Assembly (NCBI GenBank): GCA_014240385.1 | Contig: JAAZXA010000068.1 | Span: 29,090 to 93,089 of the forward strand | Direction of reading: 5' to 3' | From: Methanobacteriota archaeon | GTDB taxonomy: Archaea; Thermoplasmatota; Poseidoniia; Poseidoniales; Poseidoniaceae | Length of the DNA stretch: 64,000 nt | Shown here: piece after piece, positions 1 through 64,000 of the stretch | How positions within the stretch are numbered: the stretch's first letter is position 1 | Layout of the letters: every line of letters starts with the position of its first letter | Program-made: the position numbers and the translations under genes | The notes under the pieces: model-generated | Databases searched by the model: none | What the model was told of the DNA's origin: nothing | The model's input: the letters and a program-made list of their open reading frames with translations, nothing else

Positions 1-152
1 TTTCCAGTTATGGTCGGTAGGTCTACTCGTTCCAACGGAGTCCATTCTGGTTTCCTGCGCTGTAATTCATTGATGAGGTGTTCATCTGAGTATCTTTTCA
101 ATCTCTTCCGGTCACCCTGACTGAGACCTCTAATTTTGTGCTGTTTAGTCAT
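1..152 (-). CDS. hypothetical protein, N-terminal part only (C-terminus lies beyond window start)
   Basis: PM-ATG at 150-152; frame MTKQHKIRGLSQGDRKRLKRY... stays open to position 1. Confidence 0.6.
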   Translation of the reverse strand, partial: MTKQHKIRGLSQGDRKRLKRYSDEHLINELQRRKPEWTPLERVDLPTITG

Positions 153-163
153 GAGCGGTTCAA

Positions 164-379
164 TCATTCAGGGGAGATGGTCTTTGCCCAGCGGATTAGT
201 GCAAGTTCTCTTGCAACTTTGTCGCTGAGTAACATGCACCCAATGTATTGGTCTAGGGCTTGAAATTCCTCTTTTGCTTTTTCACAAAATAATTCATTTT
301 CCTTATTGCCTGCACAGATCGTTCTTATTTTGTGTAGGCTGTAGCGTAAATCAATCACTTCTTCCTCGATTTCCTTCAT
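164..379 (-). CDS. hypothetical protein (71 aa)
   Basis: track ORF 164..625 trimmed to PM-ATG at 379. Confidence 0.7.
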   Translation of the reverse strand: MKEIEEEVIDLRYSLHKIRTICAGNKENELFCEKAKEEFQALDQYIGCMLLSDKVARELALIRWAKTISPE

Positions 380-387
380 GAGCGGTT

Positions 388-1104
388 TCAATTGGGTTTC
401 ATTTGAATCCAATTGTAGAGTCTCAAGAACTCGTACATCACATTTCCAGTTGGGTTTTCTGGATCGTGTGTTGAGGTTCCTTTGATTCCAAAATATTTCT
501 TCACATCCTTCACCCTCCAATTTGAGTTTGGTTGGATATGTGGCCCACCTGGACGGATTTCCTCCGTTTTGGGGTCGTAGCCAGTCCATAGGGACAGGTC
601 TCGGTGACTGATTATGAGGTTCCACATGGCTCCCCCCATTGGGTTGCCATTGACGGAAAGGATGTCTTCGCCGTTTTGACGGGCTATCATTTCCTTTTCG
701 AACTGTTCCATGAAAGGGCTTACGCGCATTTCATGGGTTAGGGGTGTTGCATCATCTTCTTCTCGGGGATCTTTCCCGTTAAAGTGATATTCAATGTGTT
801 CATCCGTTAGTTCGTCGTAGAAATCGTAGGTTCTCCATGTTGCTGTAATTACCAGCCCCATGAACCACCCATCTTTTTCGTCATCATAACATTCATGTTC
901 CCACCAAGTAATGAGATTCTTCCGATACAGACAACTTAGAATTGTGTCCATCTGTTCTTCGGTTTTGTTCATATTGGTAGGCATATCGTGACCGAAGACA
1001 TCGGAGTAATAGGGTTCTCCGATGCCCCAGTTGTACCATCCTGTCTCCTTGAGCCAATCTAGTGTTTCTTTTTCTGCTTCCGTAAGGTGCATTTTGTTTT
1101 TCAT
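388..1104 (-). CDS. hypothetical protein (238 aa)
   Basis: track ORF 388..1329 trimmed to PM-ATG at 1104 (MKNKMHLTEAEKE...). Confidence 0.75.
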   Translation of the reverse strand: MKNKMHLTEAEKETLDWLKETGWYNWGIGEPYYSDVFGHDMPTNMNKTEEQMDTILSCLYRKNLITWWEHECYDDEKDGWFMGLVITATWRTYDFYDELTDEHIEYHFNGKDPREEDDATPLTHEMRVSPFMEQFEKEMIARQNGEDILSVNGNPMGGAMWNLIISHRDLSLWTGYDPKTEEIRPGGPHIQPNSNWRVKDVKKYFGIKGTSTHDPENPTGNVMYEFLRLYNWIQMKPN

Positions 1105-1231
1105 GAGCGGTTTGTTGATAGACCGGCTACCTTTGTTGAAGGTTGCCGGATATAATGTCACCTCCAAGTGAAGGGGGGCAGGGGGATTTCCGGTGAGGCT
1201 TGGGTGGCCTCCCTCTACCCCCTGTCTCCAC

Positions 1232-1429
1232 TTATTCTTCATAGCGTTCTTCATAATCATGAATCTTCCAAGAGCCAACGGTATTTCCGTTGATATCTTT
1301 GATTCTTCCTTCCCCGTGTCCGTTGGCAATCATATCGCAGATGTCTGCGAAAATGCGCCTTGTCTCTGGTAAAGGGGTTTCATTGAACGCTGCGTTGTCT
1401 ATGTTGTATTCGATTTCAATTTTCGACAT
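1232..1429 (-). CDS. hypothetical protein (65 aa)
   Basis: track ORF; PM-ATG at 1429. Confidence 0.7.
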   Translation of the reverse strand: MSKIEIEYNIDNAAFNETPLPETRRIFADICDMIANGHGEGRIKDINGNTVGSWKIHDYEERYEE

Positions 1430-1601
1430 GAGCGGTGGATGGTGTGTAGGTCTGACATGAAGACAAATGTTCCCATACTATCTTCAATATTTTGATTTTC
1501 ATTTCTTTCCTGATGGATCTGTTATTCTGGACATAGTCTCGAATCTCATCCCATCTGCTTTCGTTTTTCCCTAGTTTGTTTCTAGCGTGTTGTTCTAGCA
1601 T
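1416..1601 (-). CDS. hypothetical protein (61 aa)
   Basis: track ORF 1416..1667 trimmed to PM-ATG at 1601 (variant CATGAGCGGA). Confidence 0.65.
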   Translation of the reverse strand: MLEQHARNKLGKNESRWDEIRDYVQNNRSIRKEMKIKILKIVWEHLSSCQTYTPSTAHVEN

Positions 1602-1608
1602 GAGCGGA

Positions 1609-1773
1609 TTAGACATCCCAACAAAGGGGCGTTCGGTTCTCCTTTGCAATTCTCCTGCAAGTTGCACAGGGGATTTTTCCCCCGTCTTTGACTATCTTTC
1701 GTTCCTTCTTGCTAAGATATGAAGTAAACGGTTTCTCTCTGTTGCATATTGAACAGTTGTACCATCGTGGCAT
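1609..1773 (-). CDS. zinc-ribbon protein (54 aa), below track cutoff
   Basis: PM-ATG at 1773; MPRWYNCSICNREKPF...CATCRRIAKENRTPLCWDV; two CxxC pairs; stop abuts next PM. Confidence 0.6.
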   Translation of the reverse strand: MPRWYNCSICNREKPFTSYLSKKERKIVKDGGKIPCATCRRIAKENRTPLCWDV

Positions 1774-2011
1774 GAGCGGTAATGATGGATCGACTTGTCA
1801 TGAAGGAGATCGCAGCGTTTAAGGGTTGCAGACTATCCGATTGTCATAGGCTTCTCGAATAGTCGAGAGCGAATCATCTTCTTGGCCCTCCTTTCCTTGA
1901 CTTAATATCCTGCATCTTACCCAGCTACTAATTACTGAGATTACTCGCTTTGGTGTCGTCCAAGGATTGGACACCTATTGCTTCAATCCGTTCATATTCG
2001 CTGTGAGCGGT
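1774..2011 (-). ncRNA. non-coding island A (candidate structured RNA or operon boundary)
   Basis: no ORF; opens with TGA-ACACCGCTCACAG (2003-2011), conserved hairpin at 1952-1975, closes with PM-ATG at 1773. Confidence 0.4.
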
Positions 2012-2013
2012 GT

Positions 2014-2382
2014 TCAGATGTAGTCATCTGAACCTTCTTCTCTGATGCCCCATCGACCAACTTCAATCTTAATTGAAGGTAGGTAATGTTCATGGCAATT
2101 CTGTATCTCGAATGCAAGCATTCCATCGGGTTCGGAATCATAAGCACCATATTTGCGCCAGACAGACAATAATGCTCGCATTTGTGTCTGTAGGCTCTTT
2201 GCAAGAAGTATTGCATTCTCTGTGTCGATATCATATCCCAAGTTGGTGGTTGCCTCGCTGTAGGTGTCCTTCGCCATGATGGTGAAAGATTCACTCAACA
2301 TTGCTCCTACTGTTTCACAATCCATGCTTGCAGTATACAGTTGCCATGTTTGGGCATCTAGTTTACACTTGTAGTGTTTCAT
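2014..2382 (-). CDS. hypothetical protein (122 aa)
   Basis: track ORF; PM-ATG at 2382. Confidence 0.75.
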   Translation of the reverse strand: MKHYKCKLDAQTWQLYTASMDCETVGAMLSESFTIMAKDTYSEATTNLGYDIDTENAILLAKSLQTQMRALLSVWRKYGAYDSEPDGMLAFEIQNCHEHYLPSIKIEVGRWGIREEGSDDYI

Positions 2383-2393
2383 GAGCGGTGTTG

Positions 2394-2900
2394 TTATGGT
2401 CCTTCCACATCAACTGTGTCGTTCCAAGTGCAACTGGTAATGTGGTCCCATTCAACTCTTTCAGCGTCTTCACCATCAACATTCCAGGTATGCTCCGTTA
2501 GAGCATTTCTGAAATCGTAGGATGCATACGATAGAGCGTTGTAAGCTTCTTCGGTAGCATCGCTGTTGGCTTTCACGCCTTTGGCGTTCGCATCTCCACT
2601 GCAGTACAGGCGACTTAACGCCCTGAATAGTAAGATTTCCAACGGTGATGGTGTCCAACTCATTGCTCGTTGGATCTCTTCTTCTATCTCTAACTCTGCT
2701 TCGTTGCGGCTGTGCGGTGAGCCTGTTTCGTTGTGGGCGACATGCAGTTGCCAGTCGTTGAGCGCCTCTAGCGCATCAGCGGGTCTATCTTTTTCTCCTA
2801 AGATGTCGCTTAATCTGTTCAAGGCCTCAGTCAAACTTGGAATCGTATGATTCGCAAGATGTTGTCCTGCCCTTGTGTTTAACCAATTTCTATTAGTCAT
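2394..2900 (-). CDS. hypothetical protein (168 aa)
   Basis: track ORF 2394..2957 trimmed to PM-ATG at 2900. Confidence 0.75.
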   Translation of the reverse strand: MTNRNWLNTRAGQHLANHTIPSLTEALNRLSDILGEKDRPADALEALNDWQLHVAHNETGSPHSRNEAELEIEEEIQRAMSWTPSPLEILLFRALSRLYCSGDANAKGVKANSDATEEAYNALSYASYDFRNALTEHTWNVDGEDAERVEWDHITSCTWNDTVDVEGP

Positions 2901-2908
2901 GAGCGGTT

Positions 2909-3856
2909 TCATGTGGGTCCATTGGATTCTCCGTATGCGCCACTTGGTAGAGTCCATCCTCCCCTGGAACGAATCAATTGTCTTTCTTCAATCCATGCCT
3001 CGACGAGGTATGTGACGCCTTCGTATGGTGTTCCTTTCTCTACCAATTCTCGGACACTCACGCCTTGCTTGATTGTAAAACCGAATTCTTCTTCGTATTT
3101 CGCAATCTTCTCCACCATTGCTGGATAGAGTTCGGCGGCTGATGCCCATTGATTCGCATTTCCGAATATGCAGGTAATGCATGACAGTCTGCCCCATCCT
3201 AGCCAGTATGCTGGATGAGCCATGATTCTGTGTTTTTCCATGATTTCCCACACTTGTTTTTCTGTCCAATCGTGAATTGGCCTCCAATGATGCACCGTTC
3301 TCAATTTTCCATGACAACGGTGATTCTCGAAGGTGTTGTAGTTGGATCGTGATTTGCTTTCTCCTGCTCTCTCACCAGTCACAACAAGGGTCTTCTTGCC
3401 CTTGAATCGTTCTTGGTTGTTGATTGCTGCGCTCATCACATCGATTTTCAAATAGGCACTGCACCATCTTACCCGCAGATCTGCGGAGACTTGTGGAAAC
3501 TTGCGCCTTGTACCATCAGGGCCTTTACCCCCTGATGAATCGATTGTTCCGTCTGGGTTCTCCCAGAACACCTTGCCTGTCGGGCTGTTATCTCGTAGCA
3601 TCTCTTGCTCGAATCCGCCATCTCTCCAACTGAAGTAGATGGGAACATTGAATTCCTTTGCGAATTCCCGACAGTAATCTTCTGTTATCGGCCAATCCAT
3701 GAATGGATCGCTTCCTGGCGCACCATCAATGAGATGGTGCCACAGTTCTATTTTCTCTTTGTCAACACCGTTGTCTAGCAGGTCAAGGAAACAAGCTGTT
3801 GAGTCCTTTCCTCCGCTAAAGGCAACGATGATGTAATCGTATTCATTTAGGTTCAT
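2909..3856 (-). CDS. PAPS reductase-family PP-loop ATPase
   Basis: PM-ATG; N-terminal PP-loop IIVAFSGGKDSTACFL; C-terminal Cys pair LSCITCIFG typical of the phage PAPS-reductase-like family. Confidence 0.75.
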   Translation of the reverse strand: MNLNEYDYIIVAFSGGKDSTACFLDLLDNGVDKEKIELWHHLIDGAPGSDPFMDWPITEDYCREFAKEFNVPIYFSWRDGGFEQEMLRDNSPTGKVFWENPDGTIDSSGGKGPDGTRRKFPQVSADLRVRWCSAYLKIDVMSAAINNQERFKGKKTLVVTGERAGESKSRSNYNTFENHRCHGKLRTVHHWRPIHDWTEKQVWEIMEKHRIMAHPAYWLGWGRLSCITCIFGNANQWASAAELYPAMVEKIAKYEEEFGFTIKQGVSVRELVEKGTPYEGVTYLVEAWIEERQLIRSRGGWTLPSGAYGESNGPT

Positions 3857-3892
3857 GAGCGGTTCATTCCGACAAGGGAATTTCCTTGTTGG

Positions 3893-4126
3893 TTATTGTA
3901 GTTGTGAAACTGTTGTTACTGCGCGTTCGCCTTTAATCACCTTCTGTAAAGCATGAAGGCTGATTACAAGGGGGATGTAGGTTTGCCCATCCCCTGTTGT
4001 GTATGTTTCACAGTTTCCCATTTCGTTTACATTGATGGAGATCTTGATTGCTCCACCTTGGTTGCTTCTTCGGGCGTAGCCCACTAGCCTAGCGGGTGCC
4101 GTATCATCTTTTTCTTCAATAGACAT
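3893..4126 (-). CDS. hypothetical protein (77 aa)
   Basis: track ORF 3893..4165 trimmed to PM-ATG at 4126. Confidence 0.7.
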   Translation of the reverse strand: MSIEEKDDTAPARLVGYARRSNQGGAIKISINVNEMGNCETYTTGDGQTYIPLVISLHALQKVIKGERAVTTVSQLQ

Positions 4127-4136
4127 GAGCGGTAAA

Positions 4137-4586
4137 TCACATTTCGAATTTAGTGATGCCATCATCTTCCGATAATCTCACTTTACGGCCAATCATTGTA
4201 GCCTGTTTTCGAAGTGCTTTGATTTTAGCGTGTTGTTCTAGCAGTCCTTCTCCATCTAGCATTGCTATGATTTGGAAGGCTTTTTTGTGCGAACGAATAC
4301 TATCCAGAATATCGTCAATCTTCGACAATAGTTCCCACATCTCGGGGCTTATCGTCATCTTGACTGCAGTTCTGTAATCGTCTGCACAGAATCCCTTTCC
4401 ATTAGTTTCTCTTCCTTTGACGAAGTGTCCGTGGCCGATGTGACCGGGGACTGGGAGTTTCGCAAAAATATTCTCTCTAAGGGTTGAGTCGTTTCTGCAT
4501 ATACAGAGGGGATTAGCCCTCATTCTCTCTCTCCCGCCAATACTCCAAGAAGCGGGGGAGAACTGTAGTGTAAATTCAGTTTTCAT
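4137..4586 (-). CDS. hypothetical protein (149 aa)
   Basis: track ORF; PM-ATG at 4586. Confidence 0.75.
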   Translation of the reverse strand: MKTEFTLQFSPASWSIGGRERMRANPLCICRNDSTLRENIFAKLPVPGHIGHGHFVKGRETNGKGFCADDYRTAVKMTISPEMWELLSKIDDILDSIRSHKKAFQIIAMLDGEGLLEQHAKIKALRKQATMIGRKVRLSEDDGITKFEM

Positions 4587-4597
4587 GAGCGGTCCCT

Positions 4598-4849
4598 TTA
4601 GGCTAGGGGATTTAATCCTTCTTTCCTGATTATTTCAGTCACTTGAAATTGGTGCCGGTGTTTGGTACAGGTTTCGTTAAGAAGGGGTTCCCAATGGGGT
4701 GCTAAAAGGGCGTTTTTGTTTCCTGGACATACTCCAGTATGTCCTTTGGTAATATTCTCTAATTCTTCCTCTGTTGCCCAGCCTTCTTCGGGCCAGGTGT
4801 GCTCTGCTTTACAGAACTTGCATCGGAAGATTGCTTTTATCTCTGCCAT
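4598..4849 (-). CDS. Cys-containing small protein (83 aa)
   Basis: track ORF; PM-ATG at 4849; CKFCKAEH...CPGN. Confidence 0.7.
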   Translation of the reverse strand: MAEIKAIFRCKFCKAEHTWPEEGWATEEELENITKGHTGVCPGNKNALLAPHWEPLLNETCTKHRHQFQVTEIIRKEGLNPLA

Positions 4850-4856
4850 GAGCGGT

Positions 4857-5087
4857 TCAATTTGTTACTTGCCAAATTGATTCTTTCCATCGTCGGCCTC
4901 TGTCGTAACATCTCTTTGTTTCGACCTTGACGAACTCTGGGTTCTTTCCCAAGACATTGTTCAATGTTTGGATTGAGGTTCCTTCTTTGGTATTCATATT
5001 GATGTGCTCAAGTATCTCATGTGTTGAGGCATTTCCTTTCTCTTGCACATACTCTATTGCCATTTTCTTGATTCTAATGGAGACCAT
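4857..5087 (-). CDS. putative winged-helix DNA-binding protein (76 aa)
   Basis: track ORF 4857..5156 trimmed to PM-ATG at 5087; wHTH call is pattern-level only. Confidence 0.6.
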   Translation of the reverse strand: MVSIRIKKMAIEYVQEKGNASTHEILEHINMNTKEGTSIQTLNNVLGKNPEFVKVETKRCYDRGRRWKESIWQVTN

Positions 5088-5095
5088 GAGCGGTT

Positions 5096-5251
5096 CTATT
5101 CGGGCTGTAGAATTTTGTATTGTAACAGGCCCACTTTCAGGAAGTGCCTGATACAATCTGATCTAGATAACCCGTGCGTATCTGCGATTTCATCAATTTG
5201 TTTCAATTGACCTTTGCTTATTCTGAGACTCACCATCCCTTTTGTTGTCAT
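5096..5251 (-). CDS. ribbon-helix-helix (CopG/Arc-like) protein (51 aa), below track cutoff
   Basis: PM-ATG at 5251; MTTKGMVSLRISKGQLKQIDEIADTHGLSRSDCIRHFLKVGL fits a strand-helix-helix pattern. Confidence 0.55.
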   Translation of the reverse strand: MTTKGMVSLRISKGQLKQIDEIADTHGLSRSDCIRHFLKVGLLQYKILQPE

Positions 5252-5260
5252 GAGCGGTGT

Positions 5261-5470
5261 TCAGGAAAAGTCTGCTCCGCAATTGTAGCATTGATCTATT
5301 CCTGTGTTTGCATGGTGGTCGCAACATTTCGGGCAGATTTCATTTTCTGCACAAGGGCAACCGTTCAAGATTCTTCGCATCTCTTTAATCCAGCAATTTA
5401 CCAAATAGCGTTGGGTTTCTGTAGTAAAGGTGTCGATGTTGTTTTCCATGTCTTCAAGTATTGTTTCCAT
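5261..5470 (-). CDS. Cys-rich zinc-finger protein (69 aa)
   Basis: track ORF 5261..5494 trimmed to PM-ATG at 5470; CPCAENEICPKCCDHH...CYNCG. Confidence 0.7.
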   Translation of the reverse strand: METILEDMENNIDTFTTETQRYLVNCWIKEMRRILNGCPCAENEICPKCCDHHANTGIDQCYNCGADFS

Positions 5471-5478
5471 GAGCGGTT

Positions 5479-6354
5479 TCAAACTGGAACCCATAGTTTC
5501 CTGCCATTAGATGAACAGGCTCGGACTAGAGAGGCTGCAGCACTTGGAGAATTGAAGGTCACATCTCGAGTAAATCGTAAATGTTTGCCGTCTTCAATTA
5601 TTGCTCCTTTTTCAAGGAGTTCTTTTCTCCATCTTTGCTCGCTTAACCTCCATGAGTCTCGGGGTTGCTTGTTTGCTGTAGATCCACGAAATACCACGAA
5701 CTTCTCGTTGCGGTATTGGCCTGTTGCTTCAACACCATTTGTTAGTGCAAGCTTCAGCATATCGTTGTCCCAGTATTCTTCTGATAGCCAGTTTCCCTTG
5801 TTATCCATGCATAGAACCTGCTTACCGCCGGCTCCTTCCCATGGACTGTTTGAAAATACGACTGATACTGACGGCCATCTTGACGCTCCGCCCTTAACAT
5901 GTGCAGGGCCGGTGAAGTCAAGTCTCCCTTTGAAGAAAACCAAATGCGAAGCATGAGGAAAAATCCAATTATGCCACATCAGGGTTTCACAGTTGGTAGG
6001 TCGGATTAGCAAGACGACGATTTCTGCATCGCCATTCTGCACAGAATCAAATGCCTTCTTTACGAACGGTTTGATTCCGTGGCTTGTTTTGCTGGAGTAT
6101 GGCGGGTTGCACCATACTATTCCTTCCCACTTCTGTTCTAGGGAGTCCATCTCAATATCGTAGTAATTCTCGCATAGGGCGTTTTCTTCGCTTGCAGCCG
6201 CATCCAATGTGAATGGGCCGAATCTGGCATTTAGAGAATCGAATATTGCTGTCGGAGTGCGCATGTCGTTTTCATCGCTATTCTTCTGCTTTCGATTCTT
6301 ATGCCAGGAGCGAACTTCCTCTGGCGTCATTTCAATTGATATCTTTTCAGACAT
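5479..6354 (-). CDS. DNA N6-adenine methyltransferase (phage Dam family) with extra C-terminal domain
   Basis: PM-ATG; FTLDAAASEENALCENYY...VWCNPPYS signature; C-terminal FNSPSAAASLVRACSSNGRKLW resembles a DUF4357-type domain (from memory). Confidence 0.8.
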   Translation of the reverse strand: MSEKISIEMTPEEVRSWHKNRKQKNSDENDMRTPTAIFDSLNARFGPFTLDAAASEENALCENYYDIEMDSLEQKWEGIVWCNPPYSSKTSHGIKPFVKKAFDSVQNGDAEIVVLLIRPTNCETLMWHNWIFPHASHLVFFKGRLDFTGPAHVKGGASRWPSVSVVFSNSPWEGAGGKQVLCMDNKGNWLSEEYWDNDMLKLALTNGVEATGQYRNEKFVVFRGSTANKQPRDSWRLSEQRWRKELLEKGAIIEDGKHLRFTRDVTFNSPSAAASLVRACSSNGRKLWVPV

Positions 6355-6361
6355 GAGCGGT

Positions 6362-6652
6362 TCAAGGAGGGGAAGGCCATGTTGGGCAATGTTCTCTCAA
6401 CATTGCTGCCAATATCTCAGTAGCCTCTGAAGCTACTTCTCGGCTAATCCCTCGTTCAGTCCATTGGTCGTAATTGCCTTCTAGATTTTCGTAGTCCAGA
6501 AGTTTCAAGCATTCGTATGCTGCAATTGCAACGCTTTGATCATATTTGCATGTACCCTGTAATCCACAGCATGGACAACAGACGCACATTCCTTCACCAC
6601 CATTCCATGTGGCTGCTCCGCAAGTGCAGGGGTATGTTTTCTTTTTTGTCAT
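6362..6652 (-). CDS. Cys-rich protein (96 aa)
   Basis: track ORF; PM-ATG at 6652; CTCG...CVCCPCCG. Confidence 0.7.
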   Translation of the reverse strand: MTKKKTYPCTCGAATWNGGEGMCVCCPCCGLQGTCKYDQSVAIAAYECLKLLDYENLEGNYDQWTERGISREVASEATEILAAMLREHCPTWPSPP

Positions 6653-6758
6653 GAGCGGTGTCCTCGATTATGAGGATGATTTCGGTTATTTCTCCGTTGT
6701 TGTCTCTCTTTACATCATGTGGTGTGCAAAGTCCGTATTTGGGGTGCATGTAATGCAT
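6594..6758 (-). CDS. possible small protein (54 aa) reading through the next PM
   Basis: PM-ATG at 6758; frame runs across the PM at 6650 out of frame and overlaps the next gene by 59 nt. Confidence 0.35.
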   Translation of the reverse strand: MHYMHPKYGLCTPHDVKRDNNGEITEIILIIEDTAHDKKENIPLHLRSSHMEWW

Positions 6759-6766
6759 GAGCGGTT

Positions 6767-7237
6767 TCATTCATCGAATGAAAGTTTGTCAAAACCGAAG
6801 TTCATCGTGTAGTAGTAACCATCATAAATCTCACCATATCCCTCGATGACAACTATGTCACCAATGGACATTGATGTGTGTCCGACTTCGTTTTCACTCA
6901 TCCAGTTCTGTCCGAATCTTGGATTATCTGGTTCGAGCGGTATTGCGTTGTCGAACTCGTCATAGCAGTTAATCCTGCCTTTGCCGTCCCAATTACGATA
7001 TTCTTCTGCAAGTGGGTTTGTTGCGTATGAGTTCATTCTTCGGAAGATGGCTTCAAGGGTGATTTTTGGTTCGTTATCCTGTGAAGGAACCAAGCACAAG
7101 CCGTCTTCCTCAAGGTTGAATACGACCCAACTGGGCAACTCAGCCCATTGTTCTTCGATTTCTTGCTTTGTTTGTAGTTTCCTGTCTCGGAACATAAATT
7201 CACAGTTCCTCTTTCCGTACAAGATCTTAATCTTCAT
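6767..7237 (-). CDS. hypothetical protein (156 aa)
   Basis: track ORF; PM-ATG at 7237. Confidence 0.75.
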   Translation of the reverse strand: MKIKILYGKRNCEFMFRDRKLQTKQEIEEQWAELPSWVVFNLEEDGLCLVPSQDNEPKITLEAIFRRMNSYATNPLAEEYRNWDGKGRINCYDEFDNAIPLEPDNPRFGQNWMSENEVGHTSMSIGDIVVIEGYGEIYDGYYYTMNFGFDKLSFDE

Positions 7238-7246
7238 GAGCGGTAT

Positions 7247-8152
7247 TCAGTCTCGGTAATTCGGGAACTTGTAGTACATAAGCCACCATGTTCCTCTAAT
7301 CTCATCGCCACAATTACTGCAGCATTGAGCCTTGCCGATACTTTTCTTCGTTTGTGTTCCGTAACAGTAATCGATTGGTTCTCCTGCTTCGCTACGGAAT
7401 AGTTTCTCGATAACTGACTTTGGAATATCATTTTCAGCCCATTTGAACACAAGTGTTCCATTGGTTTTCAATAATCTCCATAGTTCTCGGAATCCCTTAG
7501 CGAGGTTTTCTTGCCAATCATGTCCTAGATACCCATACTTCATTGTGATGAATCCTGTGCCTTTCTTTTTCACATGGGGTGGATCCCATACGATGTGATT
7601 GAAGGTCTCGTCATCAAATTGAGGTAAGTAGGTGAAGTCCCCCAGAATATCTGGTTTGCATTCCCATCCGGGTTGGGATGGTATAGGCACACCGTCTGGG
7701 TCTTTTCGAGGCATCATTACTCCTTGAGAGCCTTCGCCTTTGACTTCTATCCTTTGATCTAGGAACAATACATTCGGATTGTTTTTGTGGTTTTTGTGCC
7801 AAATCGACCTTGAACCTGCTGTTGCATCGAGGATCAATAATTCATTGGCAGTTGGTATAATGGTTGAGTTGATGGTGATTCTCCACCATCCTCTGTCTAA
7901 ACCATCTTTTTCCACATCTCCTTTTCCTTTCAAGGAACCAAGTGCTGTTCTTACTCGGTGTTTCCATTCGGGTTGATTAGTTCCACATGTGCAGCATTGG
8001 CTGCAGAGATAATCGTCATCGCATAGGTGAGGGAAAGAATCCTTCACATATTCGTAAATGACGGTTATTTTGTGGATTCCCTCTGGAACCACTTTCGTTA
8101 TTCCACCGTCCATTAGTTCCTTTTGCAATTTTCTGTGTTGCAATTGTTGCAT
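7247..8152 (-). CDS. DNA methyltransferase (N6-A/N4-C type) with Cys-rich N-terminal domain
   Basis: track ORF 7247..8209 trimmed to PM-ATG at 8152; motif I ILDATAGSRS and motif IV VWDPPH. Confidence 0.7.
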   Translation of the reverse strand: MQQLQHRKLQKELMDGGITKVVPEGIHKITVIYEYVKDSFPHLCDDDYLCSQCCTCGTNQPEWKHRVRTALGSLKGKGDVEKDGLDRGWWRITINSTIIPTANELLILDATAGSRSIWHKNHKNNPNVLFLDQRIEVKGEGSQGVMMPRKDPDGVPIPSQPGWECKPDILGDFTYLPQFDDETFNHIVWDPPHVKKKGTGFITMKYGYLGHDWQENLAKGFRELWRLLKTNGTLVFKWAENDIPKSVIEKLFRSEAGEPIDYCYGTQTKKSIGKAQCCSNCGDEIRGTWWLMYYKFPNYRD

Positions 8153-8162
8153 GAGCGGTTCC

Positions 8163-9002
8163 TCAGTTCCATCGCATTGCAAACCTGATAAGGTACTTGC
8201 GTTTTGCACATGAGGTCCTTATTGTAACAAACATAGTTCCATATCCGTTAGGATGGCCGTCGTTGACGGTTAGGTCTGTTGGACAATAGATTTCGATTCG
8301 GGCATTGTTCAATACCCAATTCGGCATTTTTGCTAATTGATCTAAGCGGTAAGCTTCTAGCGTCCCCGACATCTTAATTCCCCCTGGGTTATCAATGGGA
8401 ATAATGACGGTGTTGCTTTCCGATTCGCCTGCGGTTCTGCTTAATTTGAATTCGTTCTCATCAATTGCAAATTGTGTTTGCTGGAATGATTGTGCCAATG
8501 ATTTCAATTTCATCTTCAAGTTTTTGTCTTGGATAGTGAAATTCCTATTAGGCCCCCTCATCCTCTCGAGTTTGGGGTTCATCAAGGATTGAGATGAAAA
8601 ATCGTTGCGGGAATTTTTCCATTTGGAGTTGTTTCCCCAACGCATGGTGAATTCACCATCTTCATCTTCTAATTCAACGGTTGATTTGCCTGCAATTGAG
8701 GCTCCACTCATTCCTTTGAATGTTTTCCATTGCGTCTTGGAGAAATTTCTTCCAACTTCTCCATTGGCAATTTCGTGATTAGAATAGTCAATCCGGTTCA
8801 AACTGAGAAGTGGCATTATCTCTTCATTGCCTATACTCCACCATTCATGCTCCTGTGAATTGGGGTCAATTACAGGTGCCGTTGATGAAAGGAGGAGGCC
8901 TTGTTCACAAAATCCGATTCTAATCGAATCCTCGTTTCCAATTAAGCGATTGGCTATGCCAATTATCTGTCTATTTGCTGTAGCATCTAGTGTTGCTTTC
9001 AT
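8163..9002 (-). CDS. hypothetical protein (279 aa)
   Basis: track ORF; PM-ATG at 9002. Confidence 0.75.
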   Translation of the reverse strand: MKATLDATANRQIIGIANRLIGNEDSIRIGFCEQGLLLSSTAPVIDPNSQEHEWWSIGNEEIMPLLSLNRIDYSNHEIANGEVGRNFSKTQWKTFKGMSGASIAGKSTVELEDEDGEFTMRWGNNSKWKNSRNDFSSQSLMNPKLERMRGPNRNFTIQDKNLKMKLKSLAQSFQQTQFAIDENEFKLSRTAGESESNTVIIPIDNPGGIKMSGTLEAYRLDQLAKMPNWVLNNARIEIYCPTDLTVNDGHPNGYGTMFVTIRTSCAKRKYLIRFAMRWN

Positions 9003-9008
9003 GAGCGG

Positions 9009-9107
9009 TCAAATGATTTTTCCACATTTCTGACAAGACTGGGGGTGAACCCCTGAATGTCTAGGACATGGGTTTTCGCAAATACAATCTTCTGATTCAT
9101 CAGTCAT
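9009..9107 (-). CDS. Cys-rich micro-protein (32 aa)
   Basis: PM-ATG at 9107; MTDESEDCICENPCPRHSGVHPQSCQKCGKII; stop TGA directly precedes the next PM. Confidence 0.5.
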   Translation of the reverse strand: MTDESEDCICENPCPRHSGVHPQSCQKCGKII

Positions 9108-9133
9108 GAGCGGTTTAGGATTACGAGTGTATT

Positions 9134-9376
9134 TCAACTCTTGGGGCGAAAATGTGCCTCGACTCCAGCCCAAATCCATACGGTTTCATGATCTCCATAA
9201 GTGACGATTACTATGTCTTGGGGTTTGTACCCGTCTTGCAATAAATGCTCAATGTTTTCGTCTGGTCCGCTTGAGGCGAACATTTTGAATCCAGGGTAGG
9301 GTGGATCTAGTTCATCTCTTGCGTTCCATAAGACGGTTTCACAAAACCAGCCTTCTACTCTATCTATTTCGGTCAT
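9134..9376 (-). CDS. hypothetical protein (80 aa)
   Basis: track ORF; PM-ATG at 9376. Confidence 0.7.
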   Translation of the reverse strand: MTEIDRVEGWFCETVLWNARDELDPPYPGFKMFASSGPDENIEHLLQDGYKPQDIVIVTYGDHETVWIWAGVEAHFRPKS

Positions 9377-9384
9377 GAGCGGTC

Positions 9385-9951
9385 CTATTGTTCAATCCAA
9401 TGCCCATCAGAATCGTATTCCTTTGGGTCAATGGTTGTCTTTTCATAGGCTTTGTGTGGGTTGATGTACCAGAATGATTCTTTGTTGATGTAAATCACGG
9501 CTTGTTCTAGTTGCCTTCCTTTCTCAGAGTTTCCTCGTAAGATTTCTTCCGGCCTCCAGGTATGTCCATGTTCATCAACCATAGAATCATCACCATGTTT
9601 CGAACGGTGGTCTGAAAGTAAATGGTAGCTTAGGTTCACGGCAAATTGCATTTCACTATGCCAACCTGCAGCGTTTGTGCTCCATCCTGCTTCTTTCATT
9701 CTTTCAATCAATTCGATGGTGACGAATTCTGGTAGTTTCTGTCCTTCACCAAAAGTTGGTGATTCCTTATCGTAATCTTTGTTGAAGTTAGGCCAAACAA
9801 TCTTGAGTCTGTTCAAAAACACAAGAGGGTCTCGGCAGTCCCCGCAACCTGTTACTGCACTGACGCTTCCAAGAGTATATCCGCAAGCGAATCCAATTTC
9901 TTCGTCAGTAAAGTTTTCTTTATCCATATAGTATCCTACTAGTAGTGGCAT
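9385..9951 (-). CDS. hypothetical protein (188 aa)
   Basis: track ORF; PM-ATG at 9951. Confidence 0.75.
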   Translation of the reverse strand: MPLLVGYYMDKENFTDEEIGFACGYTLGSVSAVTGCGDCRDPLVFLNRLKIVWPNFNKDYDKESPTFGEGQKLPEFVTIELIERMKEAGWSTNAAGWHSEMQFAVNLSYHLLSDHRSKHGDDSMVDEHGHTWRPEEILRGNSEKGRQLEQAVIYINKESFWYINPHKAYEKTTIDPKEYDSDGHWIEQ

Positions 9952-9958
9952 GAGCGGT

Positions 9959-10222
9959 TTATTCGTGGATCCAGAATACCCTGATTATGTGCGTTTCTGC
10001 ACTTGTTTCATCTGGTTCAAGGTGTATCTTGGTTATTGTCCTCATTCTTTTGGTTCTCTTTGCTCCTGAATATGTTTCAAGTGACTTTTCTTCCATGTGA
10101 ATAATTTTCCAACGGGAATAGATGTCGAGAAGCCCGTGCTTCTTGCTGCTCATCTTTTTCCTTAGAGTGCTTGAAGCTACCTTTCCTCCAATTTTGGGGT
10201 TTTTCAGTGGTTCAATCTTCAT
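9959..10222 (-). CDS. hypothetical basic protein (87 aa)
   Basis: track ORF; PM-ATG at 10222. Confidence 0.7.
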   Translation of the reverse strand: MKIEPLKNPKIGGKVASSTLRKKMSSKKHGLLDIYSRWKIIHMEEKSLETYSGAKRTKRMRTITKIHLEPDETSAETHIIRVFWIHE

Positions 10223-10409
10223 GAGCGGTTTCTCCTAAATCTATTATTCCAAGTTCGACTGCAGCAAGTTCAATTGCCACATCTAGCGGCAGTATGTTGC
10301 CGCCTACGCAGTGTCTGTTGTGTTCCATGTAAATGGAGACAACTCGTGAACTGAATTCTGGGGTGTGATTTTCTTCAACTAATTTTCTTGCTTTTGTTGC
10401 TAAATCCAT
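10212..10409 (-). CDS. hypothetical protein (65 aa)
   Basis: track ORF 10212..10475 trimmed to PM-ATG at 10409. Confidence 0.65.
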   Translation of the reverse strand: MDLATKARKLVEENHTPEFSSRVVSIYMEHNRHCVGGNILPLDVAIELAAVELGIIDLGETAHED

Positions 10410-10422
10410 GAGCGGTTTCTTT

Positions 10423-10593
10423 TCAGTAGTCCCAATACCACCTATCATTGCCTGCCGCCAGATATTCTGCGCCACGCACAGCCGTATCGAACTTTCGTTC
10501 TAATTCGATTATCCGTTCTTCTAGTTTTTGGATTAAGGCGAGTAATTGGGTTTCTCTATCAATATCTTGCTTTTCAGCATGTTTTGATTTCAT
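10423..10593 (-). CDS. hypothetical coiled-coil protein (56 aa)
   Basis: track ORF 10423..10608 trimmed to PM-ATG at 10593. Confidence 0.65.
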   Translation of the reverse strand: MKSKHAEKQDIDRETQLLALIQKLEERIIELERKFDTAVRGAEYLAAGNDRWYWDY

Positions 10594-10600
10594 GAGCGGT

Positions 10601-10807
10601 TTATTCACTTCGGACGAAGGAGTCGCCTCCCATGATGCCGAATACCCATTTGGGTGGACACCACGAACCGTTTTCTTCTGATTCTGGCTTCAATAGCAAA
10701 TACATCTGCATTGCGCCTACAAGGAAATCGGCTTCACTAACAAGTGAGCCGTTCTTGTGCCTTGCAGACAATACTTCGATGATTTTTTCTTGTATTTCTT
10801 GTTCCAT
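10601..10807 (-). CDS. hypothetical protein (68 aa)
   Basis: track ORF 10601..10825 trimmed to PM-ATG at 10807. Confidence 0.65.
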   Translation of the reverse strand: MEQEIQEKIIEVLSARHKNGSLVSEADFLVGAMQMYLLLKPESEENGSWCPPKWVFGIMGGDSFVRSE

Positions 10808-10814
10808 GAGCGGT

Positions 10815-11144
10815 TCATTCCGCATTCCAAAGATGGGGGTTTCCTGAACGAATTATCGTCAGTATTTCCCACCTTTGGAATGTTATGTCGTTAATTGTTA
10901 GTTGTTCGGGTATCTTCTTCATGTCTGGCCTGTATGTAGGAACAGTTCCATTTTCCAACCTTGTCCGAGTCATTAGATCTCCAAAGTGTTCTTCTGCGAA
11001 ATTCTTCCTAATCGCACCGTTCCTTGCGGAACGATAGTATAGGGTTTCGTCTGAATCTCGCATTTTTCCCATTAGAGTTGTCCAATATTCAGGATCGTTC
11101 CAGACTTCAATGTCCATTCCGAGTTCTCTGTTAATTAGAGTCAT
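10815..11144 (-). CDS. hypothetical protein (109 aa)
   Basis: track ORF; PM-ATG at 11144. Confidence 0.75.
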   Translation of the reverse strand: MTLINRELGMDIEVWNDPEYWTTLMGKMRDSDETLYYRSARNGAIRKNFAEEHFGDLMTRTRLENGTVPTYRPDMKKIPEQLTINDITFQRWEILTIIRSGNPHLWNAE

Positions 11145-11389
11145 GAGCGGTTAGGCCATTTACATCTCTTCCTTCTGTCCATGTTTCTCTGAACTCAAAC
11201 TCCTACCATCAGGTCGTCCGAACTGCGGATTTGCTCCTGTCTCGTTCAATGTAGGTTCTCAAGCAAAGGCCATTTTGGACTAGGTAATTATGTTCCATTG
11301 GCCGTCCCCCGGCTACTTGTTGACTTTGCGTTGGTGCCGTCCAAGGATAGGACACCTTTTGCTTATCGTCGTATTGAGCCGTGAGCGGT
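11145..11389 (-). ncRNA. non-coding island B
   Basis: opens with ACCGCTCACGG (11381-11389), conserved hairpin at 11333-11356, closes with PM-ATG at 11144; only shadow ORFs. Confidence 0.4.
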
Positions 11390-11405
11390 TGGCCGAAGTT
11401 GATAT

Positions 11406-11702
11406 TCAAGCCATAGGTGGCGAGACAATCTTGTTGCACTTCGCCGGTATCTTCGTGCAGCGCAAAAAGTCAACATTCTTCTCGGGCATCATAAAGGGGG
11501 CTGTCGTATATGTTGTGCGCTTGTATTCCTTCACGCCATCATGTCCGATGATTAATGCTCCCTCTTCGTTCTTATGCTTCTCAAACCATTCTTTGCATTT
11601 TGCTTCCAATGTCTTGATGTCTTCTTCCATTGCTTTCTTAGCTTCTTTCATTTTTGCCAAATGTACGAATTTATCTCGTATTCTTTTAGGTGCTTTTGCC
11701 AT
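11406..11702 (-). CDS. hypothetical Lys-rich protein (98 aa)
   Basis: track ORF 11406..11789 trimmed to variant PM ACCCCTC-ATG at 11702 (MAKAPKRIRDKF...). Confidence 0.65.
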   Translation of the reverse strand: MAKAPKRIRDKFVHLAKMKEAKKAMEEDIKTLEAKCKEWFEKHKNEEGALIIGHDGVKEYKRTTYTTAPFMMPEKNVDFLRCTKIPAKCNKIVSPPMA

Positions 11703-11780
11703 GAGGGGTGGGAGACAGGTGGATCCTATAGGGATGGGATGCCAACAGGAGGTTGTGAACACCTGTCCCCCGTGAGCGGT
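11703..11780 (-). promoter_or_regulatory. structured leader (long stem-loop between ACCGCTCAC and the start codon)
   Basis: GGGAGACAGGTG (11710-11721) pairs with CACCTGTCCCCC (11760-11771), one mismatch, 38-nt loop; the stem abuts the start codon. Confidence 0.5.
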
Positions 11781-11785
11781 TTCTA

Positions 11786-12142
11786 TCACAACTTCATCAA
11801 CTTTCCCCGAAGGGATTCGAATTTGATGATCCTTTTGATAGCGTTTTGAAATTCCTTGTTCAGTTTTTCATCATCTGATTCAGATAGATGGAATTCAGGG
11901 TTTTTCATATTCAGTAATTTGTATCTCATCACAGAATTGACGAGGAATTTCTGTTCTTCTTCACTCAATTCAGACCTTGGGCGGTTGATTTTGTAATTGT
12001 TAATCAGCCGTTCCAGAACAAACATTTGTTCTCTATGGTCGTATGAGCATGTTTCAAGCCATTGTTTTGCTTCGATTCGTAATTGCTTTCGAAGATCAAT
12101 AACCCTTTCAGTTTTTTTCCTCAAGTGGGTTAGGTTCGTCAT
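11786..12142 (-). CDS. hypothetical protein (118 aa)
   Basis: track ORF; variant PM ACCACTC-ATG at 12142. Confidence 0.7.
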   Translation of the reverse strand: MTNLTHLRKKTERVIDLRKQLRIEAKQWLETCSYDHREQMFVLERLINNYKINRPRSELSEEEQKFLVNSVMRYKLLNMKNPEFHLSESDDEKLNKEFQNAIKRIIKFESLRGKLMKL

Positions 12143-12419
12143 GAGTGGTTAAGTCCCATACGCACACTTGATATCCACCTGATAGGATTCCTCCTCTAAA
12201 GGCGGAACCAACCTTCTTGAAACGCTTGTCTTTGGACAAACAGTTGCCGAGTTGTTGGCTTGTCGTCCCGTGCCTCATGGTTTCATTGATGTAATCTTGA
12301 ATTGCATAAGTTGGCTGGGGGCCGTTATCTTCTAGGTACTGGACTATCTTGATTCGTATTCTTTGTGTCTTCATGGAAATCACCCTACGGGGGTTCCCTT
12401 GATGAAGTCTTTGCTTCAT
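12108..12419 (-). CDS. putative winged-helix protein (103 aa)
   Basis: track ORF 12108..12473 trimmed to PM-ATG at 12419; IVQYLEDNGPQPTYAIQDYINE-type helix pattern. Confidence 0.6.
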   Translation of the reverse strand: MKQRLHQGNPRRVISMKTQRIRIKIVQYLEDNGPQPTYAIQDYINETMRHGTTSQQLGNCLSKDKRFKKVGSAFRGGILSGGYQVCVWDLTTHDEPNPLEEKN

Positions 12420-12429
12420 GAGCGGTAAT

Positions 12430-12684
12430 TTATGCCAGCATTCCTCCCAGCATCTTATCGAGTTCCATATCATCTTTCACAGTAACCCAATGGGCTGATT
12501 CTGTGCAGTATCTCTTGAGTACATTGGTTGGATAGCCGATTATGTCTACAATCTTCCATTTCGGTCCATCAAAATTTACCCAGAATAGAGCTTCTTCCGC
12601 ATCTATTCTGGTTTTGATGGCTTTTCCCGAAGGGAGTGTGTAGATCATTTGGTTTCCATTTGAGATTGCATACTTTGCTTTCAT
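12430..12684 (-). CDS. hypothetical protein (84 aa)
   Basis: track ORF; PM-ATG at 12684. Confidence 0.7.
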   Translation of the reverse strand: MKAKYAISNGNQMIYTLPSGKAIKTRIDAEEALFWVNFDGPKWKIVDIIGYPTNVLKRYCTESAHWVTVKDDMELDKMLGGMLA

Positions 12685-13075
12685 GAGCGGTGTTTTTTAC
12701 CTCATGGTAATAGATGATGTAATGCTCTGCGTAAAGCATCAATTCACCTTTCTTCCAAGACTCGTATTCATCTTTTGTTGGCTCCATCCATCCTCCGTTT
12801 TGGGCTTCGGAATGGTCTGCAACTGTTTTTGTTGTCTGTAAAGTCCAGCGTTCGAATTCGTCGTCTTCCTTTTGTTTATCTTGATGATAGTCTACGAGTT
12901 CATCGGACAAGTTGTGGTGTGCTTTCAGATATGTAAGCATCGTTGGGATGTTGGGGAAATTTCTCCCAATTGCCCAAGTTGCTCCGCATCCCGTGTACTT
13001 TCCTTCTCCTTCTTCCCATGTGTCTTCGTAAATTTCAGACATTATGCTAGTGCAATGAAATAATTTCTTTTCCAT
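12569..13075 (-). CDS. hypothetical protein (168 aa) reading through the next PM
   Basis: track ORF 12569..13111 trimmed to PM-ATG at 13075; no stop before the PM at 12682, overlaps the next gene by 116 nt. Confidence 0.6.
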   Translation of the reverse strand: MEKKLFHCTSIMSEIYEDTWEEGEGKYTGCGATWAIGRNFPNIPTMLTYLKAHHNLSDELVDYHQDKQKEDDEFERWTLQTTKTVADHSEAQNGGWMEPTKDEYESWKKGELMLYAEHYIIYYHEVKNTAHESKVCNLKWKPNDLHTPFGKSHQNQNRCGRSSILGKF

Positions 13076-13082
13076 GAGCGGT

Positions 13083-13268
13083 TTAATCGTATTCAAGTTC
13101 GTAATAGCCATGTTCTTTGATCTTCTCGAAGATGATTTTCAACTTCTTGACTTCTCTGCGAACATCGTGATAATCTTGTTTGGATAGAATACGACCATAG
13201 TACATTCTTGCTACTACTTCGAAGAGTATCTCAAAAGCCTCTTCTTCCGTAGGTATTTCTTCATCCAT
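13083..13268 (-). CDS. hypothetical protein (61 aa)
   Basis: track ORF; PM-ATG at 13268. Confidence 0.7.
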   Translation of the reverse strand: MDEEIPTEEEAFEILFEVVARMYYGRILSKQDYHDVRREVKKLKIIFEKIKEHGYYELEYD

Positions 13269-13280
13269 GAGCGGTTCCCA

Positions 13281-13733
13281 TCAAATGTGGGGGGACTGTG
13301 TATCTCCATCGATTGGCATCGGTTGAATGCTAATCCATTTCTCAGTCCTGTAATGCATGTGGTCGTATAGCCATTCTTTCAATGGCGTAATACCTTTGCC
13401 GTAGACTGAAAGGGAATATTGTTGCAAGATAAATCGCTTGCGTTCCTCTGCAGCCTTGAGGTCTGGCAGTAATTCGTTCCAGTAGCCAGCCTTCGCATCA
13501 CCCCATTCGAGGATGTAACCTCCAAATGGTTTGTCGATACGCCAGGCTACAATTCGAGTCCACATATTCCCAAATTCATGTTCGTTGTTTTCAATAGTAA
13601 ATATCACTGGACCCTCGACATCGTGGCCTCCTTCTCTTAGTGTTCGAAGTTCTGTATCTCGCAGATTGAGGTTTTCGTCTGGTGTTCCTGTGTATTCGTT
13701 TATTTCCATCGGTTTATTTGGTCTTTTAACCAT
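13281..13733 (-). CDS. hypothetical protein (150 aa)
   Basis: track ORF; PM-ATG at 13733. Confidence 0.75.
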   Translation of the reverse strand: MVKRPNKPMEINEYTGTPDENLNLRDTELRTLREGGHDVEGPVIFTIENNEHEFGNMWTRIVAWRIDKPFGGYILEWGDAKAGYWNELLPDLKAAEERKRFILQQYSLSVYGKGITPLKEWLYDHMHYRTEKWISIQPMPIDGDTQSPHI

Positions 13734-13740
13734 GAGCGGT

Positions 13741-13923
13741 TCAATAACATCTACATATAATGCATGTAGTTGAAAAATATTCGACTACTGGGCATTCAGG
13801 TAAGCATCTTTGCTCATCTGCGTTTAGATTGCCCCAGCAGTGTTCTTCTGCATATTCTAGGACTGTTTCGTAGTCATATCCCTCATCTCCATTAATGATG
13901 AGCCAGTCGTCTTTGTTTTGCAT
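13741..13923 (-). CDS. hypothetical Cys-containing protein (60 aa)
   Basis: track ORF 13741..13953 trimmed to PM-ATG at 13923. Confidence 0.65.
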   Translation of the reverse strand: MQNKDDWLIINGDEGYDYETVLEYAEEHCWGNLNADEQRCLPECPVVEYFSTTCIICRCY

Positions 13924-13931
13924 GAGCGGTT

Positions 13932-14006
13932 TCATTCGTAGGCACAATCGCATGTAGGATATCCTTCATCGTCGTACTCTTCTTCGCAGATTAGGCACCA
14001 GACCAT
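13932..14006 (-). CDS. Cys-rich micro-protein (24 aa)
   Basis: PM-ATG at 14006; MVWCLICEEEYDDEGYPTCDCAYE; stop TGA abuts the next PM. Confidence 0.45.
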   Translation of the reverse strand: MVWCLICEEEYDDEGYPTCDCAYE

Positions 14007-14015
14007 GAGCGGTGT

Positions 14016-15149
14016 TCAACTTGTCGAGACCCGATGAAAATTGGTAATCAGTCCTGCTTGAGAACTCCCTGTTCGAGCGTTCCAAGCCTTCTCTAATATC
14101 TTCTTATTCATTGAATGGTGGTAACTTGTCCTGTTCCATTGTTTCATGATGTGCTTGTAAAGCCCATCCGGGTCGTCATTGTAAGTTGAGAGTTCAAGAG
14201 CATCTTGATCCTGTTCCCAGACATTGTGTAATCCCCTGGCACTAGTTCCCCCAGCACCATCGGAACGAAGTAAATCCATCATTTCCTTGAAGGTAAATCC
14301 TGCAGCCTTACTGAATGGGTATGAATCTGTATTCCAGACCTTCTTCATGTGGTTTGCTGCCCAAGGCTTGTGTAGGTTGTTTTTCTTTCCAACTTTGATA
14401 AATCTTCCAGATTCACAATCCATAAGTTGCCGTAGCATGGCATTGAGTCTCCAACTAGTTGCATCTACGCATTTAGCACCAAGCATTGATGCTACCTTGG
14501 TTGCGTTCATTCCACCTGCGCCAAGAAGGAAGAAGTCTTTGTCTGCTTCTCTTAATTCTTGACTGGTGTTTAGAACGACATTCCAAAGTTTCGCCTTTGA
14601 GACGATGGTAGTTTCATTCTTGATGTCGGCATTTCCAATGCGATCCATTACTCTAAAAGTTGATTGAGCCAAATTACTACCGTAGCCAACCATAATGTCG
14701 TTGTCTATGTCGTATTGGTTCAAATGATGGATTGCTTCTTCTGCGTTCCTTCCGTGAATTACGGGTATTGTCTGCGGAATCTCTTCGTGCATCTCGCTAA
14801 ACCAGTCGCAACTTGTCTGTTGCCGTTCCACTACCTCATTTTCGGTGAGGCCTGTGAATCTCGGTATCGGGAAATCTGCTGCAATGATGATGTCATTGTC
14901 TTTGATTCCGATTCTCCTATGGTTTGCGACTAGATCTTCAACTTTGAATGTTGAAGCTAGTTCGGGATTCTGTAGGAAATTGAATCCTCCTGAATCCTTA
15001 GCGACTTGATGCTTTGTTGTGAACTCTTGATGGCTAAAGCCATCTCCGATTCTATCATTTATTGTGATGAGCATACTGTCGGTCAATTCCCTAACATCGT
15101 AGGGTCGTTTACCGATGTATTCTGCGTTTTCACTTGTAAAATTCTGCAT
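14016..15149 (-). CDS. tRNA-guanine transglycosylase-fold protein (DpdA-like, candidate DNA 7-deazaguanine transglycosylase)
   Basis: PM-ATG; FFLLGAGGMNATKVASMLGAKCVDATSWRLNA aligns by eye to the TGT motif LMGVGKPEDL..GIDMFDCV.PTRNA; IPVIHGRNAEEAI matches the TGT I.QG pattern. Confidence 0.55.
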   Translation of the reverse strand: MQNFTSENAEYIGKRPYDVRELTDSMLITINDRIGDGFSHQEFTTKHQVAKDSGGFNFLQNPELASTFKVEDLVANHRRIGIKDNDIIIAADFPIPRFTGLTENEVVERQQTSCDWFSEMHEEIPQTIPVIHGRNAEEAIHHLNQYDIDNDIMVGYGSNLAQSTFRVMDRIGNADIKNETTIVSKAKLWNVVLNTSQELREADKDFFLLGAGGMNATKVASMLGAKCVDATSWRLNAMLRQLMDCESGRFIKVGKKNNLHKPWAANHMKKVWNTDSYPFSKAAGFTFKEMMDLLRSDGAGGTSARGLHNVWEQDQDALELSTYNDDPDGLYKHIMKQWNRTSYHHSMNKKILEKAWNARTGSSQAGLITNFHRVSTS

Positions 15150-15157
15150 GAGCGGTA

Positions 15158-15550
15158 TTATTGTTCATACACGATCCATTCGTTCTGTTCTGTAGACCAA
15201 ACCCAATACTGGCCGTAGCCCTGCATGTGCCATTGCCCTGAACCGGGCGGCATTTCAAAGGGTTCCCCCCAACCTGTCTGTCCAACTGTCGAAGGTTGTT
15301 CGAACTGTTGCGCAGGTGCAGGGGTTAGATCTACTGTTCTTCGGCTTGGTATTGTTACTAGTACTGGTAGCCAGCACCAGACCGTTATCAACAGGTAAAC
15401 TCCGTAGAATACAGGAGAATGAACCCATTGGGGTAGGTCGAATTGTGGTATGTTGTAATTTTGTGTGTTTGCATAGTAGTATGCAATTCCGAGCAACACC
15501 AATATGATGCCCGATATTCTGCGAACTGCCATTCCAATTATGTTCGTCAT
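15158..15550 (-). CDS. membrane protein (130 aa, 2-3 TM)
   Basis: track ORF; PM-ATG at 15550; hydrophobic ILVLLGIAYYYA and VFYGVYLLITVWCWLPVLV segments. Confidence 0.7.
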   Translation of the reverse strand: MTNIIGMAVRRISGIILVLLGIAYYYANTQNYNIPQFDLPQWVHSPVFYGVYLLITVWCWLPVLVTIPSRRTVDLTPAPAQQFEQPSTVGQTGWGEPFEMPPGSGQWHMQGYGQYWVWSTEQNEWIVYEQ

Positions 15551-15576
15551 GAGCGGTGCGGGGTGGTTCGACTACT

Positions 15577-15912
15577 TCAAACCCCTGCGATTGCTTCTTG
15601 TATCAACTCCATTCTTTCAGCGAGGAGTTCTCTTGCGTCTATATCCACAATTGCTGATACATCGACCTTGCCACCTTCAACTATTGTTAATCTGGTTCTC
15701 GGTTTGATGTACAGTTTTTCGTCATCGTTTATTTCAACATGGAAATCACCTGATGTCGTCAATAATGCAATTGCTTGTTTCTTGTTATTCGCTAGGTCTT
15801 CAAACTCAAAGCGGATGTCGGTTCCGCAAGTAGATAGAAGGTATTCTTGCAGTTCCCTTTCGGAACCGTTCCATTCAATGATTTCGTCTCCTTCGATGTA
15901 TTTCAAGTCCAT
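15577..15912 (-). CDS. hypothetical protein (111 aa)
   Basis: track ORF 15577..15963 trimmed to PM-ATG at 15912. Confidence 0.7.
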   Translation of the reverse strand: MDLKYIEGDEIIEWNGSERELQEYLLSTCGTDIRFEFEDLANNKKQAIALLTTSGDFHVEINDDEKLYIKPRTRLTIVEGGKVDVSAIVDIDARELLAERMELIQEAIAGV

Positions 15913-15919
15913 GAGCGGT

Positions 15920-17191
15920 TCATTCCAGTATTTTCTGCATCTCCTTTTCGAGCAAAGCATCATTTCTTCGTGCTATGTGCTCTTTCATGGAGTATCGCAG
16001 ACCGTCATACTTGAGGCTGTTCAGCGTAGCCTTGCCAAGATTGGCAACAGGCTTACGCTCATACCAGTCTTTTCGCTTCATCATCTCGCCTGTAACGGGA
16101 TGAGGAACGATTTCATTTCCTTCTGGGCTTTCAGCGAGTTTCAACCATTGGAAGGGCATCAATTTCCATGCGCCTATCTTCTCAGTATATGGCTTGAATT
16201 CTTTCTTGTAGCCCGAAAGTCCTGATTTCTTATCGGGTTCTGGTGTCATCTTGTAAACATGAGTACAGTTAGGATCTTCGCACCATCCACTAGCCATAGG
16301 AGTCCTATGGTAGCCTCGGTTGCATCTACCTCCCTTGTTGAGAGGCATTCCATCTCTGTGCCATTTCTCATGCTTGTCTTCTGAGTAGAAGCGTTCTTCG
16401 ATTCCTAGAGCTTCTTGCAGCCCTATACCATCAGCGTCAATCAAACGGTCAACTTCCCATTCTTTGCAGAATGGACACCACATGCATGAACTCTTCTGGA
16501 CTGGGGAGCCATCTCCCCTGTAATCCCATCCAAGTATCTGCAACATGGCGAGGCATTCTTTCCTATTCATGTCCAATTCCTGGAGAGGATAGGAGTATTC
16601 ATGCCCTTTGACTTTGTTTTGACCGTGGTTTGCTGTGAATCTGTCAGTTCTTCCACCTTCGTTGGCTTCGATGCCAAGCATCCACCATTTTTCCGATACA
16701 GTATGGTCTCCAAAGGTTTCTTCTGCCCATTTCTGTTGGACATTTCCCTTGAATCTCATGCTGCAGGTATGTTGTTGTCCTCCAATTACTGGAAGCATTC
16801 CTCCATCCATCAACCATTCATAGATCTTGTAGACCTTTTCTCCCTTGGTGTAATCATCCTTCTCTGATTTGGGCAAACTTCTCCATTCTTCATAGCGGAG
16901 TTCTTCGCCTGTATCATTGTGATGATAAACGGGGATTGTGTGTCTAACGGTAACTACTGGCAAGCCTACTTCTGCGCATCGCTTCTCTGCGTATGCAAGG
17001 TTTTCGTAGGTTTCAGGCCATTCGCTACCGGGATCCGAGAATACGGCTGCAACGAATGGAGGAAACTTTTCGTCTAGTTCTTGTCGAGTTATCCCCAACG
17101 CTTCGGCTGAGGTGTCTCTGTCTAAGTGCATGGCTAGAAGGGCTGTTGAATCAACCCCTACGCCAAATGATAACAAGTCTATTCGTTTCAT
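15920..17191 (-). CDS. PAPS reductase-like protein with degenerate PP-loop (423 aa)
   Basis: track ORF trimmed to PM-ATG at 17191; LLSFGVGVDSTALL in place of SGGKDS; SSCMWCPFC Cys cluster as in phage PAPS-reductase/DndC-like proteins. Confidence 0.55.
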   Translation of the reverse strand: MKRIDLLSFGVGVDSTALLAMHLDRDTSAEALGITRQELDEKFPPFVAAVFSDPGSEWPETYENLAYAEKRCAEVGLPVVTVRHTIPVYHHNDTGEELRYEEWRSLPKSEKDDYTKGEKVYKIYEWLMDGGMLPVIGGQQHTCSMRFKGNVQQKWAEETFGDHTVSEKWWMLGIEANEGGRTDRFTANHGQNKVKGHEYSYPLQELDMNRKECLAMLQILGWDYRGDGSPVQKSSCMWCPFCKEWEVDRLIDADGIGLQEALGIEERFYSEDKHEKWHRDGMPLNKGGRCNRGYHRTPMASGWCEDPNCTHVYKMTPEPDKKSGLSGYKKEFKPYTEKIGAWKLMPFQWLKLAESPEGNEIVPHPVTGEMMKRKDWYERKPVANLGKATLNSLKYDGLRYSMKEHIARRNDALLEKEMQKILE

Positions 17192-17198
17192 GAGCGGT

Positions 17199-17954
17199 TT
17201 ATTCCATAGATGCAATCTTTTGCTCTATGGCTGTGTGCTTTCGAAAGATGCTTAGGCATCTAATTCGTGTGTTTGGGCCACAGGTGATTGATACCACACC
17301 ACATCTTGTTGCCCCTTTGGGCTGAATGTAAACCAAATGGTGTAAGGCGAGGAGATATCCTCCTGGCTTTAGCACCCTGATGGCTTCTTTGACCCATGAA
17401 TAGGGCTTGATGTATTCTGTTTTCCATAACTTGTCGGAGTAATCTATCTTGACTCCGTCTGTTGTTTGCATGTCGTAAGGTGGATCTGCAATAACCATGT
17501 CGTATGAATCAGTTTCAATAGGGAACTGTTGTCTGGCATCAGCTACGAATGTAGGATTATTCGCTTCGCTAATGTCCATTGTGTCTTCATTCTCCCTTCC
17601 TTGGATGCTTCCCGAGAATAGGTGTAATACCTTGGTTTCATCGGTGACTTCCATTAGGGCGTCTACTCTACGAAGGAACCCATTTGGGTAGGCTCCCTTG
17701 TATTTCGCCATTGGTCGGCCACAAGCCCACCCTAGACGGAGTGATTTTTCCGTCATGTGGGTCAATGAGGCGTCTTTCTGTTTCAATTTGTTGTAATGCC
17801 TAGCGATTCGATGAATCGTCCCTTTCGAAACTGTTTCACCAATCCTATCGCCTGCCATCTTAGCAGCATCGTCATACGAGTTATTGCTAAGATCGTTGAT
17901 TACTTGCATATGGTCTAGCAATTCAACCTTTCTTCCTTTCAATGTTAAGGACAT
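17199..17954 (-). CDS. DNA methyltransferase (N6-A/N4-C type) with N-terminal HTH
   Basis: PM-ATG; motif I VLHLFSGS, motif IV MVIADPPYD. Confidence 0.75.
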   Translation of the reverse strand: MSLTLKGRKVELLDHMQVINDLSNNSYDDAAKMAGDRIGETVSKGTIHRIARHYNKLKQKDASLTHMTEKSLRLGWACGRPMAKYKGAYPNGFLRRVDALMEVTDETKVLHLFSGSIQGRENEDTMDISEANNPTFVADARQQFPIETDSYDMVIADPPYDMQTTDGVKIDYSDKLWKTEYIKPYSWVKEAIRVLKPGGYLLALHHLVYIQPKGATRCGVVSITCGPNTRIRCLSIFRKHTAIEQKIASME

Positions 17955-17961
17955 GAGCGGT

Positions 17962-18249
17962 TCAGTCTTTCATATCTTCGACTGCTGCTATCATTTGATA
18001 GAAGCGAGCATTCCTTTGATTGGGGCTCCCCATACCATACTCGTGTCCGTAGATTAGAGGGGTACAGGCCTTGTGCGTATCAGTTAGATGTTTTTCAATT
18101 TCATCAAGAGATACCCCTGCTTCCAATAGGAACTCGGTCCAGTTGCTAAATCTTTCATAACCATCGTGCTTTCTCAACATTCTCAATGATTGTTTCCATC
18201 GTTTCAGATCTGCTTCTTTGTCATCTGTCGTCATTTCTATTTCTGCCAT
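17962..18249 (-). CDS. hypothetical protein (95 aa)
   Basis: track ORF; PM-ATG at 18249. Confidence 0.7.
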   Translation of the reverse strand: MAEIEMTTDDKEADLKRWKQSLRMLRKHDGYERFSNWTEFLLEAGVSLDEIEKHLTDTHKACTPLIYGHEYGMGSPNQRNARFYQMIAAVEDMKD

Positions 18250-18256
18250 GAGCGGT

Positions 18257-18532
18257 TCAGTAATATTTTCTGTTTTGTATCAACCATTCCCATACGAGGG
18301 GTATTCTTTCCCTCATTTGTGGGTTTTTGCCGAATTTAGCGAGGTATTCAATGTATTCTTCAAGGTATGGGATTAGGTCGCTTCTTTCAATCCCTGCGTC
18401 TTGTAGAAGTTCCTCTACTCCTTCCAATATTGTGATTAGTGATTTGTAGCATCCCACTTGTTTCAAGTAGGTAATTGCCTTCTTTGTCTCACCAACCGGT
18501 TTAATGGTTGCTGCGGTCATAAATTCTGCCAT
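18257..18532 (-). CDS. hypothetical protein (91 aa)
   Basis: track ORF 18257..18679 trimmed to PM-ATG at 18532. Confidence 0.7.
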   Translation of the reverse strand: MAEFMTAATIKPVGETKKAITYLKQVGCYKSLITILEGVEELLQDAGIERSDLIPYLEEYIEYLAKFGKNPQMRERIPLVWEWLIQNRKYY

Positions 18533-18543
18533 GAGCGGTGGGG

Positions 18544-19476
18544 TTATTCTGTTCCACATTGGTTCGGGCATACCCCGCAAGTTGTTACGCATCCGATAGC
18601 CCATGAGTCCTTCTCTCGATAGGGATCCCCATGGAAATACAATGCTCCTGCGGTTTCTTTCCGACTTTTCTTGCTCCAATCCGCATAACTGTGGGCCTTA
18701 TCGTAGGCAGTTTTGTCTACATACGGCCATCTTGGGTCATTAGGTTCCATCTTCCATGGTGTTTCAATAATTCTCCAATTGTTCTTCTTTGCGGTGTCTG
18801 CAAAATATTCCTGTGCTTCCCAGAGTAGCCTTCCTTCTTCTTGATTTGCATCGAATAAGAAGGTACACAATCTAATGAAAGTGTTTTCGTGTTTTGTCAT
18901 TCGATTGAACTTCTGCAGTGTCTGGATAATTCGCCTTGATCTCGATGAGACTTCGGGGTGTTCATCATATCCAGGAATGACCGACCAGTGTATTTTTACA
19001 CCTGCGATAGCCATTCGTGTCAATGTTTCTTCCGAGGGTATTTTCCAAAATTTTGTGATTACAACGGGAGTTAACCCAGTCTCGGCAATTATTTCTGCCG
19101 TTGCTGCGGTCAAGTCCCAATCAAATGATGGATCACCCATTACCCCGATTCTAACCCATCGGATTTTCGGTTCGTTCCAAATTAACTGCATACAATCCCA
19201 TCGAAGTAAGGCGGGATTCAGGATTTGCGATACTGGTATGTCGAAATCAATTCTCCCGAACATTACTCCTTGAGAATTCTTTGCGTAACAACCAGAACAT
19301 CTTCCTGCGCATCCCTTAACCGTATCACAGATGTTGGCATCTGTCTTTGTGTTGCCCCCAAGTCTGATTTCCTTTGCTTCATAGGGCCGTAGTGGCGCTC
19401 CTGTTGAAGTGTGGGTTTTTCTTGGACTGAGGGCAATTTTCGGTCCAAATCTTCGTTTGGTTTTCTGTATAGCCAT
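18544..19476 (-). CDS. CxxxCxxC (radical-SAM-like) enzyme (310 aa)
   Basis: PM-ATG; VKGCAGRCSGCYAKN carries C-x3-C-x2-C; family assignment not verifiable here. Confidence 0.45.
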   Translation of the reverse strand: MAIQKTKRRFGPKIALSPRKTHTSTGAPLRPYEAKEIRLGGNTKTDANICDTVKGCAGRCSGCYAKNSQGVMFGRIDFDIPVSQILNPALLRWDCMQLIWNEPKIRWVRIGVMGDPSFDWDLTAATAEIIAETGLTPVVITKFWKIPSEETLTRMAIAGVKIHWSVIPGYDEHPEVSSRSRRIIQTLQKFNRMTKHENTFIRLCTFLFDANQEEGRLLWEAQEYFADTAKKNNWRIIETPWKMEPNDPRWPYVDKTAYDKAHSYADWSKKSRKETAGALYFHGDPYREKDSWAIGCVTTCGVCPNQCGTE

Positions 19477-19491
19477 GAGCGGTTTGTTGGT

Positions 19492-19716
19492 TCAGCAATG
19501 GACATAGCCCTTGCGAACCTTTTCCTCTACTTTCTTCTCGATGAAGCTGAGAGCTTCTTCTGCAGTTCCGAAGTTTCGGGGTTTGGCCTTTTGGCCTTTG
19601 CTGCCGATTCTCCCCCATGATACCCACACAATATCTTCGAGTGTGGTTTCATTGTCTGCTTGCCAGAACTTGTGGGAGTTCTCTTCTTCATCATGGTATT
19701 CCATGTATACTCGCAT
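19492..19716 (-). CDS. WGR-domain protein (74 aa)
   Basis: PM-ATG; HKFWQADNE...VWVSWGRIGSKGQKAKPRNFGTAEEALSFIEKKVEEKVRKGY matches the WGR pattern (FW...WGRIG..GQ...A...F....K..KGY). Confidence 0.6.
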   Translation of the reverse strand: MRVYMEYHDEEENSHKFWQADNETTLEDIVWVSWGRIGSKGQKAKPRNFGTAEEALSFIEKKVEEKVRKGYVHC

Positions 19717-19768
19717 GAGCGGTGTCGATTCTCATTATTACTGAGTTGCAATAGTGCCATGAGCGGGC

Positions 19769-20035
19769 TTAATCATCGTAGCCTCTATCTGAATTGTAAA
19801 TGCTAGCGAACTCGCTGAATATTCTTTCGGTATCTCCTAGATCTCCAAAGTGCATCAGCAAGTTCCATGCATTCCATACTTCACCTGAAGGAGAATTGTT
19901 GATTGCTCCCCCAATTTGTTTTACTTCGATTTCGCCATTCTCGGCTGCTTTGATGCCAGCCGCTAGAAAGTCCTCGACCAAATCAACGGCTTTCTCTAGC
20001 GAATCCTCTTCCAATTTTCCAATGTTCAATGACAT
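19769..20035 (-). CDS. hypothetical protein (88 aa)
   Basis: track ORF; PM-ATG at 20035. Confidence 0.7.
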   Translation of the reverse strand: MSLNIGKLEEDSLEKAVDLVEDFLAAGIKAAENGEIEVKQIGGAINNSPSGEVWNAWNLLMHFGDLGDTERIFSEFASIYNSDRGYDD

Positions 20036-20045
20036 GAGCGGTGAT

Positions 20046-20486
20046 TCATTTGCGAATCAGCCAGTTGAAGAATAACTTCTCGTCGTCTGCCAAGTGATAT
20101 TGGCATACGGTGAGGAATCTGTCGTGTCCTTCAAACCATCTTCGATATTGTTCTTGAATCCAAGTGTCAGAAGCGCAAGCGATAATTTCGCTTCGGTTCT
20201 GCTTTGCGTATTTCCAAAGATTCTTGGGTTTCATGTCCACGAAGTTATCGTCTGTTATCATAATCACGATTTCAGCGAATGGAAAGAGTGTTAGGGATTT
20301 AATGCTTACCATTTCCTCGAGTGTTCGTTCATCAAATCGGCAGGCTGGGTGAGTTGCATAGAACTCAGCAAAACCAGCCGAACCATTATTCATGTGCCAT
20401 TTCTCAATGAGCATTTCTAACGACTTGTAGATTACTCTGTCGAGCAGTTTTCCTGCTTCTTGTATTTGTTCAACGAATGTTGTCAT
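20046..20486 (-). CDS. hypothetical protein (146 aa)
   Basis: track ORF 20046..20516 trimmed to PM-ATG at 20486. Confidence 0.75.
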   Translation of the reverse strand: MTTFVEQIQEAGKLLDRVIYKSLEMLIEKWHMNNGSAGFAEFYATHPACRFDERTLEEMVSIKSLTLFPFAEIVIMITDDNFVDMKPKNLWKYAKQNRSEIIACASDTWIQEQYRRWFEGHDRFLTVCQYHLADDEKLFFNWLIRK

Positions 20487-20512
20487 GAGCGGTTGTTTTT
20501 GCCGAGGGTATT

Positions 20513-21271
20513 TCAAGCCTTCTTCTCAACCCAGTTAGCGAGTTCACGCATCATTTCGTTCCTAACGCTGTTCAGGGCGGCATTTACCACCCTGATTCCG
20601 GTTTTCAAACTCTTCCGGTGCGCCTCGCTGTTAAATGTGTTATCTGCAGCCTGTAGTTGAGTTTCAAGAACTCTTGATATTTGGGACTCCAAAGCCCCAT
20701 TGAGTGTTGAGTACCCTTGGGCTTCGTAAGTTGAGCCAAAGGGGTTTACTTCTTCTCGGTTTTCCCTAACACGAAATGTGGCTTCCTTACGATTTCTACT
20801 GATTTCTTGTTTGATCCAGTCTATATCGTTGTACCAAACATCTCGGTTTTGCCTGCCATTAATGAACAGGCGAGGGTACCAACGGTGGCCGTATTGTGAT
20901 ATTATTTCAACTTCACAATATTCTCGGTGGTTTTCGTTGTTTTTATCATAGCCCCACCTTTTCCATTCTTTTCGGAAATTGGGTAGGTGTCTGCTGACAC
21001 CCCCTCCAAAACCTGAGTCTTTGGTTGAATAGGATAGGCTGCTCAAATATCGTTCTTGATCCGTTCTAGCCACGCTAATTCTGGCGTAGTTAGAGCGGCC
21101 AAATGATTTTGGGTATTTGATTTCGTAAACATCCGGGTTCAGGTAAACACCATGCTTGTTGTAGGTATGGTATTTCGTATTCGTACAACCTTCCTCTTTC
21201 AAATTCTTTTCGAAAGGGCAGGTGTATGGGATTACTCCCTCAACCGGTAATTTCCATTGCATTTCTGCCAT
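20513..21271 (-). CDS. hypothetical protein (252 aa)
   Basis: track ORF; PM-ATG at 21271. Confidence 0.75.
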   Translation of the reverse strand: MAEMQWKLPVEGVIPYTCPFEKNLKEEGCTNTKYHTYNKHGVYLNPDVYEIKYPKSFGRSNYARISVARTDQERYLSSLSYSTKDSGFGGGVSRHLPNFRKEWKRWGYDKNNENHREYCEVEIISQYGHRWYPRLFINGRQNRDVWYNDIDWIKQEISRNRKEATFRVRENREEVNPFGSTYEAQGYSTLNGALESQISRVLETQLQAADNTFNSEAHRKSLKTGIRVVNAALNSVRNEMMRELANWVEKKA

Positions 21272-21280
21272 GAGCGGTGT

Positions 21281-21832
21281 TTATTCCTCTTTTGAGAGGA
21301 TTGTTGTTGTTGAGTTCACCCAGTCTTGCCAGTTGTCGTCAAAAACGACTGTTCTCTCGACTGCGTTAACACAAACATATCCGTGAACGCTTGATTCTGT
21401 AGCGAATCCTCCGTATTCAGCGTAGATTTGTTGTGCAAACAAGTTTCTAACCTCCGTGGGTTCTTCCATTTCTTCTGGTGGAATTTTTCTGTAAGAGCCA
21501 TTCTCACCGTTGAAATCGTATGTGCGAACTGCTCCGTTGTCTTCATCATAGTCATCAGTTCCAATTAGAATCACCAAGTCTTGCTTGAGTGTTGGCATTC
21601 CATCTTTCTGTTCCCATTTCTTAGTCTCGGGGTTTAGATATGTTCCTTCTCCAACGACCAAGCCCTCTTTGAAGGTCTTGTGACCTTTGCCGATTATAGC
21701 TTGGATGTCGTCACAATATCCTTCATCGTGACCTCCGTTGAAATTAACGGTTATCTGTTCGTAGCCTAATTCTGTCATTCTGTCCATTAGGGCATTCCAA
21801 TCTTCTTCTGGTATCACACTTTTTGTGTTCAT
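21281..21832 (-). CDS. hypothetical protein (183 aa)
   Basis: track ORF 21281..21856 trimmed to PM-ATG at 21832. Confidence 0.75.
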   Translation of the reverse strand: MNTKSVIPEEDWNALMDRMTELGYEQITVNFNGGHDEGYCDDIQAIIGKGHKTFKEGLVVGEGTYLNPETKKWEQKDGMPTLKQDLVILIGTDDYDEDNGAVRTYDFNGENGSYRKIPPEEMEEPTEVRNLFAQQIYAEYGGFATESSVHGYVCVNAVERTVVFDDNWQDWVNSTTTILSKEE

Positions 21833-21842
21833 GAGCGGTGTC

Positions 21843-22385
21843 TCATCCAAAGACAACTTTTCCCATTGTTATGCATTGAAGCATTACATCGGAAGTAATT
21901 GCATCGCCAGATTCGCTGACGAAATCTTCGAAGTGCCTTTGGTAACTTTCAGACATTGTTTGAAGTCCAGATTCAATGGTCTGTTGATTGACAACTCCGA
22001 GAACCTCTGCGTATATCCAGTCATCCTTCTCTTCACTCCATTCTCTCGATTCTAAGTCGTAAATGGTGATCTCGCCTCCCAAGAATGGGATTTGGTGATG
22101 GTAGATGTATCGCTTATTTTCTCTAAGCCAGTCGAAATCTTCTTCACACTTCTTTCCGTAAGGTAAGAAATTAGTTTCTTGGTGGTGTGAATTTTTATGC
22201 TCAACTAATCGTCTTGCGTTCTCCTCTTTGATTAGAGGGTCTCCATGATTGATTCGTGCGCATCCTGCGTGGTTTGTTACGCTTGATCTAGCCCAGTAAC
22301 CTGAGCCTCCTTCAAACGCACCACTAAGGCACGACCATGTATCTCTGTCTTCAACTTCTTTTTCGATAGTAACATTGTACTTCAT
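21843..22385 (-). CDS. hypothetical protein (180 aa)
   Basis: track ORF; PM-ATG at 22385. Confidence 0.75.
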   Translation of the reverse strand: MKYNVTIEKEVEDRDTWSCLSGAFEGGSGYWARSSVTNHAGCARINHGDPLIKEENARRLVEHKNSHHQETNFLPYGKKCEEDFDWLRENKRYIYHHQIPFLGGEITIYDLESREWSEEKDDWIYAEVLGVVNQQTIESGLQTMSESYQRHFEDFVSESGDAITSDVMLQCITMGKVVFG

Positions 22386-22400
22386 GAGCGGTATATGGTT

Positions 22401-22904
22401 TCATTCTGTGTTTGGTTCCCAATCGTCGAAGGTAACCTTTGTCGGTTGGCTTTCGCTCCATGATTCACCATGAACCTCAATCTTGATATCTTCAATCTTG
22501 ATATGTTCTAGGTTTGATTGGACGCACCAAACACCGTGGACTCCCATGTTCTCCGTGATACTGACTCTCCACAATTTATTGTGTAGTTTCACAATGTATT
22601 CGTAGGATTCGTGTATTGAATCTTCAACTGGGGGGAATCTGTCTGTGCTTGTGAAGCTTAGACTGCTTTCGCAGTTCCATGCGTTGTGTAGCACAAGGAA
22701 CTCTTCTTCACCGATATTATCGGATGATGAGAAGGTCCAAGGTATGAGTTCATCATATTCTTCTCCTGCCCACTCCCATTCTGGGTCATTTTTTTCATAT
22801 GGGTTGGGGCATCCCTCATACCATATCTTTCCTTCATGTCGGTAGTGGGTTCTTCCCGGGTAGTATTCGTTCAGAAGTTCTTCTTCTGCTGGTGTATATT
22901 CCAT
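22401..22904 (-). CDS. hypothetical acidic protein (167 aa)
   Basis: track ORF; PM-ATG at 22904. Confidence 0.75.
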   Translation of the reverse strand: MEYTPAEEELLNEYYPGRTHYRHEGKIWYEGCPNPYEKNDPEWEWAGEEYDELIPWTFSSSDNIGEEEFLVLHNAWNCESSLSFTSTDRFPPVEDSIHESYEYIVKLHNKLWRVSITENMGVHGVWCVQSNLEHIKIEDIKIEVHGESWSESQPTKVTFDDWEPNTE

Positions 22905-22948
22905 GAGCGGTGTTATTTGGATCAGTTATTCTAGATCTTCGGTGGTTC
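22902..22948 (-). repeat. 47-nt gene-junction repeat, copy 1
   Basis: CATGAGCGGTGTTATTTGGATCAGTTATTCTAGATCTTCGGTGGTTC; near-identical to 27797-27843. Confidence 0.85.
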
Positions 22949-23137
22949 CAGCCCGTACACTACATGAGTAATCCTGATTTGGATTTCTCCTTCACAGTTG
23001 TTGCAGAAGTAGTAGTAGGTGTCGTGTTCGACGCTCTCCGTGTCTAGATCGCCGTCATCTTTGCACCAGGGGCATTCTCCGAATCCTTGCGGATCCAGTT
23101 CTTCTCCCACTTTGATGCTAATCTCTTTTGATGTCAT
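22931..23137 (-). CDS. zinc-ribbon protein (68 aa)
   Basis: track ORF; PM-ATG at 23137; CPWC...CNNC. Confidence 0.7.
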   Translation of the reverse strand: MTSKEISIKVGEELDPQGFGECPWCKDDGDLDTESVEHDTYYYFCNNCEGEIQIRITHVVYGLEPPKI

Positions 23138-23160
23138 GAGCGGTGTTTTGAGTCTAAACT

Positions 23161-23349
23161 CTAAACAATGTAGGTGCCTAGGGCTACTGCTGCAGTAAGT
23201 ACAACGAAATTTATCGCTACCATGAGGGCGAGAAACGATCCACTTCGGGCTGTCTTCTTTTCCTCAATGTACTCATTCAATGCTGTTGTGTTTCCCTTCA
23301 CGATTAGGTTGAAGGTTTCTGTTGGCATACAAACTGTTTTGTCAGTCAT
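23161..23349 (-). CDS. small membrane protein (62 aa, C-terminal TM)
   Basis: track ORF 23161..23370 trimmed to PM-ATG at 23349; FLALMVAINFVVLTAAVALGTYIV. Confidence 0.65.
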   Translation of the reverse strand: MTDKTVCMPTETFNLIVKGNTTALNEYIEEKKTARSGSFLALMVAINFVVLTAAVALGTYIV

Positions 23350-23366
23350 GAGCGGTAGTCGTCCCG

Positions 23367-24494
23367 TCACTTGAGTTCGGTTACAGCGTGAAGGCTGACC
23401 GTGTTCAAATTTGTAGTTTCATGGTACAATATTAGTTGCTTCGATTTGAAGCCTAACCATAATTGTCCCTTTCTGTCTGTAGGGGCGATTAAATCATTCA
23501 GCGTGTCTGTACACACGGACAACGATGAAACCTTCTTTCTGATGGCAACTTCGTCGGTGTCGAATTTCAATCTGAATACTTCGCCATCCTTCTTGCTGCC
23601 ATTGTAGGCTACCATTGTAAGTTCTCCGTTTTGTGTTCCCTCGAAGTAAACCCTCGAGGTCAAGGACGCTGCTGTTTTCACATGTCCAGCAAATTCTTTC
23701 AAATCAAGGATTTCAACATTGTAATCCTCTTCGTCAAATGTTGGAATTTCAACCCTATAGCCCTTATTGGCGTAGGTTGTCGAGTAAGGTTCATATTTGA
23801 CCTTCTCTGATTCCATCGAAAAAGTGTATTCGATTCTGTCGCCGGTTTCCTCTTTGAGGTGGAATGTCAATTCCTTTGAGTTCCTGGCAGCTTCAGCAAT
23901 TTTCTTGTTGCTTGATTCTGCGCCGGTACTTAACCGGAATGGCATGTTTTCAATAACAACGGGTGTGCTATCCTCTGCCGCACATGTTAATCTCCACTCA
24001 AGTGCTGATGTGGATCTGTAGTGCGATGTCTTGGATTGCTTCCCAATGCCATTGAAGTCCATTATTGAATCTGCGGCGTATTCTCCTGCGGATAATTTCT
24101 TATCAATGATTGTGAATCGTTTAACCGATTCGGAATCGAGTGTTATTGCGAATGATTTGGTTGAATTAGGGGTCATCCCGGCACTATCCCTACGGGCGGC
24201 GGCGGGGTGTTTTGGTCTATATTCAACCGGTTCTTCGTCATCCTCTTCATCCTCTTCATCATCTTCTTCATAGATGTCTGAGTCATTGATTTGTTCCCAT
24301 TCTTCATCCGTGATTAATATTGAGTCATCTTCTTCATGTTCATCATCTTCTTCGGATAAGGAGTCATTAACTCCTGTGAATGATTCTGGATCTGTGTCCT
24401 GTTCTGTCTCTGATTCACTTGCGCCCAGTTTCTCTTCCGATACTCCTAGTGATTCGGCAAGTAATCTTCGGGTTGTTTCCCAATCTAGAGTCAT
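23367..24494 (-). CDS. hypothetical protein with poly-acidic N-terminal region (375 aa)
   Basis: track ORF 23367..24587 trimmed to PM-ATG at 24494; EEDDEEDEEDDEE run. Confidence 0.75.
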   Translation of the reverse strand: MTLDWETTRRLLAESLGVSEEKLGASESETEQDTDPESFTGVNDSLSEEDDEHEEDDSILITDEEWEQINDSDIYEEDDEEDEEDDEEPVEYRPKHPAAARRDSAGMTPNSTKSFAITLDSESVKRFTIIDKKLSAGEYAADSIMDFNGIGKQSKTSHYRSTSALEWRLTCAAEDSTPVVIENMPFRLSTGAESSNKKIAEAARNSKELTFHLKEETGDRIEYTFSMESEKVKYEPYSTTYANKGYRVEIPTFDEEDYNVEILDLKEFAGHVKTAASLTSRVYFEGTQNGELTMVAYNGSKKDGEVFRLKFDTDEVAIRKKVSSLSVCTDTLNDLIAPTDRKGQLWLGFKSKQLILYHETTNLNTVSLHAVTELK

Positions 24495-24705
24495 GAGCGG
24501 TACAGTATCTTTCCCCCGGTTGCGCAGGACATATTTCCAATTCAACCGTGTCGGTATCAAATCTGTGTTCTCTGCCACAATGTCCACATTCCAAACGCCA
24601 GTCTACATCGTAGATTTCAGCTCCCAGTATTCTTGGGTGTTTGATTTTGGATAATGGCACCCATATTGTAGGAAGTCTTGCTTGCAGGATATCTAATTTG
24701 TCCAT
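24415..24705 (-). CDS. zinc-ribbon protein (96 aa) reading through the next PM
   Basis: track ORF; PM-ATG at 24705; CGHCGREH; overlaps the next gene by 80 nt. Confidence 0.6.
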   Translation of the reverse strand: MDKLDILQARLPTIWVPLSKIKHPRILGAEIYDVDWRLECGHCGREHRFDTDTVELEICPAQPGERYCTAHDSRLGNNPKITCRITRSIGRETGRK

Positions 24706-24717
24706 GAGCGGTGCGTG

Positions 24718-25596
24718 TTAAACGCGTCTTTTGATAGCCTCATTAACTGACTTCAACCTTTCAAGGAAAGTGTCGAGGTTTTCGATTGTGTCGTCAAATT
24801 CGTTCACAATCTCGATAATTTTCCTCTCCATCTTTTTCTCCTTTACGAAGATGCTTACCATTTCAGGGGGGTCTTCACTTTGCTGGACTTGTGCTGGCAC
24901 AGGTCCTGTGGATTTCTTTCCCTTTTCTTTGCGGTGTTCAGTAAACGGTTCTATTCCGTCTTCATCTACCCAAATGGTTTCCTTCTCGGTATGCAGGATA
25001 TCCGTTTCAATGAGTCCTTCGTACATCGGCTTTTCATCGTCGTATTCTTCGATTAACTCATTTTGTAGTTCGGATTCTAATACATCCACGAAGTTTGAAT
25101 CTAATTCACGAACTTCTGTGGTTTCTTCGGTTTCCTCTGCATCTGGAACGGGTTCGGAGCAATCGAAATTACTTGAGATGTAGTCTAGCATTGCTTGTTT
25201 GGGGTCTTTCCCCTCAGCAATTGCTTTTCCTGCTACATCGAAAATATTCTCTGAATTCTCTAGTACCTGTTCGTTGTCCTTGACCCATTCCAATGCCAAT
25301 ACTTCTTGCATTAATTCTACAATGTCGGCTGGAGGGTCTTCGGGCTCTTCGGTAGTAGGTTCCTCTTCGGTTTCAGTCTCAACCTTGACTTTTGGTTCTG
25401 AAAACTTGGCTGTAAGGTAGGACGCCATTTCAAATCTCCTCTTCTGGGATGAATCGATGTCGTTAAACTGTCCTCCATCGATTGCATTGTTGAGGTAATC
25501 TTCGGCGGCTACCATGTGCCGGTCTCTCCACCCTTCGTCTGTTAGGTCGGTTAATTTGTTTATCACATAGTTCATATCATCTATGATCTCTTGCAT
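24718..25596 (-). CDS. hypothetical highly acidic protein (292 aa)
   Basis: track ORF; PM-ATG at 25596. Confidence 0.75.
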   Translation of the reverse strand: MQEIIDDMNYVINKLTDLTDEGWRDRHMVAAEDYLNNAIDGGQFNDIDSSQKRRFEMASYLTAKFSEPKVKVETETEEEPTTEEPEDPPADIVELMQEVLALEWVKDNEQVLENSENIFDVAGKAIAEGKDPKQAMLDYISSNFDCSEPVPDAEETEETTEVRELDSNFVDVLESELQNELIEEYDDEKPMYEGLIETDILHTEKETIWVDEDGIEPFTEHRKEKGKKSTGPVPAQVQQSEDPPEMVSIFVKEKKMERKIIEIVNEFDDTIENLDTFLERLKSVNEAIKRRV

Positions 25597-25606
25597 GAGC
25601 GGTTCA

Positions 25607-25813
25607 TTATTCCATTATCCTCACGAAACTTCCGAATGGTTTGCGGCATTTAGCGTGAATCCAAAGGTTCTTGGTGATGCTCAATTGGCTTCCGGGCTTA
25701 TTCTTCATTGAAATTGCCCTTTCTCCTTTTGTCATCAATTCTCCACACCATACGCAAATTTGTTGTTCTGTTTGTGAGGTTCTCCATACAATTCTGTCGT
25801 GTATTTGGGTCAT
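25607..25813 (-). CDS. zinc-finger protein (68 aa)
   Basis: track ORF 25607..25879 trimmed to PM-ATG at 25813; CVWCGE...HAKC. Confidence 0.65.
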   Translation of the reverse strand: MTQIHDRIVWRTSQTEQQICVWCGELMTKGERAISMKNKPGSQLSITKNLWIHAKCRKPFGSFVRIME

Positions 25814-25823
25814 GAGCGGTTGT

Positions 25824-26096
25824 CTATGGCAATGGTGCAACCATTTGAGCCATAGGTGGGCTTGGCGGAACAATCTCAATTAATCCTTCAATGCCTGTTG
25901 CAAGGGCTAAGAGGACCTTTCGGTGGATGGTTAAGCGGTGGATTAATTCGTCCAATACATCTGCGCCTTCCAACTCTGCTATGTTTTCCGCCAGACCATT
26001 AGTTGGATTCCACCTGTCTTGGTGCTTTTCCATTAGGTCTGCTTCGTATTTCACTAGGTCAATTCCTAGTAATTCGTGTTGATATTCTTCTAACAT
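25824..26096 (-). CDS. hypothetical protein (90 aa)
   Basis: track ORF; PM-ATG at 26096. Confidence 0.7.
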   Translation of the reverse strand: MLEEYQHELLGIDLVKYEADLMEKHQDRWNPTNGLAENIAELEGADVLDELIHRLTIHRKVLLALATGIEGLIEIVPPSPPMAQMVAPLP

Positions 26097-26340
26097 GAGC
26101 GGTTCTTTTCATTCCAGCGGGGGATGTTTCGTCACCTTGAACTTGAGCCGACCCCCATCACTTGATTCTTGCCTACAAGCAGTGGGGAGGTATCTTTCAG
26201 TGGTGGGCGAGTATCGAGCCCCTTGTTTCAAAGAACCCGGTTATATCATTGGTTGTCTCCTTTCGAGTTTCTTCGGTGTCGTCCAAGGATTGGACACCTA
26301 CTTTCTCTACTTTGGACTGCAATAAGTCCCCGTGAGCGGT
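26097..26340 (-). ncRNA. non-coding island C
   Basis: opens with TGA-ATACCGCTCACGG (26332-26340), conserved hairpin at 26275-26298, closes with PM-ATG at 26096. Confidence 0.4.
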
Positions 26341-26342
26341 AT

Positions 26343-26711
26343 TCACAAATCTCTGTCCAGCAGTAAGGACCTTAATTCACTCCAACAGTCTTGGATTGCT
26401 CCAGGGTCGGTATGTCCTTCAATTGGCCTTACTTCTGCTAAGATTGTGCTGATTAGGTCTCTTACTCGTTCATAATCTACAGTTTTGATTTCATTGTATG
26501 CATCGGCAATCTCATTTTGAATCGACTCATCGATAAACGATGATGTTGCGTCCATAGCGAGCGTTTGCAATATTATCTCTGCTGCTGATTCGGGTAAAAT
26601 CCAAATCGTTTTGGCGTGTCTTTTGCCGAGGTCGATGTAATCGACTCCTTCCTCTAGTTCATCTAGTCTTTTGGCAAATTCTTTTCCATCTACAAGATCT
26701 TCTCTTGGCAT
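26343..26711 (-). CDS. hypothetical protein (122 aa)
   Basis: track ORF 26343..26750 trimmed to PM-ATG at 26711 (CATGAGCGGA). Confidence 0.7.
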   Translation of the reverse strand: MPREDLVDGKEFAKRLDELEEGVDYIDLGKRHAKTIWILPESAAEIILQTLAMDATSSFIDESIQNEIADAYNEIKTVDYERVRDLISTILAEVRPIEGHTDPGAIQDCWSELRSLLLDRDL

Positions 26712-26753
26712 GAGCGGATTACACAAGTTAGGTGTTTCAAACTGGGGCATCGT

Positions 26754-27338
26754 TCATCCTCCACGGATGCACTCCAGTTCGCACCTTTCCCATGCTTTCT
26801 CTGAGATTCCGAGTTCCATAGCCTTCTTTCGGCTCTTTTCCTCATCCATCTCCCATTCATCTTCGTTGTGCCATACGATGTAATCTGACATGTTTCCGTC
26901 TTCTACTTCTTCTCCGTTTACCCACCAACCCCAGAAATCCATGCCGGCTTCCATAAAGGAAGCATCGACTTCGAATCCGTTGTTGTATAGGTGTTCATAG
27001 ATTGGGAAGGTAGGACTCCATGCTGAATCAAATCTGATTTCCAGTATGTTTTCGTCTGGGTCTAAATGGCAATGAGTCCGTCCGTAGTTGTTTTCGTCAA
27101 CTTCTGCGGGTATGGCCCATTTGGTTCCCCAATTGTTCACATTCCAATTTCTCCACCAAGTCGGGTCGCTATGAAGCTCCTGCTGTGATGTTTCATATTC
27201 ATCACGGTAAGCAGGTGTGTCCGGCGGTGGGATTAGGAATTGGAACAATCCAGTTTCCTTTGTTGCTTTTTCTATTTCAATTAATTTCTGTCTATCATCG
27301 TGTTTGATGATGACATGGTTGTTTGTCCAATTAGGCAT
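26754..27338 (-). CDS. DUF1281/Api92-like protein (194 aa)
   Basis: PM-ATG; MPNWTNNHVII...NWGTKWA pattern recalled from the MPNW...WGTKW plasmid/phage family (from memory). Confidence 0.55.
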   Translation of the reverse strand: MPNWTNNHVIIKHDDRQKLIEIEKATKETGLFQFLIPPPDTPAYRDEYETSQQELHSDPTWWRNWNVNNWGTKWAIPAEVDENNYGRTHCHLDPDENILEIRFDSAWSPTFPIYEHLYNNGFEVDASFMEAGMDFWGWWVNGEEVEDGNMSDYIVWHNEDEWEMDEEKSRKKAMELGISEKAWERCELECIRGG

Positions 27339-27346
27339 GAGCGGTT

Positions 27347-27799
27347 CTAAATGATGAGTTCTGCAATTTTGATAATTTCATGTTGTAAATCAACTTGATT
27401 GTTGATTTCCAAGACTTCTTCCTCGTGAATTATTCGGTCAGTCTTTGCTTTGAGGGCTTGAAGGGATTGGTCTGCTAAAACCAAACCAATCTTCAAAGCC
27501 TCAACTTCTGGGAATCCATATTCCTTCAAGTAGCCTGTAATCCAAACGACACTTCGGTTGAGGTCGTGATTTAGAGAATTGCAATAAACCATATCTGAGT
27601 ATTGTTCTAGGGATAGGTTCAAAGCTTCTCTTTTTGACAGACAGACATCTTTCATGATGAGTTCACCATCAATTATGTCATCTTCCTCTGTGTGCATGAT
27701 TTTCTCATTCCAGTAATCTTGGTAGTTTTCTTCGCCTTTTTCGTGTAAGCCGATCCAAGCGCCATACCATTCATCGATTTCTCCGGTTTCGTTTTCCAT
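27347..27799 (-). CDS. hypothetical protein (150 aa)
   Basis: track ORF; PM-ATG at 27799. Confidence 0.75.
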   Translation of the reverse strand: MENETGEIDEWYGAWIGLHEKGEENYQDYWNEKIMHTEEDDIIDGELIMKDVCLSKREALNLSLEQYSDMVYCNSLNHDLNRSVVWITGYLKEYGFPEVEALKIGLVLADQSLQALKAKTDRIIHEEEVLEINNQVDLQHEIIKIAELII

Positions 27800-27843
27800 G
27801 AGCGGTGTATTTGGATCAGTTATTCTAGATCTTCGGTTGGTTC
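27797..27843 (-). repeat. 47-nt gene-junction repeat, copy 2
   Basis: CATGAGCGGTGTATTTGGATCAGTTATTCTAGATCTTCGGTTGGTTC; covers the stop region in a different reading frame from copy 1. Confidence 0.85.
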
Positions 27844-28146
27844 GATTTCTACGATGTAGATTTCGATGCCTTTGGCCTCCAACCAGTCTAATGTGTCGTC
27901 AAAACTCCGATGGTCTTGTTTGAACTCTTCTGTCAAATCAACCATCATGCCTTGCATACATTCATGTGCAATTGCATCAGAGTTGAACGACCAATCCATA
28001 TCTCTCCAACCCATTCCGAATCCAGAACCACCATCGGTCATGTATTCGTCATATTTGTTGGCTATCTCATCCATTCGTTTGCTACGGTTGCTGAAAGTCT
28101 CGATGTTTCCATCGTCCTTCCATCTGAGCATTACTCTGTATTCCAT
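27820..28146 (-). CDS. hypothetical protein (108 aa)
   Basis: track ORF; PM-ATG at 28146. Confidence 0.75.
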   Translation of the reverse strand: MEYRVMLRWKDDGNIETFSNRSKRMDEIANKYDEYMTDGGSGFGMGWRDMDWSFNSDAIAHECMQGMMVDLTEEFKQDHRSFDDTLDWLEAKGIEIYIVEIEPTEDLE

Positions 28147-28155
28147 GAGCGGTTT

Positions 28156-28443
28156 TTAGAACTCGTTTGTAGTTCCTGTTTTGAGTAATGTGATGATTAT
28201 CCGATTAACGGCAATCATCCTATTTGTAATCGCCTTATCGTCAAAATTCTCAAAGTAAGCCATGAGCATTTCATAGTGAGGCATGTTCCATTGATGTGTC
28301 GGTAAAATAAGTTTTTCAACTGCTTCTACATCTGTTGGTTTCAAATTGTCTGATTGTCTGAGGATAGTTGAAGGGAGTTGTCCTGTTTGGTCGTTGAAAC
28401 CCCATGTTGCTTCTAACATCTTTCTAATCCATTTATCTTCCAT
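28156..28443 (-). CDS. hypothetical protein (95 aa)
   Basis: track ORF; PM-ATG at 28443. Confidence 0.7.
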   Translation of the reverse strand: MEDKWIRKMLEATWGFNDQTGQLPSTILRQSDNLKPTDVEAVEKLILPTHQWNMPHYEMLMAYFENFDDKAITNRMIAVNRIIITLLKTGTTNEF

Positions 28444-28449
28444 GAGCGG

Positions 28450-28515
28450 TTAATCCTCTTCGTATTCTTCGAAGATGTATTCTTCTGTTTCAATGCGTAA
28501 TATCAATGTCGGCAT
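28450..28515 (-). CDS. acidic micro-protein (21 aa)
   Basis: PM-ATG at 28515 (CATGAGCGGC); MPTLILRIETEEYIFEEYEED; stop TAA abuts the next PM. Confidence 0.4.
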   Translation of the reverse strand: MPTLILRIETEEYIFEEYEED

Positions 28516-28530
28516 GAGCGGCTCAAACCA

Positions 28531-28797
28531 TCAAGATGGTTTGTAGCAGTTTGATTCGTTTGTTGTTATTCTGATTGTTGAATCTGATATTGACTCGAGC
28601 AATACATCTCCATCATCCTTGACCTTAATTACTATGCAGAAATCTCCGGGCTCGATTATCTCGTCCTCGCTATTTGTTTCTGCAGCATAAAGGCTCACGA
28701 AGTCTCCGACTTCGAAGTTGTTTTGTGAAGTTGTGTAGTTCTGTTCGTATGCGTCTTCAATCAGTTTCTTTAACCGGGTTGCTACTCTTCTTCCCAT
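28531..28797 (-). CDS. hypothetical protein (88 aa)
   Basis: track ORF; PM-ATG at 28797. Confidence 0.7.
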   Translation of the reverse strand: MGRRVATRLKKLIEDAYEQNYTTSQNNFEVGDFVSLYAAETNSEDEIIEPGDFCIVIKVKDDGDVLLESISDSTIRITTNESNCYKPS

Positions 28798-28806
28798 GAG
28801 CGGTGT

Positions 28807-29073
28807 TCATTCTTCTTCAAGATCATCCCAGTGGATAAAATCTCTTTTCATTGTCCTTCTTTTGAATTTAGGGGTGTTTTCTACAAATGGGTCGGGTATT
28901 GTATTTGTCTCTTCTGGTTTGCCAAAAATATAGGCGAACCAGAAATACATCAATATCCCCATAAGAATTATCGTATAGGGGTCTTGCAGCCATTCGTAGA
29001 TGAGTGCGCATAGCAATCCTGTGCAAATTGCTGCTAGTGCGTTTCTTACATTCAATTCAATGTATTGTTCCAT
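28807..29073 (-). CDS. membrane protein (88 aa, 2 TM)
   Basis: track ORF; PM-ATG at 29073; AAICTGLLCALIY and IILMGILMYFWFAYIF. Confidence 0.7.
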   Translation of the reverse strand: MEQYIELNVRNALAAICTGLLCALIYEWLQDPYTIILMGILMYFWFAYIFGKPEETNTIPDPFVENTPKFKRRTMKRDFIHWDDLEEE

Positions 29074-29378
29074 GAGCGGTTTGTACCGGCATACTCTTGC
29101 TTAGACTGTTCGCTGGACAGTTGGCCTGTGAATCTAACTGCAACACTCCGTCTTCCCGTTTCTGTCTCCGTAGATACAATTGAGGGAAGCTGCGGGTTTG
29201 TCAATTGACTCGATGGCATCGTGGCCGAAGCCGCAGGATGCCCTAAGCAGTATCTTACCGTAGGTACTTACCCGACTCGCCAATTAGGGGTCACACCATC
29301 CATGACTGTTGGTGCCGTCCAAGGATTGGACACCGTAAGCGTATTGGTTCTGCCCCGGTTAGGTCTGTCGTGAGCGGT
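29074..29378 (-). ncRNA. non-coding island D
   Basis: opens with TAA-ACCGCTCACGA (29370-29378), conserved hairpin at 29311-29334, closes with PM-ATG at 29073. Confidence 0.4.
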
Positions 29379-29585
29379 TTAATCATTTCTAACAAGGTTG
29401 TAGACATATTCGAATAAATCTCTTCCTTGTTCTGTGAAGCCAGATGGATCATCGTCGTTTTCAACGATGTTTCCTTCTGCATCTAGGTTGTATAGTAACT
29501 TGCGTTCAATAAGTCCTTCATCAATTAAATATTCGATTACTGAATCTCCTGCATCGCAAGCTTCTCCTATGTTGTTTTCTTCCAT
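29379..29585 (-). CDS. hypothetical acidic protein (68 aa)
   Basis: track ORF; PM-ATG at 29585. Confidence 0.7.
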   Translation of the reverse strand: MEENNIGEACDAGDSVIEYLIDEGLIERKLLYNLDAEGNIVENDDDPSGFTEQGRDLFEYVYNLVRND

Positions 29586-29592
29586 GAGCGGT

Positions 29593-30459
29593 TTATGTCC
29601 AAAGACTCCTCGTCATCCTCCATATCCCTGCTTTTGCGAAGTCAGGGTGTTTTTCTATCCCTACTGCGTGTCGCCCTGTGAGCATCGCAGCCAATCCTAG
29701 GCTGTATGATCCTGCAAACGGGTCGAGCACTACATCTCCAGGATAAGTGGAGAAGCGAATAAGTTCAATCAAGAGTTCAACAGGCTTTTCTGTCTGGTGA
29801 ACCTTCTTCCTACCCATCATTCTAGAGTGGGTTTGAACATCTGCTATGCTGTTATTGATTCTTCTGCGCTTCCCTTTCGAGAAGAACAGAATTAGTTCGT
29901 GTCGTGGCCGACCATTGTAGCCAAGTGATATGACTTTCTTATCCCATACCCATTGGCTATTGAATGTGAAACCTGCGGCTTCTGCAATCTTGATTTGATT
30001 GTAGATGTAGTCGTAGGTGTCGTGCTTTGCTGCAGGCATGAAGCAAAAGAAGTGTCCATTGGGCTTCAAGACCCTAAGCATCTCCGAATACAAATCCGAA
30101 TCGATGTCTTTGGTCTCAAAATCCCATCCCTTCTTGAGATTCCTTGCTCGGGTAGTTCCCGTCTGCATTTGAGCATTCAAGATTGAATACGGAGGATCTG
30201 TGATGATAGCATCGAAGCTGTTATCTTCTAACTTTGCTAATTCATCCCAACTGTCTCCTTCAATCAAAGCGCATTGTGTGTCGCCAACTGTGGCGATGTA
30301 TATGCCTCTTGATACTCTGCGAAAGCACTTGTCTATGTTTTCATTGAGTCTTCCACGAATTGTTGTTTCCTTTTCATCAGGCAATGCTTCGTATATCTCC
30401 TTGAGATTCGATTCATTGTCTGCTAGAAATTCAACCAATCTTTCTTTCAATGTTTTCAT
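29593..30459 (-). CDS. DNA methyltransferase (beta-class N4-C/N6-A, DPPY) with N-terminal wHTH
   Basis: track ORF 29593..30480 trimmed to PM-ATG at 30459; IITDPPYS then C-terminal VVLDPFAGSYS. Confidence 0.8.
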   Translation of the reverse strand: MKTLKERLVEFLADNESNLKEIYEALPDEKETTIRGRLNENIDKCFRRVSRGIYIATVGDTQCALIEGDSWDELAKLEDNSFDAIITDPPYSILNAQMQTGTTRARNLKKGWDFETKDIDSDLYSEMLRVLKPNGHFFCFMPAAKHDTYDYIYNQIKIAEAAGFTFNSQWVWDKKVISLGYNGRPRHELILFFSKGKRRRINNSIADVQTHSRMMGRKKVHQTEKPVELLIELIRFSTYPGDVVLDPFAGSYSLGLAAMLTGRHAVGIEKHPDFAKAGIWRMTRSLWT

Positions 30460-30480
30460 GAGCGGTTCAGTTTGGGTCAA

Positions 30481-30774
30481 CTAATCTTCAGTTTGATGAG
30501 ACCAGTTTTCGGGTTGTTTGAGCCAAAGTCCAAAAAGCACCTGGGCTCCGTAGTAGGTTCCGAAAGTTTCCAAATCCGATTCCTCGTAGCCGTCTTTTGA
30601 TTCGTGAATGACATAGAACAATTGTTCCATGGTTAGATCTTCTGGTATTTTCCATTCATCTCCGTAATCGTCATTACATTCCAACAAATCGTCGTTTGCG
30701 ATTTTATCTGAGGGTGCTTCCTTAACGATTCCCGATATTGGGTTCCAGAAAGTTCCTGATATTGTTTTAGTCAT
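30481..30774 (-). CDS. hypothetical protein (97 aa)
   Basis: track ORF; PM-ATG at 30774. Confidence 0.7.
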   Translation of the reverse strand: MTKTISGTFWNPISGIVKEAPSDKIANDDLLECNDDYGDEWKIPEDLTMEQLFYVIHESKDGYEESDLETFGTYYGAQVLFGLWLKQPENWSHQTED

Positions 30775-30783
30775 GAGCGGTGT

Positions 30784-30858
30784 TCAAATTTCGTGACAAC
30801 AAGCCATGCACTTGTTTCTGCACATGGCGTATAGTCTGCATACTCTGCATTGTTCCAT
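30784..30858 (-). CDS. Cys-rich micro-protein (24 aa)
   Basis: PM-ATG at 30858; MEQCRVCRLYAMCRNKCMACCHEI; stop TGA followed by the next PM. Confidence 0.45.
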   Translation of the reverse strand: MEQCRVCRLYAMCRNKCMACCHEI

Positions 30859-30865
30859 GAGCGGT

Positions 30866-31207
30866 TTATTCACCATGATGCCATTTGAGAGCCTTTTCAT
30901 CCCAAGGCCCCCAATGCAGGTGATTTAGTACATTCTCAATTACTTCTTCATAGGTGTATTCAATAATCTCATCGGGATTGATTTTTCCTCGTCTGAAGTA
31001 AATCTCCCATGCCATCTTCACCATTCCATTTGGCCCCGATGGGTCAAAAACCCATTCGGTTAGCCATTCATCTGTGAATCTGACAAAGGCGTGGCCGTAT
31101 CGAATTCCTTCGATTTCTCCCTCGCCTGTTACTTCGGCGTGGACTAATCGGTATTCTGGATTCTCTTGAGCCAATTGAGCTGCTAATCGATAGCATTCTC
31201 CTTTCAT
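30866..31207 (-). CDS. hypothetical protein (113 aa)
   Basis: track ORF; PM-ATG at 31207. Confidence 0.75.
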   Translation of the reverse strand: MKGECYRLAAQLAQENPEYRLVHAEVTGEGEIEGIRYGHAFVRFTDEWLTEWVFDPSGPNGMVKMAWEIYFRRGKINPDEIIEYTYEEVIENVLNHLHWGPWDEKALKWHHGE

Positions 31208-31214
31208 GAGCGGT

Positions 31215-31502
31215 TCAGAATGGAAGATCTAATGCAATCTGCTTTGCGTGTTCTGGTGCATGTTTCGCTATTACTTCCCAAAATGGGCTTTCTGTAATTG
31301 CGTCTTTGCCTCCCGTATCACTCCAAGTTGGAGGAAGGGTTGTTTGGTTTCCATTCTTGTCGAGAAGCCATGCTTGAATGAAATAACTTGTTTCGCCTGT
31401 TATTCCCCCACGGTCAAATCCGTAGGCGAGGTTCCAGTTTTGCTGTTCTTCTATGTTTTTCAATACATTCAGGTTCTCTGCATATCCTAGATATCTAGTC
31501 AT
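31215..31502 (-). CDS. hypothetical protein (95 aa)
   Basis: track ORF 31215..31571 trimmed to PM-ATG at 31502. Confidence 0.7.
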   Translation of the reverse strand: MTRYLGYAENLNVLKNIEEQQNWNLAYGFDRGGITGETSYFIQAWLLDKNGNQTTLPPTWSDTGGKDAITESPFWEVIAKHAPEHAKQIALDLPF

Positions 31503-31509
31503 GAGCGGT

Positions 31510-31581
31510 TCATTGGTTCGGGCATTTGCCGCATCCATTGTCTGGACAATCGTTGCATGTCCTTGCTTCATCTTCTTCCAT
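31510..31581 (-). CDS. Cys-rich micro-protein (23 aa)
   Basis: PM-ATG at 31581; MEEDEARTCNDCPDNGCGKCPNQ; stop TGA abuts the next PM. Confidence 0.45.
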   Translation of the reverse strand: MEEDEARTCNDCPDNGCGKCPNQ

Positions 31582-31589
31582 GAGCGGTT

Positions 31590-32003
31590 TTACCAGTCAT
31601 ACACCTCAATGATGTTCTTGACTGCGTGTGATTTCATCGTTGTGAAACTGTTTGGGTCAAGATTCTCTTCAAGTGTTTCGACCAATAATCCAAGTAGTTT
31701 GTTGGTGTCCTCTCTCAACTTGTTACTGCGTCTTTTGAGAGCAATATTGATTTCGTCAATCTCATGTTGAGGGCGTGGCCTCCATGCTTGTGCCTTTCTG
31801 AGTTGTTCCTTGAGCGACTCGACTTCAACTTGTAGTTCGTAAATCGGGTTGCCTTCGTCCAACGGTTCACCGTAGTTTTGAGTTGTTAGTTTCTCTTCGA
31901 GCCTTTGCTCAGCGTCTTCAACCCAACTTGGATCTTCTTCCTTTTGGCCTAATGCATTTGCATCAGGGTTTAGTCCTTCAATCTGTTCTTTCAATGATTG
32001 CAT
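31590..32003 (-). CDS. hypothetical coiled-coil protein (137 aa)
   Basis: track ORF; PM-ATG at 32003. Confidence 0.75.
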   Translation of the reverse strand: MQSLKEQIEGLNPDANALGQKEEDPSWVEDAEQRLEEKLTTQNYGEPLDEGNPIYELQVEVESLKEQLRKAQAWRPRPQHEIDEINIALKRRSNKLREDTNKLLGLLVETLEENLDPNSFTTMKSHAVKNIIEVYDW

Positions 32004-32011
32004 GAGCGGTT

Positions 32012-32368
32012 CTAAGGCGTCAACTCTATTTTCTTTGAGAGTTTTTCTGCACCATTAGTCATCCAAGGTTCAGGTTTGACTGATTGTAGCCACTTATCGG
32101 GAGTTGGAATGAATCCAAAGTCTTCCATAAGGTGCTGTTCAACAATCAACCTCGTCAATACCTGCTTGCCGTTGCTGTTTTCGATTGTTAATCCGAATAT
32201 AGCTTCAGCGTCTCCTATCGCTAAGGTGCTGTGCCTAAATATTCTAGACACGAAATGCCATCTGTGTTCTTTGGGAGCATCTATCCATTTGTGGATATCG
32301 ATGTAATCTTCCATTTTTCCTCCGTATTTTCTTGCTGATGATTCAGCATGATGTACATAAGTTGCCAT
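32012..32368 (-). CDS. hypothetical protein (118 aa)
   Basis: track ORF 32012..32509 trimmed to PM-ATG at 32368. Confidence 0.7.
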   Translation of the reverse strand: MATYVHHAESSARKYGGKMEDYIDIHKWIDAPKEHRWHFVSRIFRHSTLAIGDAEAIFGLTIENSNGKQVLTRLIVEQHLMEDFGFIPTPDKWLQSVKPEPWMTNGAEKLSKKIELTP

Positions 32369-32726
32369 GAGCGGTAAATAGGCATTACACCATTGCGCCA
32401 GCACAAGGCCTGCACTTATCCTAGACTTTCTGAGATGTTGAGGCCAAACCGACCAGTTCATCATCGAGGGCTTTCGGGGGGGCGTGTCGACTTCCTTGCT
32501 TGGAGCCACTTTACCCTAGCCCACCGATTTGGGAACGGTATGTCCTGTTCATGCCTTTAGCCGTCCAAATGGAACTAACTGCCGATCCGTAGATGGGTCT
32601 GGGCTTTGGCAATCCTTTGGATTCCGTCATTCCACTCAGCGTGGGTCTAGTGAGAGGTAAGTTGGGGGAAACCAAAAAGAAAACCCAACCGCCGTTGCAG
32701 TTGGGTTTGTTTGATTTGTGAGCGGC
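32369..32726 (-). ncRNA. non-coding island E (terminator plus about 300 nt of unassigned sequence)
   Basis: opens with GCCGCTCACAA (32718-32726), then a terminator-like hairpin; lacks the conserved 24-nt hairpin; closes with PM-ATG at 32368. Confidence 0.35.
32669..32716. terminator. hairpin with T-rich tails on both strands
   Basis: AACCCAAC (32682-32689) pairs with GTTGGGTT (32700-32707); minus-sense tail TTTTCTTTTTGG; shares a CCCAACCGC core with the 37463 hairpin. Confidence 0.55.
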
Positions 32727-32735
32727 TCTTATGCC

Positions 32736-33203
32736 TTATGCCATTATCTCGCTTGGGTCGTCTTCCCATCGGTTACTCATCGCAATGATTCCTTCAAGAG
32801 GAACGCCATGGACATTTGACTCGAATAAGAATTGGTCTGTAATGTCGTGGCCTTGTTTCTTCCTGTATTGGTTCGTGTTGACGATTTTCACTCGATAGTC
32901 AAAGATCTTAGCGAGTTTAGCGTGATTTTCATATTCCCATCTTTGAGTGTTGGTGTTGTCTACAACGATGTATTCGTCGCCAGAGGCTAGAGCATCGATG
33001 AAGGAGCCCCAACATGATTGATGGGCCATAGGGATTTGCCAGGGGACAAAGTTGTAATTGCCGTCCTTGTCCTCGAAATAGAAATCTGCAGAATGCCAAC
33101 TGGTAGTTGCATTTGCTAGGTCTGTTTTCAAGCGCAAGTAGTGTTTAGCGTAGTAACTTTTGCCGGTTCCGGGTTTTCCCCTAAGAATTAATACTTCTTT
33201 CAT
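32736..33203 (-). CDS. P-loop kinase (AAA_33 / polynucleotide-kinase-like)
   Basis: PM-ATG; Walker A LRGKPGTGKSYYA; IVVDNTNTQRWEY motif typical of PNK-type kinases. Confidence 0.6.
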   Translation of the reverse strand: MKEVLILRGKPGTGKSYYAKHYLRLKTDLANATTSWHSADFYFEDKDGNYNFVPWQIPMAHQSCWGSFIDALASGDEYIVVDNTNTQRWEYENHAKLAKIFDYRVKIVNTNQYRKKQGHDITDQFLFESNVHGVPLEGIIAMSNRWEDDPSEIMA

Positions 33204-33228
33204 GAGCGGTTCTTATCGGGTGTTTGCA

Positions 33229-33525
33229 CTATTCGAATTGTGCAATCAAGTTGGTAAACCCATCATTCTGATCCCCATCAACAGTCCTTACGGCGTTGAT
33301 GAATCGTAGTCCACAAGATTGAGCATACCAATCCTTCAATTGTAGGAGGGCTGATTCAACACCAATAGATTCGATGCGAATCAAGGGATCATAACCGTAT
33401 GATTCCATCTGTTGATGTTGTCCTTCGTCCTGTAAGACATAGATCTTGTGACATGTATCGAATGCTATCGATACAGCGTCTTCCAATGTCTTTTCAATTG
33501 CTTTCCAAGTTTTCTTGTTTGGCAT
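33229..33525 (-). CDS. hypothetical protein (98 aa)
   Basis: track ORF 33229..33573 trimmed to PM-ATG at 33525. Confidence 0.7.
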   Translation of the reverse strand: MPNKKTWKAIEKTLEDAVSIAFDTCHKIYVLQDEGQHQQMESYGYDPLIRIESIGVESALLQLKDWYAQSCGLRFINAVRTVDGDQNDGFTNLIAQFE

Positions 33526-33535
33526 GAGCGGTAAA

Positions 33536-33910
33536 TTATATCCACGACATGTGGTTATTCTCAACCCATTCAAACAAAACCGAGTTATGCGGACCTTCTA
33601 ATCCGTCTAAGTCGGTGGCCTTTACGCCGTGTCTGATGTCGTTGATTCCAATCCAAGCCGGGGTTTTGTCATCTCGGGTCAGCATAACTGACCTGAGAAC
33701 TAGCCTGACTTGGCTATGATAGCCTCCGATGTCGATTCTGTCGGCTACGACTCGTTGCCCTATTGAAAGGGCCGCATCCAGGGGATGTGCTTCGTATACG
33801 ACTTTCTTTTGTTCCGAATCCCATCTCTTTGAGCCGGTGTAGCGGAGAGTAAATCTCCCTTCATGGCGTCCAATCTGGTGTCCGAATGCTTCTACAATGT
33901 TTGTAGTCAT
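33536..33910 (-). CDS. hypothetical protein (124 aa)
   Basis: track ORF; PM-ATG at 33910. Confidence 0.75.
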   Translation of the reverse strand: MTTNIVEAFGHQIGRHEGRFTLRYTGSKRWDSEQKKVVYEAHPLDAALSIGQRVVADRIDIGGYHSQVRLVLRSVMLTRDDKTPAWIGINDIRHGVKATDLDGLEGPHNSVLFEWVENNHMSWI

Positions 33911-33919
33911 GAGCGGTTC

Positions 33920-34651
33920 TCAGAAGTTCAACTTCGAGATTCGTCCGTGTTCATCGCATTGCTGCTTGATACGGAGCAATTCGCAGGCACCACGCCTTAT
34001 CCAAGCGTAGGCCTTCTTGCCCATACTCTCGCCATGAGGGATGTCAAGTTCACTCCACTCAGGCCAGTCCCAAGCGTCAAGTCCTTCGACTTGCGGCTTT
34101 AGGAAATCTGGTATGGTGGTTTTTCCTTGTTCATCCATAGCTGAAAGTTGGTGAGCATTCATGTGCTCCGCTACAATCCAAAGGATTGCATCGTACCCTG
34201 AAGAATCATCTCCGAGGTGTTCTAATGCTTCCTCAAGCATCTTTGCAGATGCCTTGTCGTGTCCAAATGCAGTGCTTTGTGGCGTTCCATCCGGCCATGT
34301 CTTCTTCGGGCTGTCCTTTAATGTGGACAACTTTCCAAGATCCGACCAGAAAATAGCCATCTCAAGAATGTGGTATTTACTCCACTCATTATCCATAAGG
34401 ATAACAGGCGTATCTTCCAGATGTTGAAGCATCCCGATGATGTGGTTGTAAAGCCAACCTTCCTCGTGGTGCTCGTTGTTCTGGAAACAGTAGAGCGTCT
34501 CGGTGTCAAACACCAATCCGTCAATACTTGCCTTTCCGTTCTCGAGTAAGACGATCTCAGTAGTGTGTAGGTGCTTGTTGATAGCACCAATCACTTCTTC
34601 GATTTCTGTTCTTTCAATTCTGCCCGTAGGCAGACAATTTTTTTCTAACAT
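33920..34651 (-). CDS. possible HD-type phosphohydrolase-like protein (243 aa)
   Basis: PM-ATG; TAFGHDKASAKMLEEALEHL...ILWIVAEHMNAH resembles the GHD...H helical region of HD/CCA-enzyme C-terminal domains; weak. Confidence 0.4.
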   Translation of the reverse strand: MLEKNCLPTGRIERTEIEEVIGAINKHLHTTEIVLLENGKASIDGLVFDTETLYCFQNNEHHEEGWLYNHIIGMLQHLEDTPVILMDNEWSKYHILEMAIFWSDLGKLSTLKDSPKKTWPDGTPQSTAFGHDKASAKMLEEALEHLGDDSSGYDAILWIVAEHMNAHQLSAMDEQGKTTIPDFLKPQVEGLDAWDWPEWSELDIPHGESMGKKAYAWIRRGACELLRIKQQCDEHGRISKLNF

Positions 34652-34681
34652 GAGCGGTCTTTTTGCGTAGTCCTATTTGAA

Positions 34682-34882
34682 CTATGCAAGATATCCTCGT
34701 CCCATGAAATGCTTTCTACAGCCTCGAAAGCCGCACTTGTGGCATTCGCCAGGGTCGTGGGTATCTGGCTCTTGAGTTCCTTTTGGGACGAGTGGATCAT
34801 CATCATTGTGAATTGTAATGTTCTGCGTCCCGCAATGGGGGCAGTGCATTCTTGGTGGTTCGATGAATATTATCTGATTCAT
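34682..34882 (-). CDS. zinc-ribbon protein (66 aa)
   Basis: track ORF 34682..34894 trimmed to PM-ATG at 34882; CPHCG...CHKCG. Confidence 0.7.
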   Translation of the reverse strand: MNQIIFIEPPRMHCPHCGTQNITIHNDDDPLVPKGTQEPDTHDPGECHKCGFRGCRKHFMGRGYLA

Positions 34883-34890
34883 GAGCGGTT

Positions 34891-35118
34891 TCAATTCTTG
34901 ATAGGCATCAGCTTAAATCTGCAGCCTAGCATCAATTCATACATTACACCCCAATAAGGATGGGGTCTCCGTAGAGTCCACCATATATCGCAAAAGCGTT
35001 CAACCCCGACTGATTCAAGCCACTTTATTGCGGCTTTGCTGTTCTTGAATTTCGGGGATTTGAATCGGATTCTCTTTCGATCCTTGTAAAGGTGGATTGT
35101 GTATCTCTTTTCGGGCAT
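34891..35118 (-). CDS. hypothetical basic protein (75 aa)
   Basis: track ORF; PM-ATG at 35118. Confidence 0.7.
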   Translation of the reverse strand: MPEKRYTIHLYKDRKRIRFKSPKFKNSKAAIKWLESVGVERFCDIWWTLRRPHPYWGVMYELMLGCRFKLMPIKN

Positions 35119-35126
35119 GAGCGGAT

Positions 35127-35408
35127 TTAATCCAGTGGATGTTCAGCCTTCGTGTTAAGGATCCATTCCAGCGTCTTGACTACGCCCCGAAGGGCATTGT
35201 AGTTTCGGACTGCTTCGCTGAATTTCTTCTCACGGGGGCTTACTCTCATCTCTTTCAGTTTATGGAGGTGGTTCAACCACCAATCCCTTCGTTCCTTCGC
35301 TTCGTGATACATTTCAATAATGTCATCCCAATTGCGATTAAAATCGAAGGGTGAACTTACTTGGGTCAGTCTGGGAGTTGTCATCATGGGTGGCGCATCA
35401 ATTCTCAT
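35127..35408 (-). CDS. hypothetical protein (93 aa)
   Basis: track ORF 35127..35441 trimmed to the first ATG (35408), 7 nt downstream of ACCGCTCAC (35416-35424). Confidence 0.6.
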   Translation of the reverse strand: MRIDAPPMMTTPRLTQVSSPFDFNRNWDDIIEMYHEAKERRDWWLNHLHKLKEMRVSPREKKFSEAVRNYNALRGVVKTLEWILNTKAEHPLD

Positions 35409-35428
35409 ATTTGATGTGAGCGGTGTGT

Positions 35429-35842
35429 TCACGACCAGCAATTAAACTGGTCGATGCGAACACGCTTTTGGTCCTTATCGGCTCCACGCCCGATAGAATC
35501 GGGTGTGGGGACAGTCGAAACAACAGGGTAGCCATAGGCTTCTGCTGCGACTGCTGAACCAACTACAAGTACTCCTTCGGGGACAGTTGCTAGGAAAGCA
35601 AGTCCATCCTCTCGGGGTAGCTTCGTTGGTGTTACGAAATCGACATCCACTTCAACCTCAAGGTCGAGCGGGTTCCCTCCAAAATCTGCATTCAGCATAA
35701 CTCCAGAAGGCTCTACTTCGGTTTCATCCTCAAAGATGAACGAATGCCATGTTGTGCTAAGCACTTTGACTCCGTTACTCAAGGTGTAAACCATGCTGTC
35801 GTCGTATTCGTTTGTTTTCTCCATATTATTGTCTGTTGACAT
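35429..35842 (-). CDS. hypothetical protein (137 aa)
   Basis: track ORF 35429..35896 trimmed to PM-ATG at 35842. Confidence 0.75.
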   Translation of the reverse strand: MSTDNNMEKTNEYDDSMVYTLSNGVKVLSTTWHSFIFEDETEVEPSGVMLNADFGGNPLDLEVEVDVDFVTPTKLPREDGLAFLATVPEGVLVVGSAVAAEAYGYPVVSTVPTPDSIGRGADKDQKRVRIDQFNCWS

Positions 35843-35865
35843 GAGCGGTATATTCCTTTCGGAAT

Positions 35866-36765
35866 TCAACTGAACACAGTCAAGAGTTCCTTCCACTCCT
35901 TTGGAGCACCCATTCTTAGCCGAATTGCCCTGTCGAGGGTTCGGAATGTAACGGCATCGCCATTGGCGTGAGTCTCTTTCAAATGTTTCAATACGCCCCT
36001 TTTGATGTTAATATCAACGCCAGGGTACATATTGGGTAGAATTGTGTTCATTCGTTCAAAAACCTCTGTAGTTGTAAGAACAACAGGGACCAACCAAGAC
36101 CTGTCGACCAGGGGTTGAGGCATTTCATGTTCCATCTTGTTTGTGATGAAGATTACCTGTCCCTTGAAATCGAACTTTCTCGGTAGTCCGTTGTTATCAG
36201 CCCATGAACTGTTCCATGAGATGACTCTTTGTCCATATGAGTCAAGTGCAGCCTTGCACAGTTCCATCATAGTCTCCCCAGACCAGATATCCACATCGTC
36301 TAGCACTAGCACTCCACCTTCTTGGCGGTCGTGCATAGCGGTGTAGACTCCGGTAGGAGCAATGTGTCCGGCAACCCAAGTGAATCCTTGCTTGCCTTTC
36401 TTGTCCTCTACGAGGTTCATTCGCTTGAGTGCTTCCTTTACCATGTGAGATTTTCCTAGTCCGCCTGTTCCACAGACGATTACTGAGGGACTAAATCTTC
36501 GAATTACCATCAACACAATTGATTCCATCATTTCGAATCTTTTGTTGACTGAGTGTTTGCTCATTTTATCGGTAATCGATTGGTTTCGCGCTTTCATTTC
36601 TCGGATTTTGGTATTTTCCTCGATTGATTGCGTTTCTGCTGTTGTTGCTGTACTTGCAATTGGTGTTACAACTTCGTTAGTCACACTTGAGGGGTTCGTA
36701 AAATTGATGTTCTCAAGTGTGCCGTTTTTGATATTTGTTTCTCCTTGCAAGTTATTCGTTTGCAT
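35866..36765 (-). CDS. P-loop NTPase (AAA/SF3-helicase-like)
   Basis: PM-ATG; Walker A VIVCGTGGLGKSH, Walker B GGVLVLDDVD. Confidence 0.6.
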   Translation of the reverse strand: MQTNNLQGETNIKNGTLENINFTNPSSVTNEVVTPIASTATTAETQSIEENTKIREMKARNQSITDKMSKHSVNKRFEMMESIVLMVIRRFSPSVIVCGTGGLGKSHMVKEALKRMNLVEDKKGKQGFTWVAGHIAPTGVYTAMHDRQEGGVLVLDDVDIWSGETMMELCKAALDSYGQRVISWNSSWADNNGLPRKFDFKGQVIFITNKMEHEMPQPLVDRSWLVPVVLTTTEVFERMNTILPNMYPGVDINIKRGVLKHLKETHANGDAVTFRTLDRAIRLRMGAPKEWKELLTVFS

Positions 36766-36776
36766 GAGCGGTGTGT

Positions 36777-37151
36777 TTAGAACACGGGGCAGTCATTCCA
36801 TTCTGCCCAAAAGGCAGACGATTCATCCTTTGCCAGCACAGGGCCGACTAGGACTTTGAATATCTCAAAGCGCATTCCCTCCAATTTTAATGGCAGGGTA
36901 ACATACCTGAGTATTGGAATTGCCTCACGGCCTTCATTCAGGGTATACCTTCTTTGAATAGCCATTAGTGATGATATCAACACTCGGCCTACAACCTTAG
37001 ATGCCGATTCATCGCTGGTGCTGCTTTGATGGGCAGTCCACGCTTTCCAAATCGGGATCCATAGGTAGTCATCCGTGTGTTCATCTGGTTGTATTGACCT
37101 CAACTTAGAGAAGAGGCTGTCTGCAACCGGGTCATTTGTTTGTTCTTGCAT
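36777..37151 (-). CDS. hypothetical protein (124 aa)
   Basis: track ORF 36777..37169 trimmed to PM-ATG at 37151. Confidence 0.7.
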   Translation of the reverse strand: MQEQTNDPVADSLFSKLRSIQPDEHTDDYLWIPIWKAWTAHQSSTSDESASKVVGRVLISSLMAIQRRYTLNEGREAIPILRYVTLPLKLEGMRFEIFKVLVGPVLAKDESSAFWAEWNDCPVF

Positions 37152-37162
37152 GAGCGGTTGGA

Positions 37163-37429
37163 TTAGCAAATTTCAAGCCATGCTTGTGTAGCCATTTCGG
37201 CTTCCTTTTTGCTAATCGCTATCCGGTTTCCACCCTTTGTGGTGGATGTGAGGACTGTTCCTCCTTTAGCCCATTCTTGGGCCTGTCTTTGTGCGTTTTT
37301 CTTGGCCTTTCGACCTCGTTTTCCATTTTCATGGATTTGTGTTGCTGTATCTTCGTAATATTGAGTCGTTCTGTTGAAATCTATTGAGCCTGTTTTGCGG
37401 CTGATTTTCCACGGAAAGATCCTAGACAT
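37163..37429 (-). CDS. hypothetical basic protein (88 aa)
   Basis: track ORF; variant PM ACCCCTC-ATG at 37429, first gene after a terminator. Confidence 0.65.
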   Translation of the reverse strand: MSRIFPWKISRKTGSIDFNRTTQYYEDTATQIHENGKRGRKAKKNAQRQAQEWAKGGTVLTSTTKGGNRIAISKKEAEMATQAWLEIC

Positions 37430-37447
37430 GAGGGGTGCAAAATGGGT

Positions 37448-37497
37448 AATTCAAAACAAAACGCCCAACCGCATTGTCGCGGTTGGGCTTTTTGAAT
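37448..37497. terminator. 10-bp GC-rich hairpin with T-rich tails on both strands
   Basis: GCCCAACCGC (37463-37472) pairs with GCGGTTGGGC (37479-37488); plus-sense tail TTTTTG, minus-sense tail GTTTTGTTTTG. Confidence 0.65.
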
Positions 37498-37695
37498 ATG
37501 ACTTTGCGTGGGGGGTGCTCGAGATTTTTACTAGCCGCCTGCCTGCTGTATGGCTCTCGAGGGTCCGTGAGGACACGGCTCCTAACACAACTGATTTCCT
37601 TCTTCAAGATCCAGTTGGCCTCATCCCTGAATTAGGGATTACATTCCTCATTACCTATTGAAGCCGTTTCCGGCCTCTGCTGTAATTTTTTCGTA

Positions 37696-37782
37696 CATGT
37701 GGGGTTATCGTTATGTCCATCTCGATTCATGGCTCCATTGCCGACCTCTAATAGGCGGAGCGGGATTTTTTTCGGTGTGTTG
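37696..37782 (-). repeat. 87-nt promoter/leader-like repeat, copy A
   Basis: near-identical to 40303-40390 (2 substitutions plus a 1-nt indel); ends in ACCCCACATG; contains an A7 run and CCTATTAGAGG. Confidence 0.85.
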
Positions 37783-37788
37783 AAAGGT

Positions 37789-38067
37789 TCAACGCTTTGC
37801 CTTGAGCATTTCTAGTTGCTGCAAGTGCTGGTTGTCTCTGAGTTGTTGCGCTGCATCCTTCATAACGAGTATTGTTGTCTGGGCATTTCCAATCACTCTA
37901 TCGATTGCTGCCTTTGACGCCTCGTCAATGAGAAGTTGCTCAACGCAATTACTTGCTTCCCTTGCTATCATCTTAATCTCTGATTTTTCACAGTTTTTGA
38001 TGTTTCGGGGGCGACGGTTTCGCTGGTTTCCTTTTCCTTTTCTTGGTTTTATACATTTATCGTGCAT
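37789..38067 (-). CDS. hypothetical basic protein (92 aa)
   Basis: track ORF; PM-ATG at 38067. Confidence 0.7.
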   Translation of the reverse strand: MHDKCIKPRKGKGNQRNRRPRNIKNCEKSEIKMIAREASNCVEQLLIDEASKAAIDRVIGNAQTTILVMKDAAQQLRDNQHLQQLEMLKAKR

Positions 38068-38082
38068 GAGCGGTTTGCTTTG

Positions 38083-38128
38083 GAACGGGAGCCCCGCTCA
38101 ATATCCGCAGATATTGGGCGGGGCGTTC
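38083..38128. promoter_or_regulatory. 14-bp-arm inverted repeat inside an operon
   Basis: CCCCGCTCAATATC (38092-38105) / GATATTGGGCGGGG (38110-38123), one mismatch, flanked by GAACG/CGTTC. Confidence 0.6.
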
Positions 38129-38144
38129 TAGATTTTGAACTCGT

Positions 38145-39071
38145 TCATACTCCGACGGATTTTGCTTTCTTGCTGTTTGTGATTGTTACAGCCAAGTTTG
38201 GTAATCCATCTTCATCTGTGCGTAGGTCAATGAAGTAGCCACGGATGCTTTCGTTGCAATCTAATGCTAAACGCCAGACACTTTGTTTTCCTGTTGGAGG
38301 TGCGGCAATTGGTATGCCTGCTCCCTCAACTAGGGTGTGAACAGAGTAATCAGCCTCATTCATTGGGTTTGAAGCTGCTCGTCCGGACAAGATGTAACCA
38401 GGGGTGATTCCCTGTCCATCATGGCGGGTTAGGCTCATCAAGTTGGCTGGACCGTTTAGGTCGCCAAGAAAGTTGATGAGCCCGATTCCGATTTGTCCTC
38501 GAGTAACTTTCCCATTTGATTGTGGGGTTGAGTCCTGTCCTTCCATGAAAAATGGAATAGATCTGATGCGTAGAGCACTATTGATTAGTGCAACGAATCC
38601 TTGAACCATGTTCAGACTGTTGGAGTTGTAAAGCTGCCATCTGCTGAGGCCATCCACTGATGGGGTAGGCCAGTAGTCCAATTTTTCGTGATACTCACAT
38701 TCTGCCATTCGCACGAATACCGTGTTCAGCCCGATGATTGTTGGGCTTGGTGCGGTTACGATGTCTGAGATGATTCCTGCATCTTTGAGGATGCTGAGTT
38801 CATCAACGAGGGCTTGCTTATCAAGTCCGAAGGCCAGCATGTCGCATCTGACTTCGTAGACTGGTCCGTCTCCGTCAGTATTTGGGACATAGATGAAGCG
38901 AGTTCCACCGTTTACAATGTATCGGGTGAAGTTCTTCTTTCCTTTTTGCTTGGTCTTCCTTGTGACTTCTACTCCTTCCAAGTGTTGTTCTGCTGCTTGG
39001 AGGGTATTGATTAAGTCCTCTGGGTCTATCTTTTCGTTCGTTTTGGTTTCTGTTTGCATGTTTGTTTGCAT
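38145..39071 (-). CDS. hypothetical protein (308 aa)
   Basis: track ORF; PM-ATG at 39071. Confidence 0.75.
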   Translation of the reverse strand: MQTNMQTETKTNEKIDPEDLINTLQAAEQHLEGVEVTRKTKQKGKKNFTRYIVNGGTRFIYVPNTDGDGPVYEVRCDMLAFGLDKQALVDELSILKDAGIISDIVTAPSPTIIGLNTVFVRMAECEYHEKLDYWPTPSVDGLSRWQLYNSNSLNMVQGFVALINSALRIRSIPFFMEGQDSTPQSNGKVTRGQIGIGLINFLGDLNGPANLMSLTRHDGQGITPGYILSGRAASNPMNEADYSVHTLVEGAGIPIAAPPTGKQSVWRLALDCNESIRGYFIDLRTDEDGLPNLAVTITNSKKAKSVGV

Positions 39072-39095
39072 GAGCGGTTGATAGTTGAGTTAAAC

Positions 39096-39422
39096 TCAAC
39101 GGTATGCACCATACTTCAAACCGGGGATTGGGTGGTTTCCGGCTCCACGACGCCTCATTGTGGCAATCATGGAATGAAGGACTTGGTTCGCACGGAACGC
39201 AAGTTCATTTGGTCCCTTTGAAGGATCCAAATTTCCTTTGAAGTCGAATGCACCTGCTTCTTGAATGTCTGTCTCGCATAGGAGGCAGAGCCATTCAGGA
39301 GCTTTTCCAATTGTTAGCACCTTGCGGTGTCCAACAGAGGAGAACTCCTCGCTGTTCAGGTTGCAGTTGCATATAGCGCATGTTCTTGTTATCAATTTCT
39401 GCTTCGTTTGTGTTTGTAGCAT
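39096..39422 (-). CDS. zinc-finger protein (108 aa)
   Basis: track ORF; CAICNCN...CLLCE; start context CACACCACACATG (no exact PM). Confidence 0.65.
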   Translation of the reverse strand: MLQTQTKQKLITRTCAICNCNLNSEEFSSVGHRKVLTIGKAPEWLCLLCETDIQEAGAFDFKGNLDPSKGPNELAFRANQVLHSMIATMRRRGAGNHPIPGLKYGAYR

Positions 39423-39821
39423 GTGTGGTGTGTGCGGTTTGGGTTCTGGCAGAGCATTACCTTCACCTACTACGGTCTCGATTCTCCCTTGTTTCTCAAA
39501 TCCTAACCGGAAAGTCCGGTAGTCGGGTAGGTTAAATCCACCTATGATGGTGAATTAGTCCTCTTAATTGAGAATCGGCCTGCGTGGAACTCTGCTTCCT
39601 CTACGGCCATGGGGGAGTCGGCTCTAAGCAACATCAAGTCAAAGTAAGCATCCCCGATGGATTGCTCCATCTTCGTCTGCTTAGATCATGCTATGATATC
39701 GTTCGTAGCGACGCTTTGACTTGAATCGGCTTCGAGCTATCGATTCAGTAGTTGGTGGCCTCTACCACTGCTCGCTATCCGTTAAGGATGAGCATGTGGT
39801 TTTGGCCGTTATACGAGCGGT
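39423..39821 (-). ncRNA. non-coding region F (about 400 nt, structured, unassigned)
   Basis: follows the stop of 39841..40305; opens with AACCGCTCGTA (39815-39821 core); several local hairpins, e.g. ACCGGAAAGTCCGGT; no credible ORF. Confidence 0.3.
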
Positions 39822-39840
39822 TGCGTAAACATTGGCAATC

Positions 39841-40305
39841 TCATTGAGCGACCTGCCGCTTTCGTCTTGCTAAAGGAACTGGTGTTCTTTTGGGCTTGAC
39901 GGTTTTAGCGGCAGGTTGTACTCGGCTTCTGGACGCCTGATTAAACAGGTTAGTCGCAGATGATGTTCTTGCCTTATTCTTCTGCCCCTTGAACTGGGAT
40001 TTCTTGGCATGTGGCTTTGACGCCTTTGCCTTGACAGTTTTCATGTGCTTTCTCCAAGCCTTGATGTGATTATCATAGATTGGATCTGCGAAAACTGCTT
40101 CTGGCACATACCGAGAGACCATACTTCCGATTCGATTCCAGCCACCAAAACTCAATGAATCATTCATTGCGTTTTTGATTTTGGAAACATAGGATGCTGG
40201 AGCATTCTTATTCAGTTTGCTCCAGTGTTCGGAACCCATCTTGGTAACCCAAGTTGGGATGTAGAGTTCTTGCGGGGTTTCGATGTTCTTATTTTGCATA
40301 TTCAT
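39841..40305 (-). CDS. hypothetical protein with Lys/Arg-rich C-terminal tail (154 aa)
   Basis: track ORF; start follows the 88-nt repeat copy B. Confidence 0.7.
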   Translation of the reverse strand: MNMQNKNIETPQELYIPTWVTKMGSEHWSKLNKNAPASYVSKIKNAMNDSLSFGGWNRIGSMVSRYVPEAVFADPIYDNHIKAWRKHMKTVKAKASKPHAKKSQFKGQKNKARTSSATNLFNQASRSRVQPAAKTVKPKRTPVPLARRKRQVAQ

Positions 40306-40390
40306 GGGGGGTTATCGTTATGTCCATCTCGAATCATGGCTCCATTGCCGACCTCTAATAGGCGGAGCGGGATTTTTTTCGGTAGTGTTG
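40303..40390 (-). repeat. 87/88-nt promoter/leader-like repeat, copy B
   Basis: near-identical to 37696-37782; ends at the start codon of 39841..40305. Confidence 0.85.
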
Positions 40391-40400
40391 ATGGGAGAAT

Positions 40401-40778
40401 TTAGTCCTCAGCGATTGTGGGATCTTGAAGCGAATCATTTGCTTCTGCTGTTCCCTTTGCTGGGGACAGAACTTTGGACTCATTGAAGGTCCAACCTAAT
40501 TCCATCATCATGGATAGAATCCATTCAGGTGCTTGACTCCAGTTGCCATGGAACTTGATGTTGCACATGTTGGCGAATTCAATTATCTCGCTTTCTAATG
40601 TGCTTTGTGTTTTGCCATGGGTTGCTGCTGTCGCTGCAATTGCCTGATTAATGGATGCTCCAGATGCTTCTACTTCGAGCAATACTGTGTCCCAAAGGGT
40701 CATCATTGCTGAGTATAGGCTCAGGTATATTCGTTCTGCCATCGTGCTTGTTTGCTTGCTAACTTGTGTGTGTTGCAT
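40401..40778 (-). CDS. hypothetical protein (125 aa)
   Basis: track ORF; start context ACCCCACATG preceded by hairpin GGAAGAC-AAA-GTCTTCC and repeat module copy 1. Confidence 0.7.
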   Translation of the reverse strand: MQHTQVSKQTSTMAERIYLSLYSAMMTLWDTVLLEVEASGASINQAIAATAATHGKTQSTLESEIIEFANMCNIKFHGNWSQAPEWILSMMMELGWTFNESKVLSPAKGTAEANDSLQDPTIAED

Positions 40779-40800
40779 GTGGGGTATGGGAAGACTTTGT

Positions 40801-40841
40801 CTTCCTCATTAGCATAGGTCATAGGGGCCGTAGGCCCTGAC
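40801..40841 (-). repeat. 41-nt promoter-like module, copy 1
   Basis: CTTCCTCATTAGCATAGGTCATAGGGGCCGTAGGCCCTGAC; contains the GGGCC-GTA-GGCCC hairpin and, in minus sense, CCCTATGACC. Confidence 0.8.
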
Positions 40842-41034
40842 CGTTTTAGTCATGTTTTGGTGCTAAGTTTTATTCTACCTCTCGATAGAAACGGCGCAAA
40901 GCAACCTTTGGACTCCTCCCGTAAAGGGTGGTGTGTGTGGTGTTACGGGTGTCCATGGGTCTCTCTCGCCAATAAAGCGAGTTGTAGGCGTACTCCAACG
41001 CCTCGTTGTTCGTCAATGATTTGACTACACCTCA

Positions 41035-41168
41035 TGGTGGACCGTGCTGGATTCGAACCAGCGGCCTCCTAAGACAGACAACTTCGACTCCTTCCGTCCT
41101 GCCCGGGACAGTTCGGTTTTTGTCTTATTCTGTTTCTTAGGCGCTCTTCCTGACTGAGCTAACGGCCC
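41035..41168 (-). tRNA. tRNA-like gene with a 57-nt insertion in the anticodon loop and encoded CCA; identity unresolved
   Basis: reverse complement folds as GGGCCGT/TA/GCTC-AGTCAGGAA-GAGC/G/CCTAA-[64 nt]-TTAGG/AGGCC/GCTGG-TTCGAAT-CCAGC/ACGGTCC/A/CCA. Confidence 0.75.
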
Positions 41169-41193
41169 GTAACGGTGTTTTGAGGAAGTATTT

Positions 41194-41234
41194 CTTCCTC
41201 ATTGGTATAGGTCATAGGGGCCGTAGGCCCTGAC
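41194..41234 (-). repeat. 41-nt promoter-like module, copy 2 (upstream of the tRNA)
   Basis: CTTCCTCATTGGTATAGGTCATAGGGGCCGTAGGCCCTGAC; 3 mismatches to copy 1; followed in minus sense by hairpin GAGGAAG-AAATA-CTTCCTC. Confidence 0.8.
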
Positions 41235-41376
41235 CCATTTGTGTGTGGTTTTTGTGTGTTTGTGAGCGGTTTAGCCTGATTTCCAATCCATACTGACGAA
41301 CTTCCTCGTAAACCAATTCTGGCCTTTCGGCACTCTCGGTTTGCGTAAGAGAGCGAGATCGTTCCCCGTGAGGGGC

Positions 41377-41646
41377 TTAGATCTTCGTAGCTCGCCTTCT
41401 GTTCACCTGGAACCATTGCTGGTACAGGTGCTCTCCAATAACTACTGCTGCAGGGTCGAGCATCGGGTTTCCGCTTGCTAGTGGACGGTCAAAAGACCAA
41501 TCCATGTGCTTACGGTGTTGCCGATATTGCTGTCGCCTGTAACTCAAATAGGGGTGTCCTTCACCGTCAAAGCGGTGTCGGTAACGATATTTTCTTATTT
41601 TTCCCCTCTTCCCAGCATTGGAAATCGTTTGTTGGCTAATTTGCAT
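41377..41646 (-). CDS. possible very basic protein (89 aa)
   Basis: track ORF only; Arg/Tyr/Gln-rich; no PM or SD seen. Confidence 0.4.
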   Translation of the reverse strand: MQISQQTISNAGKRGKIRKYRYRHRFDGEGHPYLSYRRQQYRQHRKHMDWSFDRPLASGNPMLDPAAVVIGEHLYQQWFQVNRRRATKI

Positions 41647-42044
41647 TTATCATACAAGCCCTGAACTACCTCATGTCCGTGGGGCTAATCCACATTGTCC
41701 TTTCGGAGCGTAGAATCACCTAAGCAGCAACCAGCCGCTTTTGCTTCGTAACATATCGGACCAACTGACTAATGCCAGTAGTGATTAAGTCACCAACGAG
41801 GTCTTTTCGTCAATGTTACGGTTTTCGGTGGACTACATGGGAAAGGAGCGATGATAGTCGCTACTTTCTCTCAATGTATATCCGTTAGCCGAGAAGAGGC
41901 ACCAAAAGGTGCGGGTATCTCTATTTCTCGACCCGGTGTCTCGGTGAAGTCCTCTTTCGAGGGATCCTCCGCCTTATCCCCTATCTCTAGGGTTTAGCAG
42001 ATACTTCGTGTAGGCCCTTGAGCCAACCGAGAGAGGGCATTCCT

Positions 42045-42084
42045 GTCCTCATTAGATGAGGTCATAGGAGCCCTAGGCCTTGCC
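42045..42084 (-). repeat. 41-nt promoter-like module, degenerate copy 3
   Basis: GTCCTCATTAGATGAGGTCATAGGAGCCCTAGGCCTTGCC; faces the ORF-free 41650-42040 stretch. Confidence 0.6.
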
Positions 42085-42097
42085 GTAGCAAGGTGGT

Positions 42098-42563
42098 GTG
42101 TGGTATAATTTCTTCGTGGTTTTAGGCCACAGGAGGTATATGAATAGGCCCTTTTACTCTCTTTCCTTTGGATCTAGAGGCCTCAAGCTGCTACTCTTGG
42201 CCTCTTTCTCTAGAAAGAGTGTATTTTGGGTATTTCTTCATGTTCTCCACTGTATTGTGCCACAGGGGGTATATGAATAGGCCACTTGCAGTCAATTTCA
42301 AGATCGCTGAAAGGGCATGATTAGCTTCTCATGCCTTCGCTTTCAATTATTGCTTCAATATGGGTATTTCTTCATGTTCTCCACTGTATTGTGCCACAGG
42401 GGGTATATGAATAGGCCATATTTCGGTAACATCTCCAGATCTCTCCTTCGAAAGCTACTCCTGGCATGGCCGTAGGCCAAACAGGGTGAAATATGGGTAT
42501 TTCTTCATGTTCTCCACTGTATTGTGCCACAGGTGTTATTTGGCAAGGCCGTTTCCGTTAACC
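42098..42563 (+). promoter_or_regulatory. four tandem promoter-like repeats at about 133-bp phasing; the last drives the TFB-like gene
   Basis: TGGGTATTTCTTCATGTTCTCCACTGTATTGTGCCACAGGGGGTATATGAATAGGCC at 42227 and 42360; degenerate copy at 42098; copy at 42493 ends GGTGTTATTTGGCAAGGCC, 28 nt before ATG 42564. Confidence 0.75.
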
Positions 42564-43694
42564 ATGGCGAGTAATGACGATACGGCCAATCAGATGGGGG
42601 CGACTGCTGATTTTTCGTCAATATCGTCTGTCCTTTGTCCTGCATTCGAACAGCCGCCTGGGTGTGCCGTCTCCCTTGCCAAGCAACAAAACTTTGATTC
42701 TTTGTCAGTCGACTCTATGACTGGGAGGGCGTATTGCGGATCATGCGGCGTGGAATTCGTTGTTGACCGTTATCAGGTTAGTCATGAGCAGAAAAAGAGT
42801 GATGATGGGATAGAAACCTACGGATCTGTTCTCTCCAAGTCTGGGAAGCAACGGAATAGGGAACAATCCTTTGACCGCCTGGGCTATCTTTGTATTAGCA
42901 AGTTGGACTTATCTCAAAGTGTGTTGGCACAAGCTACCCGCTACCTGTACGATATGATGGAAGGTGGAGCCGCTAAAGGAGGTCGGGGTTTTCCCCAACT
43001 CGAAGTGGTTGCGGCTTATGTGGCAGGTAGAATGCATAATCAATCCCTTACTCTCGAACATGTTGTTAATATCCATCGAGATTGGATTACAGAAGAAGGG
43101 GAGTTCAAATCGATAAAGGCGGCATCTATGAAATCAGTTAATCGATTGCTGCAGAATATGACTAGGGAAAACATTCTGCCTTACCCCCGCCCTTCTGCAG
43201 ATGATATCATTGGTTCTAATTCGTGGTGCTTGGCTAATCTAGATGAAGTCATTATTCAGAATGCTAAGGAGTTGTCTAATTGCGGAGTCCAAGGTTCCCC
43301 CGATTCTATTGCTGCAGCATCGGTGATGGTGGCTGCGAAGAATAAGCGTGTTGTGAAACCCGGAGATGACTTATCGCGGCCACGAACACAAATGGCCGGA
43401 GAGGAAGATGGGCAGCGTTTAACGCTCGAAGTGATTGCCAAATTGTTTCCTGGCACTACTGCTAGAACTGTAAGGCGAAGAATGAAAGAGATTAGGGATG
43501 TTTTGGAACTTAGGCTACCTCTAACACGAGAGCAAGTAGAGGTTCTTGAAAATCCTGATCCCCGCAAGGTGCGTGTCCGTAATACTGTTGAGGAAGTATT
43601 CAGTCAATTGGATTCGGAATTGGAAGGAAAGATACCATTGACTTCTAAGGATGTAGCAATTCTACGAAAATTGAAAGATTCAAACAAGAGGTAA
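42564..43694 (+). CDS. TFB/TFIIB-like transcription factor (376 aa)
   Basis: track ORF 42486..43694 trimmed to MASNDD. N-terminal Cys pairs (CPAF..GC, CGSCG). Two cyclin-like repeats: RGFPQLEVVAAYVAGRMHNQSLTLEHV and GSPDSIAAASVMVAA...LTLEVIAKLFPGTTARTVRRRMKEI. Confidence 0.7.
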   Translation: MASNDDTANQMGATADFSSISSVLCPAFEQPPGCAVSLAKQQNFDSLSVDSMTGRAYCGSCGVEFVVDRYQVSHEQKKSDDGIETYGSVLSKSGKQRNREQSFDRLGYLCISKLDLSQSVLAQATRYLYDMMEGGAAKGGRGFPQLEVVAAYVAGRMHNQSLTLEHVVNIHRDWITEEGEFKSIKAASMKSVNRLLQNMTRENILPYPRPSADDIIGSNSWCLANLDEVIIQNAKELSNCGVQGSPDSIAAASVMVAAKNKRVVKPGDDLSRPRTQMAGEEDGQRLTLEVIAKLFPGTTARTVRRRMKEIRDVLELRLPLTREQVEVLENPDPRKVRVRNTVEEVFSQLDSELEGKIPLTSKDVAILRKLKDSNKR

Positions 43695-44135
43695 TGTGAT
43701 TTCCCTTTTGGTTTTCTTGGAATCTTTTCTGTATTGCAACAGAACATAATGGATGTCTCTGCGATTGTAGCTTCCGTTTTCATCTGGTTCTGCGGACCAA
43801 CAGGCATACCTTAGTGAGCGGTTTTCTTCCTGCATTAGTTCCAACATGGTTTCAGGGCCAACGCTGTACACTTCCTTGACTTCTCTGAGAGATAATTGCT
43901 CATCTGGAACTAATCGCCAAAGTGTTCGTCTGTATTCTCCTGTTCCATCCTTTGTTCTTTCAACACCTGCTGGATCAAACCTTTCTGGGTATGATGAAAG
44001 GATCCCAGCAATTACTGATTTCCGTTCTTTACCCATTTTGTCTAGTATTCGGTCAAAAGGGAGAATTTCATCTTTGGACTCATGGAAGATTTTCTCAATC
44101 TTTGGGACAAGGCGGTTTTTTGCCTTCCTTGCCAT
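43680..44135 (-). CDS. putative winged-helix protein (151 aa)
   Basis: track ORF; GAGG-type SD upstream of ATG 44135; contains an internal sense-strand AAACCGCTCAC at 43814-43822. Confidence 0.6.
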   Translation of the reverse strand: MARKAKNRLVPKIEKIFHESKDEILPFDRILDKMGKERKSVIAGILSSYPERFDPAGVERTKDGTGEYRRTLWRLVPDEQLSLREVKEVYSVGPETMLELMQEENRSLRYACWSAEPDENGSYNRRDIHYVLLQYRKDSKKTKREITLPLV

Positions 44136-44428
44136 CAGGCCTCATCCCCCTCGTCCTTCCTAAGTTGTGTGAGTTCTTGCACCAGCCGCCAGACTATGTC
44201 GTCCATTGTCTCGCCCCTGTTGCCGAGGCTATTCAAGATTTCATGCGTTCTTTGCTTAACATTGATGTGTTTCAACTTTGAGCCGTCTGCCGCAATGTTC
44301 CCCATGAGACCAACTGTGTGTATCTGTCGTATAAGCGACTCGGAGGGATTGGGATGGGATGTGAAAGGCTGTGATACTTGGGCAAGAGGGGAGAGAGTTT
44401 ATGCACCGTGCGCTGAAAGGCGCCCATA

Positions 44429-44635
44429 ATGAAAGCAGAAGATCCTCTAGTGCAAACCTTACTCAAGACCCTGATGGAGTTAGAAAAGGTGGATGAAAAA
44501 GACTTGAGACACATGATTGAAGTTGCTGGACAACTATGTACCCAACTCGAGCGGCCGGAGAGTATTGCGGCCTTGATGTTTCAGGTGATGGATGTTTCCA
44601 AAGCGGTTGATTCCTCGATTACTGGTTATGCCTGA
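44429..44635 (+). CDS. hypothetical protein (68 aa)
   Basis: track ORF; TTTATGCACC box begins 31 nt upstream of the ATG (leaderless-type spacing). Confidence 0.6.
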   Translation: MKAEDPLVQTLLKTLMELEKVDEKDLRHMIEVAGQLCTQLERPESIAALMFQVMDVSKAVDSSITGYA

Positions 44636-44639
44636 ATCC

Positions 44640-44654
44640 TTCATACGACTGAAC
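44640..44654 (+). promoter_or_regulatory. promoter-like box P1 TTCATACGACTGAAC
   Basis: ATACGACTGAAC begins exactly 27 nt before ATG 44670. Confidence 0.6.
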
Positions 44655-44669
44655 ACCTTCGGCTCTCAC

Positions 44670-47111
44670 ATGAGAGTAGGTTTTCTCCTGTTAGGCAACG
44701 CCCCGTTTTACTTGACTGGGTATGGTACGCAATTGAAAATTCTAGGCGACAAATTAATTGAAGAGGGTTACCCTGTAGGTCATGTTGTTGACTTTGGATA
44801 TGCTGGACAACATATGGAATGGGAAGGGCGAACTGTTTACCCCCATGATAAGTTGCCAGGAACTCTGACTGCTGATACAATGAAATCGCACATCCTGTCT
44901 TTTCAACATAAACACGGTTTAGATCAAGTCGTTGTTTGGTCTTTGGGTGATACATGGAAATTGAGTAAGTTGAATCAAGCCATCAAGCACCCGTATTGGA
45001 TTTGCATGACTCCTGTTGATTCGGATAGGATGGATGGCGGTTCAATTACCGCTCACAATAATTCATGGTTGCAAGCCGCAATATCGAAACATGGTGTTGA
45101 AATTATGAGGGCTGCTGGATTAACTGGCATCAATTACCTCCCCCACATGGTCGGAGATTCCTTTGTGCCAATAAATCAAGAGTATGCTAGAGCCGCATGT
45201 GGTTTGCCTCAAGATCCCTTTGTCGTTGGTTTCTTTGGAGACATGAGTATGCGTAAATGCCCTCATGAGAATCTAGAGGCTTTTGCAATTTTCAAGCAGT
45301 CCGTACCGAACTCCCTCCTCTTCATCAAGACTAGTAACCATGTCCAACAGGTTCAATTCCATGAATTAATTCATAGGCTGGGTTTGCAGAATTCGGTTAT
45401 CACAATTCCCCCCTATGATTCCCTTCTAGGGCTAACGGATTATGAGATGGCACGAGCCCTCTCCAGTTTGGATGTGCTTCTTCATGTGAGTTCCCAAGAG
45501 GGTTTTGGAATCATACAAGTTGAAGCCCAAATGTGCGGAGTACCTGTTATCAACATGGATTTTGGTTCCCAAAGAGAGCTTCAAGGAAATCCCGAACTGT
45601 TGGTTCCTGTGGAACAGATGAATCGTGTTGATGGTGGAATGAAGGTTCCATTTGCGGCACCTGAGAAGATAGCGGAGAAGTTGATGTCTGTTTACAACCA
45701 TCTCAATAAAGTCAGCAGTCTTTCCGATGGTTTTATCGTCAAAAGGGCAATCGAACATGCAGAAACATACAGGGTTGATAAGGTGTGGGACGAGTATTAC
45801 AAGCCATTCCTCAAAGGGATGATTGGATCTATTGATGCGGTTTCTAGAGTTGTTATTCCCCCCCGTTCATTGAAGAAGGTGGGCATTGTTTCTACATTCG
45901 ATACTGAATGTGGAATTGCTACTTACACCCACATGCTTGCTACAAAATTGGTAGAGCAGGGAATGGAAGTTGTTGTCTTTTCGGAAACAGACGGTGAGTT
46001 TGAAGAAGTTCTTGAACATGAAGGTATTCGGCACCATCGATGTTGGAATCGAATGAATCCAAACACCAAATTATTCCGTGAACTTGTTGAGAGGGAGGGT
46101 TGCGATATTATCCACTTCCAGCACGAATGGCAGTTGTTCAAGAGTACGGGGTTGATTGAGGAACTTCGAGATGTACAAGTTAAGAAAGCCATCACATATC
46201 ATACCCCTCAGCCCGACCAAATGCGTAAATTGCTAAGGATTACTGATTCAACCGTTGATGCCCACATAACGCACTGGCCGGAGACTACCCAGTTGTTGCC
46301 AATGGTTTGTGAACATGGGATGTTGAATGGTGTCCAAACCATCAAACATGGTGTCCTTGAGCATTCACTTGTCCAGGACAAGTCTGTTCTGGGCATTCCT
46401 GAAAAGGTTCCAGTATTCTTCACCTTTGGTTTTGCTTCTTCAAGCAAGGGGTTGGATTATTTCATTGATGCGGCCATCCAAGCTTCTAAGAATCCAAATT
46501 GCCGGTACTTCGAAGTTGTAATTGCAATGTCCTATCATCCCGATTGGGATATGAGCGACTTGGCGAAGGAGATTAGAGCGAAGGCTGGTTCTGTTGATTT
46601 CATTACGCTTATTGAAGGATGGATGGATGATGATTCACTTGATGTTCATGCGGCTGCTAGTGACTACCTTGTTTTCCCCTACCGTTGGTACCAACAGATC
46701 CATAGTGCGTCTGGCGCAGTTAGACGCGTTTTGGGTCATGGTAAGCCCGTCTTGGTTACAGATGAGGGAAGGCTTCGAGATTTGACTGGAGGCGTACACG
46801 GTTGGAAGTTCGGCCAATACGATGTAGATGGCTTCGCTGCTGCTATTGTTGATGCGTCTTCATTACTTGGCAGTCCTCGGTATCAAAAGATGGCCCAAGC
46901 GGTCAAGGATTACTCTTCTTTGACCTCGTGGGATAATATTGCTGCGCAACACATTCAACTTTACGATAAGGTCTGTGGCTTGTGGTCGGTGGTTCCAGAG
47001 GGTATGTCACGAGCCCAAAGAGTTGAGATTGATTTACCATTCCCAGAATTACTTGATTCGGATGTTCAAGTGGATCGTTGGCATTTGCATAGGGGTGACG
47101 AAGAAGAATGA
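44670..47111 (+). CDS. large two-domain glycosyltransferase (GT-B, GT4-like; 813 aa)
   Basis: track ORF 44592..47111 trimmed to MRVGFLLLG; VSSQEGFGIIQVEAQMCGVPVI E-x7-E region; second Rossmann-like half begins KVGIVSTFDTECGIATY. Confidence 0.8.
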   Translation: MRVGFLLLGNAPFYLTGYGTQLKILGDKLIEEGYPVGHVVDFGYAGQHMEWEGRTVYPHDKLPGTLTADTMKSHILSFQHKHGLDQVVVWSLGDTWKLSKLNQAIKHPYWICMTPVDSDRMDGGSITAHNNSWLQAAISKHGVEIMRAAGLTGINYLPHMVGDSFVPINQEYARAACGLPQDPFVVGFFGDMSMRKCPHENLEAFAIFKQSVPNSLLFIKTSNHVQQVQFHELIHRLGLQNSVITIPPYDSLLGLTDYEMARALSSLDVLLHVSSQEGFGIIQVEAQMCGVPVINMDFGSQRELQGNPELLVPVEQMNRVDGGMKVPFAAPEKIAEKLMSVYNHLNKVSSLSDGFIVKRAIEHAETYRVDKVWDEYYKPFLKGMIGSIDAVSRVVIPPRSLKKVGIVSTFDTECGIATYTHMLATKLVEQGMEVVVFSETDGEFEEVLEHEGIRHHRCWNRMNPNTKLFRELVEREGCDIIHFQHEWQLFKSTGLIEELRDVQVKKAITYHTPQPDQMRKLLRITDSTVDAHITHWPETTQLLPMVCEHGMLNGVQTIKHGVLEHSLVQDKSVLGIPEKVPVFFTFGFASSSKGLDYFIDAAIQASKNPNCRYFEVVIAMSYHPDWDMSDLAKEIRAKAGSVDFITLIEGWMDDDSLDVHAAASDYLVFPYRWYQQIHSASGAVRRVLGHGKPVLVTDEGRLRDLTGGVHGWKFGQYDVDGFAAAIVDASSLLGSPRYQKMAQAVKDYSSLTSWDNIAAQHIQLYDKVCGLWSVVPEGMSRAQRVEIDLPFPELLDSDVQVDRWHLHRGDEEE

Positions 47112-47335
47112 CTGAATGGAAGAAGGAAGATGTTGGCAAGGAAACTCCCGTTTTTATCGAGGGAGTGAAGGTGATTGATATGATTGTTGAAGTAATGTTG
47201 CCAGATGGGCAGGTTATTATTGGGCCTCAATTGGCGTGTGCTCATATTTTTGCTCGTTATTCAATGGTTCCTGCAATGGAGATGGTTAGCGAAGCTACAC
47301 AGAAAACAATTGAAAGCATGGAGGGGGATGCATGA
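47108..47335 (+). CDS. hypothetical protein (75 aa)
   Basis: track ORF; ATGA overlap with the glycosyltransferase stop. Confidence 0.65.
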   Translation: MTEWKKEDVGKETPVFIEGVKVIDMIVEVMLPDGQVIIGPQLACAHIFARYSMVPAMEMVSEATQKTIESMEGDA

Positions 47336-47418
47336 CGCCAGGAGTGGTATACAAGTGTGTGAAATGTGGTGTTTGGAGTATGGGTACTCACAAATGCGTT
47401 CAAGAGGAGGAAGAGTAG
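47332..47418 (+). CDS. zinc-ribbon micro-protein (28 aa)
   Basis: MTPGVVYKCVKCGVWSMGTHKCVQEEEE; GGAGGGGGA SD; ATGA overlap upstream, stop abuts ATG 47419. Confidence 0.45.
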   Translation: MTPGVVYKCVKCGVWSMGTHKCVQEEEE

Positions 47419-48177
47419 ATGTTATCCGTAATCTGTTGTACTGCCCGTCAAGAGGCAGGTATCAAAGAGATGTTGAAGAGTTTGGAAAAGCAGACGCATA
47501 CTGATTTCGAGTTTGTTTTGGTTGATAAGGCATGGGAATCTCGCAACGGGGCTTTCATCCTGATGCTGGATAATTCGTCGGTTAATTGCAAATACATCAA
47601 AGACGAATCCAAACATGGATTTGTTTCGATTGCCTCTGCTCGGAACCTAGCAGTTGAGTCCTCCGATGGAGATTGGATCGTTTCAGTTGATGATAGGACG
47701 CTGTTCTACCCCGATACCTTGGAACTACATGCGCAAGCATTTGAGGAAGGTTGGGATGGTATGGCGGGTTTTTCTGATTTCCACCACGAAGGCGTTTTTG
47801 CTGAGAAAGAACCAGACAAAGAGGATGAGAGGGGAGATAACCCCCAGTCAGGACATGGGAAATATGCATCAAGTAATTTCTTTGGCTATCACATGGGGTT
47901 CTCGAAGAAGGCTTGGGCTAAGGTCCGGGGTTTCGATGAGAACTATGATGGTGTTTACGGGTGGGAAGATTGTGATTTTGGTTTGAGGCTCGGTAATGCG
48001 GGAGCGGTTGTGAAATTGGGAACCCAATGTCGTGTGCTGCAGATTCGAGACGCTGCACATGGCGAGGTTTTCCAGAAGGATGATGCGCCACATGCAATTA
48101 CTGGAGGTCACATCAGATGGCGTAATGACCGAATGTATAGGCTCACATTAATGAACAGGGGCAGGTGCAGGTGGTAA
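47419..48177 (+). CDS. family-2-like glycosyltransferase (252 aa)
   Basis: track ORF; LSVICCTARQEAGIKEMLKSLEKQTHTDFEFVLVD N-terminal GT-A pattern, VSVDD acidic motif; GAGGAGGAAG SD. Confidence 0.7.
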   Translation: MLSVICCTARQEAGIKEMLKSLEKQTHTDFEFVLVDKAWESRNGAFILMLDNSSVNCKYIKDESKHGFVSIASARNLAVESSDGDWIVSVDDRTLFYPDTLELHAQAFEEGWDGMAGFSDFHHEGVFAEKEPDKEDERGDNPQSGHGKYASSNFFGYHMGFSKKAWAKVRGFDENYDGVYGWEDCDFGLRLGNAGAVVKLGTQCRVLQIRDAAHGEVFQKDDAPHAITGGHIRWRNDRMYRLTLMNRGRCRW

Positions 48178-48178
48178 T

Positions 48179-48313
48179 ATGAAAACAAATGGACGCAGAT
48201 ATCGCAGATTAATGGCGGCTTGGAAGAAGAATAGAAGAGGGCGTTCGAAGCCTGTAGCTTCTAAGCGTCAAGGCCGTCCGGTAAGCAAGAAGAGAACCCC
48301 TCGGAGGAGATGA
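48179..48313 (+). CDS. highly basic micro-protein (44 aa)
   Basis: MKTNGRRYRRLMAAWKKNRRGRSKPVASKRQGRPVSKKRTPRRR fills the gap between neighbouring genes exactly. Confidence 0.45.
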   Translation: MKTNGRRYRRLMAAWKKNRRGRSKPVASKRQGRPVSKKRTPRRR

Positions 48314-48314
48314 A

Positions 48315-48950
48315 ATGGTTGATGGTCTTCTGCAGCATGATGAATATTCTGATGTTTGTCCAATCTGCAAGGAAATTGTCACCGAAGAAGAATGGCCTGT
48401 GCCGATTTCGAGAATGGAAGAACGGACAGGGCAGAAGTTTCCCCCTTGCGTAGTATGTGGTTCTGATGAAGACATCCATTACAATTACCTGACTATGCCT
48501 CAGAAGGATGGAAGAGGATTCAATCACAATCTTTTGCTGTGGTGCGAATCCTGCGGAAGTGGTACGCAACATGATGGGTTTGATGTATTGACAGGTAAGC
48601 CCAAGATCGCCCTGCGATTACCGAATGAGTTTTCCAATGATTCGATGGAGAAGGCGAAGGAACGGCTTGAAGCGGCTTTGGCCGCAGGTGAACAGGATGA
48701 AGAACTCGCCCAGGAGATCCAAGCAATGTTAGTCATGCGTGGTTTTTTCCGAGTCCACCATTACCCTTGCTTAGATGATGGTTGGGATGCGATGGGGCAT
48801 GGAGTCCGACCACTAGAAAGAAACGAGATTATGAAGAGGTTCTATGAATGGTCTAATGATGAGGCCATAGGTGTGGCCGAACTGTCTGACAATCCTTTGA
48901 CGAAGAATAAATCTCCTAGGACTCGAAAGCGTGGGAAGCGTTGGTGGTAA
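48315..48950 (+). CDS. multi-zinc-finger protein (211 aa)
   Basis: track ORF; GGAGGAG SD; CPICKE, CVVCGS, CESCGS. Confidence 0.7.
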   Translation: MVDGLLQHDEYSDVCPICKEIVTEEEWPVPISRMEERTGQKFPPCVVCGSDEDIHYNYLTMPQKDGRGFNHNLLLWCESCGSGTQHDGFDVLTGKPKIALRLPNEFSNDSMEKAKERLEAALAAGEQDEELAQEIQAMLVMRGFFRVHHYPCLDDGWDAMGHGVRPLERNEIMKRFYEWSNDEAIGVAELSDNPLTKNKSPRTRKRGKRWW

Positions 48951-48958
48951 CGAACTGA

Positions 48959-48973
48959 TTATATGACTGAACC
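48959..48973 (+). promoter_or_regulatory. promoter-like box P2 TTATATGACTGAACC
   Basis: ATATGACTGAAC begins exactly 27 nt before ATG 48988. Confidence 0.6.
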
Positions 48974-48987
48974 ACTTGAACCAAATC

Positions 48988-49146
48988 ATGCGAGACCCAA
49001 CCTACAAAATCGCCCTAGTCTTTGAAGATGCAGAAGGAAACAATGTTACTCTGGCAACAGATGTACCTGAGAACCAAGTCGGATTGGCACATGCTTCAAT
49101 GTTGAAGCTTGCTGCTGGACTCAAAGGCAAGAGCGACGACGAGTGA
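48988..49146 (+). CDS. hypothetical protein (52 aa), below track cutoff
   Basis: MRDPTYKIALVFEDAEGNNVTLATDVPENQVGLAHASMLKLAAGLKGKSDDE; start positioned by box P2. Confidence 0.5.
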   Translation: MRDPTYKIALVFEDAEGNNVTLATDVPENQVGLAHASMLKLAAGLKGKSDDE

Positions 49147-49189
49147 TTAAAAGCGTAAATGCTAAGGGGCAGAGCCTCTTCGCCTGTTC

Positions 49190-49729
49190 ATGCTCAGCCA
49201 ACCGCATTCTGCTGTAAATCACATGAATTACAGTATTCTTGGTTCACATACTGTTCAAGATGCGGCCAATAATGCGAAGAATAATTTCTCTCCTTCGCAG
49301 AGATCTAGACATGCTCGAACCGCATATCAGAATAATCATCAGAATCTAATGCAACCGGCTATTGCTAACAATCCTCATCTTGCAGATGTTTTGAGAGGTT
49401 CTCAAGATCCAATGGGCGCCTCTTGGAATACTGGCGCTTTTCTCATCGCCGCAGGCGTGGGTGGGTTATTGTCGGTGGTGTCGTCGTCGAAGGACTTGAA
49501 GAGTTTTGGGAAATCGAAGAAGACACAAAGGAGAAACATTACCATTGGTACTATGATTGCTGCTTGTGGGCTGCTTGCAGTTGGATATTCGAAGAATTCT
49601 GAATTAATTCCCGCAGGTATCGGACTTCTTTCTGGCAATGTGGTTGGCAACAACTTGTGGTCTATCGGCTCCCGCGATTCTGGATTCGACTTTACGCCTT
49701 CGAAGTCCCTATTTGAGTTGGACTACTAG
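49190..49729 (+). CDS. membrane protein (179 aa; start uncertain, alternative ATG 49223)
   Basis: track ORF; TM segments GAFLIAAGVGGLLSVV and IGTMIAACGLLAVG. Confidence 0.65.
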   Translation: MLSQPHSAVNHMNYSILGSHTVQDAANNAKNNFSPSQRSRHARTAYQNNHQNLMQPAIANNPHLADVLRGSQDPMGASWNTGAFLIAAGVGGLLSVVSSSKDLKSFGKSKKTQRRNITIGTMIAACGLLAVGYSKNSELIPAGIGLLSGNVVGNNLWSIGSRDSGFDFTPSKSLFELDY

Positions 49730-49739
49730 ATGGGAATGG

Positions 49740-49754
49740 TTCAAACGGCTGAAC
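49740..49754 (+). promoter_or_regulatory. promoter-like box P3 TTCAAACGGCTGAAC
   Basis: AAACGGCTGAAC begins exactly 27 nt before ATG 49770. Confidence 0.6.
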
Positions 49755-49769
49755 CGGCTGGCATTGTCT

Positions 49770-50195
49770 ATGTCGGCAGAAGATGACTCGCACACATTAC
49801 GCATCTTTGGGTTACTTTTCGTAAACTCATTTCTGATTGGTGCGGCAGTTGGGATCCACCAGCAGGGGCTTTGGTTCCCTGAAGAAAGTAATTGGGCTAA
49901 GATTGCAGGCCTCTATATGATGAGTGCTACATTTATTCAAATGGTTGCATTTATGATTTACAAATTGTTCTTCCAGGAGCGACTTGAAGATCAATCGTAT
50001 ATTCAAGGGCTTCATTCCTCTATGCGTCGTAGTATGAAGAAAATTAATGCGGAGACTCAACAATTCCAAGTGGGTCTCGAATTGGAAGCTAAGAGAGCCC
50101 AACAGCAGAAGCAGATGCAATTGCTACGAAATAAGGTCATGGAAGATGATGATGAGTCTGGCCTTAGCGAGAAGATGATGATTGAACTTCGGTGA
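49770..50195 (+). CDS. membrane protein with C-terminal coiled coil (141 aa)
   Basis: track ORF 49638..50195 trimmed to the ATG set by box P3; TM segments LLFVNSFLIGAAVGI and LYMMSATFIQMVAFMIY. Confidence 0.65.
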   Translation: MSAEDDSHTLRIFGLLFVNSFLIGAAVGIHQQGLWFPEESNWAKIAGLYMMSATFIQMVAFMIYKLFFQERLEDQSYIQGLHSSMRRSMKKINAETQQFQVGLELEAKRAQQQKQMQLLRNKVMEDDDESGLSEKMMIELR

Positions 50196-50204
50196 GGCTA
50201 CCTT

Positions 50205-50414
50205 ATGCGAGGGCTTCTTTTTCCAAGTGAATCTGCTCATCAAGCAGAGATAATGGCTGAGGCTTTTGCCAATAAATCGATATGGGACATGCGATGGTAC
50301 AAATTCAAACTTTGGTTCTACACTAGCGTAACTGCTTTCATCTTCATGTTCTTTACATCCCTTATTGAATGGTTCTTTGATTTCAGTCTTTTCAAGTGGA
50401 TGTTCGGGCTGTAG
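50205..50414 (+). CDS. small membrane protein (69 aa)
   Basis: track ORF; GGTGAGG SD; TM segment FYTSVTAFIFMFFTSLIEWFF. Confidence 0.65.
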   Translation: MRGLLFPSESAHQAEIMAEAFANKSIWDMRWYKFKLWFYTSVTAFIFMFFTSLIEWFFDFSLFKWMFGL

Positions 50415-50416
50415 GT

Positions 50417-50431
50417 TTCATACGGCTGAAC
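50417..50431 (+). promoter_or_regulatory. promoter-like box P4 TTCATACGGCTGAAC
   Basis: ATACGGCTGAAC begins exactly 27 nt before ATG 50447. Confidence 0.6.
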
Positions 50432-50446
50432 CGTCTCACATTGTCC

Positions 50447-51211
50447 ATGACGCTAAGCGGATTCATTGCAATGCCTCGAAAACCGGGGAAAACAAAGATT
50501 GGGCAGATCCTCAAGAATATTGGATTCAAGGATAAGGGAGCAGCAGGAAATATGTGGGTCTTTGGTAAGACTCGGTTCCGTGTAGATGTGGTTGATTTTA
50601 GGGATGATTTGAGAGATCATGACGCTGAATGGGTTGAAGAAGTTGGATGGGATGATAATTGGGCCGTCCGTATTGCTGTCAATCATTCTAACAGAACAGA
50701 TGAAAATTACATCTTGTGGCATTCGATTCTAGTCATAGCCGCTGAGTGCTTAGGCGTTAGAGAAATTTGGTTAGATGGCGGCACAGGCATTCCACAGCAA
50801 CCGTACACACTTCGAGAGTTGTTTCCTGAATTGAAATCTGATGAAGGAGAAGACTTGATTGAAGAATCCGAAGCCGCCCCTGTTCTAGTCGACAAGGCAG
50901 AAGTCTTGGAGCTTCCAGATATTGAAACACCTGCTGAGCCTGTTTTGGTTCCATCTGAGCCTGAGCCTGAGCCTGAGCCTGAACCTGTGCCTGAGCCTCA
51001 AACAGAATCGTCCGAAGAGGATTACGATTCCTGGGGATGGGATGAGGATGAGGATGAGGATGAGGATGAGGATGAGGATGAGGACGATTCATGGAATGAG
51101 GATGAGGATGAGGATGAGGATGAGGATGAGGACGAGGATGAATCCGAAGAAGAGAATGAATCCGAAGAGAATGAATCCGAAGAAGGTGTTGATGTAATCA
51201 CTGAATGGTGA
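50447..51211 (+). CDS. protein with (EP)n and (DE)n low-complexity C-terminal half (254 aa)
   Basis: track ORF 50396..51211 trimmed to the ATG set by box P4. Confidence 0.7.
   Translation: MTLSGFIAMPRKPGKTKIGQILKNIGFKDKGAAGNMWVFGKTRFRVDVVDFRDDLRDHDAEWVEEVGWDDNWAVRIAVNHSNRTDENYILWHSILVIAAECLGVREIWLDGGTGIPQQPYTLRELFPELKSDEGEDLIEESEAAPVLVDKAEVLELPDIETPAEPVLVPSEPEPEPEPEPVPEPQTESSEEDYDSWGWDEDEDEDEDEDEDEDDSWNEDEDEDEDEDEDEDESEEENESEENESEEGVDVITEW
50957..50998 (+). repeat. hexanucleotide tandem repeat (GAGCCT)x7, imperfect
   Basis: read directly; encodes EPEPEPEPEPVPEP. Confidence 0.9.
51041..51142 (+). repeat. two runs of (GATGAG)n hexanucleotide repeat
   Basis: 51041-51085 and 51096-51142; encode DEDEDE... 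tracts. Confidence 0.9.
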
Positions 51212-51948
51212 GTTCTTTGGTTGAAGGGGGTGCAATGGCGTGGGGAGGCCTCCTTTACCTCAAGCACCTTTGGGATTCTTGGAAAAGTCACCGAATAGGA
51301 ATATATGGCCTGTGGGCGTGTGGTAAGACCACCCTGAATCGTTATTTGAATACCTCTGGGGATCTCGAAGAAGATACTGCCCGTATGACTAGCACCGCTC
51401 ACCCCTATGATAAGAAGAAGAAGCAGTATGTTCCACCAAATGCAACCCGCAAGAGAATTCATGTTTTGTCCGAAGCAAATCAGTCATTCCGTAGAACCAT
51501 TCTCTCGTCTGATATTGGAGGCCAGTCCGAATATTTCAATCTCTGGGTTCGAGATTTGGTGTTGCGTGATGTTGAAGTAATCATCTATCTGGTTGATTCA
51601 AGGGATGATCCAGATGGGCTTCAAGAGGCAACATTTCGAGACTTTACGAGAATTATTGCCGAGAGAGATTTCCGTTTTACTGAACGAAAATTGAGGAAAA
51701 AGGCCAGAAATTATCAGCCGAAGGTGGTAGCCCTTGTTGCCAATAAATCGGACCTTTGGCTCAATCCAGACGAACGGGCGTATTACGAGGGGTCTGGCAT
51801 TGGCAGGCATCCAATTTTTGATGCTTACAGGCCGCACTTGGTACGGCTACAGAGAGCCGGTATTCCTACTTTGAAGCGAAGTATTTCAGCCCTCCATGGG
51901 TATGATGTGGAGCGATTAATATGGGATTGCTTGAAGGCGAAGTCGTGA
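51205..51948 (+). CDS. Arf/Arl/Sar-like small GTPase (247 aa; alternative start ATG 51235)
   Basis: G1 GLWACGKTT, G3 DIGGQSEYFNLW...IIYLVDSRD, G4 ANKSD, G5 SAL; hydrophobic N-terminal helix MAWGGLLYLKHLWDSW, as in Arf. Confidence 0.75.
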   Translation: MVSSLVEGGAMAWGGLLYLKHLWDSWKSHRIGIYGLWACGKTTLNRYLNTSGDLEEDTARMTSTAHPYDKKKKQYVPPNATRKRIHVLSEANQSFRRTILSSDIGGQSEYFNLWVRDLVLRDVEVIIYLVDSRDDPDGLQEATFRDFTRIIAERDFRFTERKLRKKARNYQPKVVALVANKSDLWLNPDERAYYEGSGIGRHPIFDAYRPHLVRLQRAGIPTLKRSISALHGYDVERLIWDCLKAKS

Positions 51949-51959
51949 TATGACTAAAC
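51945..51959 (+). promoter_or_regulatory. promoter-like box P5 GTGATATGACTAAAC
   Basis: ATATGACTAAAC begins exactly 27 nt before ATG 51975. Confidence 0.55.
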
Positions 51960-51974
51960 CACTTGGCAACTACC

Positions 51975-52748
51975 ATGTCGATGTTTGGCGATGAGGCTTC
52001 GAGTGGTCTGGAGGATTCTCATTTTATGTCGAATGTGAGGTTCACCTTCGATGACAATCCGGATCCATACAAACGAAGAAAGATAAATATGAAAAACGCG
52101 TATGGCGTTTTGAAACCAAAGCGTAGATGGAGGATTGGTTCCCCCGTCCATAACAATGCAGGACAATGTTGTGTTACTGGTATTGATTTGAGGGCTTTGG
52201 GTGCTGAAGCTTACAACAGGGCTTTACTTGACCCGCATACCCTGCAGCCTGTGGATGATGGTCGAACATTGATGACTGAGTTCTTTCTAGATCATTTGAC
52301 GGGCAAACCAGTTCAGTTTGCGGCTCAATCTGGAGTTACTACTGGTTTGCCGCTTCGTTCGTCTTATTGTCCAGGATTATTGCAGATTTATTGGTTGTAT
52401 ACTCAATGGAAATATGAAACCGATATGGAAGAACAGGGTAGGAATAGTTCATTCCTTAGAAGTAGAGGTATTGAATTAAAGCCTTTGAGAAGAAAGGATG
52501 TCAAAAAGCGCAATAGACCCTTGTTAGTCGATGAAATTGAGCCTTTTTTTGCTAAGGTCAAAATGCATGAAGGGCAGGGCATAACCATTGTTGAGTATTC
52601 TAATCCTGATGAAAATTCTAACTTCTTCGGAGAGATTGATTTAGTACACATAACATTGGATTTGCGGAAGATGCGAAGCGAGGAATTAAATAGGGAAAAG
52701 ACAAAGGGGGGCAACCCCTCCGATAATCAAAGCGAGGTTATACCATGA
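51975..52748 (+). CDS. hypothetical protein (257 aa)
   Basis: track ORF 51963..52748 (TTG) trimmed to the ATG set by box P5. Confidence 0.7.
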   Translation: MSMFGDEASSGLEDSHFMSNVRFTFDDNPDPYKRRKINMKNAYGVLKPKRRWRIGSPVHNNAGQCCVTGIDLRALGAEAYNRALLDPHTLQPVDDGRTLMTEFFLDHLTGKPVQFAAQSGVTTGLPLRSSYCPGLLQIYWLYTQWKYETDMEEQGRNSSFLRSRGIELKPLRRKDVKKRNRPLLVDEIEPFFAKVKMHEGQGITIVEYSNPDENSNFFGEIDLVHITLDLRKMRSEELNREKTKGGNPSDNQSEVIP

Positions 52749-53449
52749 GCTTCTACAATCCAAACCCCACACCACAAAATACGAACGCTAATGTCGGTAA
52801 TCCGTTCTCTAAGGCACCTCCAGTGCCAACTGGAGCACCAATGGGTATGCAGGGTATGCAGCCAATGGGACAACAAAACCCCTATGGTATGTATCAACCA
52901 ACGCCACAGGCTTTGTGGGCTCAACTTGGTTATCAAACCGAGCCCTCTTTGGTTGAACTCATTCGAGATTTAGTTGTACAGAATTCTTTGGATTCTGCGC
53001 GATTCGCCGTTGAGGGGGGTTTCTTCGCTGATATTGCAATTATGGAGCAACTGATTGATTATCGCTTGAAGGAGTTCTTCACCAATTTCCGATTAGAAAT
53101 ACACCAAGACGCTACGCAAGAAGGTGCTATGTTCATCAAACCTGCTCCAGAGCAGCCTACGGATGAAGGAAAGAGATTGGCAACCCTCACCCAAAGTGAT
53201 TTGACTGCGAAGGTTGAGGAAATCAAGGGTGCAATTCGAGATAATCTATTGCAGACTGCGGATCAGAAAATTGAGTTGCATATCCAGGCGTCTGCTTTGG
53301 CTACGCAACAAGGATTCATGGGCTCTCTTCTAGCAGAGGACGCTAATGGGCAAAGAGGCGGCATTCTTTCTGCTACTGCAGGAGTTGCAGGAGGCATTCT
53401 AAGATCTGCTGCAGGTCTTCCACCTGCGCCAAAACCACCGGGGGCTTGA
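52745..53449 (+). CDS. hypothetical protein with Q/P/M/N-rich N-terminus (234 aa)
   Basis: track ORF; GAGGT SD; ATGA overlap with the upstream stop. Confidence 0.7.
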   Translation: MSFYNPNPTPQNTNANVGNPFSKAPPVPTGAPMGMQGMQPMGQQNPYGMYQPTPQALWAQLGYQTEPSLVELIRDLVVQNSLDSARFAVEGGFFADIAIMEQLIDYRLKEFFTNFRLEIHQDATQEGAMFIKPAPEQPTDEGKRLATLTQSDLTAKVEEIKGAIRDNLLQTADQKIELHIQASALATQQGFMGSLLAEDANGQRGGILSATAGVAGGILRSAAGLPPAPKPPGA

Positions 53450-53453
53450 TTAA

Positions 53454-53753
53454 ATGAGTGTTGAAAGAGTTGATGAATTGCTAACAGAGATGGCGTCCGG
53501 TTCGAAGTCAAGAAAGAAAGAAATAGATGTTTATTCGATTATGGATGATTGGTTTCAACCTAAATCAGAATTGATGAAGCATGTGATTATTATTCAAATG
53601 ATTGCTTGTATTATCGTATCGATGTTCCTTTTGATTACTGTCGGAGATTCTCTGAGTAGTGAGGGCTTGCTCTTTGCAGTCATGGCTTTCATGTTGTTTG
53701 TTGGCGGATCCTTCCAATTTTACAATCGAATGACGGGTGGAGGGAGATACTGA
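53454..53753 (+). CDS. membrane protein (99 aa, 2 TM)
   Basis: track ORF; VIIIQMIACIIVSMFLLITV and LLFAVMAFMLFVGG. Confidence 0.65.
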   Translation: MSVERVDELLTEMASGSKSRKKEIDVYSIMDDWFQPKSELMKHVIIIQMIACIIVSMFLLITVGDSLSSEGLLFAVMAFMLFVGGSFQFYNRMTGGGRY

Positions 53754-53914
53754 TGCCTTCGGCTAACCATCCTGCATTGTTGATTCCCAAGGTTGCACCA
53801 GTAGCACCTATGAGCCTTTCACTATACTACCTCTACAAACGACCATCAGATTGGAAGGTTGCAGTATCTACGCTGATATTTTCATCGGCCTTGTTGGTTG
53901 CAGGTCTAAGGTGA
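53753..53914 (+). CDS. small membrane protein (53 aa), below track cutoff
   Basis: GGAGGGAGA SD; TGATG overlap; MPSANHPALLIPKVAPVAPMSLSLYYLY...STLIFSSALLVAGLR. Confidence 0.5.
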   Translation: MPSANHPALLIPKVAPVAPMSLSLYYLYKRPSDWKVAVSTLIFSSALLVAGLR

Positions 53915-53918
53915 GGTT

Positions 53919-54029
53919 TTGATACATTGTACCCAAGTTTGCCCTGAATGTGGCAAAGTTGCATGTGTTGGGCATATGCGATGTCATTCATGCGGGTATT
54001 TTCTTCGCGTTGAAGATCTAGTTCGGTAG
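53919..54029 (+). CDS. possible zinc-ribbon micro-protein (36 aa, TTG start)
   Basis: GGTGAGG precedes the TTG; CPECG...CHSCG; overlaps a convergent gene end; weak. Confidence 0.3.
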   Translation: MIHCTQVCPECGKVACVGHMRCHSCGYFLRVEDLVR

Positions 54030-54995
54030 TCCATATTCCAGAACTTCATCTAGAAGCTTCTCGTAATCAGCATCATACTCTTCTGCGTCTGGCCTTCCCT
54101 TTCTGCCGCTATTGACGAAATACACACCGTAAGGAACACGGCCTTGAGATACCATGTATTCTGCGACTCTGTGATTAGAGAGCAGCAAAGCAAATGAATG
54201 TGTTAAACCCGCATTGCGTCCCATCGTTTTATTGAAGCGAGGGCCTTTTGGCCGTCCCCTTGTATTTTTCTCCAACTTACGAACCCAATTTTGGTATGAA
54301 GTGTAACGAACATAGGGAATCCCTCGTTCTTTGATCTGCTCAATCACTTCCCAACAAGAGCCAAAACCATGATTTGAGACTCGGGTATCATCATAACCGT
54401 AAGTAACTGAAAAATCATTCCGCCCAGGGGCTATCTCAATGTTAGAATTCAAAACTTGACCGCCATGAGTTCTGGATTCAACTTTGACCCATTCTCCCTT
54501 AATTTGCTTTGGACGGCCATGAGCAGTCCAACACCACAACGAAAAAGGAGTCCTATGCATTTCATTGATACTTGGATCTCTTTTGTAATCCTTCCAATCC
54601 TTGAATCTGCAAAGAACGGTGATGTCGCCCCCATTGACCGCTCTATCAAACGAGTTTGCTTGAATAGAGATTAACGCCCGAGTAAATCCGAGTTCTTCTT
54701 CATATCGAGGCGTAGTTCTTGGTTCTCGATTATTGAATGGCCCCCGATTAAGTCGAACTGGGTGCTCATCAGGAAGATGGCCGATGAAATTTGATGCTTC
54801 CACATCAGGTTTGAGCAACATGGATATTGTACCCACGCGCTTGTTGATTTCCAATCTCACTTTTTCTTCGCCATCCCATGTAGGGTTGCGCTTAGGACAA
54901 CAGTAGCAAGCAACAGTGGCTCTACTCAGCCCGTCCAAACACCATTCAAATTCCCAATCGTCATTTCCTTCTAATTCACGCACTATTACTCGCAT
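54018..54995 (-). CDS. hypothetical protein (325 aa)
   Basis: track ORF; minus-sense TTTATGAGCC box (55019-55026) begins 31 nt upstream of the ATG. Confidence 0.7.
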   Translation of the reverse strand: MRVIVRELEGNDDWEFEWCLDGLSRATVACYCCPKRNPTWDGEEKVRLEINKRVGTISMLLKPDVEASNFIGHLPDEHPVRLNRGPFNNREPRTTPRYEEELGFTRALISIQANSFDRAVNGGDITVLCRFKDWKDYKRDPSINEMHRTPFSLWCWTAHGRPKQIKGEWVKVESRTHGGQVLNSNIEIAPGRNDFSVTYGYDDTRVSNHGFGSCWEVIEQIKERGIPYVRYTSYQNWVRKLEKNTRGRPKGPRFNKTMGRNAGLTHSFALLLSNHRVAEYMVSQGRVPYGVYFVNSGRKGRPDAEEYDADYEKLLDEVLEYGLPN

Positions 54996-55190
54996 AAGGA
55001 AAATAAGGGTGGTCTCGGCTCATAAACCCCACGATGGGGGAAGACTAAACCGAATGATCCCCGTAGGGCCAAGTGGACGGCAGGAGGGGCATCGGAGAGG
55101 TCGACACACGCAAATGTGCAGACTCCGATACTCCTGTCGTCCACCTGAGCATTAGAAATAAATGGCGGCGGTATATGTGATCTTCGCTGA

Positions 55191-55200
55191 CCCCCCCCCC
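55191..55200. repeat. C10 homopolymer tract in an intergenic region
   Basis: read directly (gctga cccccccccc atgaaag). Confidence 0.9.
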
Positions 55201-55297
55201 ATGAAAGTGAAAGTGTTGAATATGAATTGAGCCCCGGCGATACTGAGGGTATATGAACTATGCATAGTGGAAGAATTTCCTTGCGGCAGTAATGAAG

Positions 55298-55371
55298 CGG
55301 CCCCACGGGGATTTGAACCCCGGTTACTGGTTCCGCAAACCAGTGTGATATCCAAGCTACACTATGGGGCC
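55298..55371 (-). tRNA. tRNA-Arg (anticodon GCG), no encoded CCA
   Basis: GGCCCCA/TA/GTGT..TCAC/A/CTGGT-TTGCGGA-ACCAG/TAAC/CGGGG-TTCAAAT-CCCCG/TGGGGCC/G. Confidence 0.85.
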
Positions 55372-55839
55372 TTAATCTTCCCATTCATCTTCTCTGTAGT
55401 GGCATTCTACGGAATAGTTGTCCATTTCTATGTCGTCGATCTCCGCCTTCTCGCGTTCCTCTACCAATTTTTGCGTTAGGGCTACGGCCAATACGCCATC
55501 ATCCATAGAGAATCTCCAGAACATTGTTACAAGGCTTACCTTTCCCGGCCCTCCAACCATAGGTACAAGTTCTAGATTGTGTCCTTCGTATTGTTCTTCC
55601 CACCCTGGCACTAATTTCTGAATTTCACCCATTACAGATTCAGCATTGCCGAGGCCGTCAACTTCGAAGGTCACTTCAACCATCCAACATCTTAGGTTGG
55701 AAAGTTCCTCTTGTACAATTTCTGCTAATTCATTAGACAGTTTTTCATTATCTATCTTAATCTCGGTTGAGTCGCAGTTCGGACATTCCTTTTGTCCATC
55801 GACCCATGGTTTTCCACATATTGCACATTTCTTTTTCAT
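55372..55839 (-). CDS. protein with N-terminal zinc ribbon (155 aa)
   Basis: track ORF; CAICGK...CPNC; its stop codon (55372-55374) directly abuts the tRNA-Arg 5' end. Confidence 0.7.
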   Translation of the reverse strand: MKKKCAICGKPWVDGQKECPNCDSTEIKIDNEKLSNELAEIVQEELSNLRCWMVEVTFEVDGLGNAESVMGEIQKLVPGWEEQYEGHNLELVPMVGGPGKVSLVTMFWRFSMDDGVLAVALTQKLVEEREKAEIDDIEMDNYSVECHYREDEWED

Positions 55840-55840
55840 C

Positions 55841-55966
55841 TTAATCCGCCTCGTATTGGTGGTGTCCGCATTGGAGGCAGATTACAATTACCCCCGCCCC
55901 ACAGAACTGGTTGCTCGGAACCTCATTCATAATTACATCCATTGATTCGCACTCCCTACACCGCAT
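55841..55966 (-). CDS. zinc-ribbon micro-protein (41 aa)
   Basis: MRCRECESMDVIMNEVPSNQFCGAGVIVICLQCGHHQYEAD fills the gap between neighbouring genes exactly. Confidence 0.5.
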   Translation of the reverse strand: MRCRECESMDVIMNEVPSNQFCGAGVIVICLQCGHHQYEAD

Positions 55967-55971
55967 TGGGA

Positions 55972-56559
55972 TCACGACTTCATCAATTTCTTGATTTCTC
56001 GTACCCCATCTTCCATGTTATGAGGTTCCCAATCGCCATATTTCCATGTGAAGTCTTTCACTATGGCCCCTTGACGATTTCTCTTGTCCACCTTGACCCA
56101 GAGGATCTTAGCGAAGCAGAAGGGGTATTTTCCGTATTCTTCGAAATATTTACTGATGTACCAGAAAGCAGTCTCTGGGTCTTTGGTGATAGCTTCGATG
56201 CCGAAGTTCACGCCTTCTCTCCTGGTAGGACATTTTTTCAAATGACAATATACAGGTAGATTGTGATTGTAGACAATGAATAAATTGTCGGTTTTTCGTC
56301 TGAATATCGCTTTCCAAAACGGCATCTTTGGGGCTTCTTCCTTCATGCCATCGAGCGCATTCTGTAGTTCTCTTTTGTGAAAATCTTTGAGTTTTCGGAT
56401 TTCCCGCTCATGGCTATTTTTCATTTCTTGGTCTCTTTTTTGCAGGGCCATTTCTCTTTCGAGAGATGTTCCGTCATTCACCAATGGAAGGTTTGCCTTC
56501 GCTTTTTCGTTCATATCTCTATGTTTTTGTTTTCTGCCTTCGGAACGCTTTTCGCCCAT
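55972..56559 (-). CDS. hypothetical protein (195 aa)
   Basis: track ORF; GAGGTGA SD 5 nt upstream. Confidence 0.7.
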   Translation of the reverse strand: MGEKRSEGRKQKHRDMNEKAKANLPLVNDGTSLEREMALQKRDQEMKNSHEREIRKLKDFHKRELQNALDGMKEEAPKMPFWKAIFRRKTDNLFIVYNHNLPVYCHLKKCPTRREGVNFGIEAITKDPETAFWYISKYFEEYGKYPFCFAKILWVKVDKRNRQGAIVKDFTWKYGDWEPHNMEDGVREIKKLMKS

Positions 56560-56568
56560 TTCTTCACC

Positions 56569-56739
56569 TCATTTTCTTTGTGTTAGCAAGTCGGTTACAG
56601 TAAGAGCAACAAGGCCGAATCCGAATACCACTAGGGATCTTTGCATGATTCCTGTTTCCAACATCATGCCCAATCCTGCGCAGAGCATTCCAATTAGTGC
56701 TGCCCTTCTCTTGAATGCGTTTTCTATTGTTTCAATCAT
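56569..56739 (-). CDS. small membrane protein (56 aa, 2 TM), below track cutoff
   Basis: AGGTGGGACA-ATG SD; MIETIENAFKRRAALIGMLCAGLGMMLETGIMQRSLVVFGFGLVALTVTDLL. Confidence 0.55.
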   Translation of the reverse strand: MIETIENAFKRRAALIGMLCAGLGMMLETGIMQRSLVVFGFGLVALTVTDLLTQRK

Positions 56740-56747
56740 TGTCCCAC

Positions 56748-57239
56748 CTATTGGAATTTCTTGTCCCAGTCTCGAATCTCTACAGTCTTAACGAACTTGG
56801 TTCCTTTGCCCTTGCATACATGGCATGAGCCCTTGTAATGTTGGTGGCCTTTGCATTCAGGATAGGTTGAGCATACGAATACCTTCTTTACAGTCCACAC
56901 TGGTTCTTGGTATTCTTTGAAAGCCATGGGCAATAATAGAAATGCCCATTGGTTGCCAAAGAAATCTTTGTGTTCATCGTTAAGATCTGATGGCGGCATT
57001 GTTCGGGCGTGTGTTGAGCGTTCAAAGGGGCCGAATGCTGCCTCTTTCCGTTCTAAATGGCCCAATGTAGAGATGCCGTATGGGGTTTTCTTGCTTATTT
57101 CATCAACTATTTCTTTCATCATCTTCTCTACATTCTCTACTGTTCTTTCGTCTGAATCTTCGATGGATTTGTTCAGGTTGATGGCCCAATGCATCTTCAA
57201 CTCAGGTTTTTCCTTTTGTTGGTTTTTTCTTACAGTCAA
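56748..57239 (-). CDS. protein with C-terminal DnaJ-type CxxCxGxG zinc finger (163 aa, TTG start)
   Basis: track ORF; GAGGAGGA SD 6 nt before the TTG; CHVCKGKG. Confidence 0.65.
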   Translation of the reverse strand: MTVRKNQQKEKPELKMHWAINLNKSIEDSDERTVENVEKMMKEIVDEISKKTPYGISTLGHLERKEAAFGPFERSTHARTMPPSDLNDEHKDFFGNQWAFLLLPMAFKEYQEPVWTVKKVFVCSTYPECKGHQHYKGSCHVCKGKGTKFVKTVEIRDWDKKFQ

Positions 57240-57547
57240 GCTTCATCCTCCTCTTGGTTTAGAACTTCTGTGTCGTTAAGTGTGATTTTCCCATCTCCAT
57301 CGTTGTCTTCAAGAGATAGTATGCCTGTTGGAGACCCCATCGTTAGACGCCATATTTTCTCATTTACAATAATATCCCCAGCAATGGTTGGCCCTTCGAA
57401 TATTGTGATAACCCACCAGCCTACGGTTCCTCCGATAATTATCAGTCCTAGGTAATTTATGGGCGTTGATGGGTCAAATATGATGAAACATAGCATCGTA
57501 GCAATAATTGAAGCGAATATTGGCCTACCTAGATCTCGGTTATTCAT
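57236..57547 (-). CDS. membrane protein with EF-hand-like Ca-binding loop (103 aa)
   Basis: track ORF; 2 TM segments; DNDGDGKITLND fits DxDxDGxIxxxD/E. Confidence 0.65.
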   Translation of the reverse strand: MNNRDLGRPIFASIIATMLCFIIFDPSTPINYLGLIIIGGTVGWWVITIFEGPTIAGDIIVNEKIWRLTMGSPTGILSLEDNDGDGKITLNDTEVLNQEEDEA

Positions 57548-57563
57548 GTGCTCACCGAACCTT

Positions 57564-58385
57564 CTACTCTTCCTCAGTCGCTTGATTGTTTTGGAAAGGA
57601 ATGGTTATTTCAGGTTCGGCCACAAGGGTTGGATGTATGCCTTCTACTACCTCTCCATCAACATCCATCATGCCATAGATGTACAAATTCTTTTTCTCGA
57701 GAATGTTCTTGATTGTCTGTCTGTGCCAGACCACCTTTCCCTTCCTTGTTTTGATGGCTTTTGTTGCTAGTTCATTGATTATGTCGGATATTGTGTAGCC
57801 TTGAGTTTCCATATTGAAGATTATGTTTACTACGCTTGCTTCTTCTTCGTTTGGTACAAGCAAACCTTTCTTGGATCTCTTTCCTGTATCATCGATTTCA
57901 ATATTCATGTCATACCCATAGGGGGGTGTTCCAAGCCAAATTCCTTTCAACTTTGCACCTGCCATGCCCATTTTGACTCTTTCTTTGATTTCATTTCGCC
58001 TTAGTTCAGCCAATGCTGCGAATACTATGTAGAAGAAGCGGCCTTGAACCGTTGTAGTGTCCATTTGTTCAGAGATACATGCAATATGGCAGTTGTTTGT
58101 ATCAATTGTGTTTACAAATTCAATTGCGTTCATGGTGTTGCGATGAAACCGGTCTAGTTTGTAACCAACTACTGCGTCCCATTCTTCGCCCATGGTTTCC
58201 ATCATCGCACCATATCCAGGCCTGTTGTCTGTGAATCCACCTGATCCTGTATCTGAGTAGCTTCGAATGTAAGTCCAACCTTGCATTTCGATGTAGTTCT
58301 GGCAAAGCCTCAACTGTTCCTCTAGGCTGTGGCCTTTTGCTTCTTGCTTCTCGGTTGAAACTCTTGTGTAGATTATTGCTCGCAT
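57564..58385 (-). CDS. serine recombinase (resolvase/invertase catalytic domain plus C-terminal extension)
   Basis: MRAIIYTRVSTEKQ...GHSLEEQ...YSDTGSGG...RPGY; canonical N-terminal Ser-recombinase motifs. Confidence 0.85.
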   Translation of the reverse strand: MRAIIYTRVSTEKQEAKGHSLEEQLRLCQNYIEMQGWTYIRSYSDTGSGGFTDNRPGYGAMMETMGEEWDAVVGYKLDRFHRNTMNAIEFVNTIDTNNCHIACISEQMDTTTVQGRFFYIVFAALAELRRNEIKERVKMGMAGAKLKGIWLGTPPYGYDMNIEIDDTGKRSKKGLLVPNEEEASVVNIIFNMETQGYTISDIINELATKAIKTRKGKVVWHRQTIKNILEKKNLYIYGMMDVDGEVVEGIHPTLVAEPEITIPFQNNQATEEE

Positions 58386-58703
58386 TTACTCTTCCTCTCC
58401 CCTGTCCCAATTTTGGAAGTCAACTGGAGCACCGTTTGATTCAATAAGGGGGGTGTCGGACTCGCTCTTGAAAACTGCTTGAAGGCGTAAATGTTGCCGC
58501 CATACCCTCATTTGGTCGTTTTCGATGGGTATAGGCTCATCACATTCACATTCAGGGGCAGGCACATCCAAATAGTCTGCTGTTGCCATCACGCAATCAG
58601 CGATTAGGTCAATTTTCCCGTTGATCTGGTCGATTGATGATTTGATTATCCAGAAAAAGATTGATGCAAAAATAATTGCAACTGTCAAGTGAATTTCGTG
58701 CAT
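58386..58703 (-). CDS. hypothetical protein with N-terminal TM (105 aa)
   Basis: track ORF; its stop TAA abuts the recombinase ATG. Confidence 0.65.
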   Translation of the reverse strand: MHEIHLTVAIIFASIFFWIIKSSIDQINGKIDLIADCVMATADYLDVPAPECECDEPIPIENDQMRVWRQHLRLQAVFKSESDTPLIESNGAPVDFQNWDRGEEE

Positions 58704-59082
58704 GGTTCGTTCACCATAACCTTGGTTAATTGTCGCTATGAAGGGTCAGTCGTATTACACCTTCGCCCTGTGAACCGAATTATCACCCGTTTAACACGCT
58801 ATTCCCCCCCACATAGGGGGTATGTTGACGATGAAGGAGTTCCTTTGCGCTCAACCCCCCCACCTTCATAGTCAAAAACGGGTATTTTTCACCTCATAAC
58901 TTCTCATTGAATCGCAAGTCCTCACATCACATCTCAATTGTAAGGTTGGGGTGGAATGAACCTCATGTGGTTCTGCGCTTCTAACCTTCGTTCACAGGCA
59001 ATTCCAATTCCTATCTACACATTAGGGGTGAATTACCTACTTCGTGCAACAAGGGATCTAGATGAAACAATAGGAAACAAGG

Positions 59083-59156
59083 CGGGTCATGCAGGGTTCG
59101 AACCTGCGGCCTACTGGTTAAGAGCCAGTCGCTCTACCTGACTAAGCTAATGACCC
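59083..59156 (-). tRNA. tRNA-Lys (anticodon CUU)
   Basis: GGGTCAT/TA/GCTT-AGTCAGGTA-GAGC/G/ACTGG-CTCTTAA-CCAGT/AGGCC/GCAGG-TTCGAAC-CCTGC/ATGACCC/G. Confidence 0.9.
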
Positions 59157-59263
59157 AGTTGTTAGTGTGGTGTCCGACTTCGCAGAAGTCATAGGGTTAG
59201 TATGGTGTGAGGACCGTTGTTCGCTCCATCGGACGGACCAAGCGAAGTGTTTTAGTCGGATAA

Positions 59264-59572
59264 TCATTTCCAAGGATTTAGGCTATTTATGTTGTAATCA
59301 ACCAACAGATCAGTCTTCTTCGAAGAGGATTTGTCGTTGATGTACCAACCGAGGGCGGTGCAAGCAAAGTCTCCAAGGATGTTTAGGGCTGTGTCTTTGG
59401 AGTTATCGGGGAATACGCTGCTGAGTTTTTCCTTGAGGTAGTAATTTTCAAGCAGTTCGAAGGCAGTATGGAGAACCAATGTGGTTCCAAGAGTTAGGCC
59501 TACCCCTCTGGCGATTACGCCCATGGCAGCGTGTCCGATTGAGTATGGATCAATGAAGCCCTGGTTGCTCAT
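59264..59572 (-). CDS. hypothetical membrane-associated protein (102 aa)
   Basis: track ORF 59264..59680 trimmed to the ATG with AAGGAGGGAGATTA SD (TAATG overlap with the upstream stop). Confidence 0.65.
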   Translation of the reverse strand: MSNQGFIDPYSIGHAAMGVIARGVGLTLGTTLVLHTAFELLENYYLKEKLSSVFPDNSKDTALNILGDFACTALGWYINDKSSSKKTDLLVDYNINSLNPWK

Positions 59573-60015
59573 TAATCTCCCTCCTTGAATTTCAATAATG
59601 GTGTACCGTAGGAGCTTTCCCGGAATACATCCAGGTCTTTGTGCCTCAGTAGTGCTCCACTGCCCATCTTGGAGTACCACATTCCCTCAATCTTTCTAGA
59701 TCCATGCTTTACCGTGATGTCGCCTATGGCGTTAATTTCTCCGTATATGCAAACTGTGGCTTTATCGTCCTCAAAGGTAGGGGTATAACCGTGTTTTTTG
59801 TAAAACCTGATGAACTCTAGATAAGATGATGTTCCATCTTTGTTAAGATCTATTTCATTCCATACCCATCTGTCCTTTACACCGATGGTGAATGCTATGC
59901 AATTGTAGGCTTTGGTGTATCTATCGATTACCTCGTATTTGAGGTGTGGGAATTGGTTTCTGTAAGTTGTGAGCAACCGGGGTCGATGTGGATGAGGCCC
60001 TCTCAGTTCATGCAC
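59572..60015 (-). CDS. hypothetical protein (147 aa)
   Basis: track ORF. Confidence 0.65.
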   Translation of the reverse strand: MHELRGPHPHRPRLLTTYRNQFPHLKYEVIDRYTKAYNCIAFTIGVKDRWVWNEIDLNKDGTSSYLEFIRFYKKHGYTPTFEDDKATVCIYGEINAIGDITVKHGSRKIEGMWYSKMGSGALLRHKDLDVFRESSYGTPLLKFKEGD

Positions 60016-60026
60016 TTAGAGGCCCC

Positions 60027-60656
60027 CTAGAATCCATACGGTTGCCCTAGTAGCCCTCTCGCATTACTGTGTCCGTCTAGGTTAGTGTATCTTCGTCTCG
60101 ATATCTCAACGAATTTCAAGAATATTGTTCCTGTTGTCTGGAGGTTTTGAACCTTCAAACGGATTCTATGCCTGTATGGCCTAAGACCTCGGAACATTGC
60201 TACTTTGAGTGTGGCTGTATCTTTCTTCAAGAACCAATTTCCATACTGCTCAGGCATTCCTAAATCAGATACATCTTCAAGGATGATTCCTTGGTATGAT
60301 GATGATGATGTCGTGTCGTAATGGCTTTCCAATCCGCCTTGAGCGAATCCGTCTAATTGTAAGAAGACTGCGAGTTTCTCAGGGTTTGCAGGGGTGCTTC
60401 CGTCTGGAAGGTCGCCTGCATCTGCTGTAGCTTGAATAATCACATAGTTCAATTCCCCGGATTCTCTGTCATCGAGAATTGTTAGGGTTTCGCCAGCCGC
60501 TATTTCGATTTTGTTTCTGCGGATGGTGATGTCTCGAAGATCTTGTTGGTCTGCTCTGCCGCCATCCATACCTGCCATCGGATCTATGATTAGAGGTATT
60601 TCCATTGGCGGTGCTGAGTCAATTATATCGCTAATTCCATCTGGTTCGTGTTCCAT
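60027..60656 (-). CDS. hypothetical (probably virion-associated) protein (209 aa)
   Basis: track ORF; TGATG overlap with the upstream fibre-like gene. Confidence 0.65.
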   Translation of the reverse strand: MEHEPDGISDIIDSAPPMEIPLIIDPMAGMDGGRADQQDLRDITIRRNKIEIAAGETLTILDDRESGELNYVIIQATADAGDLPDGSTPANPEKLAVFLQLDGFAQGGLESHYDTTSSSSYQGIILEDVSDLGMPEQYGNWFLKKDTATLKVAMFRGLRPYRHRIRLKVQNLQTTGTIFLKFVEISRRRYTNLDGHSNARGLLGQPYGF

Positions 60657-63511
60657 CAGTAATCCCTCCGATGTGTTGAGCGTGGGTCTCTGCGTTGTTT
60701 ATGCCTTCTCCTGGATGTGCCGTTAAGGATTACTTCTGTCTGAGGTGTTATTTGGTTCGTGGCATTGTCGAACTCTTGTTTGTTCATTGGAGTTCCTTTG
60801 TGGTTCCTTACATGCTCATGCCAACCCTCAGCAGGTCCAGCAGGCCCAGCAGTTCCTCTACCGAGTCCTTGTTTCTTGTATGCATCTAGAGCGTGTGGGA
60901 TTACTTCGTATTTGAATCCGCCAGATCTCTTAGTCATTCGTCTGACTTCTGGGTCTGGGACTGGTCGAAGTTTGTATTTGTAGCCAACAATGGTGAGCAC
61001 AGGATCTAAGATGTCTTCATCATTACCTGCAATCTGGAATTCGGGTAGGTTCTCTTCACCAACTCCGACCCAGAGCATGTAGGTTGGGTTCGGAGCAATT
61101 GCTGGAGATTCATTGGCTGTTATCCATCCTGTTTTGTTAATCATCAGGGCATCATTGTTATCCATTCCTACATCGTCTCTGAATGCTACTCCTTGAGCCG
61201 CGAACTTTGGTACTCCTTTTGGTTGGTATACTCGAAGTCTTGCGCTTGTGTAGCCAACGAATGTTTTCTGCATTTTCCCTCGAGTTGTTGTTGGTGCAGT
61301 CCAGTCGCATTGGTAGGCTGTTCCGTTGTCTGGTAGTTTACCAAGTTGGTCTCTCATGACACCTCCGAAATGCGTTGATTTAGGACCTGTTTCGGTAGTC
61401 CCAGCATTGAGGACAGTTAATTGTTCATCAGTATCAAAAAGGTATGTTGTTGGGGAGAAGGGTACATCGCTTCGGGTAGCCTTGGCGAAACCACCTGCTG
61501 CAGTAATGAATTTGGGTGTGTGATTCAAACCAACGCCTACATGATATACGACTGACTTGTCTTTTTTGGATAAGGTGTCCAATATTGTGGCTTGGAATTT
61601 GTTTAGCATTGTTTGCGTTCCTGCGGCTTCTGAACCAGCATGTCCAGGAATGAATTGGATTCGAACAGGATCTCCTGCTACGAATCCTTGGTGAGTAAGG
61701 GCTGCTGTGGTGAAAGTACCTTGTTTGTTGCTCAATGTAACTGCCCCTGTAATTTTTGCTACCTCACGGACGGCTCCGTTTTGCCCTCCAAATATGATGT
61801 CGGTTCCTACAGGTATTACGAGGCTGTCCCATGAGCTTCCAGCAATGGCCTCATTTTCTGTTACATTGATTACAAATGATGTCATCCCTACATTCAATGA
61901 AACCAATTCTGCCTCGAGACCCACTGGGAGTGCAACCGTCAATGAATCAACGCCGGTTACCCTGTGTAACCCTGCGCCCGTCATTACCAATTGTCCTGGC
62001 ATCAACTTCTGCGGGACTCTTCCTCCTTGAGCGAGGGCGGCTCCTGCTGGTTTTGTGTTGGGTGCGGTCTTCCTCGTTACTTTGATGGTTTGGAGACCTC
62101 CTCGAGTCACTACTGCATTCTTGTTGTAGTTGTTCAATGTTGAAGTGGCTGTTGCCTTGGTTGATGAGCCACCTCCAGTGAATGTGATTGGGGGCGGGGT
62201 TCCATAACCTGCTCCGGGATTGGTAATATCAACTGATTCAACAGTTGTTGAGGTTAATGTGGCGGTCATGGTTTCTGCGGCGCCACAGTTGGCTTGACCT
62301 GCTAGGAGCGCAGTAGATGAGGCAATTGCGTATGCTCCCGTTCCGCCTGAATCTGCTGCTATGGGAAGGACTGCTGCCCCGAACTGGTCGCAGAATGGAT
62401 CTGCTGGTAATACAGTTAATGTCGGGGGTGCGGTGTAACCTGCTCCTGGCGTTGATACTGTAACTGAAGCTATTGTGGTTGGAATGAGGCTGGCGACTGC
62501 AGTGGCACCGCTTCCTGCAAACCCCGTAAGGCCTGATAAGTCGATGGTGGGTGCTGATGTGTAACTTCCACCTGCTGATGTTATGGTTACTACTGTGATT
62601 GTATTGCCTGCGACATCTACTGTTGCAGTACCAGATCCACTTACTGTAATGCTTAGGCCGGTCCCATTGGTTAGGCCTGTTCCTGCATTGGTGATTGTAA
62701 TTCTTCCTAGAGTGGTTGCGGTTAATACTGGAACACATACTGCTGCAGTTGTTGGTGTGTCGTCATTTGACGGGGTGACTACGAGTGTTGGAACCTTCGT
62801 ATACTTCGCTGTAAGGGCGCTGCCCTCAGAACGGGCTACTGCTGAACCTGCTACGGCGACTGATGCTACGCTAGTGCCTGTTAATTTGGCAACTGCGGTA
62901 GCACCGCCCCCAGTATCAATCCAAGCCTCTGCTTCTGCTGAATAGGTTGGGTCACTTTGAGCACTACTGGAACCTGTTGAATCTGTAAGGGCGACCGTAG
63001 GCGGTGTTGTATACCCACTTCCTCGAGAATTGGCATCGGTTGTATCGCCTTGAGGGAATATGATTTGTTGGATTGTACCATTGCGAATGTAAGCAAATGC
63101 TAGGGCTCCAGAACCTGCGCCTCCGGAGAAGGCGATTTTAGGCCCGATTTCATACCTGCTAGTGGTATCGGGGTTTGTACCCCATGTAGACACCGTAGCA
63201 GACTTTGTAGCGCCCGTGTAATCCGTTATTTCACGGACTTGCCCTGCGCCCGTCCCAGATTCGATGTAAATGTATGCGCCATTGTAGTAATCGTCAGCGG
63301 CATTTGCTGTTCCTGCTAGAACTATTGTAGTTCCGCTTCCGCCTGTTGCCATTCCGTTTGTGTGATTGTCATAGATGAAGCGTCCTGCACCGCTTGAACC
63401 GTCATTGAGGATGTTCAATTTGGTTATGAAGCCCGAAACAACGGCAACTGTCGGAACAGTTTCATAACTGACTCCTGCGCCCGTTATTTCGATTGATTTT
63501 ATACCTGCCAT
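60656..63511 (-). CDS. large fibre/decoration-like structural protein with repeated GxGYTxxPxV modules (951 aa)
   Basis: track ORF. At least four G(S/A)GYT(T/A/S)(P/A)PT(V/L/I) repeats. ADDYYNGAYIYIESGTGAGQVREITDYTGATKSATVS motif common in phage fibre proteins. Gly/Thr/Ala-rich. Confidence 0.6.
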   Translation of the reverse strand: MAGIKSIEITGAGVSYETVPTVAVVSGFITKLNILNDGSSGAGRFIYDNHTNGMATGGSGTTIVLAGTANAADDYYNGAYIYIESGTGAGQVREITDYTGATKSATVSTWGTNPDTTSRYEIGPKIAFSGGAGSGALAFAYIRNGTIQQIIFPQGDTTDANSRGSGYTTPPTVALTDSTGSSSAQSDPTYSAEAEAWIDTGGGATAVAKLTGTSVASVAVAGSAVARSEGSALTAKYTKVPTLVVTPSNDDTPTTAAVCVPVLTATTLGRITITNAGTGLTNGTGLSITVSGSGTATVDVAGNTITVVTITSAGGSYTSAPTIDLSGLTGFAGSGATAVASLIPTTIASVTVSTPGAGYTAPPTLTVLPADPFCDQFGAAVLPIAADSGGTGAYAIASSTALLAGQANCGAAETMTATLTSTTVESVDITNPGAGYGTPPPITFTGGGSSTKATATSTLNNYNKNAVVTRGGLQTIKVTRKTAPNTKPAGAALAQGGRVPQKLMPGQLVMTGAGLHRVTGVDSLTVALPVGLEAELVSLNVGMTSFVINVTENEAIAGSSWDSLVIPVGTDIIFGGQNGAVREVAKITGAVTLSNKQGTFTTAALTHQGFVAGDPVRIQFIPGHAGSEAAGTQTMLNKFQATILDTLSKKDKSVVYHVGVGLNHTPKFITAAGGFAKATRSDVPFSPTTYLFDTDEQLTVLNAGTTETGPKSTHFGGVMRDQLGKLPDNGTAYQCDWTAPTTTRGKMQKTFVGYTSARLRVYQPKGVPKFAAQGVAFRDDVGMDNNDALMINKTGWITANESPAIAPNPTYMLWVGVGEENLPEFQIAGNDEDILDPVLTIVGYKYKLRPVPDPEVRRMTKRSGGFKYEVIPHALDAYKKQGLGRGTAGPAGPAEGWHEHVRNHKGTPMNKQEFDNATNQITPQTEVILNGTSRRRHKQRRDPRSTHRRDY

Positions 63512-63530
63512 CTAGATCACCTTCGTGATC

Positions 63531-64000
63531 TCAGACTGCGAAATCATCTTGCATTGTTCCTGCATGAGGCAGGCCGTAGTCCGTGATGATTTTGTAGTGT
63601 AGCTTCCCGTTGTTCGATGCCCTCATTTCTTCTACCTTTGCTCTGCTTAGAGGCGTTACGCGAATTTTGTAGCCTTCGAGATAGATGACTGGGTCGTAGC
63701 AAACTTCACCCGATACATTCAAAAATCTGAAATTTGGCAAATTGCTCTCGCCTTCGGAAATCCAAATACCAAACGCAGGGTTAGGGTCGTCCTGTGGACT
63801 GTTGTTTACATCAATCCATCCTGTCTTGTCGTCTCCGGGACTCTCATCAGCGGACCATCTTGGGATTCCAGAGGGATGCTGTAGGAAGCAACGGCCTGAG
63901 ATATCTCCGACCTTCATTCTCTGTGCTGCACCTACTGTCTTCAATGCTGCAGAAAGTGTGATTTCAGTTGTGTCGTTAGGGAATCCTACTCCGTTGTAAG
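63531..64000 (-). CDS. structural protein paralog, C-terminal part only (N-terminus beyond window end)
   Basis: frame open to 64000 upstream of the track TTG start; the last ~110 aa align with the C-terminal region of the 951-aa protein. Confidence 0.6.
   Translation of the reverse strand, partial: YNGVGFPNDTTEITLSAALKTVGAAQRMKVGDISGRCFLQHPSGIPRWSADESPGDDKTGWIDVNNSPQDDPNPAFGIWISEGESNLPNFRFLNVSGEVCYDPVIYLEGYKIRVTPLSRAKVEEMRASNNGKLHYKIITDYGLPHAGTMQDDFAV

Follow-up and report, generated by a model that had tools for sequence, protein, structure and literature searches.

Does this phage region hold the means to exchange a DNA base in addition to methylating it, and which of its enzymes would act together? 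We analysed a 64-kb window (the whole stretch of DNA under study), in which the genes of Table 1 are best explained as an anti-restriction region among the early genes of an uncultured marine phage (~128 kb), where several independent DNA-modification modules sit together in one arm; the gene set probably serves to hide the phage DNA from host restriction enzymes. The account we favour, and consider probable, joins four methyltransferases, base exchange by a DpdA-like enzyme with a host-derived base, and PAPS-like and radical-SAM enzymes. The original prediction, made from the sequence alone, is supported in its overall interpretation with three qualifications, which concern the DpdA-only class, gene coupling and base modification. 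All of its ORFs are real and lie on the minus strand, and every motif it quoted was recovered in its protein; three of its starts, however, are internal (15920..17191 within ORF 15920..17215, 7247..8152 within 7247..8209, and 29593..30459 within 29593..30480). Public gene calls (P0042) use a 423-aa form of PAPS-431, starting at 17191.

Table 1 Features of the modification block in the 64-kb window.
Feature	Position	Strand	Evidence
187-aa protein	2394..2957	-	overlaps 3' end of 315-aa PAPS-like gene
Canonical PP-loop PAPS-reductase-family protein, 315 aa	2909..3856	-	PAPS_reduct 5.6e-12
Phage Dam-family N6-adenine methyltransferase + C-terminal DUF4357, 291 aa	5479..6354	-	Dam 3e-27
DPPH DNA methyltransferase, 320-aa ORF, Cys-rich N-terminal region	7247..8209	-	phrog_954 1.5e-36
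DpdA-like DNA guanine transglycosylase candidate, 377 aa	14016..15149	-	fold and active-site motifs
Small predicted membrane protein, 130 aa	15158..15550	-	two hydrophobic stretches in translation
PAPS-431, PAPS-reductase-family PP-loop protein, 431 aa	15920..17215	-	phrog_424 3.4e-24
Small DPPY DNA methyltransferase, 251 aa	17199..17954	-	phrog_3816 5.4e-21
Radical-SAM-fold enzyme, 310 aa, unannotated family	18544..19476	-	fold search and motifs
Beta-class N6/N4 DNA methyltransferase, 295 aa	29593..30480	-	N6_N4_Mtase 2.3e-30

The genes for the radical-SAM-fold enzyme, the small DPPY methyltransferase, PAPS-431 and the DpdA-like protein form a single gap-free array on one strand from 19476 to 14016, operon-like in its intergenic gaps of at most 26 nt. 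All four methyltransferases, each of them predicted from the sequence, combine a (D/N)PP(Y/H) motif with a methyltransferase HMM match. The phage-Dam enzyme carries NPPY at residue 83 and also matches TIGR01712 (5.3e-23), and the extra C-terminal domain ascribed to it is DUF4357 (5.1e-16); the DPPH enzyme has its motif at residue 209 and a PADLOC MTase_II match (2.7e-23). The small DPPY enzyme (motif at residue 157) matches N6_N4_Mtase (5.7e-5) and MTase_II (2.6e-8) as well, and the beta-class enzyme (DPPY at residue 95) matches phrog_67 (1.1e-50) and, weakly, CcrM/PRK13699. The four (Dam with DUF4357, two small DPPY/DPPH enzymes and one beta-class N6/N4 enzyme) would methylate different motifs.

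A divergent TGT-fold protein

Pfam, PHROG and NCBIfam searches gave the 377-aa protein no match to Pfam PF01702 (TGT), PF20314 (DUF6610) or phrog_887; both it and the 310-aa CxxxCxxC protein, with no sequence-family match, were identified by structure prediction and fold search. The original prediction had assigned the 377-aa protein to the TGT fold, to be abandoned if structure comparison placed it elsewhere; its AF2 model (pLDDT 86.6, pTM 0.85) contains the TGT-type (beta/alpha)8 barrel, and every one of the best 50 Foldseek PDB matches is a TGT or DpdA, which puts the protein inside the fold. Cap10 is among the fold-search matches, and the ranking leaves DNA-, tRNA- and protein-directed (Cap10) members unseparated.

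The protein contains DSGGF at 52, GAGG at 210 and DATSW at 229. The alignment proposed earlier, LLGAGG/VDATSWRLNA against LMGVGKP/FDCVxPTRNA, was reproduced by hmmalign (G210, D229 and N236 pairing with G245, D264 and N271 of E. coli Tgt), and D52, D92 and D229 share HMM columns with Tgt D89, D143 and D264. In DpdA, Asp95, Asp130 and Asp256 serve as general acid/base, base-binding residue and nucleophile (PMC10164549); these three active-site aspartates are present here as D52, D92 and D229. Together with H132 they are invariant in a 23-sequence family spanning 39-90% identity, and among 70 superfamily members D229 is invariant while D52, D92 and H132 are each kept in at least 90%. With the three catalytic aspartates of TGT/DpdA retained, the enzyme is predicted to be catalytically competent. 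The structural Zn site CxCx2Cx22H is absent, the protein having neither CxC nor CxxC and its family no invariant Cys; the C terminus likewise carries no tRNA-binding domain such as PUA.

A profile of the family matched 93 proteins among 1.84 billion representatives, and of the 70 full-length matches 39 match Pfam TGT (PF01702) and 26 match phrog_887; by these searches, the link of the 377-aa protein to curated TGT sequence models is transitive only. The first family HMM scored Enterobacteria phage 9g DpdA at -1.7 bits; in the second iteration it reached 33.6 bits and E. coli Tgt 49.5 bits. A tblastn search of 50,697 phage genomes (INPHARED) returned nothing even at E≤10. We regard the protein as a very divergent and previously unrecognised DpdA relative, a candidate for a new clade, devoid of the Zn site, within the TGT/DpdA superfamily.

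Among known systems, 9g DpdA (DpdA1) inserts preQ0/G+ precursors into DNA. It resembles the present protein in its TGT TIM barrel, in the motif series DSG[AG]F, LD, HG/HAG and D-[AS]-[TS]-S-W, in lacking the CxCxxC Zn site, and in being phage-encoded and ~320-380 aa long; there is, however, no detectable pairwise similarity, and the FolE, QueD, QueE and Gat-QueC genes beside dpdA in 9g have no counterpart here. Bacterial DpdA (S. Montevideo, PDB 7UI4), which works with DpdB and DpdC, differs in keeping the Zn site, conserved in bacterial DpdA and TGT, and in belonging to a host R-M island rather than a phage anti-restriction context; window-wide Pfam and PHROG screens found no ParB-like (DpdB) or DUF328 (DpdC) family. 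Comparably divergent TGT homologues are DpdA3 and DpdA4, remote DpdA subfamilies of Cellulophaga and Campylobacter phages and archaeal viruses, which standard annotation missed and remote-homology methods found, some DpdA4 being singleton modification genes (Cui et al. 2023, PMC10516641). The 377-aa protein is set apart from them by having no DUF6610 (DpdA4) or TGT Pfam match and no INPHARED tblastn match.

Substrate and source of the inserted base

That canonical preQ0 genes are unrecognisable here, as predicted, was confirmed: Pfam and PHROG screening of 94 ORFs of the window, about half of the genome, found no FolE, QueD, QueE or QueC, and precomputed Pfam tables covering 10 kb on each side of the DpdA-like gene in five relatives contain none either. 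It is not uncommon for a DpdA phage to lack preQ0 genes: 76 of 182 do (Hutinet 2019, PMC6884629), so co-encoded preQ0/G+ synthesis is not obligatory, and phages of this DpdA-only class have been proposed to rely on precursors from the host. [quoted passage not shown]

The only tRNAs of the window are Arg-GCG and Lys-CTT, neither with a GUN anticodon. DNA, rather than tRNA, would be the substrate of the DpdA-like enzyme, because its neighbours include DNA methyltransferases, its D-[AS]-[TS]-S-W motif and missing Zn site are as in 9g DpdA, and GUN tRNAs are lacking. After replication, the enzyme would most likely exchange guanines of the phage DNA for a 7-deazaguanine-type base. Since the phage region has no FolE, QueD, QueE or QueC, this base would come from the host, drawn from its queuosine pathway (as preQ0, preQ1 or CDG).

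PP-loop and radical-SAM-fold proteins

The 315-aa protein, predicted to be a canonical PP-loop member of the PAPS-reductase family, has SGGKDS at residue 14 and exceeds the Pfam PF01507 cutoff (46.5 bits against 22.5); it also matches phrog_424 (4.9e-38), PADLOC BrxP (1.3e-14), DndC (2e-11) and SspD (2.6e-10), and TIGR03183 DndC (5.7e-11). PAPS-431 had been described as having a degenerate PP-loop, which holds: the loop reads GVGVDS at residue 18 (GGGVDS in relatives), the Pfam match is weak (5e-3, 17.2 bits, under the same cutoff), and the family link comes from phrog_424, with PADLOC SspD at 7.7e-5. PAPS-431 has a variable C-terminal extension and conserved cysteines in HxCS and KSSCMWCPF; G12, D14, S15, C143, C236 and C239 are invariant in 47 homologs, and, judged from sequence, the conserved Cys triads could bind an Fe-S cluster. 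An assimilatory PAPS/APS reductase (CysH) identity was rejected for both proteins, which have no catalytic ECGLH ([ED]CG.H) motif and score 22-33 bits with NCBIfam cysH/PAPS models (cutoffs 154-254).

In the 310-aa protein, pointed out earlier for its CxxxCxxC motif, structure prediction and fold search place this [4Fe-4S] motif (CAGRCSGC at 56) in the partial TIM barrel of a radical-SAM fold. It has a CxxxCxxC-YA cluster, GDP and ITKxW motifs, and is nearer SPL than QueE by fold search and profile comparison; from SPL/SplB-like proteins and QueE it differs in having no Pfam PF04055 Radical_SAM match at E≤0.01, a basic tail at the N terminus and an additional CxxCPxQCG cluster at the C terminus. 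A QueE identity was rejected, similarity to QueE not exceeding that to other radical-SAM proteins and hhalign to 9g QueE not being significant. The PAPS-like proteins, as distant DndC/SspD/BrxP relatives, and the SPL-like radical-SAM protein would be further nucleic-acid-modifying enzymes, which may tailor the inserted base and can also function without DpdA.

Gene neighbourhoods and rival explanations

A more ambitious reading, which we hold only tentatively, has the DpdA-like protein, the PAPS-like PP-loop/Fe-S protein and/or the SPL-like radical-SAM protein form one non-canonical pathway, the latter enzymes standing in functionally for QueC and QueE to make the base, or tailoring it on the DNA once inserted, with a product beyond known preQ0 derivatives. 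PAPS-431 and the DpdA-like gene are no more than 10 kb apart in six of eight related loci, both PAPS-431 and the radical-SAM gene occur in all four IMG/VR contigs with a DpdA-like gene, and the order radical-SAM, PAPS-431, DpdA-like is common to the window, L010 and L012; such synteny within a phage lineage is inseparable from common descent. Beside distant DpdA-like genes (148 ORFs flanking 52 genes, plus four further loci), PAPS_reduct is the commonest enzyme family (6, best E 1e-31), followed by Radical_SAM (3) and DUF5131 (2). In L016 the start of the DpdA-like gene and a different PAPS_reduct gene overlap by 4 nt; in L053 and L066 the PAPS_reduct gene is 106-109 nt upstream; and in L030, L037 and L061 a small radical-SAM gene is found 20 nt downstream or 89 nt upstream. 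Yet only 6 of 41 loci with usable flank have a PAPS neighbour, and the two partners never share a locus in the distant clade. In other viral contigs, moreover, PAPS-431-like genes occur at 77 loci and radical-SAM-like genes at 79 without a DpdA-like gene and without each other, so each can work alone. Gene neighbourhood thus supports cooperation with the DpdA-like gene only as a possibility, each family being widespread without the others. Pairing of PP-loop and TGT-like proteins is a known theme, in QueC-TGT and in type IV CBASS, where the QueC-like Cap9 pairs with Cap10; the PP-loop proteins here, however, come from the PAPS-reductase branch and match DndC/SspD/BrxP rather than QueC.

It is equally doubtful, though conceivable, that the PAPS-like proteins are DndC/SspD-type sulfurtransferases that phosphorothioate phage DNA or disturb host PT defence independently of the DpdA-like protein. 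The PP-loop ATP-pyrophosphatase fold, the partial HMM matches and the cysteines compatible with an Fe-S cluster are consistent with this, and phage PAPS reductases in anti-defence hotspots have been treated as putative DndC/SspD homologues (PMC13551039). The matches nevertheless fall far below family cutoffs (TIGR03183 DndC 42 against 290 bits), the PP-loop of PAPS-431 is modified, Pfam and PHROG screening of the window found no cysteine desulfurase, DndD/E or SspB/C, and the prominence of PAPS_reduct beside distant DpdA-like genes would be left unexplained. We consider it improbable that the TGT-fold protein acts on host or phage tRNA, acts on protein like CBASS Cap10, or is an inactive remnant without modification, even though Orion shows that a phage with DpdA can have unmodified DNA. 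Decay is unlikely because the catalytic residues are invariant across the 23 sequences; the absent tRNA-binding domain and GUN tRNAs, the DpdA1-like signature motif and missing Zn site, and the DNA methyltransferase context also argue against this reading, and the window-wide screens found no CD-NTase or other CBASS family. Against the favoured account of methylation plus host-dependent base exchange stand the outcomes in Orion and 7-11, the loss of the Zn site of bacterial DpdA and TGT, and the fold search that does not separate substrates.

4-bp palindromes are strongly depleted in the window and ACGT is wholly absent, so modification does not give blanket protection, a further point against that account. 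Two small genes accompany the block. The 130-aa membrane protein is encoded between the DpdA-like and PAPS-431 genes, and in L002, L004 and L008 its homologs (29-36% identity) have a PAPS-431 or DpdA-like gene nearby. The 187-aa protein has no family match; in L006 the gene for a homolog (38%) directly follows the DpdA-like gene.

Composition of the modification gene array

We located all eight genes of the original prediction at their claimed coordinates in the ORF listing of the phage-like window, where the minus strand holds essentially all long ORFs head-to-tail from position 1 to ~41.6 kb, and found each quoted motif in the translations. The starts were partly correct: internal start codons had been used in three of the eight ORFs, and the start chosen for 15920..17191 is that of the public 423-aa call P0042. 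HMM searches assigned six of the eight genes directly to a family (see table), and the remaining two, the DpdA-like gene (14016-15149) and the gene for a radical-SAM-fold CxxxCxxC protein (rSAM, 18544-19476), gave zero matches in Pfam, PHROGs, NCBIfam, PADLOC and PDB sequences. From 19476 down to 14016, rSAM, two small ORFs, a DPPY methyltransferase, the PAPS-reductase-family gene PAPS-431, two further small ORFs and the DpdA-like gene form a same-strand array with gaps of at most 26 nt. A methyltransferase arsenal of this kind is ordinary for phages.

Features of the window and the evidence for their assignment
Feature	Position	Strand	Evidence
187-aa ORF	2394-2957	-	overlaps 3' end of 315-aa PAPS-like gene
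315-aa PAPS-reductase-family protein	2909-3856	-	PAPS_reduct 5.6e-12, phrog_424 4.9e-38
DUF3860 protein	4857-5156		pooled screen
Dam + DUF4357	5479-6354	-	Dam 3e-27, DUF4357 5e-16
DNA methyltransferase	7247-8209	-	phrog_954 1.5e-36
DUF3860 protein	12108-12473		pooled screen
DpdA-like, 377 aa	14016-15149	-	
PAPS-431	15920-17215	-	phrog_424 3.4e-24; Pfam PAPS_reduct only 5e-3
DNA methyltransferase	17199-17954	-	phrog_3816 5.4e-21
rSAM, 310 aa	18544-19476	-	
N6_N4_Mtase	29593-30480	-	2.3e-30
TFIIB-repeat hit, weak	42486-43694	+	domain hit
Fusion of two GT1/GT4 glycosyltransferase domains, 839 aa	44592-47111	+	domain hits
GT2 glycosyltransferase	47419-48177	+	domain hit
Arf-like GTPase hit	51205-51948	+	domain hit
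tRNA-Arg(GCG)	55297-55371	-	tRNA gene
tRNA-Lys(CTT)	59081-59156	-	tRNA gene

The minus-strand array is broken by a plus-strand block (42486-53449) with reversed GC skew. Three relatives carry, near the DpdA-like gene, proteins of ~830-840 aa with an RNA_pol_Rpb1_5 hit (L002 13606-16125, L007 12730-15255, L008 12874-15357); the 839-aa ORF of the window was considered as their equivalent and rejected, being a glycosyltransferase fusion, and the window showed no other counterpart. The pooled screen of the 94 window ORFs also returned strong hits to Resolvase (2.9e-35), Recombinase, phrog_95 integrase (1.4e-67) and phrog_125 DNA invertase, as well as an AAA_33 kinase-like hit, DUF6915 and DUF7689.

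Family, active site and substrate of the DpdA-like protein

Among 5.8 billion proteins searched, homologues of the DpdA-like protein fell into just 22 clusters, metagenomic without exception and including several from Tara (marine), and their contigs are as long as 129 kb; the family has the invariant motifs AKDSGGF, D..P, HG, GSNL, LGAGGM and DATSW. Direct comparison with known enzymes was negative: the family HMM missed E. coli Tgt and DpdA1 of Enterobacteria phage 9g (-1.7 bits), hhalign against these two single sequences was not significant (probability about 1%), and neither phmmer nor the profile matched any PDB sequence. The family profile retrieved 93 proteins from 1.84 billion representatives, and among the 70 full-length hits 39 independently matched Pfam TGT (best 2.5e-29) and 26 matched phrog_887 ('queuine tRNA-ribosyltransferase'). 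With the second-iteration HMM, Tgt reached 49.5 bits and 9g DpdA 33.6 bits. The sequence link to TGT/DpdA is thus only a transitive one.

In the second-iteration alignment, D52/F56 of the window protein share columns with Tgt D89/F93 (DSGGFQ), D92 with Tgt D143 (FDEC), and D229 with Tgt D264 (FDCV); furthermore, D215/W219 of 9g DpdA align with D229/W233. The Asp residues at these positions act in the DpdA structure as general acid/base, base-binding Asp and nucleophile, and mutation of the first or last of the three abolishes activity (PMC10164549). No cultured phage encodes a similar protein (tblastn against 50,697 phage genomes, no match at E ≤ 10). The family is therefore a clade of its own that branches deep in the superfamily, and its active site is apparently intact.

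Phage DpdA1 and the DpdA-like protein have the same motif series and both are without a Zn site, but pairwise similarity is undetectable and the adjacent preQ0 genes are missing here. Bacterial DpdA is alike in fold and catalytic residues, whereas it has, as TGT does, the conserved CxCx2Cx22H zinc site that the DpdA-like protein is without, and it also differs in having DpdB/C partners; 9g DpdA, the experimentally linked phage enzyme, is without this site as well. DpdA3 and DpdA4 are remote subfamilies that were likewise found by remote homology only (PMC10516641).

Intermediate relatives come from MAGs assigned to Heimdallarchaeota, Helarchaeota and Desulfurococcales and have large DUF87/HerA-type ATPases nearby (L015 8381-12883, L021 15262-17943; cluster members P0207, P0104, P0115), a neighbourhood that recalls the described HerA/FtsK plus TGT 'BRC' defence systems (PMC12839542). 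A radical-SAM fusion in the long relatives was considered on the basis of weak Radical_SAM hits and rejected, as the ten longest members show no such hit.

We infer that the substrate is DNA: the gene sits within a run of DNA methyltransferases, the motifs and absent Zn site of the protein resemble phage DpdA1, and an extra tRNA-binding domain is lacking. The sole tRNAs of the window are Arg-GCG and Lys-CTT, neither with a GUN anticodon; modification of phage tRNAs was rejected because GUN anticodons are absent from the window. As predicted, no preQ0 synthesis gene was recognisable (FolE, QueD, QueE and QueC, Pfam and PHROG searches of the 94 ORFs) in the window, which covers half of the ~128-kb genome, and in five relatives none of the four was listed for the 10 kb on either side of the DpdA-like gene. 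Phages with DpdA only are the largest class (76/182), with host preQ0 proposed as the source of the base; Salmonella phage 7-11 of this class has trace dADG, and Mycobacterium phage Orion is unmodified (Hutinet et al. 2019, PMC6884629). DpdA without preQ0 genes is therefore not novel in itself but ordinary for phages. The new element here is the DpdA-like clade, a sixth one without annotation, whose neighbourhood recurrently holds PP-loop or radical-SAM genes.

DpdA is regarded as the signature gene of 7-deazaguanine DNA modification and, to our knowledge, each further subfamily so far (DpdA2, 3, 4) brought new chemistry or new efficiency. The present clade escapes Pfam, PHROGs, NCBIfam and BLAST against all cultured phages, and present surveys thus undercount such systems in marine viromes.

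PAPS-reductase-like and radical-SAM neighbours

Phage 'PAPS reductase' genes are often listed in viromics papers as sulfur-metabolism auxiliary genes. The 315-aa protein of the window has the canonical SGGKDS loop, and in the PAPS-431 family the loop reads LSFGGGVDS, with GVGVDS in the window protein, and the HxCS and KSSCMWCPF cysteines are conserved. CysH-type sulfur metabolism was rejected for both, because the CysH motif ECGLH is absent from each and their scores fall far under the CysH cutoffs, as they also do under that of DndC. PADLOC matched the 315-aa protein in part to BrxP (1.3e-14), DndC (2e-11) and SspD (2.6e-10), and PAPS-431 in part to SspD (7.7e-5). Both PP-loop enzymes belong to the DNA-sulfurtransferase branch, yet stand outside the DndC/SspD/BrxP systems, whose partner genes are absent from the window. 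PDB sequence searches with PAPS-431, the PAPS protein of locus L016, the rSAM family and the small radical-SAM neighbours described below gave nothing usable.

In the phage lineage, every locus retrieved has the DpdA-like gene; of 8 distinct loci, 6 also have PAPS-431 within 10 kb of it and 4 have rSAM there; all four IMG/VR contigs with the DpdA-like gene also have both partners somewhere. Such synteny is confounded with common descent, and loci outside the lineage are more telling. At L016, where the DpdA-like protein has just 25% identity, another PAPS_reduct gene, of a different kind (SGGTDS), shares 4 nt with the start of the DpdA-like gene. Four distant contigs were too short for a view of the neighbourhood. 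We surveyed the distant clade through 52 further intermediate-clade loci and the four already in hand (148 flanking ORFs); among enzymes, PAPS_reduct was commonest (6, best 1e-31), followed by Radical_SAM (3) and DUF5131, which is radical-SAM-like (2). PAPS-like genes precede the DpdA-like gene by 106-109 nt or follow it by 27 nt (L053, L066, L048), and small radical-SAM genes follow it by 20 nt or precede it by 89 nt (L030, L037, L061). These small proteins and the window rSAM family have a common Cys-cluster, (G/T)DP, (I/L)TK skeleton, a match that is no more than suggestive (hhalign E 1.3e-3). A recurrent ORF cluster overlapping the DpdA-like start (L038, L043, L045) was considered as DUF5131 and rejected, being HTH-type and without Cys motifs.

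Against an obligate coupling of the three genes, however, PAPS and radical-SAM partners never occur at one locus in the distant clade, and of 41 loci whose flanks were usable just 6 have a PAPS neighbour. Moreover, PAPS-431-like genes (77 loci) occur widely on other viral contigs that have neither DpdA-like nor rSAM-like genes, as do rSAM-like genes (79 loci) on contigs that have neither DpdA-like nor PAPS-431-like genes. We therefore regard functional coupling as plausible, not established, and on balance doubtful. No DpdA-PAPS-reductase pairing is described in the literature searched.

The repeated occurrence of PAPS-reductase-like and radical-SAM genes beside members of this clade gives a concrete, testable three-gene candidate pathway, which would supply a function for phage 'PAPS reductase' genes. 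On the fullest joint reading, which we consider unlikely, the sixth, Zn-less DpdA clade would act with a PP-loop Fe-S enzyme related to DndC/SspD, with an SPL-like radical-SAM enzyme, or with both, to install a DNA base unlike the eight known 7-deazaguanine derivatives, without the FolE/QueD/QueE/QueC route, in widespread uncultured marine phages and related archaeal and sediment metagenome elements. Such a base could be, for example, a deazapurine that contains sulfur or is tailored in another way, or a base that is not a deazapurine.

The sole detected homologue of the window's 187-aa protein (38%) is encoded directly downstream of the DpdA-like gene at L006 (11092-11580), which indirectly links the PAPS-like genes to the DpdA-like ones a second time. 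Methyltransferase and modification genes vary between genomes, with the DpdA-like gene and PAPS-431 staying. A Mom-family protein (PF25680, adenine hypermodification) is encoded near the DpdA-like gene at L004 (16289-17128) and L006 (16707-17567); the window holds no homologue.

ACGT loss and palindrome depletion

ACGT does not occur in the window, against 119 expected from the Markov model and 125.6 ± 10.6 in shuffles. It is similarly absent from five diverged relatives of 41-52% GC (L002, L006, L007, L008, L010; none observed, 25-65 expected in each). Depletion is only partial in L004 (16/34) and L012 (9/22), the outgroup loci L015, L016, L020 and L021 reach 40-73% of expectation, and phage 9g comes near it (242/264). 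The absence of ACGT looks like classical restriction-site avoidance or the work of a phage-encoded ACGT nuclease; the former suggests very strong ACGT-specific restriction pressure. Under either reading, it shows that the modification arsenal leaves sequence avoidance still needed. The loss across the lineage is a pointer that could help identify the host.

Other palindromes of the window are depleted two- to six-fold (CGCG 15/87, AGCT 60/192, GTAC 87/193, GATC 147/304), GATC despite the Dam-family methyltransferase encoded there, and TCGA, CATG and GGCC are near expectation.

Follow-up and report, generated by a model that had tools for sequence, protein, structure and literature searches.

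Introduction

In cluster K mycobacteriophages, a short conserved sequence called SAS lies just upstream of many start codons and includes the ribosome-binding site, 3-8 bp from the start (PMC3203893). In a subset, called ESAS, SAS is accompanied by an imperfect inverted repeat located immediately upstream, and a role in translation initiation is suspected; ESAS occur in many copies, as a family that has a 17-bp consensus in common and a spacer of 4-13 bp (PMC3203893). Together, SAS and ESAS are the nearest documented analogue of the locus described here.

Three other kinds of structure bear comparison with it. Intercistronic hairpins involved in processing or stability include the RNase III sites of the T7 early region and the REP-type stabilisers; most archaea are without RNase III. 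In mitochondrial transcripts, tRNAs act as punctuation, the structured RNA between coding units defining the mRNA ends. Ribosome shunt structures, for example that of the CaMV 35S leader, are organised so that an upstream ORF ends near the base of a stable hairpin. Ribosome shunting is not known in prokaryote-type viral systems.

Here we describe a hairpin located between two small genes of a 64,000-nucleotide stretch of DNA, hereafter the window. Considered alone, this conserved intercistronic RNA hairpin is nothing out of the ordinary. It owes its interest to the system that it interrupts, an unexplained punctuation based on the motif ACCGCTCATG, for which this junction is the most informative one.

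Results

Genomic setting and the start motif

The window derives from a marine virus that has not been cultured. Pieces identical or near-identical to it are found in the ENA assemblies labelled BUSC20-1 and HARO18-2, and the protein index contains truncated gene calls identical to its 98-aa and 118-aa genes, the two genes that flank the hairpin. No DNA-level similarity to any GenBank phage was detected, and two large window proteins gave no close protein match. An archaeal host is hinted at, without being established, by three features of the window: a tRNA-Gln with a 57-nt intron, a weak TFIIB-like match under the Pfam cutoff and an Arf-family GTPase match barely over it.

From position 1 to ~39 kb, every gene lies on the minus strand and the genes are packed end to end. 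In this block, 87 genes start with CCGCTCATG, with an A at -7 in 94%. The motif, whose canonical form is ACCGCTCATG, adjoins the ATG directly (ACCGCTC-ATG), and the ~87 genes started in this way are without Shine-Dalgarno sequence. The upstream stop codon is mostly located 0-8 nt before the 10-nt motif (~88 junctions), and at nearly all junctions other than that of the hairpin only 7-15 nt separate a stop from the next AUG. No TATA-like or other signal was observed upstream of position -12 at the 87 motif sites. The motif is absent from the genes at 42-64 kb, which carry GGAGG or a GGTGA-like sequence 5-10 nt before their starts. Comparison of the window with its relatives showed that gene cassettes of this virus group recombine exactly at the motif. 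In the papers searched, the motif is not mentioned in a viral context.

Variants of the motif core occur at only 3 of the ~90 motif sites in the window:

11700-11709, minus strand: ACCCCTC-ATG, after the hairpin.
Start of the 118-aa gene: ACCACTCATG, kept in the relatives and in the related contig L123.
37427: ACCCCTCATG, after a 350-nt non-coding stretch with a terminator-like hairpin.

A different deviation is seen at the null-start sites CCGCTCAC, of which there are nine on the minus strand (eight ACCGCTCAC and one GCCGCTCAC). The T of the ATG is replaced by C at 9/9 of these sites and the next base is variable. This suggests that the signal may be ACCGCTCAY, independent of the start codon.

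Within ~440 bases around the hairpin, the motif is present in three states, ACCACTCATG, ACCGCTCAC and ACCYCTCATG, each conserved across lineages. The junction is therefore a natural place to test the role of the motif, which could be transcription start, RNA cleavage or ribosome recruitment; a structure adjoining the motif may modulate this role.

A two-tier hairpin between two copies of the motif

The features of the junction are the following, in the order in which they are transcribed:

11786..12142, minus strand: 118-aa gene, which always precedes the hairpin and has its own variant start ACCACTCATG; its homologs (69-72% identity) are all followed by the hairpin.
Between the stop of 11786..12142 and ACCGCTCAC, minus strand: spacer TAGAA, read from the sequence.
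11772..11780, minus strand: null start ACCGCTCAC, the gene-start motif with C for the T of ATG, 5 nt past the TGA stop of the 118-aa gene and invariant in all relatives.
11760..11771, minus strand: 5' arm of the outer stem, GGGGGACAGGUG (GGGGGACAGGTG as DNA), paired in 7/7 distinct sequences.
11722..11759, minus strand: 38-nt interior, with a variable 5' half and a nearly invariant core GGCAUCCCAUCCCUAUAGGAU (11743-11723).
11750-11745 with 11729-11724, minus strand: inner helix, UCCUGU with AUAGGA, seen in the MFE and centroid structures.
11710..11721, minus strand: 3' arm of the outer stem, CACCUGUCUCCC (CACCTGTCTCCC as DNA), identified by inverted repeat, fold and conserved pairing.
11709-11703 and 11702-11700, minus strand: variant start motif ACCCCTC followed by ATG, read from the sequence; canonical form ACCGCTCATG.
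11406..11702, minus strand: 98-aa Lys-rich gene, located 3' of the hairpin in the window genome only.

An inverted-repeat search returned arms of 12 nt, 92% (11/12) complementary, with a spacer of 38 nt. The succession of motif, arm, 38 nt, arm and ACCCCTC-ATG after the stop of 11786..12142 is exactly that reported in the first-pass annotation, on the minus strand, and the 3' arm indeed ends 7 nt before the AUG (11710, against ACCCCTC at 11709-11703). The stem, described there as '8+3 bp', is continuous as RNA: 12 contiguous positions pair, 11 of them Watson-Crick and one G.U (3 G-C, one G.U and 8 further pairs). The whole hairpin measures ~62 nt and has two tiers. Its stem begins 1 nt past the first motif and ends exactly at the next; 14 nt separate the stop of the 118-aa ORF from the hairpin base.

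The fold prediction proposed in the same annotation was carried out on the 81-nt unit running from ACCGCUCAC to the AUG. This unit has a predicted energy of -28.4 kcal/mol (z = -3.3), none of the dinucleotide shuffles being as stable (0/200), and its MFE structure coincides with the centroid. The start motif is unpaired in this fold. For a 111-nt piece including the flanks, folding is not significant (z = -0.89). Inverted repeats of the same class are ~four-fold enriched in the window (22 vs 5.5 +/- 2.4 in Markov simulations). Since they are so abundant, the inverted repeat alone is weak evidence; that the hairpin is more than chance follows from its conservation in relatives.

At this junction the gap between stop and start motif is 76 nt, vs 0-8 nt at most of the ~88 junctions, so that it appears as a deliberate exception. 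It had been described as the only place where the motif core and the start codon are separated by a dedicated structure. This stands as far as the arrangement itself is concerned: a short leader does lie between ACCGCTCAC and a start codon, and a covariance-model search detected no second copy of the element in the window (next best 14.8 bits vs 97.5). Stable hairpins are present, however, in other short intergenic gaps, at 38075-38144 (z = -6.4) and 1105-1231 (z = -3.2).

The element is conserved in marine relatives

We found the element in 24 further marine metagenome contigs. The 25 instances come from independent samples, one per contig, and comprise 8 distinct sequences belonging to ~4 lineages; seven distinct sequences were used to make the covariance model. 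Every copy is located directly 3' of a homolog of the 118-aa gene, in the general layout ACCGCTCAC - GGGGGGCAGG(C/T)G - ~39 nt - C(G/A)CCTGTCTCCC - ACC(C/T)CTC - ATG. The stem is 13 bp in the relatives vs 12 bp in the window.

In the outer stem, 12/12 pairs are standard in 7/7 distinct sequences. Position 11 is changed on both sides: the window, L001, L134 and L136 have U-A, and L125, L127 and L132 have C-G (4 vs 3). Position 6 pairs as A-U in the lineage of the window and as G.U elsewhere, and the inner helix, retained in all variants, shows one G.U/A-U change. Thus there are two one-sided changes in all, one outer and one inner, which preserve a G.U or an A-U pair, and one further G.U pair is fixed across all sequences. 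Standard pairs occupy 99% of the 133 pair cells, vs 48-62% once the 3' partners are slid by 1-3 columns. In the shuffle control for covariation, 10/500 shuffles reach the observed score. With ~4 lineages and one compensatory pair, covariation is supportive of the predicted structure, not conclusive. The sense folds of four variants have a common architecture (z = -2.4 to -3.4) and the antisense folds are inconsistent (z = -0.5 to -2.0); the G.U pairs form in sense RNA alone.

The two halves of the interior evolve differently. The 5' half drifts through substitutions and indels. The 3' half, GGCAUCCCAUCCC(A/U)AUAGGAU, is essentially invariant, the differences among lineages in this core being one A/T position plus a C-to-A in the strain contig L001. 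Downstream of the hairpin, the start motif is ACCCCTCATG or ACCTCTCATG in all relatives (ACCYCTCATG), never G. Lack of conservation in relatives had been named in the first-pass annotation as the observation that would speak against the stem. Pairing is kept, in genomes whose flanking genes are only ~70% identical to those of the window.

The distance from stop to ATG is 83, 84, 86 or 88 nt among lineages, and the frame relation of the flanking genes varies (2, 0, 1, 1, 2, 2 across variants). Such lengths and the shifting frame relation indicate that the leader is non-coding. AUG is absent from it in every variant.

Covariance-model searches detected no element in L123, nor in the examined part of L044, a more distant relative with the same motif. 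No copy was found by pattern scans of IMG/VR, including the 127.5-kb contig behind L044 (IMGVR_UViG_3300020446_000001), and 185,579 species genomes, one per prokaryotic species, gave only a chance match. Absence from distant motif-using relatives implies that the element is dispensable for the gene-start system itself. Its distribution is narrow, all copies being on marine viral contigs from Tara Oceans and Mediterranean samples. The element is thus real and conserved, and constitutes a new RNA family of narrow distribution.

The element is linked to the upstream genes

Many contigs, from Tara Oceans and further marine samples, carry homologs of the 118-aa gene. The protein itself gave no match in Pfam, PHROGs or NCBIfam, and a full HMMER scan of 1.84 billion representatives returned only itself and two weak repeat-protein matches. 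Its AlphaFold model is poor (pLDDT 53).

The window and the hairpin-bearing relatives share a 1-kb homology block composed of three genes (84 aa, DUF3860-like and 118 aa) and the hairpin, which ends exactly at the downstream ATG. Nucleotide identity in the block is generally 45-80%. Two segments stand out at 87-96%: one spans the final 45 nt of the 118-aa ORF together with ACCGCTCAC and the 5' arm and peaks at 96% over 11832-11788, and the other comprises the conserved 3' loop half, the 3' arm and ACCYCTC. At the synonymous level, the terminal 16 codons of the 118-aa gene show 1/14 differences, vs ~28/61 elsewhere (Fisher p = 0.005-0.012). This end of the ORF contains a further candidate structure:

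11794..11829, minus strand: candidate upstream hairpin UCAUCAA ... CCCUUCGGGG ... UUGAUGA, inside the end of the 118-aa ORF, weakly supported.

It is present in the RNAalifold consensus and in the fold of the 156-nt segment 11695-11850; alone, it has -11.1 kcal/mol and is not significant (z = -0.96). We keep it as a possibility because of the suppression at synonymous sites.

Downstream of the hairpin the situation is different. The structure had been proposed to serve control of 'one Lys-rich 98-aa protein', and this dedication is not supported; the functional assignment of the annotation stands in part only. Every hairpin-bearing relative carries a different gene at this place, encoding a 92-93-aa protein, and the homology block covers the upstream genes and the hairpin and stops at the ATG. 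Homology between the two alternative downstream proteins was rejected, as BLASTP gave no alignment and hhalign an E of 0.15. Among 5.8 billion clustered proteins, the 98-aa protein has one divergent homolog only, P0001 (86% identity), encoded on L123. This ortholog has a plain ACCGCTCATG and no hairpin before it: it starts at a canonical gaataACCGCTCATGG, directly past the stop of the homolog of window gene 10815-11144, and is followed by a canonical motif and the next gene, without island B. In the window, ACCGCTCAC comes 16 nt past the end of the 98-aa gene, together with a 238-nt non-coding island (island B), as had been noted.

The start at 11702 is borne out by the same L123 ortholog, whose N-terminus MAKAPKRIRDKF comes after the canonical motif. 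An N-terminal extension from GTG 11789 was rejected since the ortholog starts MAKAPK after this motif and since the leader lengths are not multiples of three.

L123 also carries a more distant homolog of the 118-aa gene (28% identity, E = 4e-12), followed by a canonical motif and no hairpin, which points to the element as a lineage-specific acquisition on the upstream module. In the comparison of window and L123, the crossover that brought the 98-aa gene behind the hairpin must lie within CTCATGGC, so that the 'Y' of the weakened motif belongs to the hairpin module. From these alignments, the element is best read as belonging to the upstream three-gene module or to the junction, and the downstream gene, whichever it is, would inherit it.

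Comparison with known element classes

Rfam 15, searched over the whole window at gathering thresholds, returned three tRNAs only. A permissive scan (E <= 10) of 11100-11850 gave spurious matches with E >= 0.13, far under gathering scores.

An intrinsic terminator was rejected, as ACCCCUCAUGGCAAAAG, the sequence after the 3' arm, contains no U-run; a consensus scan at the hairpin found no terminator-like site and no promoter. Hairpins with T-runs occur elsewhere in the window (37461-37500 and ~32650-32700).

Terminal inverted repeats, as expected for a MITE, are present (12-nt arms, 11/12 complementary). The element is flanked by ACCGCTCA and ACCCCTCA, and the same motif precedes ~90 genes anyway. 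We rejected a MITE or other mobile element since no dispersed copies were found in the window, the related contigs or IMG/VR, the species genomes gave only the chance match, and each contig has one syntenic copy after the 118-aa gene.

For -1 frameshifting or readthrough, a lambda-like G_GGA_AAG is in frame, but the hairpin lies 29 nt downstream of it (5-9 nt being the criterion), and the -1 frame reaches the 98-aa ORF only in the window, stopping after 14-36 codons in the relatives. This candidate was also rejected. The -1 frame fusion of the window corresponds to a mechanical 127-aa ORF, 11406..11789.

Three further identities were examined and rejected. No tRNA or tRNA-like 12-bp minihelix was found by ARAGORN or Rfam, and the relatives have 13 bp, a large internal loop and no T-loop. 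Anti-Shine-Dalgarno mimicry by ACCUCCU in the loop was set aside because this sequence is not conserved in relatives. There is no alignable similarity that would indicate kinship with the conserved hairpin of four large islands.

Discussion

A possible cis-acting junction element

From its pairing and conservation, we interpret the element as a new intercistronic RNA structure, formed on the sense strand and belonging to the upstream gene module. Its most probable role would be that of a cis-acting junction element in the polycistronic transcript of the packed small genes, a proposal to which we give a little less than an even chance. We infer an action in cis on mRNA fate or translation, as well as the direction of this action, and the mechanism is framed, provisionally, relative to the ACCGCTCATG motif. 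The ~62-nt hairpin, with the null start ACCGCUCAC on its 5' side and the weakened motif ACCYCUC-AUG on its 3' side, would break the relay in which a start follows a stop by 7-15 nt. It might promote processing of the upstream message or stabilise its 3' end. It might also, or instead, limit ribosome access to the weakened start motif adjoining its 3' arm, a gate that would lower or uncouple expression of the next gene. In either case, this expression would be set independently of the upstream module. The near-invariant loop exceeds what a stability hairpin needs. It points to sequence-specific recognition, and would suit a protein-binding site or an RNA acting in trans equally well, if not better.

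Alternative explanations

The main rival, and a serious one even if rather doubtful, is a small non-coding RNA in its own right, with a 'gene slot' to itself. ACCGCUCA would then be the 5' boundary of each expression unit, whether transcription starts there or the RNA is cleaved before the A, and the product would be a ~70-74-nt hairpin RNA (5'-AC, stem-loop, ACCYCUC-3'), acting in trans or binding protein via its invariant loop. This would account for the nine CCGCTCAC sites, which open stretches without start codon at the motif, most of them non-coding, and have C in 9/9; a conserved hairpin is common to four islands of 230-310 nt in such slots, which resemble RNA genes. It also agrees with a stem that starts 1 nt after one motif and ends at the next, and with a core GGCAUCCCAUCCC(A/U)AUAGGAU that hardly changes in spite of the drift in the other loop half. 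That conservation and synonymous suppression reach into the 118-aa ORF is not, however, predicted for an autonomous cassette. Moreover, the element is never apart from the 118-aa gene in the sampled genomes, though other cassettes shuffle, and it matches no Rfam family. Its loop has no evident target in the window: complementary 15-mers (<=3 mismatches) number 5 vs 1.5 expected, the locus itself being among the 5, and 4/100 shuffles reach 5.

A broader proposal, which we hold to be unlikely, makes the hairpin the smallest of the non-coding cassettes in a virus-wide RNA punctuation system, the 5' end of each unit being defined by ACCGCUCA at its boundary with Y, through transcription start or site-specific cleavage. 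If this were true, the window would produce ~87 leaderless AUG-first mRNAs, the other genes of the virus carrying Shine-Dalgarno-like sequences, and 'AC...'-first non-coding RNAs as well. The ~70-nt hairpin would then serve either as a viral small RNA in its own right or, as a decoy, to draw away the factor recognising the motif. The conserved G-to-Y change of the following motif would adjust how this factor acts.

The earlier reading, a dedicated 5' leader controlling translation or processing of the downstream gene, now appears quite improbable. The unit would start at ACCGCUCAC, with the hairpin as a 5'-terminal stabiliser or a translational gate, and the leader would remain attached since the second motif would be inactivated by the G-to-Y change. 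Several observations are in line with this reading: the 3' arm adjoins the start motif, 7 nt from the AUG, the motif variant is 'not G' in all lineages, and no variant has an AUG inside. The relatives even offer a second case, before the DUF3860 gene, where ACCGCTCAC is followed by a 46-nt AUG-less leader and ATG, so leadered units do exist in the group. The difficulty is that the structure does not travel with a client, as the downstream gene differs and the L123 ortholog of the 98-aa gene has no leader. In addition, the start motif is left unpaired, which excludes simple occlusion, and the conserved block extends upstream into the preceding ORF.

At the DNA level, the inverted repeat could be a binding or recombination site, for which the serine recombinase encoded in the window (57564-58385) is a candidate partner. 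It could also have been left by a small mobile insertion, with 12-bp terminal inverted repeats and ACC(G/C)CTCA as the duplicated target. Relative to L123, a stretch of exactly 71 bases is additional in the window between ACCGCTCA and TG; inverted repeats bound it, ACCGCTCA and ACCCCTCA flank it, and gene cassettes of the group do recombine at the motif. We nevertheless regard this possibility as very improbable. The flanking 'duplication' may simply be the motif that precedes every gene, the recombinase gene is 46 kb away, and the element is single copy in each genome at a constant syntenic place, with no other in the window or in IMG/VR. The two G.U positions and the nested second helix suit RNA, not a DNA palindrome, and the sense fold is significant but the antisense fold is not.

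Finally, a functionless chance repeat in a decayed spacer, conceivable given the 22 such repeats in the window and the non-significant 111-nt fold, is hardly credible in view of the compensatory pair and of arms, inner helix and loop core conserved where neighbours are ~70% identical.

Relation to known systems

Like a CaMV 35S-type shunt structure, the proposed junction element has an ORF stop 14 nt before the hairpin base and the next AUG 7 nt past it, a likeness that might be one of geometry; unlike CaMV, the window belongs to a prokaryote-type virus. The comparison with mitochondrial transcripts and their tRNA punctuation rests on the structured RNA placed between coding units, which could set the ends of the flanking mRNAs. 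In contrast to that system, there is no tRNA at the hairpin and no T-loop, and the 12-bp acceptor/T-arm length is not kept.

With ESAS, the element shares an inverted repeat immediately upstream of a start-associated sequence, its 3' arm adjoining ACCCCTC-ATG. It differs in being single-copy and of unique sequence, with a 38-nt structured interior, and in being bracketed by two motif copies, one null and one weakened. The motif of the window, moreover, adjoins the ATG without spacer and without Shine-Dalgarno.

The closest functional parallel may be found in the intercistronic hairpins of T7 and of REP type. No sequence or Rfam similarity was found, and the host of the window virus may be archaeal. 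The organisation is nonetheless alike, an irregular hairpin of ~60 nt with an internal loop being placed between cistrons of a phage gene block. The element also travels with the upstream message, plausibly for segmental mRNA stability or for cistron uncoupling. By analogy, then, it would functionally most resemble the processing and stability hairpins located between the cistrons of phage early operons.

Start motif and null starts

Eighty-seven genes on the minus strand of window positions 1-39100 open with the motif (A)CCGCTCATG, and at most of their junctions the motif lies 0-8 nt from the upstream stop. No Shine-Dalgarno sequence was found at these 87 motif-led genes, nor any conserved signal farther upstream of the motif. 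Genes at 42-64 kb lack the motif and carry GGAGG or GGTGA-like sites in its place. We found no mention in the literature searched of this start motif in a viral context.

The window also contains nine null starts of the form ACCGCTCAC, one of them being GCCGCTCAC:

43822, 41270, 35424, 32726, 29378, 26340, 11780, 11389 and 2011, minus strand: null starts

A C replaces the T of ATG in all nine, while the following base is variable. Most of them are the point at which a non-coding stretch begins; downstream of the null start at 35424 (minus strand) lies an ORF beginning at a non-motif ATG.

This substitution is also seen, in relatives, at the DUF3860-like gene, a member of the three-gene module upstream of the 11710-11771 hairpin. 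In these related marine contigs, ACCGCTCAC stands ahead of the gene and is followed by a 46-nt leader devoid of AUG and then an ATG without motif (L134 2254-2305, L125 2219-2270, and equivalent positions in L133 and L139-L141). At 12360-12426 of the window, the motif ATG is intact and in frame, which adds a 15-codon N-terminal extension to the gene. ATG in the window versus ACG in the relatives therefore toggles between a coding extension and a leader.

Non-coding islands and other hairpins

Four of the non-coding stretches are islands of 240-310 nt:

29070-29378, minus strand: non-coding island
26093-26340, minus strand: non-coding island
11141-11389, minus strand: non-coding island
1770-2011, minus strand: non-coding island

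Their sole common feature is the hairpin GGTGTCCWATCCTTGGACGRCACC, about 40 nt downstream of ACCGCTCAC, outside which the sequence of each island is divergent. Further islands occur in relatives (L134 ~7276-7510 and L140 ~27-280). A search of Rfam gave no match for the four islands, which probably constitute a family of viral non-coding RNAs.

Other structured sites are found in the window:

38075-38144, minus strand: very stable RNA hairpin in a short intergenic gap (z = -6.4)
1105-1231, minus strand: very stable RNA hairpin in a short intergenic gap (z = -3.2)
37430-37788, minus strand: ~350-nt non-coding stretch
~32376-32735, minus strand: ~350-nt non-coding stretch

Downstream of each of the two stable hairpins is a canonical ACCGCTCATG; neither site has the null-start motif. 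A terminator-like hairpin with a T-run after it occurs in each ~350-nt stretch (CCCAACCGCgacaatGCGGTTGGG-cgTTTTGTTTT and CCCAACtgcaacggcgGTTGGG-TTTTCTTTTT); the two resemble each other and are likely transcription-unit boundaries. The gene following 37430-37788 (minus strand) carries the variant start ACCCCTCATG.

Mosaic genomes

Comparison of the window with ten related contigs (L123, L125, L127, L132-L134, L136 and L139-L141) revealed highly mosaic genomes, in which the order of homologous gene cassettes differs. Homology blocks are bounded at both ends by the ACCGCTCATG motif. Taken with the mosaic cassette order, this arrangement of the sequences suggests that the start motif doubles as a recombination junction.

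Other encoded functions

A tRNA gene and four further loci were annotated:

41035-41168, minus strand: tRNA-Gln(CTG) interrupted by a 57-nt intron, CCA encoded
57564-58385, minus strand: serine recombinase (Resolvase and Recombinase domains)
51205-51948, plus strand: Arf-family small GTPase-like protein
44592-48177, plus strand: two glycosyltransferases (GT4 and GT2)
15920-17191, minus strand: PAPS-reductase-like protein, ~60-70% identical to its counterpart on a 127.5-kb IMG/VR contig using the same start motif

The tRNA, undetected under standard ARAGORN settings, was found by Rfam and by ARAGORN with the intron option; this intron-bearing gene hints at an archaeal host.

In the window, a -1 shift would join the 118-aa ORF upstream of the 11710-11771 hairpin to the complete 98-aa protein encoded downstream, a fusion to the downstream gene that is not conserved in the relatives. 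The 118-aa ORF carries, in its zero frame, the heptamer G_GGA_AAG (11800-11806, minus strand), which is the lambda G-T slippery sequence.

Follow-up and report, generated by a model that had tools for sequence, protein, structure and literature searches.

The WGR domain (Pfam: PF05406) of PARP2 binds DNA breaks through a well-defined set of residues: W151 stacks on the 5'-terminal ribose at the break, R153 and N127 hold the 3'-side phosphate, K130 and Y201 bind the 5'-phosphate, Y132, K179, and K183 touch the backbone, and Q159 touches the complementary strand. With most Ala or Phe substitutions of these contact residues, broken DNA is no longer stably bound (Obaji et al. 2018, PMC6294510). 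Among viral proteins, the WGR domain of jumbo phages has been classed with the DNA-binding domains of phage-encoded transcription factors (Iyer et al. 2021, PMC7824862). Asteriusvirus-type jumbo coliphages (PBECO4) carry a protein annotated as "WGR domain-containing protein," and we find a WGR-like match in gp71 (ORF071), a hypothetical protein of Bacillus phage 0305phi8-36. Our literature search for "stand-alone" WGR returned nothing.

We analyzed a 64,000-nucleotide stretch of DNA (the window), in which the minus-strand gene at 19492..19716 encodes 74 amino acids and a stop codon, comprising a single WGR domain and nothing else. The first-pass annotation rightly described this protein as standing alone, and took a solitary viral copy to be unusual, which proved mistaken on both counts: viral WGR proteins are already annotated in the jumbo coliphages mentioned above, and solitary ones are common. 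An exhaustive phmmer comparison with 1.84 billion cluster representatives found 362 matches at E ≤ 1e-3, and about 35 of the best 150 representatives are 130 amino acids or shorter, the remainder being tandem WGR arrays or fusions. A profile search yielded 869 relatives, many of them 68 to 120 amino acids long, and many of the small proteins bear the JGI name "predicted DNA-binding WGR domain protein." Metagenomic copies in this size range number in the hundreds. One marine form of 75 amino acids has 264 cluster members and occurs on at least 586 contigs. The WGR gene of the window is, by itself, an ordinary member of a widespread family of small WGR proteins. We assign its product, from sequence, to the known stand-alone WGR DNA-binding proteins, as a putative DNA binder. 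What is modestly new is that it belongs to an acidic subfamily and that its gene recurrently lies directly upstream of diverse DNA-modifying enzymes or of their neighbor.

Compared with the WGR domains of PARP2 and PARP3 (PDB 6f5b, 6f1k, and 2eoc), the phage protein lacks the regulatory and catalytic PARP domains and the disordered N-terminal region; at 74 amino acids in total it also lacks the insertion before the last strand, and it is net acidic, whereas the PARP2 and PARP3 domains are strongly basic. Bacterial and metagenomic stand-alone WGR proteins, including the N-terminal domain of Bacteroides fragilis Q64V53 (PDB 2ra8), are likewise mostly basic, unlike the subfamily of the window. 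The jumbo-phage proteins resemble the one studied here in being virus-encoded and regarded as DNA-binding, but they are about 310 to 323 amino acids long with an additional region, show marginal similarity to it (tblastn E values of 0.05 to 0.5), and are encoded beside RecQ/RecJ-type genes or hypothetical proteins, with no modification genes. In MolR-like regulators the WGR domain is followed by DUF4132, which the window protein lacks. Polyvalent proteins are giant and combine LPD domains with enzymatic modules, and we find such an architecture only in one distant relative (locus L004, described below).

The abundant 75-amino acid form is encoded in a conserved operon (L016 to L019) made up of a 134-amino acid gene, the WGR gene, a 101-amino acid gene, a 530-amino acid gene, RmuC, and a 192-amino acid gene. 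It is bordered by genes for a PD-(D/E)xK protein and for a large helicase, as around 3670..3897 of contig CACMQU010000016.1 (GCA_902615935.1). This operon is an uncharacterised cellular repair or defence-like module with RmuC, in contrast to the window, where the WGR gene lies beside modification enzymes.

Closest in sequence are proteins with tandem WGR domains and proteins in which WGR is fused to an ATP-dependent DNA ligase, an enzyme that seals nicks. Partner domains in 111 multidomain relatives comprise ATP-dependent DNA ligase (8), SUKH (7), PARP (4), DUF1963 (3), ankyrin (3), DUF4132 (2), BRCT (2), and LPD29 (1). In the ligase fusions, as in the polyvalent protein of L004, WGR is joined to a DNA-acting enzyme, and the clade of the window shows the same coupling as neighboring genes; here, unlike in the fusions, WGR is a separate polypeptide and its downstream partner changes between genomes.

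A single WGR domain with conserved contact residues

The product matches the Pfam WGR profile at 66.3 bits, against a gathering threshold of 22, with residues 1 to 72 covering profile positions 1 to 73 of 79. Its predicted fold, an antiparallel sheet on one helix, is superposable on solved WGR domains, and the proposal of the first-pass annotation that the protein is a WGR domain over its whole length thus held in both the profile search and the structural comparison. The W34-G35-R36 signature, read from the sequence and aligned to PARP2 and PARP3, is encoded at 19609..19617 (minus strand) and is invariant among close homologues.

We found six close homologues in a collection of 5.8 billion proteins, 54 to 99% identical and 70 to 84 amino acids long, with WGR as their sole domain. 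Comparison with five orthologous genes gives dN/dS values of 0.16 to 0.52 (Nei-Gojobori), and this is a real gene under purifying selection. That it might be the remnant of a longer WGR gene, either a fragment or a pseudogene, was rejected, as all seven close homologues are 70 to 84 amino acids long and have the same start and stop context. Close homologues share an MRVY start, and the ATG is directly preceded by ACCGCTC; the later Met5 is ruled out as the start because some homologues have Leu at this position. Public gene calls begin at Met5 and give 70 amino acids (P0001/P0282), so the exact 74-amino acid product is absent from records.

The relatives come from marine assemblies, one of them a Tara record. 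Members of the subfamily (54% identity or more) were confined to phage-like marine contigs, with none in the GTDB species-representative genomes. Searching 50,697 deposited phage genomes at both the DNA and the protein level gave no match at default thresholds; at E ≤ 5 the same genomes gave marginal matches only, to larger jumbo-phage proteins, several of which are annotated as WGR-domain proteins. Scans of IMG/VR with patterns of the close family retrieved one distant locus or nothing, and one metagenome scan and one genome scan retrieved distant relatives only.

Single-sequence and profile alignments place N13, K16, W18, W34, R36, Q42, K62, and K66 at PARP2 N127, K130, Y132, W151, R153, Q159, K179, and K183, respectively, so that eight of the nine break-contact residues of PARP2 are matched by identical or conservative residues. 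All of these except Q42 are invariant in seven close homologues, with Ser replacing Q42 in one (P0003). K69-G70-Y71 at the C terminus is also invariant in the close family, and Y71 probably supplies the equivalent of Y201, a position where PARP2 has an insertion. Judged by these alignments, the DNA-break-binding surface of the phage protein appears intact. The overall charge is not typical of a DNA binder: both the window protein and its close relatives are acidic overall (pI 5.1 to 6.8), with about −7 in the N-terminal half and about +5 in the C-terminal half, against a median pI of 9.6 among 61 stand-alone WGR proteins of 90 amino acids or fewer and of about 9.8 for the WGR segments of PARP2 and PARP3.

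A further feature of the close family is its His-Cys ending (..GYVHC; residues 72 to 74, encoded at 19492..19500, minus strand), which is kept in most close homologues, while H8 and H15 are invariant in them; a metal site formed from these residues is conceivable.

Gene neighbors in the window and in relatives

The gene directly downstream of WGR, starting 15 nt past its stop (18544..19476, minus strand), encodes a 310-amino acid protein that we identified as a radical-SAM enzyme from its predicted structure alone, sequence searches with it having found no match. It contains an invariant C56-x3-C60-x2-C63 motif and a C-terminal C300-x2-C303-x3-C307 motif, and the closest fold in structure prediction is spore photoproduct lyase, a radical-SAM enzyme acting on DNA. 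This enzyme is a putative functional partner of the WGR protein. Farther downstream on the same strand are a 251-amino acid DNA methyltransferase (17199..17954; phrog_3816, E = 5.4e-21), which matches Pfam N6_N4_Mtase weakly (E = 5.7e-05, 23.6 bits, below the cutoff of 26.7), and a PAPS-reductase-like PP-loop protein resembling SspD or DndC (15920..17191; phrog_424, E = 3.4e-24; PADLOC SspD, E = 6.6e-5), whose start is set by the motif at 17191 (see below). PADLOC models gave no match to the WGR protein or its immediate neighbors. The modification load of one 39-kb block is unusually heavy, with four DNA methyltransferases belonging to different families and a pair of PAPS-reductase-like PP-loop proteins resembling DndC, SspD, or BrxP; these six genes, all on the minus strand, are at 2909..3856, 5479..6354, 7247..8209, 15920..17191, 17199..17954, and 29593..30480. 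No DNA ligase family was found among the 81 proteins of the block, and no DUF4132 in the WGR protein or the block.

The first-pass annotation had also placed the gene beside DNA-modifying enzymes, and this adjacency not only is present in the window but recurs in relatives above chance. The WGR gene occurs in at least five different gene orders, with a different upstream neighbor in each and a downstream gene that varies too. Directly downstream we find the radical-SAM enzyme in the window and in L007, L008, and L012; a DndC/BrxP-like PP-loop enzyme, 65% identical to window 2909..3856, in L001; an N6_N4 methyltransferase, 67 to 71% identical to window 29593..30480, in L002 and L003; and a Dam methyltransferase, 54% identical to window 5479..6354, in L009. 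In L006 the downstream gene is a 160-amino acid homologue of window 2397..2900, which itself directly follows the DndC-like gene 2909..3856. Known modification genes make up six of the 81 block genes, and the binomial probability of meeting them at three or more of five junctions is 0.0036; counting the radical-SAM enzyme as well gives 0.00026 for at least four of the five, and both values come from five or six junctions on short metagenomic contigs of related phages with modification-rich early regions.

The coupling also appears in lineages that are separate from the clade of the window and have ordinary Shine-Dalgarno spacers. Upstream of the gene for a WGR protein of 105 to 114 amino acids in L010 and L011, the nearest neighbor is a Mom-like DNA-modification gene (phrog_1384, E = 2.6e-31), and the IMG/VR locus L004 encodes a 1070-amino acid polyvalent protein in which LPD29 and two WGR domains are joined to a DNA methyltransferase at the C terminus (phrog_15406, E = 4.5e-48).

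The marine viral contigs L010 and L011 have a peculiarity of their own: a G(L/I)LNWW peptide at the N or C terminus of several unrelated proteins (MKLGLLNW..., ...RYGLLNWWNF, and ...ALGILNWWGSL), which could be a targeting or processing signal.

As a control, a back-translated WGRIGxxGQ pattern was used to collect further viral WGR genes from IMG/VR; it gave 81 loci, about 25 of which are true WGR genes encoding 61 to 388 amino acids. Proteins of 77 amino acids that contain "WGRIGxxGQ" were rejected as WGR proteins: they are zinc-ribbon proteins, with scores of only 15 bits. Among 41 nonredundant neighbors within two genes of roughly 20 other IMG/VR WGR genes, none belongs to the methylase, PAPS-reductase, or radical-SAM Pfam families, although Pfam missed the radical-SAM enzyme of the window too. 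These neighbors include ResIII/SNF2/DEAD helicases, Toprim primases, an ATP-dependent DNA ligase, an RNase T-type exonuclease, HsdR, and a CobT/VWA protein, and viral WGR genes therefore generally accompany enzymes of DNA replication and repair. In L074, a 98-amino acid WGR gene (637..933) overlaps by 4 nt the start of a gene for a 327-amino acid ATP-dependent DNA ligase (930..1913), and this pair is a split version of the WGR-ligase fusions. More distant stand-alone copies in L013 and L023 have no recognisable modification neighbor. The tie to modification enzymes is a trait of the window's clade and a few others, and not of viral WGR genes at large.

The start-codon motif of the minus-strand block

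Far more surprising than the WGR gene is the start motif of the 87 genes around it. The window contains 88 copies of CCGCTCATG, against 0.36 expected: 87 on the minus strand within 150..39077, and one on the plus strand at 56404. Essentially all minus-strand genes of this block use the ATG of the motif as their start codon, and 82 of the 87 copies have A at −1 of the hexamer, giving ACCGCTC-ATG, with no Shine-Dalgarno-like run. At the WGR gene the motif (19714..19723, minus strand) replaces a Shine-Dalgarno sequence and marks membership in the block. The motif revises mechanical open reading frame starts, for example at 18532, 17191, 20486, and 24494, and some copies open frames of 21 to 32 codons only (31581, 30858, 28515, 14006, and 9107). 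It is missing from the plus-strand block at 42 to 54 kb and from 54 to 64 kb, apart from the lone plus-strand copy. The features that lack it include the plus-strand block proper (42486..53449), which has positive GC skew and glycosyltransferase-like genes, among them an 839-amino acid one at 44592..47111; a serine recombinase/invertase (57564..58385, minus strand); and two tRNA genes, Arg-GCG and Lys-CTT (55297..55371 and 59081..59156, minus strand).

The heptamer is lineage-dependent. WGR orthologues in L001, L002, L003, and L006 are also preceded by ACCGCTC-ATG, the form typical of the window, L007, L008, and L012. It is replaced by ACTGAAC-ATG in L005 (four of five genes), by ACTGATC-ATG in L023 and L024 (seven of eight genes in L023), and by CCTGATC-ATG in L009 (one of two gene starts). 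All share the skeleton A-C-Y-G-M-W-C-ATG, with C at the first position in L009, and always create CATG, while the more distant WGR-bearing contigs L004, L010, L011, and L013 have ordinary GGAG-type spacers. These lineage variants suggest that the motif co-evolves with a factor acting in trans (an RNA-binding protein, nuclease, or guide, for example) or else is a site at the DNA level. Our literature search for the motif returned unrelated primer sequences only.

A second copy of CCGCTCATG lies 42 nt upstream of the WGR start (19758..19766, minus strand) and opens an out-of-frame reading frame of 77 codons (19527..19760) across the WGR gene. This copy is seen only in window-type contigs (L007, L008, and L012) and is missing upstream of WGR in L001, L002, L003, and L006; in neither L001 nor L002 is the alternative frame open. 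We consider that 19527..19760 is probably not a gene, as neither the frame nor its motif-led start is conserved in L001, L002, and L006. The extra copy may be a relic start or a translational decoy or competitor.

Possible roles of the WGR protein

The reading that we tentatively favor, from sequence comparison and at somewhat less than even confidence, is that of a small DNA-binding protein of the motif-marked block that would recognize discontinuities via its canonical WGR surface and serve the phage's DNA-modification or anti-restriction programme. It would be made from the 87-gene minus-strand block, presumably as an early protein of an uncultured marine phage, and N13, K16, W18, W34, R36, Q42, K62, K66, and probably Y71 would form a surface that binds nicks, gaps, or 5'-phosphorylated ends, by analogy with the WGR domains of PARP2 and PARP3. 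Recognition of discontinuities is suggested by the conserved residues and by the ligase and PARP partnerships of the domain. The protein has no catalytic or signalling domain of its own, and we infer a helper role in that programme because its gene travels with genes for DNA-acting enzymes. The protein might tether or direct the neighboring radical-SAM, PP-loop, or methyltransferase enzyme to phage DNA, for instance nascent nicked DNA, or it might instead cover breaks during DNA modification. That it serves the modification programme is suggested by the gene linkage and the L004 fusion, and the adjacency could also arise from a clustering of anti-restriction genes without physical cooperation. 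The first-pass annotation had suggested that the protein could act as a nucleic-acid sensor or decoy, and the evidence leans neither for nor against this idea as a whole. The 81 block proteins include no PARP, ART, or other effector domain, which makes a classical sensor-effector pair unlikely.

The net acidic charge keeps alive a different role, in which an acidic, inert WGR protein would compete with host break-sensing or WGR defence and repair proteins, or would cap phage ends and nicks against host nucleases or sensors. We hold such a decoy or inhibitor to be unlikely, though it fits several observations: the subfamily is unusually acidic and yet keeps the basic DNA-contact residues, the block is rich in anti-restriction-type genes (the four methyltransferases and two DndC/SspD/BrxP-like proteins), and cellular stand-alone WGR genes share islands of a repair or defence-like character with genes for RmuC, PD-(D/E)xK proteins, and helicases. 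The LPD29-WGR-methyltransferase fusion of L004 points the same way, polyvalent proteins being, as Iyer et al. reportedly proposed in 2017, delivered with the incoming DNA against host defence. Against it, we find no PADLOC or anti-defence similarity. Quite unlikely, in our view, is a sequence-specific transcription factor of the MolR-like class regulating phage genes, perhaps the downstream modification genes. The placement of jumbo-phage WGR proteins with phage-encoded transcription factors (PMC7824862) favors it, and the small size, the position in a presumed early block, and the location 5' of variable enzyme genes are compatible with a regulator; however, known WGR-DNA structures read DNA structure, that is, breaks, rather than base sequence (PMC6294510), and the 74 residues hold no helix-turn-helix or other sequence-reading element, nor the DUF4132 carried by MolR-type proteins. 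The genes are moreover 9 to 15 nt apart, with no room for a promoter-sized spacer ahead of the downstream gene, and shuffled sequences contain more sigma-70-like sites. RNA binding, for example to motif-bearing (ACCGCUCAUG) early transcripts, would agree with descriptions of WGR domains as RNA-binding in some contexts (review, PMC7470946) and with the occurrence of close homologues (41% identity or more) only on contigs with the start-codon heptamer. We judge it highly improbable: shared ancestry accounts for the co-occurrence, the conserved residues correspond to those with which PARP2 contacts DNA breaks, and all fusion partners act on DNA.

The helper role that we favor can be taken further. 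As a speculative extension, to which we give little weight, the WGR protein may be a portable, enzyme-independent targeting subunit that reads nicks or 5'-phosphate ends in replicating or freshly injected DNA and recruits whichever modifier its neighbor encodes (radical-SAM, DndC-like, Mom-like, or methyltransferase) before host restriction acts. If true, phage DNA-modification systems would have a kind of "reader" component that has not been described before.

In the marine phage clade of the window, and independently in two other viral lineages, genetic coupling links WGR to DNA-modifying enzymes of at least five chemically different kinds. Such coupling hints that recognition of breaks or nicks may direct, or protect, DNA modification. 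If confirmed, it would provide a function for prokaryotic and viral WGR proteins, a class that is very abundant and uncharacterised, and connect them to the role of WGR in eukaryotic PARPs.
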